NCBI GenBank assembly: GCA_963816185.1
Contig: CAWFJJ010000014.1
Span: forward strand, 1 to 45,538
Reading direction: 5' to 3'
DNA: 45,538 nt
Source of the DNA: Thermoanaerobaculia bacterium
GTDB lineage: Bacteria; Acidobacteriota; Thermoanaerobaculia; UBA5066
Below the pieces are notes generated by a model. It was not told the DNA's origin, ran no database searches, and was given only the letters and a program-made list of their open reading frames with translations. Each line of letters opens with the position of its first letter. The stretch's first letter is position 1. This document shows, piece by piece, positions 1-45,538 of this stretch. The position numbers were made by a program, and so were the translations under genes.

Positions 1-1
1 T

Positions 2-319
2 GCTTTCGAGTTGCTCGCCCTTCGGCGACAGGTCGTCGAACGTCTCACCGTAAAGGGAAATAACGGGCAGACGGGAAGGTTCTCCCGGCCCGACCGCTTC
101 CATGTCCTGCGCCGCGCCCCAGAAGCCGTGCTCGGGCCCGAAGAGGACGCGCACGTCGTAGTCCGCACCGAGGAGCGCGCGGGGCGCGGGGACGAAGCCG
201 GCCGTCACGGAGGCGGCATTCGCGAGAAGTCCGATCCTCTTCCCTCGAAGAATCTCGGCCGCCCTCCCGCCTTCCGCCAGCAGGACGTCGAGGCCGGTCG
301 AGGGAGTGGCCGCCGTCAC
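2..319 (-). CDS. DUF1343/NamZ-type exo-beta-N-acetylmuramidase, 5' part (runs off window)
   Basis: Not in ORF track. Manual translation from GTG at 319 (overlaps SpoIID stop) gives TGLDVLL...GKRIGLLANAASV...LFGPEHGF...LPVISLYG, the typical DUF1343 N-terminus. Confidence 0.85.
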   Translation of the reverse strand, partial: MTAATPSTGLDVLLAEGGRAAEILRGKRIGLLANAASVTAGFVPAPRALLGADYDVRVLFGPEHGFWGAAQDMEAVGPGEPSRLPVISLYGETFDDLSPKGEQLES

Positions 320-1212
320 CCGACGGAGTCTAGCCGGACCAGCTCGGCTCCCCGGTAGTAGAGGGCGAGGATCGCGTCCCGACTTTCGCCTCGCTTCGCT
401 CGCGCGATCGCACCGGCCTGGCACATCCCGGCGCCGTGCCCCGTGCCGCGCCCTGAGAGGACGTACGCGGGCCGGGTCTCCCCGAGCGTGAACGCCGTCG
501 AGCGCACCGAGTCCCAGCCCCACAGCTCCGACGCCGCCCTCCGGAACTCGAAGCCGCGCACCACGCGCGAAGCTCCGCCCCGGGCGGCGAAGCGCACCAT
601 CGAGACCCGTCCGCTCGGGTCCTGGCCGTACACCTCGAGAAAGCGGGCGTCCCCGAACCCGAGCGAAAGAGAGAGCGTGGAAAGCGCGGCCCTCCGAATC
701 GTGAACGACCAGGTCGCGCCCGGAGCCCCGAGGCAGGCGTCGTCCTCGACGGACTCCAGTTCGGGGACGTCCTCGTCGTCCCAGACATCTCTTGGGCGCG
801 CGGTCCGACCCCCGCACACGGCGTGAAAAGGAGCCGCGATGACACGCCCCTTCTGCGTCAAGACGAGACCTTGGGTCGCGGCCGCGGCCCGCCGCGAGTC
901 CTCCGTAGCGGCGGCGAGCCCGTGGAACACCTGGCAGTGCGTTCCGTCGCACAAATCCGCGCCGTCCTCGAGATGGCGCTCTCCCCGCGCGAGGGCGTAC
1001 GAGCGCGCTGCGACGGCCTGCGCTTCGAGCGCGGCCGCGGGCGCGCGGCCGATCTCCGGAGGCACTACGGCCGCGACGTAAGCCTCGAGGTCGACTTCTT
1101 CGACCACATGGGTCTTCAGGCGAAGGATCTTCCGCGTGCGCGCGGCCGAAGGCAGGGCCCGAAACGGCGCGACGAGCGCAAGAAGCGAAGCGAGCAGGGA
1201 CCTCCGGGTCAC
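316..1212 (-). CDS. SpoIID/LytB domain peptidoglycan lytic transglycosylase
   Basis: LEAYVAAVVPPE, ALEAQAVAARSYA, DLCDGTHCQV, GHGAGMCQ motifs; Tat-like TRRSLL leader. Confidence 0.9.
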   Translation of the reverse strand: MTRRSLLASLLALVAPFRALPSAARTRKILRLKTHVVEEVDLEAYVAAVVPPEIGRAPAAALEAQAVAARSYALARGERHLEDGADLCDGTHCQVFHGLAAATEDSRRAAAATQGLVLTQKGRVIAAPFHAVCGGRTARPRDVWDDEDVPELESVEDDACLGAPGATWSFTIRRAALSTLSLSLGFGDARFLEVYGQDPSGRVSMVRFAARGGASRVVRGFEFRRAASELWGWDSVRSTAFTLGETRPAYVLSGRGTGHGAGMCQAGAIARAKRGESRDAILALYYRGAELVRLDSVG

Positions 1213-1245
1213 GTGGAATGAATTGTAGCGGCCGGCCTGCCGAGG

Positions 1246-1752
1246 TCAGCTTCGCCCAGACCCGGGATGCGCGTCGCCCGCCTCGCCGCGAAGCGTCGCC
1301 ACGGCGTGGGGAAGCACGGAGGCCACGGCTTCCAGGCACTCGACCGCGCCGCGGGGCGAGCCCGGAAGGTTCACGATGAGCGTCCGCCCGCACACGGCCG
1401 CGACCTGCCGCGACAGGATCGCTGTGGGTACGGCCGTGCGGGTCGCCTCCCGCATGACTTCCGCGAGGCCGGGCACCTCGTAATCGAAGATGTCGCGCGT
1501 CGCTTGCGGTGTGACGTCCCGCGCCGAGAGGCCCGTGCCGCCCGTCGTGAGCACGAGATCGGCTGCGCCCGTGTCCGCGAGGCGCTTGAGATTCCAGGCG
1601 ATGTCCTCGCGCTCGTCGGGCAGGATCGTCTGCTCCACGATGACGGCGCCCGTGAGCAGGCGCTGCACCCCTTCGGCCACGGCGGGCCCGCTCTTGTCGG
1701 CGCGCTCGCCGTCGTACGACCGGTCCGAGATCGTCAGGATCGCGACGCGCAC
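1246..1752 (-). CDS. mog: Molybdopterin adenylyltransferase, MogA/MoaB family
   Basis: ILTISDR, D.SGP, TTGGTGLSARDVTP, NLPGSP motifs. Confidence 0.9.
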   Translation of the reverse strand: MRVAILTISDRSYDGERADKSGPAVAEGVQRLLTGAVIVEQTILPDEREDIAWNLKRLADTGAADLVLTTGGTGLSARDVTPQATRDIFDYEVPGLAEVMREATRTAVPTAILSRQVAAVCGRTLIVNLPGSPRGAVECLEAVASVLPHAVATLRGEAGDAHPGSGRS

Positions 1753-1759
1753 GGCGCCA

Positions 1760-2773
1760 TCAGCCGCCGATCTCGCTCATGTTCCGGGCGTGCAGGGGCA
1801 GCGCCGACTTGCTCATGCCGACGAACATGGGGTGGCGCTCTTCCTTGATCGCGGCCGCCCTCGTCACGAGGGCGCGAAGCTCCTCGTCGCTCGCGCCCGC
1901 GCGCATCGGCTTCAGAAGGTCCACGTCCGCGTGCCCGAAGAGACACCCCTTCAGGAACCCGTCCTGCGTGAGCCGCATGCGATTGCAGGTGTCGCAGAAG
2001 CGATCCGAGACGGGCGTGATGAAGCCGATCGAGCCCGTGTGGACGCCCGCGGGCGAGGTGACGGAATACTCGTCGGCGGGCCCGGCCACGAGCGTCTTGA
2101 CGATCGGCGAAAGGACGTAACCGGCGGAGGCGAGGCGGTCCCACACCTCTTCCCACCCCACCCAGTCCGATTCCTTCCAGTCGTTGTCGCCGAACGGCAT
2201 GAATTCGATGAAGCGCACGCCGAGCTTCTTGTCCTTCGTCATCGCGGCGAGCGGGAGGATCTGGTCGTCGTTGAGGCCACGGATGACCACCGCATTGATC
2301 TTCACGGATTCGAAGGGCAGCGAGAGGGCGAGGGCGATCGACTCGACGACCGGCTTGAAATGGTCCCGCCGCGTCAACTTGCGGAAGTGCTCGGCCTCGG
2401 CGGCGTCCAGCGAGACGTTCACTTTCGTGAGGCCCGCCGCGAGGAGGTCGTGCGCCATCCGCGGGAAGAGGACGCCGTTCGTCGAAAGGGCGATCCCGCC
2501 CGGGAAGGAGATCGCGGCGAGATCGCCCACGATGTCCACGAGATCGGGGCGCGTCGTCGGCTCGCCGCCCGTGATGCGCACCTTCTCGACCCCGAAATCC
2601 GCGAGGAGGCGCGCCGCGCGGCGGATCTCCTGGCGCGAGAGGAGGTGCGGCAGCGGCCGGAACTTCTGGTCTTCCGGCATGCAGTAGATGCAGCGGAGGT
2701 TGCAGCGGTCCGTGACGGAGATCCGCACGTAGGTGATGCGGCGTCCGTGCCCGTCGATGAGCGCCTGATCCAT
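1760..2773 (-). CDS. moaA: GTP 3',8-cyclase (radical SAM)
   Basis: RISVTDRCNLRCIYC, second cluster CDTC...C, C-terminal MSEIGG; GGAGG RBS. Confidence 0.97.
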   Translation of the reverse strand: MDQALIDGHGRRITYVRISVTDRCNLRCIYCMPEDQKFRPLPHLLSRQEIRRAARLLADFGVEKVRITGGEPTTRPDLVDIVGDLAAISFPGGIALSTNGVLFPRMAHDLLAAGLTKVNVSLDAAEAEHFRKLTRRDHFKPVVESIALALSLPFESVKINAVVIRGLNDDQILPLAAMTKDKKLGVRFIEFMPFGDNDWKESDWVGWEEVWDRLASAGYVLSPIVKTLVAGPADEYSVTSPAGVHTGSIGFITPVSDRFCDTCNRMRLTQDGFLKGCLFGHADVDLLKPMRAGASDEELRALVTRAAAIKEERHPMFVGMSKSALPLHARNMSEIGG

Positions 2774-2801
2774 GTCGCCGCCTCCTGAGAACGAGTCTAA
2801 C

Positions 2802-3329
2802 TCAGCCTGCTGACCCGCGGCGCCACCGCCCGCTCTTGCCGCCTGTCTTCTCGAGGAGGACGATCTCGCGGATCTCGATGCCCTTGTCGGCCGCCTTGCA
2901 CATGTCGTAAAGAGCGAGCGCGGCCGCCGATGCGGCGACGAGCGCTTCCATCTCGTATCCGGTCTTGCCGGTCCCCTTGACCTCGGTCGTGATCTCGACC
3001 ACGGACTTCTGATGGCGCGGCTCGAGGCTCACGTCGACGGAGTCGAACGCGAGCGGATGGCAGAGCGGGATCCACTCGGCCGTGCGCTTGGCCGCCTGGA
3101 TCCCCGCGAGACGCGCGATGGCGAGAGCGTCGCCCTTGCGGTTCACGGCGGCGTCGAGCGCGAGAAAGGCGGCCCCGCCGAGCGACACGAGAGCGCGGGC
3201 GCGGGCCGTGCGGAGGGTCGGCCGTTTGAGCGACACGTCGACCATGCGGGCCCGGCCCTCAGCGTCGAGGTGGCTGAGCGGCCGCGCCGTCGCGGCCTTC
3301 CGCCGGGGCTTCCCTTTCGAGCTCTTCAT
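2802..3329 (-). CDS. moaC: Cyclic pyranopterin monophosphate synthase
   Basis: LSHLD..G.ARMVDVS, IPLCHP, GYEMEAL, LYDMCKA, KTGGKSG; start moved to ATG 3329 with GGAGG RBS. Confidence 0.95.
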   Translation of the reverse strand: MKSSKGKPRRKAATARPLSHLDAEGRARMVDVSLKRPTLRTARARALVSLGGAAFLALDAAVNRKGDALAIARLAGIQAAKRTAEWIPLCHPLAFDSVDVSLEPRHQKSVVEITTEVKGTGKTGYEMEALVAASAAALALYDMCKAADKGIEIREIVLLEKTGGKSGRWRRGSAG

Positions 3330-3891
3330 ATTCCTCCGGGGTGTTGACGTTGAAGAAATTCGCCGGAGCGCCTCCGGCCATCGCGGCCGTGACCTCTTCG
3401 GGGATGAGCACGGCGTGAAAAGCATGGAGCGCCGCGATGAGAGAGTAATCGCCGGCCTCGAGCCGCGAGAGGAGCGGCCCGAGCGCGGACCGCCGCCACA
3501 CGGCGCAGAGAGGCTGCGCCCGGCCGCCCGAGACCGGCACCACGGCGGGCGCGTGAATCGCTTCGGCGACGTCCAGGAGAGCCGCGAGAAACGACTCGGG
3601 GCAGCGCGGCACGTCCGCCGCGAGGACGAGATTCGTCTCCTCCGGCGAGAACGCAAGAGCCGCGGCGACGCCGAACGCCGCGGCCGTTTCGGGCGCACCG
3701 TCGGTCACGTAGGGAAAGCGGGAGTCGCCGAACGCCTTGGGGTCCTTCCCGACGAGGGCGACACGCCCGCACACGACGGTGAGCTTCTCGGCCTGATGGA
3801 GTGCCATCGGGACTCCCCGGTAGGGCAGGCGCGTCTTGTCGCGGCCCATCCGCTCCGAGCGACCGCCCACGAGGACGAACCCGTATGGCAT
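3259..3891 (-). CDS. mobA: Molybdenum cofactor guanylyltransferase
   Basis: LVGGRSERMGRDK, QPLCAVW, FFNVNTPEE; start at ATG 3891. Confidence 0.9.
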   Translation of the reverse strand: MPYGFVLVGGRSERMGRDKTRLPYRGVPMALHQAEKLTVVCGRVALVGKDPKAFGDSRFPYVTDGAPETAAAFGVAAALAFSPEETNLVLAADVPRCPESFLAALLDVAEAIHAPAVVPVSGGRAQPLCAVWRRSALGPLLSRLEAGDYSLIAALHAFHAVLIPEEVTAAMAGGAPANFFNVNTPEEYEELEREAPAEGRDGAAAQPPRR

Positions 3892-3900
3892 CGTGGCGGG

Positions 3901-4638
3901 ATGGTACCGCCGTCGCCGCCTTCGGATCGCATCGCGGTCATCGTCCCCGTGGCGGCCGGCGAAGGTCTCCCACCGGGGATTTTCTTCGAGAGGGTTCTGG
4001 CAGCGGAGGGACCCGTTTCGCTCGTCGTCGCGGCAGATTCGGAGATTTCTTCGAATGTGTGTGAGGCCTTCTCTCGTGCAGGGGCTCGTATCCACCGGTC
4101 GCACGCGGCGCGCGGACAGCGCCTACGCGAGGCGGCCCTCTTCACCTTCAAAGAATCGTCTTCTTCCTCTTCTTCTTCCTCTTCAGCAGACATCTTCCTC
4201 TTTCTTCACGCCGACACGCTGCTGCCCGCCGGATGGGAGCGGGCGATCCGCCGCGCGATCACCTCGCGGGCCGTCGGCGGCGCGTTCCGGCTGTCTTTCT
4301 CCGGCGGCGGCGCGCGCATGCGGTGGGTCGCATTCTGGGCGAATGCCCGCACGGCGTTCACGCACGTTCCTTACGGCGACCAGGCTCCGTTCGTGAGGCG
4401 CGACGTCTACGAGAAGCTCGGCGGCCATCCGCCCTGGCCGCTCCTCGACGACTGGGATTTCGCGAGGAGGCTCAAGAAAGAAGGGAGCATCGAGATTCTC
4501 CGGGACGCGGTGGAAACCTCCCCGCGACGTTACCTCGAGCGCGGCGTCGCACGGACCGTCTGGAAGAACTGGAAGACACTTTGGCGCTTCAGGCGAGGAG
4601 CGAGCCCCGAAGAGGTCGCAAGGAACTACAGGAAGTAG
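3901..4638 (+). CDS. GT2 glycosyltransferase, TIGR04283 (rSAM/selenodomain-associated) type, with poly-Ser insert
   Basis: RGQRL, FLHADTLLP, GGAFRL, PYGDQ, TSPRRY motifs; start uncertain. Confidence 0.8.
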   Translation: MVPPSPPSDRIAVIVPVAAGEGLPPGIFFERVLAAEGPVSLVVAADSEISSNVCEAFSRAGARIHRSHAARGQRLREAALFTFKESSSSSSSSSSADIFLFLHADTLLPAGWERAIRRAITSRAVGGAFRLSFSGGGARMRWVAFWANARTAFTHVPYGDQAPFVRRDVYEKLGGHPPWPLLDDWDFARRLKKEGSIEILRDAVETSPRRYLERGVARTVWKNWKTLWRFRRGASPEEVARNYRK

Positions 4639-4651
4639 ACGCCTTTCCGTA

Positions 4652-6151
4652 TTAGGGATCAGCGGGGGACTCTCGATTTGACGGCGACACGGCGCCGCCG
4701 GGCCCGATCCGGCGCCAGGACCCGATGGAGCCGGCACGCCCGACATTCTCCGAGTGCTCCGTCAGGAAGCGGTAGAGCGCGCTGCTCCGAACCTTCTCTT
4801 GGGCGGGGCCGGGCTCGCGGAACAGAACGAGACTCCCTTGGGCCCTCGAGAGCCCCTCGACCAGCCTCTGGTCGAGGCCGTCCTTGTTGAGGACCCACGA
4901 GATCCCAACGCTCAGGTGTGGACTGGCGCTCGGGAAGGTTCCCGTGAGCGCGTAGATGCTCTCCCTGGCCGCCAGGAAATTGAAGAATCGCCCCCCGGGC
5001 TCAATCCGTTCCCGGACGACGCGGACCTCGTTTTGGGTCGCCTTGTCGTCCCACCAGAGAGCCGGTCCCCCGACGTGATCCAGCGCCACCGGGCCGGTGT
5101 CCGCGAGGAGGATGATCGCCTGAACGGCCAGCAGCCCGCCGCCAGTTCCCATCAGAAGCAGCAGACGCGGGCGCCGCCGCCGCCGGCCGGTGCGCCCGAG
5201 GACGGGACGAAGGACCTGAATACTTCGCCCGGCGGCAAGGGCAGCGAGCACCGGGACCGCGCCAAAGTGGGCGATGCCCCAGCGCGGGAGCGCCATCATC
5301 GCGAGGGTGCCGGCGATCAACGGCAGCGGGGACGCGAGCCGGGCGGCGGGGAGAAGGCCGCGGACGACGGAGAGGGCAGCGACGGAGAGGAAGAGGATCA
5401 ACGGCTGGAGGAGCTCATCCCACGAGGGGAGCGAGCCGGCTTCGCGTGCGTAGCTCGAGAAGAGAGGAATCGTAAGCGTCCAGCGAATGTGCGCGGTCGT
5501 GCCGAAGACGAGGCCCCAGCAGGCCGCGAACGCAAGATAGGGAACCGCACCGGCCAAAGTGAGAGCCACCGCGGACCGGCGCGAGCACCGCCGGCTCGCC
5601 AGAACGAGCCACGCGAGGGCGCCGACGAGAGCCCACGCTGCGGTTTGCTTGACGAGGACCGCCGACCCCAACGCGAGGCCCGACAGGATCAGGGAACGGT
5701 CGTCGCCTCGCCGCTCGAACGTCTCGAGCCCGAGGACTGCGGCGGCGACGAAGGGCGCCGCGAGGGGCTCCTGCCAGAGGGCCGGCCCTTCGCACAAGAC
5801 AGTCATGACCATCAGCAGGAGGAGCCCGACCGCGAGCGCTGCGACGTCGCTCGCCTTCCATCCGCGTCGCCGCCGCAGTCCGAGGGCGACGAGGGCGCCG
5901 CAGGCCGCGAGCGGCAGGGCGATGGCGGTTCTAATCATCGCGGTGTCGAACGACATCGCCCTACCGAGAGCGGCCACGAGGACGAGCTGGCCCGGGGTCT
6001 TCTCCATGAAGACGGAGTCGTACAGGCGCCACCCATGCGCCATCAGATAACCCGCATTGACGATCTCCGGCCACGCGATCACGGCCAGGACGTACGCCGG
6101 CAGTGCCGAGAGGAGGGCTGCCGCGAGGGCGATGCGGATTGTTGCCGCCAT
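4652..6151 (-). CDS. Polytopic membrane protein, probable GT-C (ArnT/PMT-like) glycosyltransferase
   Basis: Many TM segments; LYDSVFMEKTPG and LVKQT motifs typical of GT-C proteins. Confidence 0.65.
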   Translation of the reverse strand: MAATIRIALAAALLSALPAYVLAVIAWPEIVNAGYLMAHGWRLYDSVFMEKTPGQLVLVAALGRAMSFDTAMIRTAIALPLAACGALVALGLRRRRGWKASDVAALAVGLLLLMVMTVLCEGPALWQEPLAAPFVAAAVLGLETFERRGDDRSLILSGLALGSAVLVKQTAAWALVGALAWLVLASRRCSRRSAVALTLAGAVPYLAFAACWGLVFGTTAHIRWTLTIPLFSSYAREAGSLPSWDELLQPLILFLSVAALSVVRGLLPAARLASPLPLIAGTLAMMALPRWGIAHFGAVPVLAALAAGRSIQVLRPVLGRTGRRRRRPRLLLLMGTGGGLLAVQAIILLADTGPVALDHVGGPALWWDDKATQNEVRVVRERIEPGGRFFNFLAARESIYALTGTFPSASPHLSVGISWVLNKDGLDQRLVEGLSRAQGSLVLFREPGPAQEKVRSSALYRFLTEHSENVGRAGSIGSWRRIGPGGAVSPSNRESPADP

Positions 6152-6173
6152 GCCCCTATCCCCGTCTGCGTCC

Positions 6174-7376
6174 CTAGACCAGCTTCAGGATGTGTCCCAT
6201 CTTGGCTTTCTTCGTGGTCAGGTAATCGCGTGTGCCGTCCGTCGGAGGGATCTCGAGCGGGACGCGCTCGACGATCTCGAGGCCGTAGCCGTCGATCGCG
6301 ACGTACTTCGAGGGGTTGTTCGTCAGGAGGCGGATCTTCCGCACGCCGAGGTCCCGCAGGATCTGGCAGCCGATGCCGTAGTCACGGACGTCGGGCGCGA
6401 AGCCGAGCTTCTCGTTTGCGGCGACGGTGTCGAGGCCCTGCTCCTGGAGCTCGTAGGCGCGCAGCTTGTTCACGAGGCCGATGCCACGGCCTTCCTGAAG
6501 GAGATAGAGGAGCACGCCTTTTCCCTCCCGCGCGATCAGCTCCATCGCGCGCTCGAGCTGCGACCCGCAGTCGCAACGTTCCGAGTGGAAGACGTCGCCG
6601 GTGAGGCAGGAGGAGTGCACGCGGACGAGAACGGGCTCGTCCTCGCTCCACTCTCCCGCCACGAGCGCCACGTGCTCCTCGTGCGTGACGTCGGACCGAT
6701 AGGCGACGATGCGGAAAAGGCCGTTGCGCGTCGGCAGCGTGGGGGAGGCGATGCGCTGCACGAGGCGCTCCGTGCGCATCCTGTGGCGGATGATGTCGGC
6801 CACCGAGACGATCGGAACGCCGTGCTTCTCGGAGAAGATGAGGAGGTCCGGGACGCGGGCCATCGTCCCGTCCTCGTTCATGATCTCGCAGATGACGGCC
6901 GCGGGCATGAGGCCGGCGACGCGCGCGAGGTCGACGGACGCCTCCGTCTGGCCCGCCCGCTTGAGGACTCCGCCCTTCCTCGCCCTCAGCGGAAACATAT
7001 GGCCGGGCCGCAGCAGGTCTTGCGACTTCGTCTTCGGGTCGATGAGCGTCTTCACCGTCACCGCGCGGTCGGCCGCCGAGATGCCGGTCGTCGTCTTGCC
7101 GCGCGCTTCGACGGACACGGTGAAGGCTGTCCCGTAATTGGACGTGTTCTGCTCGACCATCGGATGCAGATCCAGCTCGTCGCAGCGCTCCTCCGTGAGC
7201 GAGACGCAGACGAGCCCGCGGCCCTCGCGGGCCATGAAGTTGATCGCGGCGGGCGAGATGTGCTCGGCCGCGATGCAGAGGTCGCCCTCGTTCTCGCGAT
7301 CCTCGTCGTCGACGATGATCACGAAGCGCCCCTCCTTGTAGACAGCCGCGGCCTCAGTGATGGAGACGAATCCCAC
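6174..7376 (-). CDS. ribBA: Bifunctional DHBP synthase / GTP cyclohydrolase II
   Basis: [41 protein letters not shown]; GTG start with AAAGGA RBS. Confidence 0.97.
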
Positions 7377-7423
7377 GTTCTTTGTCCTTTCGGAATCCCG
7401 GCCGGCGCCGCGGCCGCTCGGCA

Positions 7424-8797
7424 TCAATTGTACCGGGAAGCGCCCGGGCCGCCGGCCGGCGAGCCTCCGTCGAGACGGAACCCCTTGAAGGGATGATCCG
7501 CGAGGACGGACCTCTTGCCGATTTCCTTGACGAGGGTCTTCAGAAAGCCCTCGAACTGGTGCGCGGCCGGCAGGAAAGACCTCGGAGGCCTCTCGCGGGA
7601 GAAGCCGGCGAGGAAGCGCTCGAACAGCGACCAGTCCTTGAACATGAGGTGGCGCATCCCGCTCCGGCGGAAGGACTCGAGCTCGGCCACGAGAGGCCGC
7701 AGCGACTTCTTGTCGGGCGCTTTCACGAAATCATGAGTCGCTTTCACGAGCTGAGAGAGCTCGTCTCTCAGGACGAGGCTCTGGTCGAGACGCGTCCGGT
7801 ACTCGGGGAAGAGCGAGCGCTCGTCGAGCCCCGACGAAAAGGTCTCGGCAAGCGAGATGACGCTCTGCTGGTAAAGGTCGCGCACGAGGGCGGCCGCATC
7901 CTCGAGGCGCGTGAGGACGAGAGCCGGATCCTTCATGAGAACGACGTCGACGAGCTCGACGTCCATGACTTTCTTCACTTCCGCCTCGAGCGCGGCCACG
8001 ATGCGCCCCAGCCCGGCGGCCTGGGGCGATCCTTCCGGGAAGCGTGGCGCGAGGCGCTTCGAGATGAACGAGGCGATGGACTCGCTCTCTCCTTTGAGGA
8101 GGCTGAAGACGAGAAGAGCGCGGGTGCGCGTGGCGGGCGACTCGGCGGCGGTGCGTGCTCGGTCCGCGTAGCGCAGCCCCTTGAAGAGCGCCACGAAAAG
8201 CGCCGCCAGCGCGCCCCGGTGCGAAGGCTCGGGCAGGCTCTCGAGCACCCGGCCCAGCGATTGTTTCGACTCCTTGTCGAGAACCGGCCGCAGGTTCTCG
8301 CGGAACAGGATGCCGAGATTGGGGTCCTGCCGGAGCGTGCCGACCACGATCCGCCCGAGCGACAGGTACGTCTGGAGCGCGACGAAGGGCGCGCGCGCGA
8401 GCTCGTCGAGAATCTTCGCGAAATCCTCGAGCTTCTCGACGACGAGCGCGAGCTCCGTCTCGGCGTTTCCGCGGCGGCGCGCGGGCATCTCGCCGCTGCC
8501 AGTCCGCGCGACCTGGCTGTCGAGGTACACGAGGAACGACGCGAGGTCTTCCTTGCCTTCCCCGAGGAGCTGCGTCGTGAGCATCGCCATGTGGGCGACG
8601 CCGGCGCGCACGGCGCCCACCTCCTCCACGTAATTCTTGAGCGACGCGTGCGAACGCTCGAAGGCCGAGAGCGGAAGGCAGTCGACCTGGAAGAACCGCT
8701 CGAGGCCTTTCAGCCACATCTCCATCTCGAACAGATAGTCGTACTTGACCCGGTTCGAGAAGAGGGCCGAGGTCTCGAGAACCGTGAAGCGGGGCAT
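7424..8797 (-). CDS. Hypothetical alpha-helical cytoplasmic protein (457 aa)
   Basis: Long ORF with host-like codon usage; TAGAAT -10 5 nt upstream; no family recognised. Confidence 0.8.
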
Positions 8798-8817
8798 GAA
8801 TCATTCTAAGCCCGGGC

Positions 8818-11616
8818 TCAGAACGGATAGCCGACGGAAAACGCGAAAGCTCCGGCGTCCTCGCCACTCTTGCGGTCGAGCTTCAGCCCGTACTCGAGGC
8901 GAATCGGGCCGACCGGCGTCTGATAGTGAAGGCCGAGCCCGGCTCCGGGCCGGAGCTGACTCAAGGTCACGCTGTTCGGATCGGCCCAGACCTGGCCGAT
9001 GTCGAAGAAGAGAGCCGCCTCGAATCCGCTCGCGACCGGGATGCGCCACTCGGCATTCGCGACGAGCTCCGCCGTCCCCCCTTCGCCCACGCCGTCGGCG
9101 TTCAGAGTCTCCCCCGGGATTCCGAGATTGTCGCGTGAAAAGGCGCGATGGGTGGACGATCCGCCCGCGAACAGCCGCTCCGGGACGGGCACGATGAGGT
9201 TCGGCGAGCACGTACCGGTCGCCTGAAGCTCGGGAGGGCACGCCTGGTGGTTCCAGATGATGCCGCCGCGGGCCGAGAAGACCAGCCGCGTCGTCCCGTA
9301 CGGCCGATAGAGCGCGGCCTGGAGCAGGGCCTTGACGAAGTCCGCGTCCGCCACGAGGTAGGGAAAGGCGTACTTGACGTCCGCGGCGACGAATGTGCCC
9401 GAGCGCGGGTTCAGCGGGTCGTCGCGCCGGTCCCAGGTCACGCCGCCCGCGACCGAGCTGATACGGCTCGGCTGGTTCGCGCGCTGGTCCGCGCCGAGCC
9501 CGGGGTCGGAGCTTGGATCGACGAGCTCGTACTGGTAGCGCAGGCCCGTGCGCAGAGAGGTCGAGGGGCGGTACTCCACCTGAAGGAAGGCTCCCGTTCG
9601 CTTCACGAGGATGGCCGAGAAGAAGTCGTTCGTCCGGTACGCGGCCACGGAGACCGGAACGAGGCCGCCGAACAGCGACCGGTCCCGCGCCGAGAGGATG
9701 ACCCTCGGGTCGCGGTTCGAGATGCGCCCTTCCCCGCTCACCTCGAGGGCGCGACCGAAGAGATTGTTGTACGACACTCCGAGCGAAAGGCGCGCCGAGA
9801 GGTCGGTGCCGGGTGACTGCGGCTGGTATTCCGCGCCGATTCCGTACGTGATGCTCCACGGACGCGCTTCGGAGACGGTGACGACCACCGCCCGCGAGCT
9901 GGTCTCCGGGTCGGTTGGGAACGTCGAGACCTCGATCTTCTGGAAGATGCCGAGGCGCGCGAGGTTCTGCTGCGTCTCGAGGAGCTTCGTGAGCGAGAAA
10001 GGCGAGCCTTCTTTGTTCGCGAGGCGGTCCTCCACGATGAAGGGCCGCGTGCGCCGGTAGCCGCGCAGAATCGTCTTGCCGAAGGTTACGGGTTGGCCCT
10101 CGGTCACGAGGTACGTCACCTCCGCCCGCTCTCCCTCCGGCGGCACCGGGTCCCGAAAACGCACGGACGATTCCACCTTCGCGTCCACGTACCCCCGATC
10201 CACGTAGAGGGACTGCAGGAGAGCCGCGTCGTCGCTGACCGTGGACTCCGAATACGGGAGGCCGGCCTTGACGGCGAGCCGCGGCAGGAGGACGTCCTCG
10301 GGCACCGTCTTGATGCCCGCCACGGTGCGCGACGCGACGATCGTCCGGAGCCCTTCCTCGACCTTGAACGTCACGTCGAGCGTGTCCCGTGAAGCGCCGT
10401 CCGTCACGGCCGGGGGCGCGACTCTCGCGAACCGGAACCCCCTGGCGCGATAGAGCGCCTCCAGGGCGTCGCGATCCGCAGCCGCATCTTCATCCACGTA
10501 TCGGCCGGAATCGAGGAGGCCGCGCGGGCGCATCTGGAGCGCGCCGAAGGCGTCCTTCGGTGGCAGGCTGGCGGCGCCGACGACCTTCACGGACGAGATC
10601 GTCCACCGCTCCCCTTTCTCGATCGAGAACGCCACGAGCTCCTCATCGGCCGTCGTTTCGAACGTGACGTCCACCTTCGCCCGCGCGTAGCCTTTTTCCT
10701 GATACGTGCGGCGGAGCCCGTCTTTCAAGACCTGAAGAGAGTCTTCGTCCGAAGGCTCGCCGCGCGTCCAGGGTGAGTCGGGGTGCGCGCGCACGACCTT
10801 CTCGCCCTCCCCCGTGACCTTCAGGACGACTCGCGGCCCGACGAAGAGAGCGTAGTGCGGCGTCACGGTCGCCGAGGCCGCGTCGTACTGCTCGTCGTCG
10901 AGGCGCACCTCCGCCCGCGAGTATCCGGCCCGCCGATAAGCGGTCGTGAAGCGCTCGGCGTCCTCCCGGGCCGCGGTGCCGCGATAGGGTTTGCCTTTCT
11001 TCGATTTCGCTTTCGCGAGCAGCGTCGCTTCGTCGAGGGGGCCAAGCGGGGCCGAGAAGCGGGGAGCTTCCGCCACGGCGCGCGGGCCCTTCTCCACGTT
11101 GAACCGGACGTCCACGGAGGTCTCGTCGGCGCCGGTCTCGACGGCCGTCGCGATCTTCGGATCGAAATAGCCCTCCTCGCGCAGGACACGCCGGATCTCG
11201 GACTCGTACTTCGGCTTGAGATCGCTTTGCCACGGATTGCCCGGCCCGAGTCCGATGGCGTCGAGGATGCGGCCCGCCGCGGGGACTTTGGGGGAGAGTG
11301 CGAGCCTTTCGATCCGCGGCGCCGCGGAGAAGACGACGACCACGATGGAGCCGGCGGGCGACGGCGACGCCTCGACGGCGAGGTCGGAAAAGAGGCGCGT
11401 CGCGAAGAGGTTGCGGAGGCTCGTTCGCACGGCGTCGCCCGACAGGGTGCGCCCGGGCGCGAGGTCGGTCAGGGCGGCGAGCCGGTGCTCGTCGACCGGC
11501 GCGTCGCCGCGAAACGACAGGGAGGCGATTCCCGTTCCGTAGAGCGTCTCTGCGGACCCGCGCGCCGCGACGAGGAGCGCTCCCAGGGCGAACAGGACGG
11601 CGCGGAAGGACTTCAC
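8818..11616 (-). CDS. Omp85-family outer membrane assembly protein (TamA/BamA-like, multiple POTRA domains)
   Basis: Signal peptide after GTG 11616 (GTGA overlap with tamB); POTRA GY..A repeats; FAGGSSTHRAF and TPVGPIRLEYG barrel motifs; terminal F. Confidence 0.9.
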   Translation of the reverse strand: MKSFRAVLFALGALLVAARGSAETLYGTGIASLSFRGDAPVDEHRLAALTDLAPGRTLSGDAVRTSLRNLFATRLFSDLAVEASPSPAGSIVVVVFSAAPRIERLALSPKVPAAGRILDAIGLGPGNPWQSDLKPKYESEIRRVLREEGYFDPKIATAVETGADETSVDVRFNVEKGPRAVAEAPRFSAPLGPLDEATLLAKAKSKKGKPYRGTAAREDAERFTTAYRRAGYSRAEVRLDDEQYDAASATVTPHYALFVGPRVVLKVTGEGEKVVRAHPDSPWTRGEPSDEDSLQVLKDGLRRTYQEKGYARAKVDVTFETTADEELVAFSIEKGERWTISSVKVVGAASLPPKDAFGALQMRPRGLLDSGRYVDEDAAADRDALEALYRARGFRFARVAPPAVTDGASRDTLDVTFKVEEGLRTIVASRTVAGIKTVPEDVLLPRLAVKAGLPYSESTVSDDAALLQSLYVDRGYVDAKVESSVRFRDPVPPEGERAEVTYLVTEGQPVTFGKTILRGYRRTRPFIVEDRLANKEGSPFSLTKLLETQQNLARLGIFQKIEVSTFPTDPETSSRAVVVTVSEARPWSITYGIGAEYQPQSPGTDLSARLSLGVSYNNLFGRALEVSGEGRISNRDPRVILSARDRSLFGGLVPVSVAAYRTNDFFSAILVKRTGAFLQVEYRPSTSLRTGLRYQYELVDPSSDPGLGADQRANQPSRISSVAGGVTWDRRDDPLNPRSGTFVAADVKYAFPYLVADADFVKALLQAALYRPYGTTRLVFSARGGIIWNHQACPPELQATGTCSPNLIVPVPERLFAGGSSTHRAFSRDNLGIPGETLNADGVGEGGTAELVANAEWRIPVASGFEAALFFDIGQVWADPNSVTLSQLRPGAGLGLHYQTPVGPIRLEYGLKLDRKSGEDAGAFAFSVGYPF

Positions 11617-14600
11617 CGCAGTCGCTGCCGGATGCGCAGCTCGAGCGAGTAGATCCCGTTCTCGTCGAGCCGGGCCTGAATGAGGGCTGCGGGGGTGAGC
11701 TGGTAGTCGAGGGTGATGATCTGCTGCTGGTTGCTCGACAGCACGAACGAGACCGTCCCGTTGAAGTTCTTGCCGAGGCTCTTGCCGACCGTGACGCGCG
11801 GCGCGTCGAACGAGGTGCCCGAGATCGTGGGGTCGATCTGGAGCCGGTCCAGCCGGAAGAACTGCTTCGTCCGGGTCGTGACCGCCGAGGTCGCAAGGCT
11901 CGCGAGGAGCTCGCGCGCCGCCTTCGACACGGAATCGTCGGACGAGATCGGCGCCGCTCCGACGGGCGCTCCCGCGACGGCGTTCTGTGCGATGTCGCCG
12001 GACGTCATCAGCGAGACGATCTGCGCCTCGGAGAGCTGCGGGTCCGAGGAGAATGTCGGCGAAAAGCGCGTCGGCGTGCCCGTGAGGCCGAACGTGATCT
12101 GGTAGCGGCTCACGGTTCCCCGCGCCTCGAGCTCGAAGAAGGGCTCGATCTTGAGAGGGTTCGAGAAGAGGATCTTGGCCGACACGATCTCGTAACGCTG
12201 GCCCTGCAGCGTGAGGCGGCCGCCCTCTTCTGCCGTGACCTCGCCGAACAGGAGCGGATGACCCCACGTTCCGCGGAGGAAGAGCTCGCCCGAGAGCTTC
12301 AGTCGGGCCACGTTATTGCGCACCTCGATGGAAGATGTCGGCGCCAGCAGCCGGACGTCGAGCGCGACCGCGTCGAATACGGTCGGGTTTCCGGCCGTCA
12401 CCGCGGCGCGTTTTCGCGCCAGGAGCGACGTGATGTCCAGCGAGAAGTCGCGGCCGTACACCGCGTGGTCGAACGAGAGGTCTCCGCGCACCGTGCGAAG
12501 GAGCGTGTCGCCCAGGAGCACGAGATCGCCGGAGAACGTGGCCCGGAAGCCGTCGAACGGCGAAGCACGGACGCGCGCCACGTGCGCGCTCAGCCGGAAG
12601 GACGTCGGCTTCAGGCCCGAGAGAGAGATGAAGCCCCCGACATCCACGGTCCCGCCGTTGTATCGAACCGAGAGGTCCGAGGCGGTGATGCGGTCTTCCG
12701 AAAACAGGAACGTTCCCGTGATCGACTCGAACGCGGCGCCGCCCGGCGAGGAGAGATCCACGCCGTCGAGCGAAACTCGTCCGAGGAACGCCGGCTTGGA
12801 GGCCGTTCCGCTCACCTTGAGATCCACGGTCGCGCGCCCGGCCGCATTCATTCCCTCGAGCGCCGGCTTGAGAAGCGCGGCGTCGAATGAGCCTGCGGCG
12901 ACCACGTCGAGCGCGTGCGGAGCGGTCAGCCCCAGGCTTCCCGAGATCGTGAGAGTCGTCGGCGGCGCCGGAGGCAGATCCTCGCGCGGTATCTCCGCGA
13001 GCGTCAGCCGTTCGAGAGAGAGCTTCCCGTTCTCCACCTTGAGCGGCGCGGGCGCGCGGAGCTCGAGCGTCCGTCCGTACGCCGTGAGGCGCGCGGCCGA
13101 TACCGTGCCCTCCCCTCGCAGAGCGCTCACGTCCTTGCCGGTCGCCAGCGACGCTTCGGCCGCGAGCCGCCCGTCGAGGCGGGCTTCCTCGGGCAGACCG
13201 AGCAGCGACGCGAACGGTGCGAGAGACGAAACCTCGATGCGGCCGCGCCATCGTTCTCCCGCCGCGTCGGGTTGGAGCGTGATCTCGGCTGCGTCGGGGG
13301 CACGCGCGAGCAGCGTGAAGGCGCCGCGATCTGCCGTGACCCGGAGCTCGAGCCGGGTGCCCGGACGCTCGAGCGGACTCCCGCCCCAAGCCGCCTCGGC
13401 GACGCTCGCCGAAACGTCGAGATTTGGTTTGTCCACCGTCCCGGACCCCTTCACGTGCGCCGAAAGGGTCCCCGTGAGCGGCAGCCCCTCCGCCGCTCCC
13501 AGGCGGGCGATGGGAAGGGCCTGGACATCGAGATCGAGTCCATAGGCGCGGTCGGCATATCGATAGAAGCCGCCGAAGCTCGCCGTGCCGTCCGCCAGAC
13601 GCGCCGTCGCGTTCTCGACGGCGATCCGGTCCTTCTCGAACGCCAGCTCGCCTTCCAGGCGGTCGAGCTTCTGGCCCCACAGGCTCGCATCGGTCAGGAC
13701 GAGCGGGATCCGGCCGGACAAGGCCGGGGTGACGCCGTCGAGCGGCAGACGTCCGGTCCCCGCGCCGGTGATCGGCAGATCGAGATCCAGGAACTTCAGC
13801 ACGCGCTCGATGGGCCACGCGGAAAACTCCGCCGCGAGGCCGTCCAGGCGGTACGCGCCCTTGAGGGCCCCGCCCCAGCCGATCTTCCCCGTGACGGAGA
13901 GAGAGGCGCCTCCGTCCGTCGCGGTGAATGGCGAGAACGTGGCCACGTTCCTGTCCACGAGAAAATCGGCAGAGGCGGTCCCGAACGGCACGCCTCGGAG
14001 CACGAAATCCGAGGCGGAGAGCCGCCCCTCGACCCGCGGATCGGAGAAGCTGCGAGAAAGGTGTGCGGCGATCCGCCCGGCTCCTCCCAGGTTCAAGGGC
14101 GGCGTCAGGGGCTCCTTCTGGATCGCGGGATAGAAGTTGTCGGCGATCCGTTCGACTTCGGTCAGGTCGTCGGCCGCGACGTCGATCTGAAGGTCGGGCT
14201 GCCAGGTTCCGAGGTGCAACCCGCCGTCGACGCGGATCCTGGCCCCCCCGGCCGTCGCGAACGAGACGCCCTGGAAGAGGAGCTGCCCGTCTCGGACTTC
14301 GAGGGGACCGCCTCCGGAGAAGGGCAGCGCAAACCGTCCCTTGACCGCCGAAGGCCGTCCTCCGTCCGCCGTCAGGTGGATGCTCCCGATGCCGTCCGCA
14401 TGCTCGATTCCGCCTCGCCCGAACGTCAGGGTCGTGTCGAGGTCGGCGCGTCCCATGAGCCCCGTCCCTTTGAGCCCGAGGTCCGAGAAGAACTGCTCGA
14501 AGTCCAGGCCGCTCCCGCGCAGCGCGATGCGAACCGGAAGCGGGGGTCTCTTGATCCTCTCGAGCTGGACGACGGCCTCGAGCGTTCCGCCCGCGCAGCT

Positions 14601-15596
14601 CGCGCGCGTGACGTTCACGAGGAGGCCGTTCGGGTCCACCCGAATCACGCCCTCGCCCGTCATCGGGAACGGCCCGAACGCGGCCGAGGGGAGGTCGAAC
14701 GCTCCGAAGATGCGATAGCCGCCCGGCTCGCCGAAGCGCAGGGTGCCGCGCAACGTCACGCCGCCCGTGAGCGGCAGGCCGAGCCCGAAGACTCTCGACA
14801 GCTCTTCGCCGGTCGTGTCGGCGCGTGCAACGAGAGCGAGAACGGGTTTGGCGAGATCGTCGACGCCGCCCGAAGCCTCGAGCTTCAGCCGGTCGCCGCG
14901 CAGCCTCAGGCCCGTCAGGTGCACGCGCCCCGGCGCGAGCGTCACCTCCGCACCGATCGCGAAGTCGAGCGTCTCGTTGTCCTCCAGCTTGAAGCGGCCC
15001 TTGCGACACGCGAGCGCGAGGTGGGTGACCGTCCGGCTGCGGCCGGATCTGGCCGTCACCGCCGCGTCCTGGAGCACCGCGTCGATCTCCGCGCTCCACT
15101 CACGGAAACGGAGAGTCGCGCGCTGGATGACGGCCTCCTGCAAGCGGACCTCGACGCCTCCGCCGCCGCCTCCCGCGAACGCATCGAGAATCGGCTTCAC
15201 ATTCGTCGTGCCATCCGCGAACACCTCGACGACCACGCGCGGCGAAACGACACGGAGCTTCGGGAGGTCGATTCGGCGGCTCGTGATCGTCGGCAGGCCG
15301 CGCAGCTCGATTTCCGCCGCCGAGAACGCGGGTCCCGCGAGACCGCGGCGGTCGTTCGCCACGGCGACGTCCCGCACGAGGAAAGCGAACGGCACGAGCG
15401 CGAGGTCGAAGCTCCCGATCGTGACGGTCCGCCCGATCTTCGCCGTCAGCAGCGTTTCGGTCCGTCGGCGGAGAAGCTCCTGGAAACGCGAGGAGCGAAA
15501 GACCCCGTAAAGGACGAGCAAAGAGAAGAGGAGAAGAAGCGTGAAGAGACGGACGAGCCGGACCTGCGTGAGGGAGAGGTGCGGAAGGCGGCGCAT
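11613..15596 (-). CDS. tamB: Translocation/assembly module TamB (AsmA-like, C-terminal DUF490)
   Basis: N-terminal TM anchor, long beta-rich body, FSSDPQLSEAQIVSL and VTVGK C-terminal motifs; adjacent Omp85 gene. Confidence 0.85.
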   Translation of the reverse strand: MRRLPHLSLTQVRLVRLFTLLLLFSLLVLYGVFRSSRFQELLRRRTETLLTAKIGRTVTIGSFDLALVPFAFLVRDVAVANDRRGLAGPAFSAAEIELRGLPTITSRRIDLPKLRVVSPRVVVEVFADGTTNVKPILDAFAGGGGGGVEVRLQEAVIQRATLRFREWSAEIDAVLQDAAVTARSGRSRTVTHLALACRKGRFKLEDNETLDFAIGAEVTLAPGRVHLTGLRLRGDRLKLEASGGVDDLAKPVLALVARADTTGEELSRVFGLGLPLTGGVTLRGTLRFGEPGGYRIFGAFDLPSAAFGPFPMTGEGVIRVDPNGLLVNVTRASCAGGTLEAVVQLERIKRPPLPVRIALRGSGLDFEQFFSDLGLKGTGLMGRADLDTTLTFGRGGIEHADGIGSIHLTADGGRPSAVKGRFALPFSGGGPLEVRDGQLLFQGVSFATAGGARIRVDGGLHLGTWQPDLQIDVAADDLTEVERIADNFYPAIQKEPLTPPLNLGGAGRIAAHLSRSFSDPRVEGRLSASDFVLRGVPFGTASADFLVDRNVATFSPFTATDGGASLSVTGKIGWGGALKGAYRLDGLAAEFSAWPIERVLKFLDLDLPITGAGTGRLPLDGVTPALSGRIPLVLTDASLWGQKLDRLEGELAFEKDRIAVENATARLADGTASFGGFYRYADRAYGLDLDVQALPIARLGAAEGLPLTGTLSAHVKGSGTVDKPNLDVSASVAEAAWGGSPLERPGTRLELRVTADRGAFTLLARAPDAAEITLQPDAAGERWRGRIEVSSLAPFASLLGLPEEARLDGRLAAEASLATGKDVSALRGEGTVSAARLTAYGRTLELRAPAPLKVENGKLSLERLTLAEIPREDLPPAPPTTLTISGSLGLTAPHALDVVAAGSFDAALLKPALEGMNAAGRATVDLKVSGTASKPAFLGRVSLDGVDLSSPGGAAFESITGTFLFSEDRITASDLSVRYNGGTVDVGGFISLSGLKPTSFRLSAHVARVRASPFDGFRATFSGDLVLLGDTLLRTVRGDLSFDHAVYGRDFSLDITSLLARKRAAVTAGNPTVFDAVALDVRLLAPTSSIEVRNNVARLKLSGELFLRGTWGHPLLFGEVTAEEGGRLTLQGQRYEIVSAKILFSNPLKIEPFFELEARGTVSRYQITFGLTGTPTRFSPTFSSDPQLSEAQIVSLMTSGDIAQNAVAGAPVGAAPISSDDSVSKAARELLASLATSAVTTRTKQFFRLDRLQIDPTISGTSFDAPRVTVGKSLGKNFNGTVSFVLSSNQQQIITLDYQLTPAALIQARLDENGIYSLELRIRQRLR

Positions 15597-15603
15597 CTCC
15601 CCG

Positions 15604-16503
15604 CTACCGAGCCGCGTTCTCCCGCTCGCCGCCGAACGAGAGCTTTCCGGCGAGGACCTCGAAGAACGACGCCTCCGAGGATCGCACGAGAGAGATCGTC
15701 TCGGAGGACCGGGCGATCGCGATGCGCGTCATGGAGCCCACCGGGAATCCTTCCTGGCCGTCGAGCGTCAGGAAGACGTCCGTGGGGTCGTTCTCCACCG
15801 ACAGGTCGAGGCGGACGGAATCCGGGAGGACGAGCGGGCGCAGCGTCAGAGTGTGCGGGCACACCGGCGTGAGAACGATCGCCGGCAAGGTCGGTTCGAG
15901 GATGGGCCCGCCCGCCGAAAGGTTGTACGCGGTCGAGCCCGTCGGCGTCGACACGATGAGCCCGTCTCCGCGGTATCGCGACACCATGCGGCCGTCCACG
16001 TCGACGCGGATCGTCGCGATGCGCGCGAGCGCCGATTTGGCGAGAACGGCGTCGTTCACGACACGGTAGCGGCGCGGCGCGCGACTGCGCTCCGTCACGC
16101 GAACCGAGAGCAGGCGCCGCCTCTCGATGTGCGCCGTTCCGGCCAGCGCTCTCTCGAGCACTTCCGCCGACTCGTCCGGCCTGCAGGTCGTCAGGAATCC
16201 GAGCGTGCCGATGTCGATTCCCAGGACGGCGACGCCGGGCGCCGGATGACGCGCCACCGAGAGGAGCGTTCCATCTCCTCCGAGCGTCACGACGAGATCC
16301 ACGAGACGCGCGATCTGAGCGCGGGGCGCCCCGCCCGAGACGCCGCGAGCTCGCGACGATTCGACGTCGTGGATGACCGTGATCCCGCGGCGCGCGAGCT
16401 GCCGTTCGAGCTTGCGCGAAAGGGCGATCGCCGCCGCGCTGCTGTAGCGCGTCACGAGACCCACACGCCGCACGCGTCGGCCCGGCCGAAGCCCGGATTT
16501 CAC
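15604..16503 (-). CDS. nadK: NAD+ kinase
   Basis: LGGDGTLL, GTLGFL, VNDAV, STPTGSTAYNLSAGGP. Confidence 0.95.
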   Translation of the reverse strand: MKSGLRPGRRVRRVGLVTRYSSAAAIALSRKLERQLARRGITVIHDVESSRARGVSGGAPRAQIARLVDLVVTLGGDGTLLSVARHPAPGVAVLGIDIGTLGFLTTCRPDESAEVLERALAGTAHIERRRLLSVRVTERSRAPRRYRVVNDAVLAKSALARIATIRVDVDGRMVSRYRGDGLIVSTPTGSTAYNLSAGGPILEPTLPAIVLTPVCPHTLTLRPLVLPDSVRLDLSVENDPTDVFLTLDGQEGFPVGSMTRIAIARSSETISLVRSSEASFFEVLAGKLSFGGERENAAR

Positions 16504-17249
16504 CCCGGAAGTGTAGCGGGATTCCTGCGGAACGCCGCGAGCAGCTCGACGTTTCCTTCGGCCCCCGTGATCGGCGAAGGAATCGCCCCGCGGCTCGTGA
16601 GAGAGAGCCGCTCGGCGGCCGCCGTCACGCGCGCCAGGGCCCGCACGCGCACGCCCTCGTCGCGCACGATGCCGCCGCGGCCCACCTCCCCGCGCACCGC
16701 CTCGAACTGCGGTTTGACGAGGAGAAGGACGTCCGCCTCCTCTGCGAGCAGGGGCACGGCCGCCGGCAGGACGAGCGTGAGCGAGATGAACGACAGGTCC
16801 GCAACGAGAAGCGAAGGGGTCTCGGGGACGTCGGAGCGCCTCAGGAACCGCGCGTTCACTCTCTCCCGCACGACGACGCGCGCGTCGCTCCGGAGGCGGC
16901 CGTGGAGCTGCCCGTAGCCCACGTCGAGCGCGTAGACCCGAGAGGCGCCGCGTGCCAGGAGCACGTCCGTGAACCCCCCCGTCGACGCGCCGAGGTCCAG
17001 ACAGATCCGCCCTTTCGGGTCGATCCCGAAATGGGTCAGGCCGAAGTCGAGCTTCACGCCGCCGCGCGAGACCCAGGGGTGCTCCGGCTCTCCGACCACG
17101 ATCTCCGCGTCCTCCCCCACTTGCGTGCCGGGCTTGACCCTTTCCAGGCCGGCGACCGAGACCCGGCCCGCGAGGATGAGCGCCTCGGCCCGCGTCCGTG
17201 ACTCCACGAGGCCGCGCTCCACGAGGGCGACGTCGAGGCGCTTCTTCAG
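16500..17249 (-). CDS. tlyA: TlyA-family rRNA 2'-O-methyltransferase
   Basis: KRLD S4 domain, VSRGGVKL, LDLGASTGGFTD, DLSFISL, KPQFE; start placed at CTG overlapping upstream TGA (uncertain). Confidence 0.9.
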   Translation of the reverse strand: MKKRLDVALVERGLVESRTRAEALILAGRVSVAGLERVKPGTQVGEDAEIVVGEPEHPWVSRGGVKLDFGLTHFGIDPKGRICLDLGASTGGFTDVLLARGASRVYALDVGYGQLHGRLRSDARVVVRERVNARFLRRSDVPETPSLLVADLSFISLTLVLPAAVPLLAEEADVLLLVKPQFEAVRGEVGRGGIVRDEGVRVRALARVTAAAERLSLTSRGAIPSPITGAEGNVELLAAFRRNPATLPG

Positions 17250-18262
17250 AACGTCACGACGACCTTGAGGACGTCGCCTCCCTGCCGTGCGAGCGCGAAG
17301 GCCTCGGCGGCCCGCGCGAGAGGAACGCGGTTCGTCACGAGATCCTCGGCGCGGACAACGCCGCGCTCGAGGAGCGCGAGCGCCTCGCGGAAATCCCGCG
17401 CGCCGGAGGAGTAGGAGAAGAGCATCGCAAGGTCGCGCAGGTAAGGCAGGTGCGGCTCGACCGTCCACATCCTGCCGGGCTGAGCGGGCGAATAGAAGAC
17501 GACCCGTGCCGCGGGGCCCGCCGCGGCGAGCGCCGAGCCCACGGCGGACTCCGCAGTCGGCAGTACGAAGATGACGTCCGCGGCCGCGCGATCACCCCTC
17601 TTCACCTTCTCAGAAAGGTCCTCTTCGGGCGCCAGCACCTGATCGAAACCCAGTCGAAGGGAACGGGCTCGGCGCGCGGGATCGGGATCGCAGCCGACGA
17701 GCGTCGTTGCGCCCTTCGACTTCGCGACGAGACCGAGCATGATGCCGTTCGCGCCGAGCCCGATCACGGCGACGGAATCCCCTGCCGCAACGCGCGCCCG
17801 GCGGACGGCCTTCACGGCGCACGCGAGCGGCTCGACGAGCGCCCCGTCCTCGAAGGAAAGGGCGTCCGGGAGCCGAAAGGTGTCCGTGGCGACCGCGGCC
17901 GCCTCGACACGGACGTACTCCGCGAGGCCGCCGGGATGGAGGCGCGTCTTCTTCCATTCGGGGCACATGACGTCCTCCCCGGCGAGACAGAAGCGGCAGG
18001 CGCCGCAGGCCGCGTGGTGGTGCACGACGACGCGGTCGCCGGGCCGGAATGCCTTGACGAGCGCCCCGGCCTCGGCGACGACTCCCGCCGGCTCGTGCCC
18101 CAGGACGACCGGCGCCTTCGAGGCGACGTACCACGGCGTCGTATCGCTTCCGCAGATCCCCACGGCTTTCATCGCGACGACGATTTCGCCGGGGCCGGGG
18201 GCCGGCCTCTCCATCTCGACCACCGCGATGTCGTCGAGCGAGCGGACGAGAACGGCCTTCAC
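17246..18262 (-). CDS. Zn-dependent medium-chain dehydrogenase (sorbitol/threonine dehydrogenase-like)
   Basis: GICGSD, GHE, CGACRFC...C structural Zn site, VIGLGANG. Confidence 0.9.
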   Translation of the reverse strand: MKAVLVRSLDDIAVVEMERPAPGPGEIVVAMKAVGICGSDTTPWYVASKAPVVLGHEPAGVVAEAGALVKAFRPGDRVVVHHHAACGACRFCLAGEDVMCPEWKKTRLHPGGLAEYVRVEAAAVATDTFRLPDALSFEDGALVEPLACAVKAVRRARVAAGDSVAVIGLGANGIMLGLVAKSKGATTLVGCDPDPARRARSLRLGFDQVLAPEEDLSEKVKRGDRAAADVIFVLPTAESAVGSALAAAGPAARVVFYSPAQPGRMWTVEPHLPYLRDLAMLFSYSSGARDFREALALLERGVVRAEDLVTNRVPLARAAEAFALARQGGDVLKVVVTF

Positions 18263-19386
18263 GGGACGAGAGCCACCTTCCTCGCGGCGCCCTTCTCCAC
18301 CAGATCGAACGCCTCGCGCCATTGGGCGAGCGGCCGCCTCTCCGCCACGAGCGAGCTCACGGGGATCGCGCCTTCGGCGAGGAGCGCAAGGGCGGCATCC
18401 ACGTCGCGCGGCGTGTAGTGGAACGACCCCACGATCGACACCTCGCGATAGTGCACCGCAAAAGCGTCCACGCTCACGCGCGCGCCCTCGGGCATTCCCG
18501 CGAAGAGCAGCACGATCCCGCCGTTCGCGGCGAGCGCGGGGAGCGCTGCGATCACGTCGGGCGCGCCGGTCGTGTCGAGAATCAGAGAATATTTTGCTCC
18601 CTCTCCGCGCGTGTTTTCGATGCGTTCGGGTGAGGGCGCATCTTCTTCGAAGGTGAATAAGGTTGGCGGAGCACCGGCCCCGGTATCGCGCGACCGGCTT
18701 GCAATGCGCGCAATGCCTGCACCCCTTTCTAAGAAAAATCGGAGCTTCTCTTCTCGCCTTCCTGCGACGACGACCCGACGCTCCGCGCCGCTCGTCTCTT
18801 CTCCTCTCCCTCTTCCTCTTTCTTTCCCCCTCAAAAGAAAAAACATCATCGCCGCGATCGGGCCGGTGCCCACGATGAGAACGTTGACACCGTCTTGCGC
18901 TCCGTCGTTCGTCTTCACCCCATTCAGCGCGTGGACGACGCTCGCGAGCGGGTCCACCAGCGCGGCCGCCTCGTCGGAGAGGCCGGGCGGGATTCTCCTG
19001 AGGCCGCTCTTCACGATGCGCTCCGGGACGAGGAGGAAGTCCGCGAACGCCCCGAAGAGCGGCTTATCGAAGGCGGTCGCGCAGAGGTTCTCGCGGCCTC
19101 GCCGGCAATCGTCGCAGTGCCCGCAAGGGCTGGACACCGCCGAGGTCACACGCTCTCCGGGCTCGAAAGGCGCTCCCGGACCCGCTGCCTCGACGATCCC
19201 CGCGAACTCGTGACCGAGCGTGAGCGGAAAGGGAAACTTCGGATGACCGCGTTTGGCGATCTTGAAGTCGGTCGCGCACGTGAGCGCGACCTTGATGCCG
19301 ACGAGAACCTCTCCCGGCCCCGGAGAAGGGGTCGCGACCTCGCGGAGCGCGAGCCGCTCCGGCCCCTCGGAGACGAGAGCCCGCAT
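18259..19386 (-). CDS. Zn-dependent medium-chain dehydrogenase paralog with in-frame expansions
   Basis: TCATD, GHE, CGHCDDC...C, IVGTGPI; extra low-complexity segments at 18580-18850. Confidence 0.88.
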   Translation of the reverse strand: MRALVSEGPERLALREVATPSPGPGEVLVGIKVALTCATDFKIAKRGHPKFPFPLTLGHEFAGIVEAAGPGAPFEPGERVTSAVSSPCGHCDDCRRGRENLCATAFDKPLFGAFADFLLVPERIVKSGLRRIPPGLSDEAAALVDPLASVVHALNGVKTNDGAQDGVNVLIVGTGPIAAMMFFLLRGKERGRGRGEETSGAERRVVVAGRREEKLRFFLERGAGIARIASRSRDTGAGAPPTLFTFEEDAPSPERIENTRGEGAKYSLILDTTGAPDVIAALPALAANGGIVLLFAGMPEGARVSVDAFAVHYREVSIVGSFHYTPRDVDAALALLAEGAIPVSSLVAERRPLAQWREAFDLVEKGAARKVALVP

Positions 19387-19460
19387 CGCGAAGAGCGTAG
19401 CAGGACGGCTGATGCACCCGCGAGATTGACGGCCGGAATCCCGCCCCTCACGCTCGGCCG

Positions 19461-20363
19461 ATGGCACCGCGCCCCACGTTCTACGCGGGCGTTTCGATCG
19501 CGGCCGCGATCGTCACCGTCGCTCTGAAAGTCTTCGCCTGGAAGATCACAGGGTCCGTCGGCCTTCTCTCCGACGCCGCCGAATCGGGCGTGAACCTCCT
19601 TGCGGCTCTCGTCGCGCTCTGGGCCCTCCGGCGCGCGGGAAAGCCCGCCGACGCGACCTACTCCTTCGGACATACGAAGGCGGAATACCTCTCGAGCGGG
19701 TTCGAAGGGCTCATGATCGTCGCGGCGGCCGTCGCGATCGCAGTCGCCGCCGTCGAGCGCCTCAAGCACCTCCAGCCGATCGAGAACGTGGGGCTCGGCC
19801 TCGGGATCTCGATTTGCGCGTCCGCGATCAACGGGGGCGCCGCGGTTCTCCTCTTCCGTGCGGGAAGGCGCCTGCGCTCCATCACGCTGAGGGCCGACGC
19901 CCAGCACCTGCTGACGGACGTCTGGACGTCGGCGGGAGTCGTCGTGGGCGTCCTCCTCGTGAAGGCGACGGGTCTTTTCGTCCTCGATCCCCTCGTCGCG
20001 CTTCTCGTCGCCGCGAACATCGTGTGGACGGGCATCCGGCTTCTCCAGGAGACGGGGCACGGCCTTCTCGACCGCGCGATCGCCGAGGACGAGCAGGCGG
20101 CGATCGCGGGTCTCCTCGAGCGCTTTCACGCGCGCGGCGTCGTCATCCACGGCCTCAGAACGCGCGCCGCCGGTCCGCGCCGTTTCGTCCAGATGCACGT
20201 CCTCGTGCCCGGATCCTGGTCCGTCAGACAGGGCCACGATCTCTGCGAGGAGATCGAGCGCGGCGTCACCGCGGCGCTGCCCGGCAGCACGGTGACGACG
20301 CATCTCGAGCCGCTCGAGGACCCGGCTTCCTGGGACGACCGTGGGCTCGACCGGCGGGAGTAG
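19461..20363 (+). CDS. Cation diffusion facilitator family transporter (FieF-like)
   Basis: SVGLLSDAAES, FGHTKAEY, ADAQHLLTDVWTS, THLEP. Confidence 0.93.
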   Translation: MAPRPTFYAGVSIAAAIVTVALKVFAWKITGSVGLLSDAAESGVNLLAALVALWALRRAGKPADATYSFGHTKAEYLSSGFEGLMIVAAAVAIAVAAVERLKHLQPIENVGLGLGISICASAINGGAAVLLFRAGRRLRSITLRADAQHLLTDVWTSAGVVVGVLLVKATGLFVLDPLVALLVAANIVWTGIRLLQETGHGLLDRAIAEDEQAAIAGLLERFHARGVVIHGLRTRAAGPRRFVQMHVLVPGSWSVRQGHDLCEEIERGVTAALPGSTVTTHLEPLEDPASWDDRGLDRRE

Positions 20364-20369
20364 GTCTCT

Positions 20370-22292
20370 CTAGGCCGACCGCGTCGCGAGGGGCACGACC
20401 TTACCCGTGCCGCCGGCATGGTCGCGGAACGAGGCGAGGAGGCCGTCCTCGTCGAGGCCGAGCGACCGGCGCTGCTCGGCCTGCGTCGCGTGCGGGACGA
20501 AGCTGTCGGGAATGCCGAGCCTCTTCACGTCGGCGGCGATGCCGATCTCCTCGAGCGCCTCGACGACGGCCGAGCCGAAGCCGCCCGCGAGCTGGTTCTC
20601 CTCGACCGTCACGACTTTCGTCCCCGTCTTCACGAATTGTTGGAGGAGCTCCTTGTCGAAGGGCTTCGCCCACCGGGCGTTCACGACGGTCAACGACGGC
20701 CCGCCTTCCTGCGCGAGGCGCTCGGCGGCTTTCCACGCGGCCAGGACGGGATCGCCGAGGGCGAAGACGGCTCCGTCCTTCCCGACGCGCAGCACTTCGC
20801 CTTTTCCCACCGGGAGCAGCTTGAGATCGGGGTCCGTCGCCACGCCGTAGCCCGCGCCGCGCGGATATCGAATCGCCGTGGGATGACTCGAGGCGAGCGC
20901 CGTCGCGACGAGATGTCTCAGCTCGTTCTCGTCCTTCGGCGCGCAGACCTGCATGTTCGGGAACACGCGCAGATACGTCAGGTCGAAAACGCCGTGGTGC
21001 GTCGGGCCGTCCGCGCCGACGACCCCCGCCCGGTCGAGCGCGAAGACGACCGGCAGGTCCATGAGGCAGACGTCGTGCATGATCTGGTCGTAGGCGCGCT
21101 GCAGGAACGTGGAGTAGATCGCGCACACGGGCCGGAAACCCTGCGTCGCGAGGCCGGCCGCGAAGAGCACGGCGTGCTGCTCGCAGATCCCCACGTCGAA
21201 GGCGCGGGCCGGGAACTTCTTCGCAAAGCGGTCGATTCCCGTCCCTTCCGGCATCGCCGCCGTGATGCCCACGACGCGCGGGTCTCTTTCCGCCACTTCC
21301 AGGAGCGCGCTCGCGAAGGCGGACGTGTAGCTCGGCGGCGCGGCCTTCTTCGAGATCACGCCCGTCTCCACCTGGAAAGGGGCCGGACCGTGCCAAAGAA
21401 CCGGGTCCTCCTCGGCGAGCTGGTAGCCCTTGCCCTTCAGGGTCCTCACGTGCAGAAGGACCGGCCCATCCATCTGCTTCGTCTCCTTGAGCGTGCGCAG
21501 GAGGACCGGCAGGTTATGGCCGTCGATCGGCCCGACGTACCGGAACCCCAGCTCCTCGAAGAGCGTTCCGGGCACGAGCACCTTCTTGACGCCGTCCTCG
21601 ACACTGACGGCGAGGCCCGCGAGCTTCTGGCCCGCGGGGAGCTTTTTCAGGACGTGGGCGACGTCCTCGCGCACGCGGTGGTAGATCTGCCCGCGCGCGA
21701 TCCTGAGGAGGTAGCCCGACATCGCCCCGACGTTCGGCGAGATCGACATGTCGTTGTCGTTCAGGATCACGAGGAGCCGGCTCTTGAGGTAACCGGCCTG
21801 GTTCAGGCCCTCCATCGCGACGCCGCCCGTGAGGCCGCCGTCGCCCACGATCGCGACGACTTCCCTCTTCTCGCCGCGAAGATCCCGCGCGATCGCCATC
21901 CCCAGCGCCGCTGAAATCGCCGTCGACGCGTGCGCGGCGCCGAAGACGTCGTACTCGGATTCGGAGCGGTTCGTGAAACCGGACAGCCCGCCGGCCTGGC
22001 GGATCGTCTTCAGGCGGTCGCGCCGGCCCGTGAGCACCTTGTGCGGATACGTCTGGTGGCCCACGTCCCACACGAGGAGGTCGTTCGGGGTATCGAAGAC
22101 GTAGTGCAGCGCCACCGTCAGCTCGACCGCGCCGAGGCCCGACGCAAAGTGTCCGCCCGTCTTCGCGACCGTGTCGATGACGAACGTGCGAAGCTCGGCC
22201 GCGAGCTGCGGCAGCTGCTCCGGCGCCAGCAGGCGCAGGTCACGCGGCCAGTTGACTTTGTCGAGCAGAGGCGTGGGACGAAGCGGGCTCAT
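20370..22292 (-). CDS. dxs: 1-deoxy-D-xylulose-5-phosphate synthase
   Basis: GGHFASGLG, WDVGHQTYPHK, VGDG, LNDN, GADGPTHHG. Confidence 0.97.
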   Translation of the reverse strand: MSPLRPTPLLDKVNWPRDLRLLAPEQLPQLAAELRTFVIDTVAKTGGHFASGLGAVELTVALHYVFDTPNDLLVWDVGHQTYPHKVLTGRRDRLKTIRQAGGLSGFTNRSESEYDVFGAAHASTAISAALGMAIARDLRGEKREVVAIVGDGGLTGGVAMEGLNQAGYLKSRLLVILNDNDMSISPNVGAMSGYLLRIARGQIYHRVREDVAHVLKKLPAGQKLAGLAVSVEDGVKKVLVPGTLFEELGFRYVGPIDGHNLPVLLRTLKETKQMDGPVLLHVRTLKGKGYQLAEEDPVLWHGPAPFQVETGVISKKAAPPSYTSAFASALLEVAERDPRVVGITAAMPEGTGIDRFAKKFPARAFDVGICEQHAVLFAAGLATQGFRPVCAIYSTFLQRAYDQIMHDVCLMDLPVVFALDRAGVVGADGPTHHGVFDLTYLRVFPNMQVCAPKDENELRHLVATALASSHPTAIRYPRGAGYGVATDPDLKLLPVGKGEVLRVGKDGAVFALGDPVLAAWKAAERLAQEGGPSLTVVNARWAKPFDKELLQQFVKTGTKVVTVEENQLAGGFGSAVVEALEEIGIAADVKRLGIPDSFVPHATQAEQRRSLGLDEDGLLASFRDHAGGTGKVVPLATRSA

Positions 22293-22315
22293 GCGGGTTC
22301 TCCGAGCGGTCAATT

Positions 22316-23482
22316 CTACGGGACCGCGGCGCGCGCGCTTCGGGCGTTGCGGGGTCCGTCGCTCGCATCGAGGAACGCCGCAAGGGTCTTCGCGAAGAGC
22401 TCGGAGCCCGCGGGCGAAAAGTGCACGGGATCCAGGAAGTGCGCGTCGGTGAACGCCCCCGAGCTGAAGGGATCGAGGAAGAGGGCGAGCCCATCGTTCC
22501 CGAGCTTCTTCGCGACCGCGTCGTAGCGCGCGAGCCCCGCGAGATAACCCTTGGCCGTGAGGCCGGGAGTCCAGCCTTCCAGCCAGGCGAGGTCCGCCTT
22601 CTCGTGCCCGGCGCGCACGCGCGCGGCCTGGGCCACGAGCAGCGTGCGAGCCCCGTGGGCGGATGCGACGGCGATCGTGGAGCGCAGGTTGCGCTCGTAG
22701 ACGGCGACGGCCTCGGCTGGAATGTCGTCGCGCTTCGGCCCGCCCGTCCATTCATACGAGGGCGTATATCCCTCCGCGGTTGCCTCACGATCGAGCGGCT
22801 TGAGCCGCCCGCGCAGCCACTCCACGAAGACGAGGCGTGAGACGAAGCGGACGGGCACGGGCGCGACGCCCGTCACCCGCGGGAGAATTTCCGCGTGCCC
22901 CACGCTGTAATCGGGCGCGAACGGCACGTGTCCCGCCGGCTGAAGATCGTTCACGCCGGAGAACACGATGACGAGGTCCGGCGTCAGGTCGAGATCGCGG
23001 ATTTCCAGCGACACGAGGCTCTCGAGGCTCGTCCAGCCGGGAAAGCCCGCGTTCACGACGTCGGCGCGGGGGCGGAGGAAAGTCCCCAGGCGCGCGGGCC
23101 AGGTCGCCGCGTCGTCCGGCGCAAGCAGGTCGAACGTCGTCGAGCCGCCCTCGCACACGATGCGATACGTGCCCTCGGGCTTCGGGACCGGCACGTCGCG
23201 CACGTTCGTGGCCCGCTGGCCGCGCGCGTTGAAATGGACGACGTGGCCCGGCACCTCGAGGACGGCGTCCGGCCTCCCCGCCACGATGAGGAGCGGATGC
23301 GGACGGTACGCCTTTCCGATCTTCTCCACGAACTTCGTGTACGCCGCGACCTGCGTCTCCGGCCACGTGCCCGTCTTCAGCCGAATCGCGACGCGGCATC
23401 CGCCCTCGAGGACGAGGAACAGAACGGCCGCGATCGCGAGCGGGACGAGGACGTTCGACACCAGCGCGCGGAGAACCTTCAC
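22316..23482 (-). CDS. Membrane-anchored SGNH/GDSL-family hydrolase
   Basis: N-terminal TM, GGSTT, NAGFPG, GVND, DPVH. Confidence 0.85.
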   Translation of the reverse strand: MKVLRALVSNVLVPLAIAAVLFLVLEGGCRVAIRLKTGTWPETQVAAYTKFVEKIGKAYRPHPLLIVAGRPDAVLEVPGHVVHFNARGQRATNVRDVPVPKPEGTYRIVCEGGSTTFDLLAPDDAATWPARLGTFLRPRADVVNAGFPGWTSLESLVSLEIRDLDLTPDLVIVFSGVNDLQPAGHVPFAPDYSVGHAEILPRVTGVAPVPVRFVSRLVFVEWLRGRLKPLDREATAEGYTPSYEWTGGPKRDDIPAEAVAVYERNLRSTIAVASAHGARTLLVAQAARVRAGHEKADLAWLEGWTPGLTAKGYLAGLARYDAVAKKLGNDGLALFLDPFSSGAFTDAHFLDPVHFSPAGSELFAKTLAAFLDASDGPRNARSARAAVP

Positions 23483-23483
23483 G

Positions 23484-24080
23484 TCACCTCGCCGCGAGGT
23501 GGCGCGAGCCGGGCGCGACGATCGGCTCCCCAGCCGCGCAGCGTGGGCAGGCCGCAGGCTCGAAGGCGGGCACGTCGAGCGCGAGGAGAGAGCGACAGGG
23601 CACGCCGTCCAGGTCGACACCGCGCCCGGCCGCGACGGAGCGCCGGTCGACGATCGACCCGCACGCGACCGCCTCCGCGCCAGCGGCGCGGAGCACGGCG
23701 AGGACCTCTCGTGTGGACTTCCCCGTGGTCACGACGTCCTCGACGACCGCCACGCGCTCGCGAGCCTCGACCGCGAACCCGCGTCGGAGCGCGAACGCCC
23801 CCTCAACGCGCTCCGTGAAGATCGCGCGGACCGAGAGGCCGCGGCCCGCCTCGTGGCCGATGATGACGCCCCCCATCGCGGGCGAGACGACGACGGAGGG
23901 GCGAAACGGGGCGAGAAGGGACGCCAGGGCCGCGCCGAGCGCGCCCGCGCGCTCGGGCCACTGGAGCACCTTCGCGCACTGCAGATACGCCTCCGAGTGA
24001 AGCCCGGACGAGAGCTTGAAATGGCCTTGGAGGAGCGCACCTGCCTCCGTGAAATGGCGGCGAACGTCTTCCTCGGTCAC
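23484..24080 (-). CDS. pyrE: Orotate phosphoribosyltransferase
   Basis: GHFKLSSGLHS.YLQC, VVEDVVTTG. Confidence 0.95.
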   Translation of the reverse strand: MTEEDVRRHFTEAGALLQGHFKLSSGLHSEAYLQCAKVLQWPERAGALGAALASLLAPFRPSVVVSPAMGGVIIGHEAGRGLSVRAIFTERVEGAFALRRGFAVEARERVAVVEDVVTTGKSTREVLAVLRAAGAEAVACGSIVDRRSVAAGRGVDLDGVPCRSLLALDVPAFEPAACPRCAAGEPIVAPGSRHLAAR

Positions 24081-25522
24081 GGCGACTCCCGGCCCTCCGG
24101 GACTTCACGGTCCCTTCGCAGGCCGTACCGGTCGATCTTCTTGTAGAGGTTCGAGCGCGGCGTGTCGATGGCCTCCGCCGTGCGCGTCACGTTTCCCGCG
24201 TTCTCCGCGAGCTTCGCGACGAGAAAGAGCTTCTCCGTCTCGTCCTGGAACTCCTGGAGCGTCGGGATCGAGAGAATCCTCTCCCACGCGCCGGCGCCTG
24301 CGGCGGCAGCGGCCGCGTCGACCACGCGTCCCCCGCGTACGACGACCGCGGGCGGCGCGTCGGCCTCGCGCGGGGCCGCTCCGGGGTCGACGTCCGCAAC
24401 GTCGAGGACGTCCGCGTCGGACATGATCATGAGGCGCTCGACATGGTTCTTGAGCTCGCGCACGTTTCCCGGCCAGGGCCTCGCCGCAAGCGCCTCGAGC
24501 GCGGCATCCGTAAAGCGTTTCGGCCGGTAGTTGTTCGTGCGCGCGAAAAGCTCGGCGAAGTGGTTGACGAGGACCGGAACGTCCTCGGGGCGGTCGGCGA
24601 GCGTGGGCGTCCTGAGGACGAGGACGTTGAGGCGATAGTAAAGGTCCTCGCGGAACTTCCCCTGCGCGATGAGGACCGTGAGGTCGCGGTTCGTGGCGGC
24701 CACGACGCGCACCTTCACCTTCACGACGCGCGGGCTGCCCACGGGCTCGACCTCGCCTTCCTGGAGGACGCGCAGCACCTTCGCCTGCGCGGAGGCGGAC
24801 ATGTCTCCCACCTCGTCGAGGAAGATCGTGCCTCCGTCGGCCTCTACGAACTTGCCCGTCTGCTTGCGGTCGGCCCCGGTGAACGAGCCGCGCTCGTGGC
24901 CGAAGAGCTCCGATTCGATGAGGCTGTCCGGGATGGCGGCGCAGTTCACCTGCACGAACGGACCGGTTTTCACGAGCGAGCCCTCGTGGATCGCCCGCGC
25001 GACCAGCTCCTTGCCCGTCCCGCTCGGCCCCACGATGAGGACCGTCGCGGGCGTCGGCGCGGCCTTCGCGATGTCGGCGAGCAGCCGGCGGATCGCCTCG
25101 CCGTTCCCGACGATGCGCGTGATGCCGAGGCGCGACTTCAGCTCGAGGTTCTCGCGCGCGAGGCGCGTCGAGTCGAGGACGCGCCGGAGCGCGTTCAGGA
25201 CGTGCTCGGACGAGAGGGGCTTCTCGAGGAAGTCCTCGGCCCCGGCGTGCACGGCGTCCATCGCCGTCTTCACGTCGCCGTGGCCGGAGATGACGATCAC
25301 GGGCGTCGCGATCCCGCGCGCGCGCAGCTTCGCGAGCGTCTCGAGACCGTCCTGGCCGGGCATCTTGATGTCGAGGAGCACCGCGTCGTGGTCCGGCGCC
25401 TCGGTGACCGCGCTCGACCCCGAGGCGACCGCCGTCACGTCGTATCCCTCCTCTGCCAGCAGCGTCCGGAGCGATTCGCGGATGTCGGGTTCGTCGTCGC
25501 AGACGAGGATGCGTCGCGCCAT
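24077..25522 (-). CDS. Sigma-54-dependent response regulator (NtrC/NtrX family)
   Basis: REC domain (LDIKMP), GPSGTGKE, GSFTGA, WPGNVREL, C-terminal HTH. Confidence 0.93.
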   Translation of the reverse strand: MARRILVCDDEPDIRESLRTLLAEEGYDVTAVASGSSAVTEAPDHDAVLLDIKMPGQDGLETLAKLRARGIATPVIVISGHGDVKTAMDAVHAGAEDFLEKPLSSEHVLNALRRVLDSTRLARENLELKSRLGITRIVGNGEAIRRLLADIAKAAPTPATVLIVGPSGTGKELVARAIHEGSLVKTGPFVQVNCAAIPDSLIESELFGHERGSFTGADRKQTGKFVEADGGTIFLDEVGDMSASAQAKVLRVLQEGEVEPVGSPRVVKVKVRVVAATNRDLTVLIAQGKFREDLYYRLNVLVLRTPTLADRPEDVPVLVNHFAELFARTNNYRPKRFTDAALEALAARPWPGNVRELKNHVERLMIMSDADVLDVADVDPGAAPREADAPPAVVVRGGRVVDAAAAAAGAGAWERILSIPTLQEFQDETEKLFLVAKLAENAGNVTRTAEAIDTPRSNLYKKIDRYGLRRDREVPEGRESP

Positions 25523-25532
25523 CCCGGCGATC

Positions 25533-26210
25533 CTAGCAGCCCGATGAAAGCGCCCGGCGCGCCTCGGCGAGGGCCGCGGCCGTCTCGGCCATCCCGCGCT
25601 CGAGGCTCTCCTGAGAGCGAAGAGAGAGAGATTCTTCGAAGGAGGAGATGGCGGCCCGAAGGTGTTCGGACCGCCGGCGGGGCTCGGCTTCGGCCAGCTT
25701 TCGGAGAACCAGTCCTCTGGCGTGGAGCGTCACCCCCCGTGCGACGCGGCGCGTCGCGTCGCGCACGGTGAGGGCGTGTTCGTAGGAGGCAAGAGACTCT
25801 TCGAGATCGTCCGGCGAGCGCGCGAGATTCTGGAGGGCGTTGCCGCGGTTATGCCAGGTTCTCGCCCACGCCTCCAGGTCACCCCCGGGGCCAGCGGCGT
25901 TGAAGGATTCTTTGAATAGAGAGAGCGAGAGTTCGAGACTTTCCGAAGGGCCGCGCGAGCCGAAGAACACCGCGAGGTTGTGCAGGAACGTCGCCTCTTC
26001 CCCTTTCGAAGAAAAAACCAGCGTTTCCCGCATGCTCCAAAGGTCGCTCGCGAGCGCACGAGCGGTCTCCTCCGACTCTTCCCGTCTCTCACGGTCGTCC
26101 CGCAGGTGCTCCTGCAGCACGTACCAGTCGCGAAACGCGGCACGCGGATCCTCCGCGAACCGCCGGCGGAAGGTCGCGACGAGATCCCGGGACGGAGGGA
26201 GAGCGCTCAG
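25533..26210 (-). CDS. TPR-like hypothetical protein
   Basis: HNLAVF, WARTWHNRGNALQ, TLHARGLVL TPR-type helices; probable CTG start overlapping cysK stop. Confidence 0.7.
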   Translation of the reverse strand: MSALPPSRDLVATFRRRFAEDPRAAFRDWYVLQEHLRDDRERREESEETARALASDLWSMRETLVFSSKGEEATFLHNLAVFFGSRGPSESLELSLSLFKESFNAAGPGGDLEAWARTWHNRGNALQNLARSPDDLEESLASYEHALTVRDATRRVARGVTLHARGLVLRKLAEAEPRRRSEHLRAAISSFEESLSLRSQESLERGMAETAAALAEARRALSSGC

Positions 26211-27151
26211 ACCGGAAGCTCGTCGCTTCCTTCGGAGATGCCCTCGAAGAGGATCGTCGAGAGGTAGCGCTCGCCGGTGTCGGGCAGCATGGCGAGGAGG
26301 ACGGAGCCCTTCGGCGCCTTTTCCGCCACCTTGCGCGCCGCGGCAAACGTGCCGCCCGAGGAGATCCCGCAGAAAATCCCTTCCTTGAACGCCAGCTCGC
26401 GCGCCGCGTCCCGCGCCTCGACGTCGCTCACGAGGACGACCTCGTCGTAGATCTTGCGGTTGAAGACGGCGGGGACGAAATCCGGGAGCCAGCCCTGGAT
26501 CTTGTGCGGCGCCCATTCGCCCTTCGAGACGAGCGGCGCGCCGGCCGGCTCCGTGTAGACGATCTTGATGTCGGGCCGGGCGAGCTTGAGCACCTCGCCG
26601 GCGCCGGTGATCGTCCCCCCGGTGCCGATGCCCGAAACGAAGTAATCGAGCCGCCGGCTCGCGAAGTCGCGCAGGATCTCGGGACCCGTCGTCTGGCGGT
26701 GATACGCGGGATTCGACGGGTTCTCGAACTGCTGCGGCAGGTACCAGCCGTGCTTGTCGGCGAGCTCCTTCGCCTTCTTCACCATCCCGGTGCCGCGCTC
26801 GGCGGCGGGATGGAGGATCACTTTGGCGCCGAGGCCCTTCATGAGCTTCCGGCGCTCGACCGAGAACGAGTCCGACATGATCGCGACGAAGGGATAGCCC
26901 TTGACCGCGCACACCATCGCGAGAGCGATGCCCGTGTTGCCGGACGTCGGCTCGACGACGGTCTGGCCCGGTTTCAGGACGCCCCGCTTCTCGGCGTCCT
27001 CGATCATCGCGATCGCGAGTCGGTCCTTCACCGAGCTCATCGGATTGAAGGCCTCGCACTTCACGTAAATCGTCGTGCCCGCCGGGGCGAGGCGGTTGAT
27101 GCGGACGACCGGCGTGTTTCCGATGGTGCCGAGGATGCTGTCGTGAATCAT
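26207..27151 (-). CDS. cysK: Cysteine synthase A
   Basis: IGNTP, SVKDR, TSGNTG, GTGGT, HKIQG, DTGERYLST. Confidence 0.96.
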   Translation of the reverse strand: MIHDSILGTIGNTPVVRINRLAPAGTTIYVKCEAFNPMSSVKDRLAIAMIEDAEKRGVLKPGQTVVEPTSGNTGIALAMVCAVKGYPFVAIMSDSFSVERRKLMKGLGAKVILHPAAERGTGMVKKAKELADKHGWYLPQQFENPSNPAYHRQTTGPEILRDFASRRLDYFVSGIGTGGTITGAGEVLKLARPDIKIVYTEPAGAPLVSKGEWAPHKIQGWLPDFVPAVFNRKIYDEVVLVSDVEARDAARELAFKEGIFCGISSGGTFAAARKVAEKAPKGSVLLAMLPDTGERYLSTILFEGISEGSDELPV

Positions 27152-27399
27152 GCGGTCCTCCCGAGGCGCGGAATCATAGGACCTGGCGCAAACAAAGGCA
27201 CGCGTATTTGCAGAATTATTGAAAATATATATACACTTTTATCGCCTAGATGAATCGACTCCATTACTGTGTGCTCCGGAATACTAGCCGCGATATTTCA
27301 CATTTTCTCGATTTCCGCGGCAACGTTCCCTACGGGCCGCTTTTCACTCGGCACCCGCGCGCTGATAGGCTATCGGTGACCTTCAACAAGGAGTTTCGA

Positions 27400-28215
27400 A
27401 TGAAAGTCGTCACGATCCCCGTCCTTCTGCTCGCTGCGATGTCGATGAGCCCCATGTCGGCCGACGAGCGCATCGATCTGGGGCGACGACCCCTCGGAGC
27501 AGAGTCGCGGCCGGCGCGAGCTGCGGAGGGCAGACAGGCGCTCGCCGTGGGCGCGGTGTCGCACCTCCTTCTCCCGACCTCCGCCAACGTACACGGCGCT
27601 TTCGGCGCCTTCTTCAAGACGAAGGTGAGCATCTTCAACGCCGTGAACGCCACGTACGAAATTCGCGTCGGGTTGAGCGTCTCCAGCGGGGAAATTGACC
27701 ACGTCTTCATCGCGTTGGGGCCCGGACAGACCCGAACGTTCAACAACATTCTCGACGATCTCTTCGGCTACACGGGCGGAGCCGCCATCGATCTCGACAG
27801 CGGGAACTCGTCGCTCGTCTTCATCGTCAATTCCCAGGTCTACGTGGACACCGTGAACGGCCGCTACACGACGACGGTCCAGTTTGCGGACGATCTCGGC
27901 GACATCACACCGTCCCGCGCGGGCTACGTGATCGGCGTCTCGGTGAACTCAACGAAACGTACGAACGTCGGGTGCGCGAGCAACTCGTCGAATTTCCAGA
28001 CCATCACCTTCCAGGCGTTCGACGCGAACAACTTCGCGGTTGGCAGCGCTTTCAGCTTCACGTTGTCCCCGTTCGGCTGGGCGCAGTACGCGGCGAACTT
28101 CTCGCTCACGAACGGAGGGATCTACATCACGGCGTCGGACAACGCCGTCTGCTTCGGGGTCGAGGTCGACAACACCTCGAACGACGGCACGTACCAGCTC
28201 GCGACGCCGTTCTAG
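27400..28215 (+). CDS. Secreted beta-rich hypothetical protein
   Basis: AAGGAG RBS, signal peptide, LLLPTSANVHGAFGAFFKT...FN and RTNVG segments. Confidence 0.8.
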   Translation: MKVVTIPVLLLAAMSMSPMSADERIDLGRRPLGAESRPARAAEGRQALAVGAVSHLLLPTSANVHGAFGAFFKTKVSIFNAVNATYEIRVGLSVSSGEIDHVFIALGPGQTRTFNNILDDLFGYTGGAAIDLDSGNSSLVFIVNSQVYVDTVNGRYTTTVQFADDLGDITPSRAGYVIGVSVNSTKRTNVGCASNSSNFQTITFQAFDANNFAVGSAFSFTLSPFGWAQYAANFSLTNGGIYITASDNAVCFGVEVDNTSNDGTYQLATPF

Positions 28216-28235
28216 GTCCTCACACCGATTTCGTT

Positions 28236-28655
28236 CTACTCCTCGAGCCTGCTGAATAGGGCGGCGGTGCCTGAGCACGATGCGTCGATGCTGTTCGCCG
28301 CAGGGAGACCATCGTCGTCGTAACGAATGTCGAGATGCAGGGTCGGCGCGGGCGACATCCACGATTCGAATTGCCCGGGCTCCACGCGGCTGACGCTCGA
28401 CCACTGGTCCGGCGGATACCCCGGTTTATCGGCGATCAGGGTCCACTCCACGTCGAAGGCAGTCGGTCCGGCGTTCGTCACCGTGATCCAGGATTGACCT
28501 CTGGCGTCGCAGTACGCGACGAGGTTCAGGCTGCCTCCCTCGACTCTCTGCGGCGCCTCACGGCTTACGGCGACGGACTGGGCGGCGTGAACGGGGAGAT
28601 GCGGGACCGATATCGCTGCTGCGGCGGCGAGGAGAAGGGGGGCGATCATGGCCAT
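28236..28655 (-). CDS. Small secreted hypothetical protein
   Basis: GAGGAGG RBS before ATG 28655, signal-like N-terminus, two Cys. Confidence 0.65.
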   Translation of the reverse strand: MAMIAPLLLAAAAAISVPHLPVHAAQSVAVSREAPQRVEGGSLNLVAYCDARGQSWITVTNAGPTAFDVEWTLIADKPGYPPDQWSSVSRVEPGQFESWMSPAPTLHLDIRYDDDGLPAANSIDASCSGTAALFSRLEE

Positions 28656-28814
28656 ACCTCCTCTCACGGCACGATCCCTCGTGCCGGTCCTACATCCGGT
28701 GCAACAACCGGGCCGGGCCGCGCAGACCGTTCTTTCAAAAGGTGACGAGCGTCATCCCGGGCGCGGACATCGTCGAGATTCCGTGTTTGCGGCCCGCGGA
28801 GGTGCGGGAAGGAC

Positions 28815-28834
28815 TTGGCGAAAGCGTATGGGGG
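28815..28834 (-). repeat. Degenerate copy of tRNA-Sec 3' end (att-like scar)
   Basis: TTGGCGAAAGCGTATGGGGG vs TTGGCGGAAGCGTGTGGGGG at 29773-29792: 18/20 identical, direct orientation. Confidence 0.75.
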
Positions 28835-28861
28835 CTAAGCTGACGGAACGGAAGAAAAGAG

Positions 28862-29746
28862 ATGAACGTTCCCGAAAACGACCCGAACGAGCCCCGCTCG
28901 GTCACCCTGCTGCTGCATTGTCCCCTCCGTCTCGGTCTCGCCGCCGGCCTGACCCAGTTCATTTACGCCAACGGAGGGCGCATCCTCTACCACGAGCAGT
29001 ACGTCGACACCGAAAGTGACCATTACTACACGCGCCTCGAGTGGGATGTCTCGAGCTTCTCCGCGACGGACGCGGAAATGGCTGAGCGCCTCCGAGCCCT
29101 CATTGGCAGCGGGCCTGAGACCGAGTGGTCGCTCCACAACTCGGACCAGGTCCTTCGCATGGCCGTCTTCGTATCGAAGGATCCCTGGTGTCTCTACGAC
29201 ATCCTCGCGCACAGTCACTCCGGAGAATGGACGGTCGAGGTACCGGTCATCGTCAGCAACCACTCCGACCTCGAGCCCGTGGCGAGGAGGTTCGGCGTCG
29301 AGTTCCGCAGCTTTCCCGTCACGAAGGAGAACAAGAGCGACGTCGAAGACGAGCAGCTGGCCCTCCTTCGCAGCCATCGGATCGACGTCGTCGTCCTCGC
29401 GCGGTACATGCAGATCCTGACGGGCCGGTTCGTGAAGGCGTATCCGAAAAGCGTGATCAACATCCACCACGCCTTTCTTCCCGCCTTCCCGGGGGCTCGC
29501 CCGTACCACTCGGCCCGTGAGCGGGGTGTCAAGATCATCGGAGCCACGAGCCACTACGTGACCGAGACGTTGGATGCCGGGCCCATCATCGAGCAGGACG
29601 TCTTGCGTGTGACGCACCGGCACTCGGTGCGGGACCTGATCCGCTCCGGGCGGGACCTCGAGAAGGTGGTCCTCTCACGGGCCATCAGGAGCCACATCGA
29701 GCGAAAGATCATCGTTCACAAAGGCCGCACGGTCGTATTCCACTAG
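28862..29746 (+). CDS. purU: Formyltetrahydrofolate deformylase
   Basis: ACT-like N-terminus, VLARYMQIL, INIHHAFLPAFPGARPY, GATSHYVT. Confidence 0.95.
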   Translation: MNVPENDPNEPRSVTLLLHCPLRLGLAAGLTQFIYANGGRILYHEQYVDTESDHYYTRLEWDVSSFSATDAEMAERLRALIGSGPETEWSLHNSDQVLRMAVFVSKDPWCLYDILAHSHSGEWTVEVPVIVSNHSDLEPVARRFGVEFRSFPVTKENKSDVEDEQLALLRSHRIDVVVLARYMQILTGRFVKAYPKSVINIHHAFLPAFPGARPYHSARERGVKIIGATSHYVTETLDAGPIIEQDVLRVTHRHSVRDLIRSGRDLEKVVLSRAIRSHIERKIIVHKGRTVVFH

Positions 29747-29773
29747 GTGCTCGCGGTTCTTCGCGAGGGTGAT

Positions 29774-29872
29774 TGGCGGAAGCGTGTGGGGGTCGAACCC
29801 ACCCGCCGCCCCTCTCGGAACGGGCACGCTGGTTTTGAAGACCAGGAGGGCCGCCGGGCCCCTTGCGCTTCC
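29774..29872 (-). tRNA. selC: tRNA-Sec (anticodon UCA)
   Basis: GGAAGCG...CGCTTCC-GCCA acceptor, 6-bp D stem, CTGGT-CTTCAAA-ACCAG anticodon arm, long variable arm, GTGGG-TTCGACC-CCCAC T arm; TAGAAT -10 upstream. Confidence 0.95.
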
Positions 29873-29924
29873 GCGGCGGATTCTATCGGCACGTCTTCCA
29901 TGATCGGGAATCGCGTGGCCGGGG

Positions 29925-29952
29925 TCATCCGGTCCTGCCGGTCATTCCGTAA
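29925..29952 (+). promoter_or_regulatory. Putative ECF (SigK-like) promoter of the DUF4331 operon
   Basis: TCATCC-N16-CCGTAA; near copy precedes the ECF sigma gene. Confidence 0.6.
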
Positions 29953-30047
29953 GAGGCTCCAGATGTCAGCCGTGCTGACCGCCAGAAGCTCTTAGATCGA
30001 TCGCCGAACGGAACGAACCACTTTCGAATCGCCGATAAGGAGATTTC

Positions 30048-31688
30048 ATGTCCAAAACGGGAGAACTGCGCCTTCGCAGCCTGGTCACGGCCGGAATTCT
30101 CGCGGCCGCCGCGCTCCTCGCGCCAGGGGTCGTGCTCGCGTCCAGCCACAACGAGGCCCCCTTCACGTCCAAGAACCCCAGCCTCGACGACACGGATTTC
30201 TACATGTTCCGCGACCCGAACGACCCCTCGATGGTGAACCTCATCGCGTGCCGCTACGGGCTCATCGAGCCGCAGGGCGGCCCGAACTACGCGGGCTTTC
30301 AGGACGGCGCCTGGTACGACATCAAGATCGACAACAACGGCGACGGGGTGGAGGACGTGACCTTCCGGTTCACGTTCAGGACGACGTACAAGCAGCCCTC
30401 GACGTTCCTGTACGCGGTGCCGCCCGTGGCGTCGATCACGGATCCGAACCTCCTCGTCGTCCAGACGTACAGCCTGGACAAGATCACGGGACCCGCGGGG
30501 AACCCGTCTCCGAGCCAGATCACGCGCATCCTCACGGACCAGCCTGTCTTCCCCCCGAACATCGGATCCAAGACGTTCCCGGATTACGTGAACATTCCGA
30601 ACGGCATCCAGAAGAGCGCGGACGGCAAGATCTCCGTCTTCACCGGACCCCGCCAGGATCCCTTCTTCGTGGACCTCGGCATGGTCTTCGACGGCATCAA
30701 CCTCGAGACCGGCGCGGGTCTCGGGCGGCCCGGAGTGGGTGTCGGCGCTACGGGTGGCGGCCGCGACACGCTCTTCGGATACACGGTTCTCGCAACGGAG
30801 CTCCAGGTTCCCATCGCGCAGCTCACGTCCGTCGGCTTCCAGGTCGGCGACCCCGCGAACTCGGTCGCCGTGATCGGGGGCTGGGCCTCGGTCAGCATTC
30901 CCGCCTCCCGCACGATCAACGCCGACGGCTCGGTCACGAACAGCGGCGCTTACGTTCAGGTGTCGCGCCTCGGCAATCCGCTCGTGAACGAGGTCCTCGT
31001 CGGCGTCGGCCGCAAGGACTTCTGGAACACACAGCCGCCCGCGGCTGAGGCGCAGTTCAAGGGCGACGCGTCGAACCCGGGCGAGCTCTTTCCGATTCTC
31101 GCGACCTACATGAACGTGCTTTTCGGCATCAACGTTCCGCCCGGCCCCCGCTCGGACATCGAGCTCGCGCTCTTCCGCGGGATCGGGCCCGGAAACCCCT
31201 TCGGCGTCCCGATCAACACGCACCCGGGAGAGGTGTACGCGGACGAGCTGAGGCTCAATACGGCCGTCACGCCGACGCCTTTTTCGAGCGCGAGCCGGCT
31301 TGGTTATCTCGGCGGCGACGTCGCGGGCTTCCCCAACGGCCGCCGGCCCTGTGACGATGTCGTCGACATCGAGCTGCGCGTCGTAGCGGGAGTGTTTCAG
31401 GGAGGGGCGTACGGCGGCGCGCCGAACAATCTCCTCGGCGACGGCGTGGACTTCCCGGAGCGGGGCTGCCGATACTTCTTCCCCTTCATGTGGTCGCCCA
31501 CGAGCGGCTTCGCGGCATTCCACGCGGGCCCCGCGCAGCCCACGCACAGCGCTCAGGTCAAGGCGATTCGCGACAGCAACGTGAAGGGGTTCCCCGAGGG
31601 CATCTCCGACGAGGAGTTCGCCGAGCGCGTCCGCATCGCGCGCGATCACGACGACCTCGCGAAGATCCAGCCCGCGAGCGTCAAGTAA
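30048..31688 (+). CDS. DUF4331 family secreted protein
   Basis: Signal peptide then SSH.EAP, D.TDFYMF, GPRQDPFFVDL, QVSRLGNPLVNE, GFPNGRR..DDVVDI; AAGGAG RBS. Confidence 0.9.
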   Translation: MSKTGELRLRSLVTAGILAAAALLAPGVVLASSHNEAPFTSKNPSLDDTDFYMFRDPNDPSMVNLIACRYGLIEPQGGPNYAGFQDGAWYDIKIDNNGDGVEDVTFRFTFRTTYKQPSTFLYAVPPVASITDPNLLVVQTYSLDKITGPAGNPSPSQITRILTDQPVFPPNIGSKTFPDYVNIPNGIQKSADGKISVFTGPRQDPFFVDLGMVFDGINLETGAGLGRPGVGVGATGGGRDTLFGYTVLATELQVPIAQLTSVGFQVGDPANSVAVIGGWASVSIPASRTINADGSVTNSGAYVQVSRLGNPLVNEVLVGVGRKDFWNTQPPAAEAQFKGDASNPGELFPILATYMNVLFGINVPPGPRSDIELALFRGIGPGNPFGVPINTHPGEVYADELRLNTAVTPTPFSSASRLGYLGGDVAGFPNGRRPCDDVVDIELRVVAGVFQGGAYGGAPNNLLGDGVDFPERGCRYFFPFMWSPTSGFAAFHAGPAQPTHSAQVKAIRDSNVKGFPEGISDEEFAERVRIARDHDDLAKIQPASVK

Positions 31689-31695
31689 GCGTTTC

Positions 31696-32955
31696 GTGAA
31701 ACCTCTGCGGCGGCGGCTTTCGCTCCTTCTTCCCGCAAGAGCGGCGGCCGCCGTTCTTCTCATCGCCCTTGCGGCGCGGGCTTCCGAAGCCGGAGAGAAG
31801 AAGCCCGGCCCGGTCGCGCTCGCCGAAGAGCGCTACGCGCGTTACCGCCGGACGCTCGACCGCGCCGATCTCGCCGCTTCCGAGGCGGCCGTGGCGAAAG
31901 GCCTTCTCGCCTCGCCCGGCGACTTCGGCCTCCTCAAGTTCCGGCTGAGGCTCCTCCTTCCCCACCACCTCTTCGAGGAGCTGGCTCGCGAGGCCGCCGC
32001 GCTGAAGGCGGAACGGCCGGACGACCCGGATCTGGACGGCGCTCTCGGGGACGCGTTCTTCGACCTGGGCCGCTACCCGGAAGCCTTCGCGGAATACGAC
32101 CGTTTCGTAACCGCGAAGCCCTGCACGGCCTCGTACAGCCGCGCCGCGCTCGGGAAGGACGTCGCGGGCGACCTGGCCGGCGCGCTCGCCGCGATGGATC
32201 TCGCCGCGAACGCCGCCCTGCCCACCGACCTCGAAGGTTACGCGTGGTGCCGGGCGCGCGCCGCGCGGATCCTCCTCAAGATGAACCGGTACGAGGACGC
32301 GGAAGGGCGCCTCGTCGAAGCCCTCCTCCGCGTCCCGAACCACGCCCCTGCGCTCGCCGCAGCGGCGGAGATCGCGGCGCGCAAGGGACTCTGGGAGCCG
32401 GCCACGCGCCTCGCCGAGCGCTCCTTCGAGTTCGTCCCCGAGTTCACCGTTGCAGCCGCCCTCGTCGACTACCGGCACGCCATGGGAGACGCCGCAGGAG
32501 AAGAGCGCGCGAAGGCGACGGTGAAAACGCTCGAGACGCTCATGCCCGCCGAGGAGCGAAAGGTCCACCGCTTTCTCGCGCTCTATCTCGCAGACCACGG
32601 CGACGCGAGACGCGCCGTCGAGATGACGTCGAAGGAGCTGGAGACCCGCAAAGACATCGGCGGATACGACGCCTACGCCTGGTGCCTCTACCGGGCCGGT
32701 CGCGCCTGGGACGCCGCCGTGCCGATGGCCAAAGCCCTGGCGATGGGCACGGTCGACCCCCTTTTCGAGTTCCACGCCGGCGCGATCGCACGCGCCGCGG
32801 GCGATCGCCAGGCCGCGCTCGCCCATTTGACGCGCGCGCTCGAGATCGATCCGCGCTTCCACGTGCTCTATGCAGACGAAGCGAGAAGGATGAAGGAGGA
32901 GATCGAGAAAGAGATAGCCGGAGAGACGAAGAAAGAGATTTCTGCTAATGAATAA
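31696..32955 (+). CDS. Exported tetratricopeptide repeat protein (usual DUF4331 partner)
   Basis: Signal peptide, TPR helices, YDAYAWCLY and FHAGAI motifs. Confidence 0.85.
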   Translation: MKPLRRRLSLLLPARAAAAVLLIALAARASEAGEKKPGPVALAEERYARYRRTLDRADLAASEAAVAKGLLASPGDFGLLKFRLRLLLPHHLFEELAREAAALKAERPDDPDLDGALGDAFFDLGRYPEAFAEYDRFVTAKPCTASYSRAALGKDVAGDLAGALAAMDLAANAALPTDLEGYAWCRARAARILLKMNRYEDAEGRLVEALLRVPNHAPALAAAAEIAARKGLWEPATRLAERSFEFVPEFTVAAALVDYRHAMGDAAGEERAKATVKTLETLMPAEERKVHRFLALYLADHGDARRAVEMTSKELETRKDIGGYDAYAWCLYRAGRAWDAAVPMAKALAMGTVDPLFEFHAGAIARAAGDRQAALAHLTRALEIDPRFHVLYADEARRMKEEIEKEIAGETKKEISANE

Positions 32956-33787
32956 GAGAGAGCGGGACCGTATTTCCCGAATGACCGATGTCAAGGGCGT
33001 GCTTCGCGCGCCGCACAGCGGTCGCCGACCCTTGACATCGGTCATTCGGGAACAGATTTCCATCTATCGGCGGCCGCATCCGCGGCCGCCGCATATGAGA
33101 AATATGGAAGACGTTTCTCTTGTCGAGGCGGCTGCATCAGGAACAGCCTCGTTCCCCTCTTCCCTTCTAAGAAAAACTTTCTCTGTATCCGTCTTCCTCT
33201 TTTTTCTCTTCTCTTCAGCAAAGTCTCTCTCCCATCCCATGGGCAATTTCTCCGTGAACCGCTGGACGCGGCTGTCGCCGCGCGCGGGGGGCATCGACGT
33301 GACGCACGTGATCGATTTCGCGGAGATCCCGACGCAGAAGGCGCTGTCGGATTCGAGCCTGACGGGCGCGCCGCGGGGGGACGCGCTCGCGAAGATGCGG
33401 GACGACCTCGCCGCACGCTTTCTTCCGGGCCTCGTTCTCACCGTTGGAGGCGCGCGCGTCGCGCTCACCATCGTCAGGAGCGCGCTCGAGTTCGCGCCCG
33501 GAGTCGCGGACCTCCCCACCGCGCGACTGATTCTGGACCTCGAGGCGAGCGTCTCGAAGGAAGGCGTCGCGGCGGTGACGTTCTCCGACACGAACTTCGA
33601 AGGCCGCGCGGGCTGGAAGGAGGTCGTCGCGGCGGCGGGGAACGGCGCGGCTCTCCTCGCCGCCGACGTCCCCGCCACGGACCGCAGCAGGAGGCTGACC
33701 GAGTACCCGTCCGACCCTGCGGAGCCGCCGTCGGAGGTCACGAGCGCCACCCTGCGGGTCCGGTTCGGCGCGAGGCGGGCGCGATGA
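32948..33787 (+). CDS. Periplasmic domain normally found N-terminal to NicO/HoxN-type Ni/Co permeases; start uncertain (32948, 33095 or 33104)
   Basis: HPMGNFSVN, D.AEIPT, GWKEVV, S.RL..YP motifs; no permease domain follows. Confidence 0.7.
   Translation: MNKRERDRISRMTDVKGVLRAPHSGRRPLTSVIREQISIYRRPHPRPPHMRNMEDVSLVEAAASGTASFPSSLLRKTFSVSVFLFFLFSSAKSLSHPMGNFSVNRWTRLSPRAGGIDVTHVIDFAEIPTQKALSDSSLTGAPRGDALAKMRDDLAARFLPGLVLTVGGARVALTIVRSALEFAPGVADLPTARLILDLEASVSKEGVAAVTFSDTNFEGRAGWKEVVAAAGNGAALLAADVPATDRSRRLTEYPSDPAEPPSEVTSATLRVRFGARRAR
32974..33103. repeat. Palindromic two-hairpin element, copy 1
   Basis: Perfect 24-bp inverted repeat (32974-32997/33029-33052), 31-nt loop, 15-nt spacer, 10-bp hairpin (33068-33091), CATATGAGAAAT tail; homologous to 41662-41790. 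Confidence 0.9.
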
Positions 33788-34383
33788 TGCACCTCGTGAA
33801 CGCGCCGGGACGCGTCGTCCGCCCGCCGAGCGCCGCCCGGGAAGCCGCGTGGGTCGGCGCGGCGCTGGCGGTCGTTCTCGTCGCCGGGGCTGTGCGCGTG
33901 AAGACCCTCGACCGCTCCGGCGCGCCCGCGGTGACGTCCGTCCTCGCGGGGGCGGACCAGACCATCTTCCAGGCGCTCCTCGTCTCGGTCGACTCCATCA
34001 CGGACCAGAGGAGGAAGAGCGGAGCGTGGCCGGAGATCCCGGCCCTCACCGCGGACGAGATCCCGCCTTTCGCGCCTGCGCTCCTCCCCGCCGGAGCGCG
34101 CGGCCTCGATTGGAAACGCCGCGCGGATGGCGCGTCCGCGGACTACGCGGGGCTGGACCCGAAGGGCCGGCGGACGGCTTTCCTGCTTCGACTGTCCGAG
34201 AAGGCCATGGCCGGCCTCGACCAGGGCATCCCCACGCGCGCCGCTCGCCCCCGGCCGCGCGTCGCCGCCGAGGTCTGGATCCTGAAGGGCGGCACGGCGC
34301 TGCCCGGCGCCTTCCCCGCGACGGACGGCTGGTATCAGATCGTCGCGCTCGATGGCGAAGCCGGCGCGGGAGGACAACGATGA
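33784..34383 (+). CDS. DUF6162 / FpvK-like membrane-anchored protein
   Basis: VVRP...RE + TM helix, WPEI..L..DEIPPFA, FLLRL, VW..., GWYQIV; directly upstream of an FpvC-like SBP. Confidence 0.7.
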   Translation: MMHLVNAPGRVVRPPSAAREAAWVGAALAVVLVAGAVRVKTLDRSGAPAVTSVLAGADQTIFQALLVSVDSITDQRRKSGAWPEIPALTADEIPPFAPALLPAGARGLDWKRRADGASADYAGLDPKGRRTAFLLRLSEKAMAGLDQGIPTRAARPRPRVAAEVWILKGGTALPGAFPATDGWYQIVALDGEAGAGGQR

Positions 34384-35270
34384 AAGCCCTGGCCGCACCG
34401 CTCGCCTTCGCGTGTCTCGCGGCGCTTCCCGCCGCCGGCTCGCCGGCGCGTCCTCTGCGCATCGGGGTCACGCTCAACCCCTATTACTCGTGGGTCGCGA
34501 ACGTGGGCGGAGACGCCGTCACGGTCGTGCCCGTCGTGCCCGCCGGCGCAGACCCGCACTCGTACCAGCCGCGTCCCGACGACCTCGCGGCGATCGAGTC
34601 GCTGGACGCCGTCGTCGTGAACGGGCTCGGCCACGACGCCTTCCTCGAGCCGATGCTGAAGGCCGCGGGACGAGACGGACTCACGCGCCTCGACCCGAAC
34701 CGCGGCGTCCCGCTCCTTCGCAGCGCCTCGGGCGGTGTGAACCCCCATTCCTTCCTCTCCGTTCTCGCGGCGTCGCAGCAGATCCAGACGCTCGCCAAAG
34801 ACCTCTCCCGACTCGACCCCGAGGACGCCTCCCTCTTCGAGGCGAACGCGCGGGCGTACACGAAAAGGCTGCGACACCTCCTCGCGGAGGCGCTCGCGCG
34901 CCTCGACGGGCTCGATCTTTCCGCCGTCCACATCGCCACGGTCCACGACGGCTACGCGTACCTCTTCTCGGATCTCGGCCTGACCGTCGAGGCGGTCGTC
35001 CAGCCCCGGCACGGCCTGGAGCCTTCGGCGAAGCAGCTCGCCGACACGATCGCCCGCATCAAGGCCGCGCGCGTGAACGTGCTCTTCATGGAAATGGGCC
35101 TCGCCGGCCGGTACGTCGACACGATCGAGAAGGAGACCGGGTGCCGCCTCTTCCGGCTCACGCACATGACGGGCGGCGGCGATTCGAAAGACCGATTCGA
35201 GCGCGATACGAAGGCGAACCTCGACGCGATCGTCGACGCCGCCGGAGCCGTCGCGGGGCGCCGCCCGTGA
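34380..35270 (+). CDS. Cluster A-I metal ABC substrate-binding protein, FpvC-like
   Basis: RIGVTLNPYYSWV, DPHSY, NGLGHD, NPHSF, VHDGY, PRHG, LTHM. Confidence 0.88.
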   Translation: MKALAAPLAFACLAALPAAGSPARPLRIGVTLNPYYSWVANVGGDAVTVVPVVPAGADPHSYQPRPDDLAAIESLDAVVVNGLGHDAFLEPMLKAAGRDGLTRLDPNRGVPLLRSASGGVNPHSFLSVLAASQQIQTLAKDLSRLDPEDASLFEANARAYTKRLRHLLAEALARLDGLDLSAVHIATVHDGYAYLFSDLGLTVEAVVQPRHGLEPSAKQLADTIARIKAARVNVLFMEMGLAGRYVDTIEKETGCRLFRLTHMTGGGDSKDRFERDTKANLDAIVDAAGAVAGRRP

Positions 35271-35968
35271 ACGTCCCGGCGGCCCCGGTCGTGGCGATCC
35301 GTGGGCTCCGGGCGGCGCGCGGGCGCGACCTCGCGCTCGACGGCGTCGACCTCGACGTCTTCGCGGGCGAAGTCCACGGACTCACCGGTCCGAACGGCGC
35401 CGGAAAGACGACGCTGCTTCGATGCCTTCTCGGCAGCGTGCCGTTCACGGGCACGATCCGACTCGCGCTCTCTCCCGGCGAGCCGATCGGCTACGTGCCG
35501 CAGAGCCTCGACATCGATCCCGCGCTGCCCGTCTCCGTCTCCGACTTCCTCGCGCTCGCGCTCCGCCGCGCTCCCGTCCTCGGGCGGCGCCCTCAGGCGC
35601 TGCGCGCGCGCATCGCCTCCGCGCTTGCCGAGACGGGAACCGACGCCCTCGCCTCGCGGCGCCTTCCCGAGCTTTCCGGCGGCGAGCTGCGCCGCGTCCT
35701 TCTCGCGCAGGCGCTCGTTCCGCAGCCGAAGCTTCTGGTCCTCGACGAGCCGGCGAGCCATGTGGACGAGGACGGGGCGCGCCTCATCGAAGCGCTTCTC
35801 ACGCGCCTTGCGCGGCAAGGAGCGGCCGTTCTTCTGGTCGAGCACGACCGGGGCCTCCTCGCGCGGCTCTGCCCGCGCGTCACCGTCCTGAACCGGAAAA
35901 TCGTGCCGACCGGCGATCCGGGACGGCTTTCCGAATCGGATCTCGTCGCAGAAGGGAACGCGCGGTGA
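35267..35968 (+). CDS. Metal ABC transporter ATPase (FpvD/ZnuC-like)
   Basis: GPNGAGKTT, YVPQ, LSGGE, LDEP, VEHD. Confidence 0.92.
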   Translation: MNVPAAPVVAIRGLRAARGRDLALDGVDLDVFAGEVHGLTGPNGAGKTTLLRCLLGSVPFTGTIRLALSPGEPIGYVPQSLDIDPALPVSVSDFLALALRRAPVLGRRPQALRARIASALAETGTDALASRRLPELSGGELRRVLLAQALVPQPKLLVLDEPASHVDEDGARLIEALLTRLARQGAAVLLVEHDRGLLARLCPRVTVLNRKIVPTGDPGRLSESDLVAEGNAR

Positions 35969-36849
35969 GCGGCGCCTACGAGGCTGTGGCCGGCTGGGCG
36001 CGCGCGGGGTTCCTGCCCGCGATCTTCGTCCACACGTTCATGATCCGCGGGCTCCTCGGCGCGCTCCTTCTCGGGCCGCTCTTCGGCGGGCTCGGCACCC
36101 TCGTCGTGGCGAGGCGGATGTCGTTCTTCACGCAGGCGATCGGGAACGCCGCGATGACGGGAACCGCTCTCGGCCTTCTCCTCGGCGAGCCGCCCGGATC
36201 CACCTGGGCCGGCCTCTACGGCTTCTGCTTCGCCTCCGCCATCCTCGTCACGTTCGTCCAGCATCGCGGCCGCGTCCCGTCCGACACCGTCACGGGTCTC
36301 TTCCTCGCGCAGACGCTGGGCCTCGGCGTTCTCATGGTGGCGCTCGTCTCGAAGCGCTTCGACATCCACCAGATCGAGGGGACGCTCTTCGGGAGCCTCC
36401 TGACGCTGCGCGATGCGGACCTCGCGATCCTGCTCGCCACGGCGGCCCTCGCCGCGCTCGCCGGAGGATTCCTGTTCAACGACCTCGTGCTCGCGAGCCT
36501 GAGCCCGTCGCTGGCGGCCGCGCGCGGGAAACGGCCCGCGCTTCTCGATTACGTGTTCGTGACGCTCGCGACGGCCGTCGTCGTCGCCGGCCTGAAGCTC
36601 GTGGGAGCGCTGCTCGTCCTCGTCATGATCGTCGTGCCCGCCGCCGCGGCGCAGAACGTGGCCTCCAACCTGCGCCAGTTCTTCTTCGCGAGCGTCGCCC
36701 TTTCCACGCTCGCCGCCGCGGGCGGGCTGTTTCTCTCCGGGTTTCTCCCCGTTCCGACGGGCGGCGCGATCGCGCTCGTCTCGACCGCCCTCTTCTATCT
36801 CACGCTCGCGTGGCGTCCGCTCCGTCGGCGCCGGGAGGTCATCTCATGA
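35965..36849 (+). CDS. Metal ABC transporter permease (FpvE/ZnuB-like)
   Basis: GPLFGGLGTLVV, LLLGEP, LFGSLL, GALLV...VPAAAA. Confidence 0.9.
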   Translation: MSGAYEAVAGWARAGFLPAIFVHTFMIRGLLGALLLGPLFGGLGTLVVARRMSFFTQAIGNAAMTGTALGLLLGEPPGSTWAGLYGFCFASAILVTFVQHRGRVPSDTVTGLFLAQTLGLGVLMVALVSKRFDIHQIEGTLFGSLLTLRDADLAILLATAALAALAGGFLFNDLVLASLSPSLAAARGKRPALLDYVFVTLATAVVVAGLKLVGALLVLVMIVVPAAAAQNVASNLRQFFFASVALSTLAAAGGLFLSGFLPVPTGGAIALVSTALFYLTLAWRPLRRRREVIS

Positions 36850-37172
36850 AACGTGCTTTCGTTCTCGCGTTGCTCCTCGCGGCCACCGGGACCGCCCTCG
36901 CCCACGACGTCGCCGTCTGGGCGGAGGTCGTGAAGGGCCGGGTCCACGTCGAGGCGTATTTCAGCGACGGCGAGCCGGTGGGCGACGCGCCGGTCCAGGT
37001 TTCGGACGCAAAGGGAAAGGTCCTTCTCACCGGGCGCACGAACGCGAAGGGAGTGTTCGACTTCGCGCCTCCCGCGAAGACCGATCTCACGATCAAGGTT
37101 TCAGGGGGCTTCGGGCACGACGCGACCGCGACCGTGAAGGGGGAGGATCTGAAGGACCCGGGGAAGAACTAG
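36846..37172 (+). CDS. Small periplasmic protein, FpvJ/CbiL(NikL)-like
   Basis: Signal peptide ending ALA-H, FSDG, G.T...G.F.F, GH motif. Confidence 0.7.
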   Translation: MKRAFVLALLLAATGTALAHDVAVWAEVVKGRVHVEAYFSDGEPVGDAPVQVSDAKGKVLLTGRTNAKGVFDFAPPAKTDLTIKVSGGFGHDATATVKGEDLKDPGKN

Positions 37173-37192
37173 CCGCGACCGCGCTCCCGCGG

Positions 37193-37219
37193 TGATCCGG
37201 TTTCGGCCGGCCACCGTAC
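37193..37219 (+). promoter_or_regulatory. Putative autoregulatory ECF promoter
   Basis: TGATCC-N15-CCGTAC, 7 nt before ATG 37227. Confidence 0.6.
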
Positions 37220-37226
37220 TGTCCGT

Positions 37227-37892
37227 ATGGCCGATGCTTTGCCGATGCCTCGCGAGCGCCGGGCCCGGCATAATCCCTGTCAATATGCGAGACCGCTCTT
37301 GAGCGTGGCGCCGAGGCAGGGCGAGGTGTGCCCGGACCAGGCGGAGCTCATGCGCCGGATCGCCGACGGGGACGCGGCCGCTCTGTCGGATCTCTACGAC
37401 CTCTCGAGCAAGTACGTCTACGGAATCTGCCTCAAGGTGCTGCGCGATCCGGCAGATGCCGAGGAGGTGACTCTTGACGTTTACACGCAGGCGTGGCGGC
37501 AGGCGGCCCGATTCGACGCCGGCCGCGGTGAGCCGATCGCCTGGCTTCTGATGCTCGCGCGCTCGCGTGCCATCGACCGGCTTCGTGCGCGGGGAGGGGT
37601 CTGCCGGCACGAGGAGGATCTCGATCAGGTGCGCGATCTCGCGTCGACTCTCATCGATCCGGAGTCCGGCTCCGCTCTCGCCCAGCGCGCCTCCGCCGTG
37701 CGCGCCGCGCTCGCATGTCTGCCGGCCGAGCAACGCGAGGTCATCGAGCTCGCGTATTTTCAGGGGCTCACGCACACGGAGATCTCCGAGAGGCTCGCCC
37801 AGCCGCTCGGCACCGCGAAATCACGGATCCGGCTCGCGCTCCAGCGCCTGCGCCAAACGCTCGGGCCTCGTGCCGAAGGATGGACGACGTGA
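37227..37892 (+). CDS. ECF RNA polymerase sigma factor (SigK-like)
   Basis: DAEEV...W..A.RFD..RG, WL...ARSRAIDRLR, LAYFQGLTHTEI...PLGTAKSRIR. Confidence 0.92.
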   Translation: MADALPMPRERRARHNPCQYARPLLSVAPRQGEVCPDQAELMRRIADGDAAALSDLYDLSSKYVYGICLKVLRDPADAEEVTLDVYTQAWRQAARFDAGRGEPIAWLLMLARSRAIDRLRARGGVCRHEEDLDQVRDLASTLIDPESGSALAQRASAVRAALACLPAEQREVIELAYFQGLTHTEISERLAQPLGTAKSRIRLALQRLRQTLGPRAEGWTT

Positions 37893-38428
37893 ACGACGAT
37901 TCGAACGACCGCGATTGGCTCGAGCTGAGACGTGAATTCGGCGACGTCGTCGACGCGCTCGCGTATTCGTTCTCGGCGCCCCCGCCGGACCACCTGAGGA
38001 AGCGCATCCTCGACAGGATCGCGTCGGAGAAGCCCGCGAGCCCGGCCTCCCTGCCGCCCGGCGGCCGCACCGTGCTGCCCGGGGTCACCGCCGTGCTCGT
38101 CGCCGACACCGGCTGGATTCCGGCCCCCTTGCCGGGACTCGACTACAAGGTCCTTCACCGGGACGACGCGCGCGGCTACACGACGCGCCTCCTCCGCTTC
38201 GCTCCCGGCTCGACGTACCCCGCGCACCGCCACGGCGCCACGGAGGAGGTCTTCATCGTCGCCGGCTCCGTGCTCCTGAACGGGGTCATGCTTCGCGCCG
38301 GCGACTATTGCCGATCCGAGGCCGGAACGACCGAGACGGCCGCCTACAGCGCGGAAGGCGGCATGGCGATCATCGTGTCGTCGGACACGGACGAGTTCGT
38401 GAGATCCGACCCGGAACAAAGAACCTGA
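37880..38428 (+). CDS. Anti-sigma factor with ChrR-like cupin domain
   Basis: PP..LRKRIL linker, PG..YPAHRH...EE.F...G cupin; overlaps sigma gene. Confidence 0.8.
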   Translation: MDDVNDDSNDRDWLELRREFGDVVDALAYSFSAPPPDHLRKRILDRIASEKPASPASLPPGGRTVLPGVTAVLVADTGWIPAPLPGLDYKVLHRDDARGYTTRLLRFAPGSTYPAHRHGATEEVFIVAGSVLLNGVMLRAGDYCRSEAGTTETAAYSAEGGMAIIVSSDTDEFVRSDPEQRT

Positions 38429-38435
38429 AATCTGA

Positions 38436-38864
38436 TCACCGCCGCGTGAGGGTGAACGCGCCCGTCACGTTTCCGCAGCAGGTCGTGCCGGTGCCGGTCG
38501 TCTCTCCACTGTAGTGTCCCGTGAGGTCGCCGGAAGGCGTCAGCGCGGCCGAGCCGCTCGCCGAGCCGCCACAGGGCGAGAATCCGCTGAAGCCGATCGC
38601 GAAGACGAGCGTCCCGCCCGAGACGGTGCCCTGCAGGCTGCCGACGCCCGGGAACTCCGCGACGACGGTACAGTCGGTCTGAAAGAGCGTGACGTCCTCG
38701 GTCTTCGAAAGCCCGCACGTATCCGTGAAGACGCCCGCGTACTGGCCGGTGAGCGGAATGCAGGACCGCGGCGACGTCGGCGACTCGTTCGACTGGCATC
38801 CTCCGAGCTCGAGAACGACCGCGAGAACGCTCGCAAGAAGCAGAGCGCGCGCCGGCCTTCTCAT
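38436..38864 (-). CDS. Putative lipoprotein
   Basis: Signal ending LGGC, Cys-rich beta domain; ATGA overlap with upstream gene. Confidence 0.65.
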   Translation of the reverse strand: MRRPARALLLASVLAVVLELGGCQSNESPTSPRSCIPLTGQYAGVFTDTCGLSKTEDVTLFQTDCTVVAEFPGVGSLQGTVSGGTLVFAIGFSGFSPCGGSASGSAALTPSGDLTGHYSGETTGTGTTCCGNVTGAFTLTRR

Positions 38865-40168
38865 GCCCCTCCACGCGCCGCAGCGAGGCGCTCGACGCTC
38901 CCGACGCAGTCCTTCGCCTTGTAGGTGTGCCCGCCGCACGCGAGAAGAAGGGCGTCGAACGCGCGGGCCAGTGCGATGAGCCGGCTCGCGTTTCTCCGCG
39001 TGACCGGGAAGTCCAGCGCGAGGGAGAAGCCGTCGAGCGCGTAGCCGCGCGCAAAACGATCCGCCCGGTGGCGCTTCACGACGGCGAGGGACGAGACGAC
39101 GCCCATCTCGTGCTGGAGCTGCAGCGCGGTCCGGAACGCCGCTTCGGCGGCGTCTTTCGGCACGAAGAGCTGATACTGGATGAACCCGCCGGGCCGATAC
39201 GCTTCGTTCCAGCCGGGCAGGTAGTCGAGGAGAAACGAGTACGCCACGAGCGACTGCCGGTAGTGCGCCCGTCCGCGCAGAAGCGATGCGGCGTACTTAC
39301 CGGCGTTCACGAACCGCATCTGGGGCCCCGCGGCCGTTAGTTTGAGCCCGAGGAGAAGAACCGGGACGGGCAGAGGCCCCATACGGATGTCCGCGACCTG
39401 CTCCTCGACGCTCAGCCCGCGCGGCTCTCCCTCTTTCGCAGGTTGCTCGTTCGCGACGTGGAGCACGCTCCGGCCGAGGCTCGTACCCCTCGCCCAGCAG
39501 TCCATCCAGCCGACGACGTAATCCCAGTCTTCCTTTGCGCCGTCGAGACCCGCGAGCGTCGCGGCCAGGTTCGGGGTCGCGAAGGCTTCCACGTCGAGGT
39601 AGCCGGTCGCGACCCTTTTCAGCTTCAGCGAGACCTCGACGATCGGGTCGGGAAGCCGCCAGTTGCCGACGACGTCCTCGAAGGCGCGCGTGCCGCGTGC
39701 GATCTCCTCGACGCGGCCACCGTCGCGCAGGATCGAGACGCTCTCGACGTGGTCTCCGATCGTCCCTTTCTTCCAACCGTTCTTCCCATGCACGTTCATC
39801 GCGACGGCGCCGCCGAGCGTGACGTGCATCGTTCCGGTCACGACAGGCGGCCAGAACCCGTGGGGGATCGACCACTTCCACAAGTCCCCGAACGTGAGTC
39901 CTGCCCCGGCCCGGACGACCCCCGAGGTCTCGTCGAAGCCGGCGATCGCGTTCAGTCCCGTCATCTCCACGACGGGACCCGCGGGATTCGTCGAAGCGTC
40001 GCCATACGAGCGCCCTGCACCGCGGAACACTATCTTCGACCCGTTCGACGCGCCGGTGGCGAGCGCGTCGCGAAGCGCGTCGAGGGACGCGGGCCGGAAG
40101 ACGGGCGACACGGAGACGTTGTAGAGGCCGAAGCCCTCGAGGCGCTCGGGCGGAGGAAGCGCGCTCAC
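38861..40168 (-). CDS. FAD-binding oxidoreductase, DprE1-like
   Basis: RGAGRSYGDA, VTLGGAVAMNVHGKN, GFIQYQ, LALDF, YKAKD. Confidence 0.88.
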   Translation of the reverse strand: MSALPPPERLEGFGLYNVSVSPVFRPASLDALRDALATGASNGSKIVFRGAGRSYGDASTNPAGPVVEMTGLNAIAGFDETSGVVRAGAGLTFGDLWKWSIPHGFWPPVVTGTMHVTLGGAVAMNVHGKNGWKKGTIGDHVESVSILRDGGRVEEIARGTRAFEDVVGNWRLPDPIVEVSLKLKRVATGYLDVEAFATPNLAATLAGLDGAKEDWDYVVGWMDCWARGTSLGRSVLHVANEQPAKEGEPRGLSVEEQVADIRMGPLPVPVLLLGLKLTAAGPQMRFVNAGKYAASLLRGRAHYRQSLVAYSFLLDYLPGWNEAYRPGGFIQYQLFVPKDAAEAAFRTALQLQHEMGVVSSLAVVKRHRADRFARGYALDGFSLALDFPVTRRNASRLIALARAFDALLLACGGHTYKAKDCVGSVERLAAARGGA

Positions 40169-40908
40169 GCCGGGCCGAACCTCTTGAACACGAAGCGGGG
40201 CACGTGCCGCATCGCGAAGCCGAGCAGCGCCCAGCGCCTGTAGACGTAGAAGACCTCGTGCCGCTTCTCGAGGCGGACCGCGATGATCCGCGCGGCCTCG
40301 TCGGCCGGCGCGACCCAGAACATTCCCGGCTTCCCCGCCGTCATCCGCGTCCCGACGTAGCCGGGCTTCACGGTGGAGACGGTCACGCCGAACGGCGCAA
40401 GCCGGTTGCGAAGGCCTTCGAGAAAAGTCGAAAGAGCCGCCTTGGAAGCGTTGTACGCGGGATTCCCCTTGCGCCCCCGGTCGCCCGCGATGGACGAGAT
40501 GGCCGCGATCTGCCCGCGCCCGGCGACCCGAAACCAGTTCGCCGCGAGGCCGAGCAGCCTCACGGCCGCGACCGCGTTGACCTCCATCGTGTCGGCGTCG
40601 AGGGCAGGGACGCTCGTGACGCCGTCGCTGTGGTGCAGGACGCCGGCGTTGTAGAGGAAGAGGTCACAGTGCCCGGTGACGGCGAGGGCCTCGCGGAACG
40701 CCGGCTCGAGCCGCGCCGCGTCCGCGACGTCGCAGACGACCCCGTTGACCGTCGCAACCGGGAAGCGCCGCCTCAGATCCGCGACGAGCGCGTCGAGCTT
40801 CTTCTCCGAGCGCCCGAGGATGGTCACCCAGAAGCCGCGCGCGGCATACACCTCGGCGAGGGCCTTCCCGAGGCCGTCGGTCGCGCCGACGAGGATCACC
40901 CTCTTCAC
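40165..40908 (-). CDS. SDR oxidoreductase, DprE2-like
   Basis: GATDGLG, SSIAGDRGR, YNASK, KPGYV.T. Confidence 0.88.
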   Translation of the reverse strand: MKRVILVGATDGLGKALAEVYAARGFWVTILGRSEKKLDALVADLRRRFPVATVNGVVCDVADAARLEPAFREALAVTGHCDLFLYNAGVLHHSDGVTSVPALDADTMEVNAVAAVRLLGLAANWFRVAGRGQIAAISSIAGDRGRKGNPAYNASKAALSTFLEGLRNRLAPFGVTVSTVKPGYVGTRMTAGKPGMFWVAPADEAARIIAVRLEKRHEVFYVYRRWALLGFAMRHVPRFVFKRFGPA

Positions 40909-40948
40909 GCCGTGTCGCTCTCTGACCGAATCTTCGCAGACGAGGCGC

Positions 40949-42001
40949 TCAGGGCCACACGGTCTCCTTCTCCTCGTGCCAGTCGTGCGTCATGTCGAGC
41001 CAGAACGCGAGGCCCGCGTGCGGTCCGAACGACGCGTAGAAGCGCGCGACGCGCGCGTCCTTCACGGCGCGGCCCCGAAACCTCAGGGTCGCGACCTTCT
41101 TGCGAGACCAGGCGTCGAGGCCCAGCTTGCGGTGCCGCCCGAGAAGCCGCCCCAGCGTGTCGGCGGCATAAGGGCCGAAGCCTTTCTCCGCGCGGATCTC
41201 CTTCTCGACCTCCTCGTCGGGAAGGTCCGGATCCTCCCAGCGCGCGAGATCCAGCTTTCCCGAGGCGACGCGCCGCGCGAACGCGGTGAGATAAGGCGCA
41301 CGGTAACCCCATTTCGCAGCGGCGAGAGAGCGCGCGGAAAGGCCCGCGACGAAGGGCGCATCCGGAAATGCCCCGCCCCGATCGAAGCGTTCGATCAGAT
41401 TGTTCACCATGAGCTTCGTCAGACCCCAGGTGCAGTTCGTCGTCGCGAGGACCTTTACGGCGTCCTCGAACAGAGTCGGCGCGCGCAGGATCCGCCCCGC
41501 CCCGCGCCGGGCGACCCACGCGAAGCGCGGGTCCCCGGCGCAGAGGGAGTGGAAAGAAGAAAGATCCGCTTTCAGATCGAGGACCCGTTCCAGCGCACGA
41601 CGAACCGAGGCCTCGGATGGAACGTCCGAAGAGAGATTTGCTTTGAAAGAGAAAGAGATCTTCCTCGGAAGGCGGGTGTCAAGGGTCTTCGACCGCTTCG
41701 CGGCGCGCGCAGCGCGCCCTTGACTCCCGCCATCCGAGGACAGATTTGCTGCTATCGGCGGCTGCACAGCAGCCGCCGCATATGAGAAATCGGTCTCCCG
41801 CGCCGAAGGCGCGATGGCCCGAGCCTGAGCAACCAGTCCGCCCGGCTGCTCCGCCACCTCGACTCGTACGGGGCATTCTCCTTCTAAGAAAATCAATCCC
41901 AGGGTCTTTTCTTTCGCGTCCCATTCGAATGGAGGCAAGTCGTACCAGCCGTGGCTGCGCACCACGAGCCCGAGGTCCATCGGCGGCAGCGTGAGCATCA
42001 T
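40949..42001 (-). CDS. HhH-GPD DNA glycosylase (AlkA/Ogg-like) with in-frame palindromic insertion
   Basis: SHGW..L.PF, GAGRILRAPTLFED, TTNC.W, GYRA, GFGPYAA, LG...D.W. Confidence 0.85.
   Translation of the reverse strand: MMLTLPPMDLGLVVRSHGWYDLPPFEWDAKEKTLGLIFLEGECPVRVEVAEQPGGLVAQARAIAPSARETDFSYAAAAVQPPIAANLSSDGGSQGRAARAAKRSKTLDTRLPRKISFSFKANLSSDVPSEASVRRALERVLDLKADLSSFHSLCAGDPRFAWVARRGAGRILRAPTLFEDAVKVLATTNCTWGLTKLMVNNLIERFDRGGAFPDAPFVAGLSARSLAAAKWGYRAPYLTAFARRVASGKLDLARWEDPDLPDEEVEKEIRAEKGFGPYAADTLGRLLGRHRKLGLDAWSRKKVATLRFRGRAVKDARVARFYASFGPHAGLAFWLDMTHDWHEEKETVWP
41662..41790. repeat. Palindromic two-hairpin element, copy 2
   Basis: 24-bp arms 41662-41685/41717-41740 (2 mismatches), 31-nt loop, 15-nt spacer, 10-bp hairpin 41756-41778, CATATGAGAAAT tail. 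Confidence 0.9.
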
Positions 42002-44387
42002 GGAGCTCCGTCGGCGATGCCGGGGCCGGGCCCGACGCCGCCGTGAACGGTGCAACGCTCGTCGGCGCGGTGCCCGCGAGAAAGACCTCGTTGAGCGATT
42101 TCGGGCACTCTTCGGTCACGAGCATGCCGGTCGTCGGATCGATGGAAGCGGTCACGATGCCGGCGTCGTCGGAAACGGCACCTCGAAGACTGCGAAGGAA
42201 GGCGCCGGACGAAGTCGGCGAAGATCGGCAGGGCCGCCAGGAGCCGGACAGGTTCAGGCCGCGGTTGTCGTCGAAACCGACCCAGACGGCCACGAGAAGG
42301 CGCGGAGAGAAGCCGATGAACCAGGCGTCGCGTCCGTCGTTGGTCGTTCCCGTCTTTCCGGCGAGCATGCCCTGTGCCCGAGGCGGCGGGCGGACGCGCC
42401 GGTGCCGCGGTCGACGACCCCCTGGAGCAGCGAATCGAGGATCGAGACCGCGTCGGCGGGAACGCGCGCGACGGGCTCGTCTCTCCTCTCGATTCGCCGT
42501 GAATTCGAGCTCGCGATTCCGATGATGGCGTTGGGCCGAACGCGGAATCCGCCGTCGGCGAGCGCAATAGGCGGAGGCGACCTCCATCGGACTCGTCTCG
42601 AAAGCGCCCAGGGCGAGAGAGGGATAAGGCTCATGGGCGACGTGATCCCGGCGCGCCAGCGGTGTCGACGATGTCCGGAGGAGCGTGGCCCCGGCGAAGT
42701 CTCCGTGACCGCAATGCGCACCGTCGGGATGTTGATCGAATGCTCGAGCGCCTGCCGCGCCGAGATCGGGCCGCGGAAATCGCTGTCGTCATTCCTCGGG
42801 GACCATGTCTCGTCCTCGCCCTCGCCCCAGATGAGCGTGATGGGCGAGTCGAGCAAAATCGTCGCCGGCGTGATCGGCTTCGGAGATCGCGCGTCCGAAT
42901 GCCGCCAGATAGACGAACGGCTTGAAGAGCGAGCCGGGCTGCCGGTGAGCCTGCATGACGCGGTTGAACTGGCGACCTGGTAGTCCCGGCCCCCGACGAG
43001 AGCGCGCACGGAGCCCGTGCCGGGGTCGAGCGCGATGACGGCTGCCTGGAGTGTCTTCCTCGCCGTGCGGCCGAAGGCGCTTGTAGTGCTTCTCGAGATC
43101 TTCGAGCCCCTCGATGACGGCCGACTGCGCGGCCGCTGCAGGTCGGCGTCGAGCGTCGTGAAGACGGAGCCCCTCGTTCCGAGCCCCCGTAAACATCGCA
43201 ATCTGATTCTGCACGAAGTCAACGAAGTGCGGCGCCAGGACGCGCGTCGGCGGCCCCGCCGTCGGCGTGAGCGGCTCGGGGAGCGCCGCCGCGAGCTCCG
43301 CGTCGTCGACCTTCCGGCTCCCGCATCATGTGGAGCAGGTTGTCGCGCCGGATGCGGCCGTTATCGGGGCTCCGGTAAGGGATTACTTGCCCGGCGAGGA
43401 GATGATCCCGGCCAGCGTGGCCGACTCCGCCAGGTCGAGTCGGAGACCGTCTTTCCGAAATAGTACCGGGTGGCCTCCCCCACGCCCGTGATCGAGATGG
43501 CGCCCTGCTGCCCGAGGTAGATCTCGTTCAGGTACGCCTGGAGAATCTCCTCCTTCGAATACTACGCGTCGAGGACCACCGCCATGAGAGCTTCGATCGC
43601 CTTGCGCTTCATCTTCCGCGCGGCGTCAGATACATGTTTTTCACGAGCTGCTGCGTCAGCGTCGAGCCGCGACGTGGCCCCGCGCGCCGTGCCGAAGGTC
43701 CGCGCCCACGAGTCGCGGAAAGAGACGCCGCCGTGCCGGAAGAAATCGCGGTCCTCGCGGATCAGGATCGCGTCGACGAGCGTCTTAGGGACCTGGACAG
43801 CTTGACGAGCGTCCGGTCCTGCAGCTTCTGTCGTAGAGCGATCCCAGGACCTCCGGCTCGAGAACCACCGAGGGAACGGGCGACCCGTCGGCGGCCCGCT
43901 TCAGCGCCGCAACGCGCCGCCCCGAGAATTCCATCTCGGCCGGAATACCCGGCGTTCGGCCCCAGGCGGTCTCCCGCGCGTTCGGGGTGACCGCGAGTCG
44001 TCCGTGAATCCGCGCGTATTGCCCCGCGGCGACCGGCGGTTTCGGGACCTCGACGTAGCGCAGGCGCGTGAGCCGCCGGACCACGTCGTCGGCCGAAAGC
44101 GTGTCGCCGGGCCGCACCGCCCACACGTCTGAATAAAGGCGCGTGGGAAGCGACCACCGCCGCCCGTCCATCGTGCGCGACACGACGTGTGAAAAGTAGA
44201 GGATGACGACGATCCCCGCGACGAAAAAAAGAGCGCCCGTGGCTCCGGCGAAGAAGAGCACGGGATGCGGGATTCGACGCAGGCGATCGATGAGGTTCCG
44301 AAGGACGGGAGACGCGCGGTCCCGGACTCTGCGCGAGATCTGCGACGCCCTCTCTTTCAAGGCGCGGAAGGCGCTCCGGAGGTCCAC
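41998..44387 (-). pseudogene. mrcB: Class A penicillin-binding protein 1B-like, multiply frameshifted (probably sequence error)
   Basis: Fragments in different frames: TM plus UB2H-like region, EDRDFF.H.G, STLTQQLVKN, YLNEIYLG, QPGSLFK, SINIP, KTGT. Confidence 0.8.
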
Positions 44388-44596
44388 GTCCGGAGTCTAG
44401 CGAAGCGCCCAGCCGATGCTAGGATTCCCAAGAGCCTCTGATGTCCCCTCTCAGCAGGGTTCTCGAGGAGCTCGACGCTTGGCGTGAGCGCATCCCCCTT
44501 TCCGAGCTGAAGCGGGACAGCGGGGGGATCTGACCAACCGGGAATGAACGACAGGAGCACGATTCCTGGCGTCGCCGGGTGAAGTAGGCTAGCCGG

Positions 44597-45473
44597 ATGG
44601 CGGACACACACCGCGACGCGTCCGTGTCGACGCTCGTTCTCCGAAGCGACGAAAAAGGCACACGCTGGGAGAAGGACGTCCTCGTCGCCGAAGAGCCCCT
44701 CGAGATCCGGTTGCCGAAGGCGGCGCCGCGCCCGAGCGGTTCGTCGTCACGATGCGGACGCCGTGCGACGACGACGACCTCGTCGTCGGCCTCCTCTTCG
44801 GCGAGGGCGTCATCGAGGAGATCGCCGAGGTCGTGGCCATCGAGCCGCCGTCCGACGCCCGTGTCGCGCCCGAGCTCGCGAAGAACGTTCGAGTCGTCAC
44901 GCTCGCTCCGCGCGCGGACCGCCGAGCGCCCGCCGGGCCACGGTGATGGGCTCGGCCTGCGGGGTCTGCGGCCGCACGTCGGTCGATGACGTCGTCGCTC
45001 TCGTGGCGGCCGCGCGGGGAAAGAAAGACAACGCAGACCGCCGCGTCGAGAGACCTTGAGATCACAGCGTCCCTTCTCACGTCCCTTCCAGGCGCCCTCC
45101 GCGCCCGACAGTCGTTGTTCTCCTCCACGGGCGGGCTCCACGCGGCGGGCCTTTTCGAAGCAGACGGGACCTTCCTCCTCGCCCGAGAGGACGTGGGACG
45201 TCACAACGCGACCGACAAAGCCATCGGCGCGATCCTGAGAAGCCGGCGACCGGTCCCCCGATCCTTCTCGCCTCGGGCCGGCTCGGCTTCGAGATCGCCC
45301 AGAAGGCTGCGCTCGCCGGCGTCACGATCGTGGCCGCCGTGTCGGCGCCCACCAGCCTCGCGGTCGATCTCGCCGAAGAAACCGGACTCACTCTCGTCGG
45401 CTTCCTGCGCGGCGAGCGCTTCAACGTCTATACTCATCCGGAGCGCATCACGAGACAGGCTGGCGAAACATGA
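44597..45473 (+). pseudogene. fdhD: Formate dehydrogenase accessory sulfurtransferase, frameshifted (probably sequence error)
   Basis: [52 protein letters not shown] spread over several frames. Confidence 0.85.
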
Positions 45474-45538
45474 TCGCGACCGCCCTCATCGGGTCCCTGG
45501 ATGTTCCGAAACGCGACGGAAAGTCCGTGACTGCGTCT

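Follow-up and report, generated by a model that had tools for sequence, protein, structure and literature searches.

Each of the AT-richer patches described here is one copy of a two-fold-symmetric unit, and the element is kept throughout one genus of soil Thermoanaerobaculia (Acidobacteriota), in hundreds of copies per genome. The force that maintains the arms of the unit acts on the sequence of the DNA, whether coding or non-coding, and genic arms arise by substitution and small in-frame insertions, at positions that the protein tolerates and with rare codons. From sequence comparison we tentatively read this element as a genus-wide, dispersed cis-element that acts at the level of DNA, the pair of arms being the candidate binding unit of a two-fold-symmetric DNA-binding protein, kept by selection; we give this reading a little less than an even chance.

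The window, by which we mean the whole stretch of 45,538 nucleotides that was analysed, holds nine exact TTCTTNGAA/TTCNAAGAA sites (4047, 4147, 18643, 18727, 25632, 25908, 26005, 33165 and 41882), as the initial annotation had found by eye; in 100 dinucleotide shuffles the count averaged 0.72 and peaked at 4, and none reached 9. TTCTAAGAAAA was confirmed at all three places named for it, and TTCACCTTCRAAGAA at 4141 (plus) and 18657 (minus); this 15-mer, expected ~0.002 times (an i.i.d. estimate computed by hand), has 25 copies genome-wide. The patches do have a lower GC content (0.56-0.63 against ~0.69), and the GC3 signal is lost across them. The statement that they lie inside five loci stands for all except patch 4, which spans the last codons of a TPR gene (ending at 32955) and the intergenic space up to the next start at 33239. 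A position-weight scan recovered two degenerate partner arms that had been overlooked, one at 32940 and one at 41639, as well as an additional arm at 17607. The features are as follows (PWM, score in that scan).

3901..4638, plus strand: host gene of patch 1, a TIGR04283-like glycosyltransferase
4030..4070, minus strand: patch 1 left arm; core TTCTTCGAA at 4047-4055; PWM 29.0
4130..4205, plus strand: patch 1 right arm and pyrimidine tail; core TTCAAAGAA at 4147-4155; PWM 30.7
17607..17615, plus strand: additional degenerate arm outside the five patches, TTCTCAGAA with CCCCTCTTCACC before it; PWM 24.0
18259..19386, minus strand: host gene of patch 2, a zinc-type medium-chain alcohol dehydrogenase (ADH_N 5e-23, ADH_zinc_N 4.3e-09)
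18625..18665, minus strand: patch 2 left arm (plus-strand view); core 18643-18651; PWM 26.8
18713..18850, plus strand: patch 2 right arm (plus-strand view); core 18727-18735; PWM 26.0
25610..25650, minus strand: patch 3 arm that follows a purine tract and has no exact partner; core 25632-25640; PWM 29.7
25895..26030, no strand assigned: patch 3 divergent pair; cores 25908-25916 and 26005-26013, 97 nt apart
32926..32963, minus strand: patch 4 degenerate left arm; core-equivalent 32940-32948; PWM 25.3
32968..33106, no strand assigned: REP-like hairpin repeat between the patch 4 arms, from a family of 49 loci
33150..33238, plus strand: patch 4 right arm and pyrimidine tail; core 33165-33173; PWM 34.6, the window's best
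41625..41662, minus strand: patch 5 degenerate left arm (plus-strand view); core-equivalent 41639-41647; PWM 25.8
41655..41792, no strand assigned: second REP-like hairpin repeat, translated in frame within an ogg-like gene
41868..41920, plus strand: patch 5 right arm (plus-strand view); core 41882-41890; PWM 24.4

The unit runs in the order purine tail, TTCTTNGAA-GGTGAAGAGGGG, centre, CCCCTCTTCACC-TTCNAAGAA, pyrimidine tail. It comprises two arms of ~25-30 bp, inverted relative to each other, each with a TTC-N3-GAA core (TTCTTNGAA left, TTCNAAGAA right), an inner flank (GGTGAAGAGGGG left, CCCCTCTTCACC right) and an outer flank that forms a tail, purine-rich for the left arm and pyrimidine-rich for the right. 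Usually 65-100 bp (mode 74-78) separate the arms, and the sequence of the centre is arbitrary; over the full range of spacing, 50 to >300 nt, we observed no clear helical phasing. Neighbouring sites lie 60-300 nt apart in 167 of 223 cases when divergent, as against 11 of 215 when convergent and 25 of 252 when in the same sense; there are 179 divergent pairs at 30-400 nt genome-wide, and half of all sites stand in strict divergent pairs. An exact core stands singly in 261 of 451 patches, and in both such cases checked in the window a degenerate partner arm was found. If the pair is a binding unit, a sequence-specific, two-fold-symmetric protein or complex would contact both arms, selection would maintain the sites, and the binder might be a nucleoid-associated, topology-related or recombination protein; the initial annotation's binding or loading sites for a nucleoid-organising protein come close to this best guess. 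Against it, the range of arm spacing is loose for one protein complex, the many patches with one exact core count likewise, the sharp mode also fits descent from one ancestral element, and drive, rather than selection for function, could conserve the sequence.

Inverted arms could also act in RNA, the 5' arm pairing with the 3' arm of any transcript that spans a pair, in a long-range stem that would affect processing or translation; the 5' arm is purine-rich and contains GAAGGTGA, a sequence similar to a ribosome-binding site. Complete units fold more stably than shuffled sequences (36 intergenic units, mean z -3.05; 62 genic units, mean z -2.71), the transcript is alike from either strand because the unit is symmetric, and the plus-type arm resembles the genome's own 16S rRNA 3' end and spacer start at 12 of the last 15 positions (counted by hand). 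We nevertheless consider a role in RNA quite improbable. An inverted consensus is by itself enough to give the low folding energy; no co-variation between arms was observed at 22 inner positions, at 30 outer positions or at the central base, pairing equals that of independent draws (for most inner positions ~0.4-0.55), and there is no matching of the central bases. Since the arms do not co-vary, they need no hairpin. The patches with a single exact core, and single arms that are equally frequent in sense and antisense, argue in the same direction. The centres alone are unstructured (folding z ~0).

The sites are not peculiar to the window: there are 713 genome-wide, and the window's density of 1.98 per 10 kb is ordinary beside the genome's 1.4. 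By our own crude gene calls (4001 genes, 85% of the genome), 474 of the 713 sites are genic and 239 fall in the 14.5% of the genome that is intergenic, a 2.3-fold enrichment there; these calls missed several real genes, and the counts are therefore approximate. The periodicity of about 7 kb that the initial annotation had proposed did not survive the genome-wide spacing check. Among 451 patches (424 gaps) the median gap is 5.9 kb, the mean 10.5 kb and the CV 1.30, with clustering in excess of random; the gap histogram declines steadily, without an excess at 6-9 kb, and pairwise patch distances show no autocorrelation at 7 kb. The near-equal gaps between patch centres in the window (14588, 7133.5, 7346.5 and 8717) are chance among four intervals.

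It is scarcely credible that there is no element at all and that the sites result from local AT-richness, from codon usage, from low-complexity peptides or from faulty assembly. The sites do lie in AT-richer DNA (mean GC 0.634 in the 200 nt flanking them, 0.674 in the genome), and the window redundantly duplicates another contig, so that the assembly is not clean. This reading is refuted, however, by the shuffles given above and by four further lines of evidence. TCTAAGAA and TTCTTAGA occur 369 times, whereas the median count of 8-mers having six A/T is 10, and within that class only simple runs outrank the two. Only 173 of 1196 low-GC 200-nt windows genome-wide have a site within 50 nt, site density drops in 10-kb bins that are AT-richer on the regional scale (0.58-0.77 per 10 kb, compared with 1.56-1.58), and the AT-richer stretches 8551-9000, 27001-30600 and 43351-43650 of the window hold no site. 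The 12-mer CCTTCTAAGAAA, with 149 copies in the source genome, has 21-210 copies in every one of 28 further genomes from the genus, whereas its reversed pattern has 0-3 among these 29 independently assembled genomes. Finally, the same arms recur at orthologous positions in 12 genomes.

Outside the genus, CCTTCTAAGAAA was found in seven of eight genomes of the sister genus (g11), in 1-16 copies, and in none of 26 genomes from eight other genera of the family or 12 genomes from two other families. The divergent arrangement is shared within the genus: the 18 further genomes searched have 16-129 divergent pairs each and 0-6 convergent ones, and the source genome has 99 and 5.

The genic sites are divided equally between sense and antisense (237 each) and are spread evenly along genes, in keeping with the initial annotation's remark that they occur on both strands. 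Its observation of different codon frames is likewise correct (counted by hand from the start of each gene, site 4047 is in phase 2 and 4147, 18643 and 18727 are in phase 0). The sites avoid only those reading frames in which the core would create a stop codon and occupy all the others: none of the 80 sense and 85 antisense copies of TTCTAAGAA is in the frame that would give a stop, where TTCGAAGAA occurs instead (76 sense, 53 antisense). The central base is T in 65% of intergenic sites, as against 38% of genic sites. Strand equality, the use of frames, rare codons in orthologues and the differing native residues beneath the arms all support the earlier proposals of a constraint on the DNA and of a dispersed cis-element laid over genes whatever their function.

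Patch 1 lies in the glycosyltransferase gene (TIGR04283 at 1.6e-45 and 155 bits, under the 182-bit cut-off), whose start is 10 nt from a divergent MobA-like gene (3259-3891, minus strand; NTP_transf_3). Relative to outgroups, the left arm, translated E-I-S-S-N-V, takes the place of native residues with length unchanged, while the right arm, translated LFTFKE and followed by a run of ten Ser, is an insertion. Between the arms lies coding DNA that is native and homologous. The LFTF[EK]E arm occurs over native residues at two different positions in different lineages.

Patch 2 shows the same in the dehydrogenase, whose open frame continues to 19467. In the gene's sense strand the left arm reads TTCACCTTCGAAGAA (LFTFEE), overlying a native helix with length unchanged; the right arm, whose pyrimidine-rich stretch extends to ~18845, is translated FFLER and KERGRGRGEE, and its purine-tract codons are an insertion versus outgroups. 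The sequence between the arms is again native and homologous. In 12 genomes at 60-80% amino-acid identity, orthologues that are kin and not independent samples, the arm codons are GAA in 11 of 11 cases (21% in genome usage), AAA in 7 of 7 (16%) and AGG in 10 of 12 (8%), and Leu is TTA or CTA (0.3% and 0.7%). GC3 dips in all 12, and only at the arms and tails (0.53-0.56; 0.83 in the centre and 0.83-0.94 in the flanks).

These two genes bear on whether the arms are terminal inverted repeats of an old, non-autonomous, MITE-like transposon family, similar to the in-frame Rickettsia palindromic elements, whose genic copies would persist because neither the purine and pyrimidine tracts nor the GC-rich centres contain stop codons. 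The inverted arms, fixed polarity, sharp length mode, intergenic enrichment and insertions versus outgroups suit such a family, and in-frame MITEs are already known (PMC10969869, as far as its available text goes). So does patch 5, in an ogg-like gene (40949-42001, minus strand; TIGR00588 at 8.5e-06, far under cut-off): in the gene's sense strand the left arm is translated SFKANLSS and the right arm IFLEGE (conserved across all orthologues), and among orthologues of this gene (24 aligned of 27 loci) a ~100-nt unit is whole, partial or absent, in this resembling a mobile or deletion-prone insert, a point against a binding unit. An outward-facing arm also lies within 250 nt of 25 of the 49 REP-like loci, where ~1.7 arms would be expected (a hand estimate). 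In patch 4, where such a hairpin lies between the arms, the left arm overlaps the last codons and stop of the TPR gene (31696-32955, plus strand), and the tail of the right arm stops at the ATG (33239) of the next gene. We consider a transposon origin unlikely even so. A native centre and one length-neutral arm, as in both the glycosyltransferase and the dehydrogenase, cannot result from the insertion of one element. The same arm at two positions of the former gene in different lineages, and rare-codon arms kept at orthologous sites across the genus, also count against it. Centres share no common sequence except among kinase paralogues and REP-like copies, and near-identical copies of the unit are confined to paralogues and duplicated contigs (34 pairs; those in the clusters listed are all of these kinds): the genome has no recent copies. 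The search for transposases, which covered the Y1 (RAYT-type) family, found none in a genome that is 95% complete. Native centres, length-neutral arms and the lack of near-identical copies likewise count against the landing pads of a small mobile element that the initial annotation had offered.

Rickettsia palindromic elements share with our unit the inverted arms, unrelated host genes, in-frame translation and variable presence; in the available text of PMC10969869, each encodes a conserved peptide, whereas conservation in our unit is confined to the arms, its centres being unrelated or native; its arms arise by substitution and recent copies are absent. A closer analogue is the separate REP-like hairpin at 41655-41792, itself translated in frame.

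Biased transmission of the uptake-sequence kind, acting through the uptake of DNA in competent cells or through a bias in short-patch repair or conversion, might also accumulate the motif by point mutation with no service to the cell; by analogy, we regard this as possible but doubtful. In the parts available of PMC2817400, PMC3630211 and PMC2397512, the uptake sequences of Pasteurellaceae (USS) and Neisseriaceae (DUS) are short, oriented, lineage-limited motifs in hundreds of copies, with strand equality, tolerant genic positions, frame bias, absence from atypical DNA and in-place mutation; the first source describes many coding copies, at poorly conserved positions and with reading-frame biases, and none in genes without homologues. 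Strand equality, frame-adapted variants, arms arising in place by substitution, rarity in compositionally atypical DNA and restriction to the genus, with low counts in its sister, match that description (PMC2817400, same parts), and the genome encodes ComEC, DprA and two secretins. Drive on single sites leaves unexplained, however, both the strict divergent pairing ~65-100 nt apart, seen in the source genome and in 18 of 18 relatives, and the purine and pyrimidine tails, and the competence genes do not discriminate, the same families matching in 6-11 of 14 control genomes. The three uptake-sequence species compared have much smaller genomes than this one. Density here is ~0.14 sites per kb, against 765-1892 uptake sequences per genome in those species, and our arms use rare codons, whereas uptake sequences are linked with preferred ones (both from the parts available of PMC2817400).

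Like REP, BIME and REPIN sequences, the sites are short repeats specific to a lineage, number in the hundreds and often form inverted doublets. Gyrase and IHF bind to REP doublets, and RAYT mobilises REPIN doublets. Roles of REP repeats in supercoiling, termination or mRNA stability have been proposed (PMC3733652, in the part available). REPs are extragenic and each forms a hairpin, whereas most sites here are genic and their arms do not co-vary, and no RAYT-type (Y1) transposase was found in the source genome. The sites of nucleoid-associated or chromosome-organising proteins, which would suit a binding unit, resemble ours in palindromic cores, numbers in the hundreds, presence in coding and non-coding DNA, lack of a tie to gene starts and conserved orthologous positions. 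We know of no such set reported to be kept within genes where this entails rare codons and insertions in the peptide, or to have this paired architecture.

The divergent pair of patch 3 sits in a 195-aa ORF (25533-26120, minus strand) for which profile searches returned no family match. For the remaining arm of that patch, the copy on C24 has a partner-like TTCGAAGAA 66 nt away, where the window reads TTCGGAGAA. Between the two copies in the source genome, single substitutions both gain and lose sites.

Contig C14, which the window covers in full, belongs to an assembly of 5.09 Mb in 30 contigs with a GC content of 67-68%. The initial annotation had pointed to nine exact copies of a 9-nt core of the form TTC-N3-GAA (hereafter, sites) in five AT-richer patches, and we recovered all nine at the same positions; dinucleotide shuffles contain 0.72 on average and never nine. 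The three copies of TTCTAAGAAAA and two of TTCACCTTCRAAGAA that it listed are also present, the GC content of the patches is indeed lower, and the third-position GC signal that elsewhere marks the coding frame is lost within them. The whole genome contains 713 sites, or 1.4 per 10 kb, so that the site content of the window is not special. The words TCTAAGAA and TTCTTAGA have a count of 369, where the median for 8-mers with six A/T is 10, and of the 1196 low-GC 200-nt windows genome-wide only 173 carry a site, with densities of 0.58-0.77 per 10 kb in regionally AT-richer 10-kb bins versus 1.56-1.58 in typical bins. Composition does not explain the signal, and it is extremely unlikely that the patches are an artefact with no element behind them. 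A position-weight scan at score 20 returned 809 matches in the genome versus 178 in the reversed genome, a null inflated by pyrimidine tracts, which indicates that exact cores already catch most recognisable arms; an nhmmer profile of the arm gave 145 matches at E ≤ 0.01 and lacks the sensitivity that a motif of 55 nt requires. The commonest AT-rich 8-mer of this 67% GC genome is a run of eight A or eight T, with 1107 occurrences. The lowest GC of the window (0.51-0.54) lies between genes at 27001-27450, in a stretch without an arm, and GC is likewise under the window average at 27600-30600. Apart from a tRNA-Sec at 29774-29872 on the reverse strand, no known RNA family was found in the window.

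Aligning the sites in one orientation, we observed an asymmetric extended motif consisting of a C-rich 5' side (C at -2 in 83%), then TTC[T/G]AAGAA-A, then at least 20 pyrimidine-rich positions; the core with its flanks is termed an arm. Neighbouring sites 60-300 nt apart are divergent in 167 cases, convergent in 11 and of the same sense in 25. At distances of 30-400 nt there are 179 divergent pairs of fixed polarity, which account for 358 of the 713 sites and have a modal spacing of 74-78 nt, while a second spike at 93 nt is due to Ser/Thr-kinase paralogues. The unit can thus be written as a purine tail, (GAT)TTCTTNGAA-GGTGAAGAGGGG, a centre, CCCCTCTTCACC-TTCNAAGAA(ATC) and a pyrimidine tail, and all five patches conform to this plan.

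Arms of the five patches, by position in the window
Patch 1: TIGR04283-like glycosyltransferase gene, within its first 100 codons; arms at 4047 and 4147
Patch 2: zinc-type alcohol dehydrogenase gene, within the Rossmann domain; arms at 18643 and 18727
Patch 3: ORF of 195 aa that matched no family; paired arms at 25908 and 26005, and one further arm at 25632
Patch 4: end of a TPR gene and intergenic space; degenerate arm at 32940 and arm at 33165, with a REP-like hairpin between them
Patch 5: gene weakly like ogg; degenerate arm at 41639 and arm at 41882, with a REP-like hairpin between them

The patches had been described as lying inside five loci, which is correct for patches 1, 2, 3 and 5, situated in genes or an ORF, and incorrect for patch 4, which takes in the end of the TPR gene and intergenic space. 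Reading frames stay open across them because purine-only and pyrimidine-only tracts hold no stop codon in any frame. Next to patch 1, the MobA-like and glycosyltransferase genes start 10 nt apart on opposite strands (3891-3901), so that the upstream region of each lies inside the other. All the Ser/Thr-kinase paralogues carry a divergent pair 93 nt apart within the kinase domain, translated as EEFFEGEE and YSFEE (for example at C23:5304-5405 and C24:602899-620870 of the source genome, and likewise in other genomes of the genus). The 3' end of the 16S rRNA with the start of its spacer (GGATCACCTCCTTTCTAAGGGATCT; locus L075, 3040-3075, at the end of the 16S gene on contig C1) resembles a plus-type arm, agreeing ungapped at 12 of the last 15 positions by hand count, and at TCACC too with a 4-nt gap, a likeness that may be chance.

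To examine spacing, sites within 600 nt were merged, giving 451 patches and 424 gaps. The proposal that elements are laid down about every 7 kb fails at this scale: gaps average 10.5 kb, with a median of 5.9 kb and a coefficient of variation of 1.30, the histogram falls steadily, and the deviation from an exponential distribution (Kolmogorov-Smirnov p = 0.0002) is toward clustering. The 6-9 kb bins hold 28, 18 and 19 gaps versus 23.6, 21.4 and 19.3 expected, without a peak, and the pairwise-distance profile likewise has none. On the eight contigs longer than 300 kb, site counts are over-dispersed (0-20 per 40 kb) and no density gradient along the chromosome was seen, the contigs being unordered. 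The near-regular spacing within the window is chance.

By location, 474 sites are genic and 239 intergenic, in a genome of which intergenic DNA makes up 14.5%; these counts come from our own crude gene calls, and several patch-bearing genes were missed or cut by the codon-based finder. The genic sites are divided equally between sense and antisense (237 each), are distributed evenly along genes, and use every reading frame, the stop-making frame excepted for TTCTAAGAA. This preferred core is absent from the stop-making frame (0 of 80 sense and 0 of 85 antisense sites), where TTCGAAGAA stands in for it (76 sense, 53 antisense). The central base is T in 65% of intergenic sites versus 38% of genic ones. 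A promoter or ribosome-binding signal was also considered and is ruled out, since sites favour neither a particular orientation to gene starts nor a particular distance from them.

The dehydrogenase displays the same constraint within a single gene. Both arms are kept in 12 orthologues of 60-80% amino-acid identity, and they are spelled in codons disfavoured in this genome: GAA at 11 of 11 positions (21% genome usage), AAA at 7 of 7 (16%), AGG at 10 of 12 (8%), and leucine as TTA or CTA (0.3% and 0.7%), counts that, the orthologues being kin, are not independent events. The codons adjoining the arms vary freely. All 12 orthologues show a dip in GC3 confined to arms and tails (0.53-0.56), against 0.83 in the centre and 0.83-0.94 in the flanks. 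Kinship notwithstanding, it is clear that synonymous sites near the arms have been scrambled. The view taken in the initial annotation, that the constraint is on the DNA rather than the protein, is borne out by the equal use of both strands, the use of all frames but the stop-making one and the rare codons kept in orthologues.

The whole unit folds well (z about -3), which is a consequence of the inverted consensus. Arm-arm pairing, examined at the central base and at 52 mirror positions (22 inner, 30 outer), equals the independent-draw expectation, with |z| values of up to 3 scattered in both directions over the 52, and the centres are unstructured relative to random DNA (z about 0). Given the lack of co-variation between arms and the unstructured centres, the hairpin is not what is kept, and we regard a stem acting at the RNA level as very unlikely. 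The units also depart from REP/REPIN elements, which are extragenic hairpins with complementary arms and are associated with RAYT, a Y1 transposase, whereas here 474 of 713 sites fall in called genes, 101 of 176 pairs lie within one gene, arm pairing is at chance level, and a profile search for Y1_Tnp (PF01797) gave 0 matches in the source genome (94.9% complete), the control having matched in 6 of 14 genomes. The REP-like repeat is a separate family of about 130 nt with 49 loci genome-wide, two of them in the window (32968-33106 and 41655-41792); it forms a long hairpin, with compensating stem changes between copies, followed by a second GC hairpin, and its copy inside the ogg-like gene (41655-41792) is translated in frame.

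We compared insertion with native origin in three genes. In the ogg-like gene the whole unit is present or absent: among the 24 sequences aligned, some have all of a stretch of about 100 nt, some part of it and some none (23 of 27 loci were kept; L020, L036, L043 and L044 were dropped for stops or several frames, and L040 for two frames). The glycosyltransferase matches the outgroups residue for residue between the arms, and its left arm replaces native residues; the LFTF[EK]E arm occupies one position in some lineages and another about 25 residues away in others, and one genome has two. In the dehydrogenase, the left arm lies on a native helix of unchanged length relative to motif-free outgroups, and two parts are inserted relative to them, namely the purine tract and what follows the right arm (of five outgroup loci, L013 and L016 are informative; L014, L015 and L017 were read out of frame). 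Loci kept out of the alignments were L063 and L072 (unpublished genomes), L062 and L064 (partial or stop-containing), L073 and L074 (second pieces), L070 and L071 (partial outgroup matches, residues 91-244 only) and L048 (two frames).

The window is itself a diverged second copy, in reverse orientation and 84-100% identical in blocks, of C24:139095-183165, representing either a strain variant binned together or a large duplication, and the genome thereby supplies its own close comparison. Seven of the nine sites are kept between the two copies, and three differences are single substitutions. Further duplicated pieces emerged from the arm comparisons (C11/C1, C13/C30, C22/C1 and C17/C30). Among the clusters listed, arm matches of more than 50 nt at 88% identity or higher involve only paralogues and duplicated contigs; in an all-against-all comparison of 170 centres, the 94 non-self matches listed are kinase paralogues, units bearing the REP-like repeat and a few duplicates, and the columns of the 75-, 76- and 78-nt classes contain no conserved centre. 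From these comparisons, we infer that the arms evolve in place under a directional force and not by recent transposition. The suggestion that the patches are landing pads of a small mobile element is not supported, given the native centres, the arms that replace native residues and the lack of near-identical copies beyond paralogues and duplicated contigs. An old MITE family is contradicted by the native centres, the arms gained by substitution and the unshared centres, and is unlikely, although it would account for the polarity, the length mode, the presence or absence of units and the link to the REP-like repeat (25 of its 49 loci). Terminal inverted repeats, as in MITEs and the Rickettsia palindromic element, are matched here by the 179 inverted pairs, and MITEs translated in frame have a precedent in the Rickettsia elements (PMC10969869); however, MITE copies share internal sequence, and the centres here do not, beyond paralogues, REP-like units and duplicates. 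Divergent pairs 1-5 kb apart show no excess in the source genome.

The 12-mer CCTTCTAAGAAA occurs 149 times in the source genome, 21-210 times per genome in all 28 other genomes of the genus, and in 1-16 copies in 7 of 8 genomes of the sister genus, and is absent from 26 genomes representing eight other genera of the family and from 12 genomes of two other families; a reversed-pattern control gave 0-3. The divergent-pair pattern is found 16-129 times per genome, versus 0-6 for the convergent one, in 18 of 18 other genomes of the genus (99 versus 5 in the source genome). For the 12-mer and the pair patterns alike, two unpublished genomes (G019 and G024) are counted in the out-family tallies. 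The description of the element as a two-armed DNA signal that spans the genus and overlies genes is well supported. In the open-access literature searched on Thermoanaerobaculia and Acidobacteria repeats, palindromes, MITEs, REPs and uptake sequences, no account of the element was found, and searches there for the core words returned only eukaryotic STAT-type sites and unrelated uses.

The palindromic TTC-N3-GAA cores, the two-fold geometry, the lack of co-variation, the strand symmetry and the conservation in orthologues lead us to hypothesize, tentatively and at somewhat less than even probability, that each arm pair is the putative binding unit of a symmetric DNA-binding protein or complex, the best fit even though the spacing between arms is loose. 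It is possible, with a little less confidence, that the signal, at about 450 loci per genome, is read by a candidate protein system with a role in genome organisation or maintenance, and that it overrides codon preference, alters conserved residues and adds peptide insertions in enzymes; it would be of recent origin (the genus, incipiently the sister genus, and not found elsewhere in the family searched), with a reader that phyletic profiling could find. Such a factor could be accessible to comparative genomics since the signal switches on between sister genera.

A drive of the uptake-sequence kind would account for origin in place and for the fit to reading frames. Uptake sequences are similarly lineage-specific, over-represented, strand-symmetric and both genic and intergenic, and the same interplay with proteomes is described for them (PMC2817400). 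The codon relation described there is, however, the opposite of ours, and drive leaves the pairing and the tails unexplained: uptake sequences act singly and need no partner, whereas here 358 of 713 sites are in divergent pairs (99 divergent versus 5 convergent by pattern). We consider drive improbable, on a par with the MITE family. ComEC, DprA and secretins are encoded in the source genome, and these families are widespread and uninformative on this point.

The element belongs to a broad known kind, the lineage-specific dispersed oligonucleotide signals, and differs from them in its paired architecture and in what it costs within genes. Should a protein read the arms, they would be a clean example from nature of a DNA signal that competes genome-wide with the protein code, in effect a second, lineage-specific information layer over coding sequence, with a cost that could be measured in rare codons, altered residues and low-complexity insertions; if they reflect drive or decayed transposons, they would still be the first such system in the phylum, within the literature searched. 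The signal explains odd Ser-rich and Glu/Arg/Lys-rich insertions in proteins of the genus, as well as LFTF[EK]E, SSKGE and FKENLSS, which are set to appear as 'conserved' peptides there. It calls for caution with codon-based gene finders and is a possible binning or taxonomy marker for these uncultured soil and sediment bacteria.

The public reads compared, four runs in all, consist of short contigs of relatives, and the best run matches only 0.34 of sampled words. Cover by these contigs is thinner over patches 2 and 3, and neither this nor the contig described next shows transcription, splicing or absence. One contig from an RNA library (run X18) joins 25591 to 26206, skipping the 195-aa ORF of patch 3, and probably derives from a relative without that ORF.
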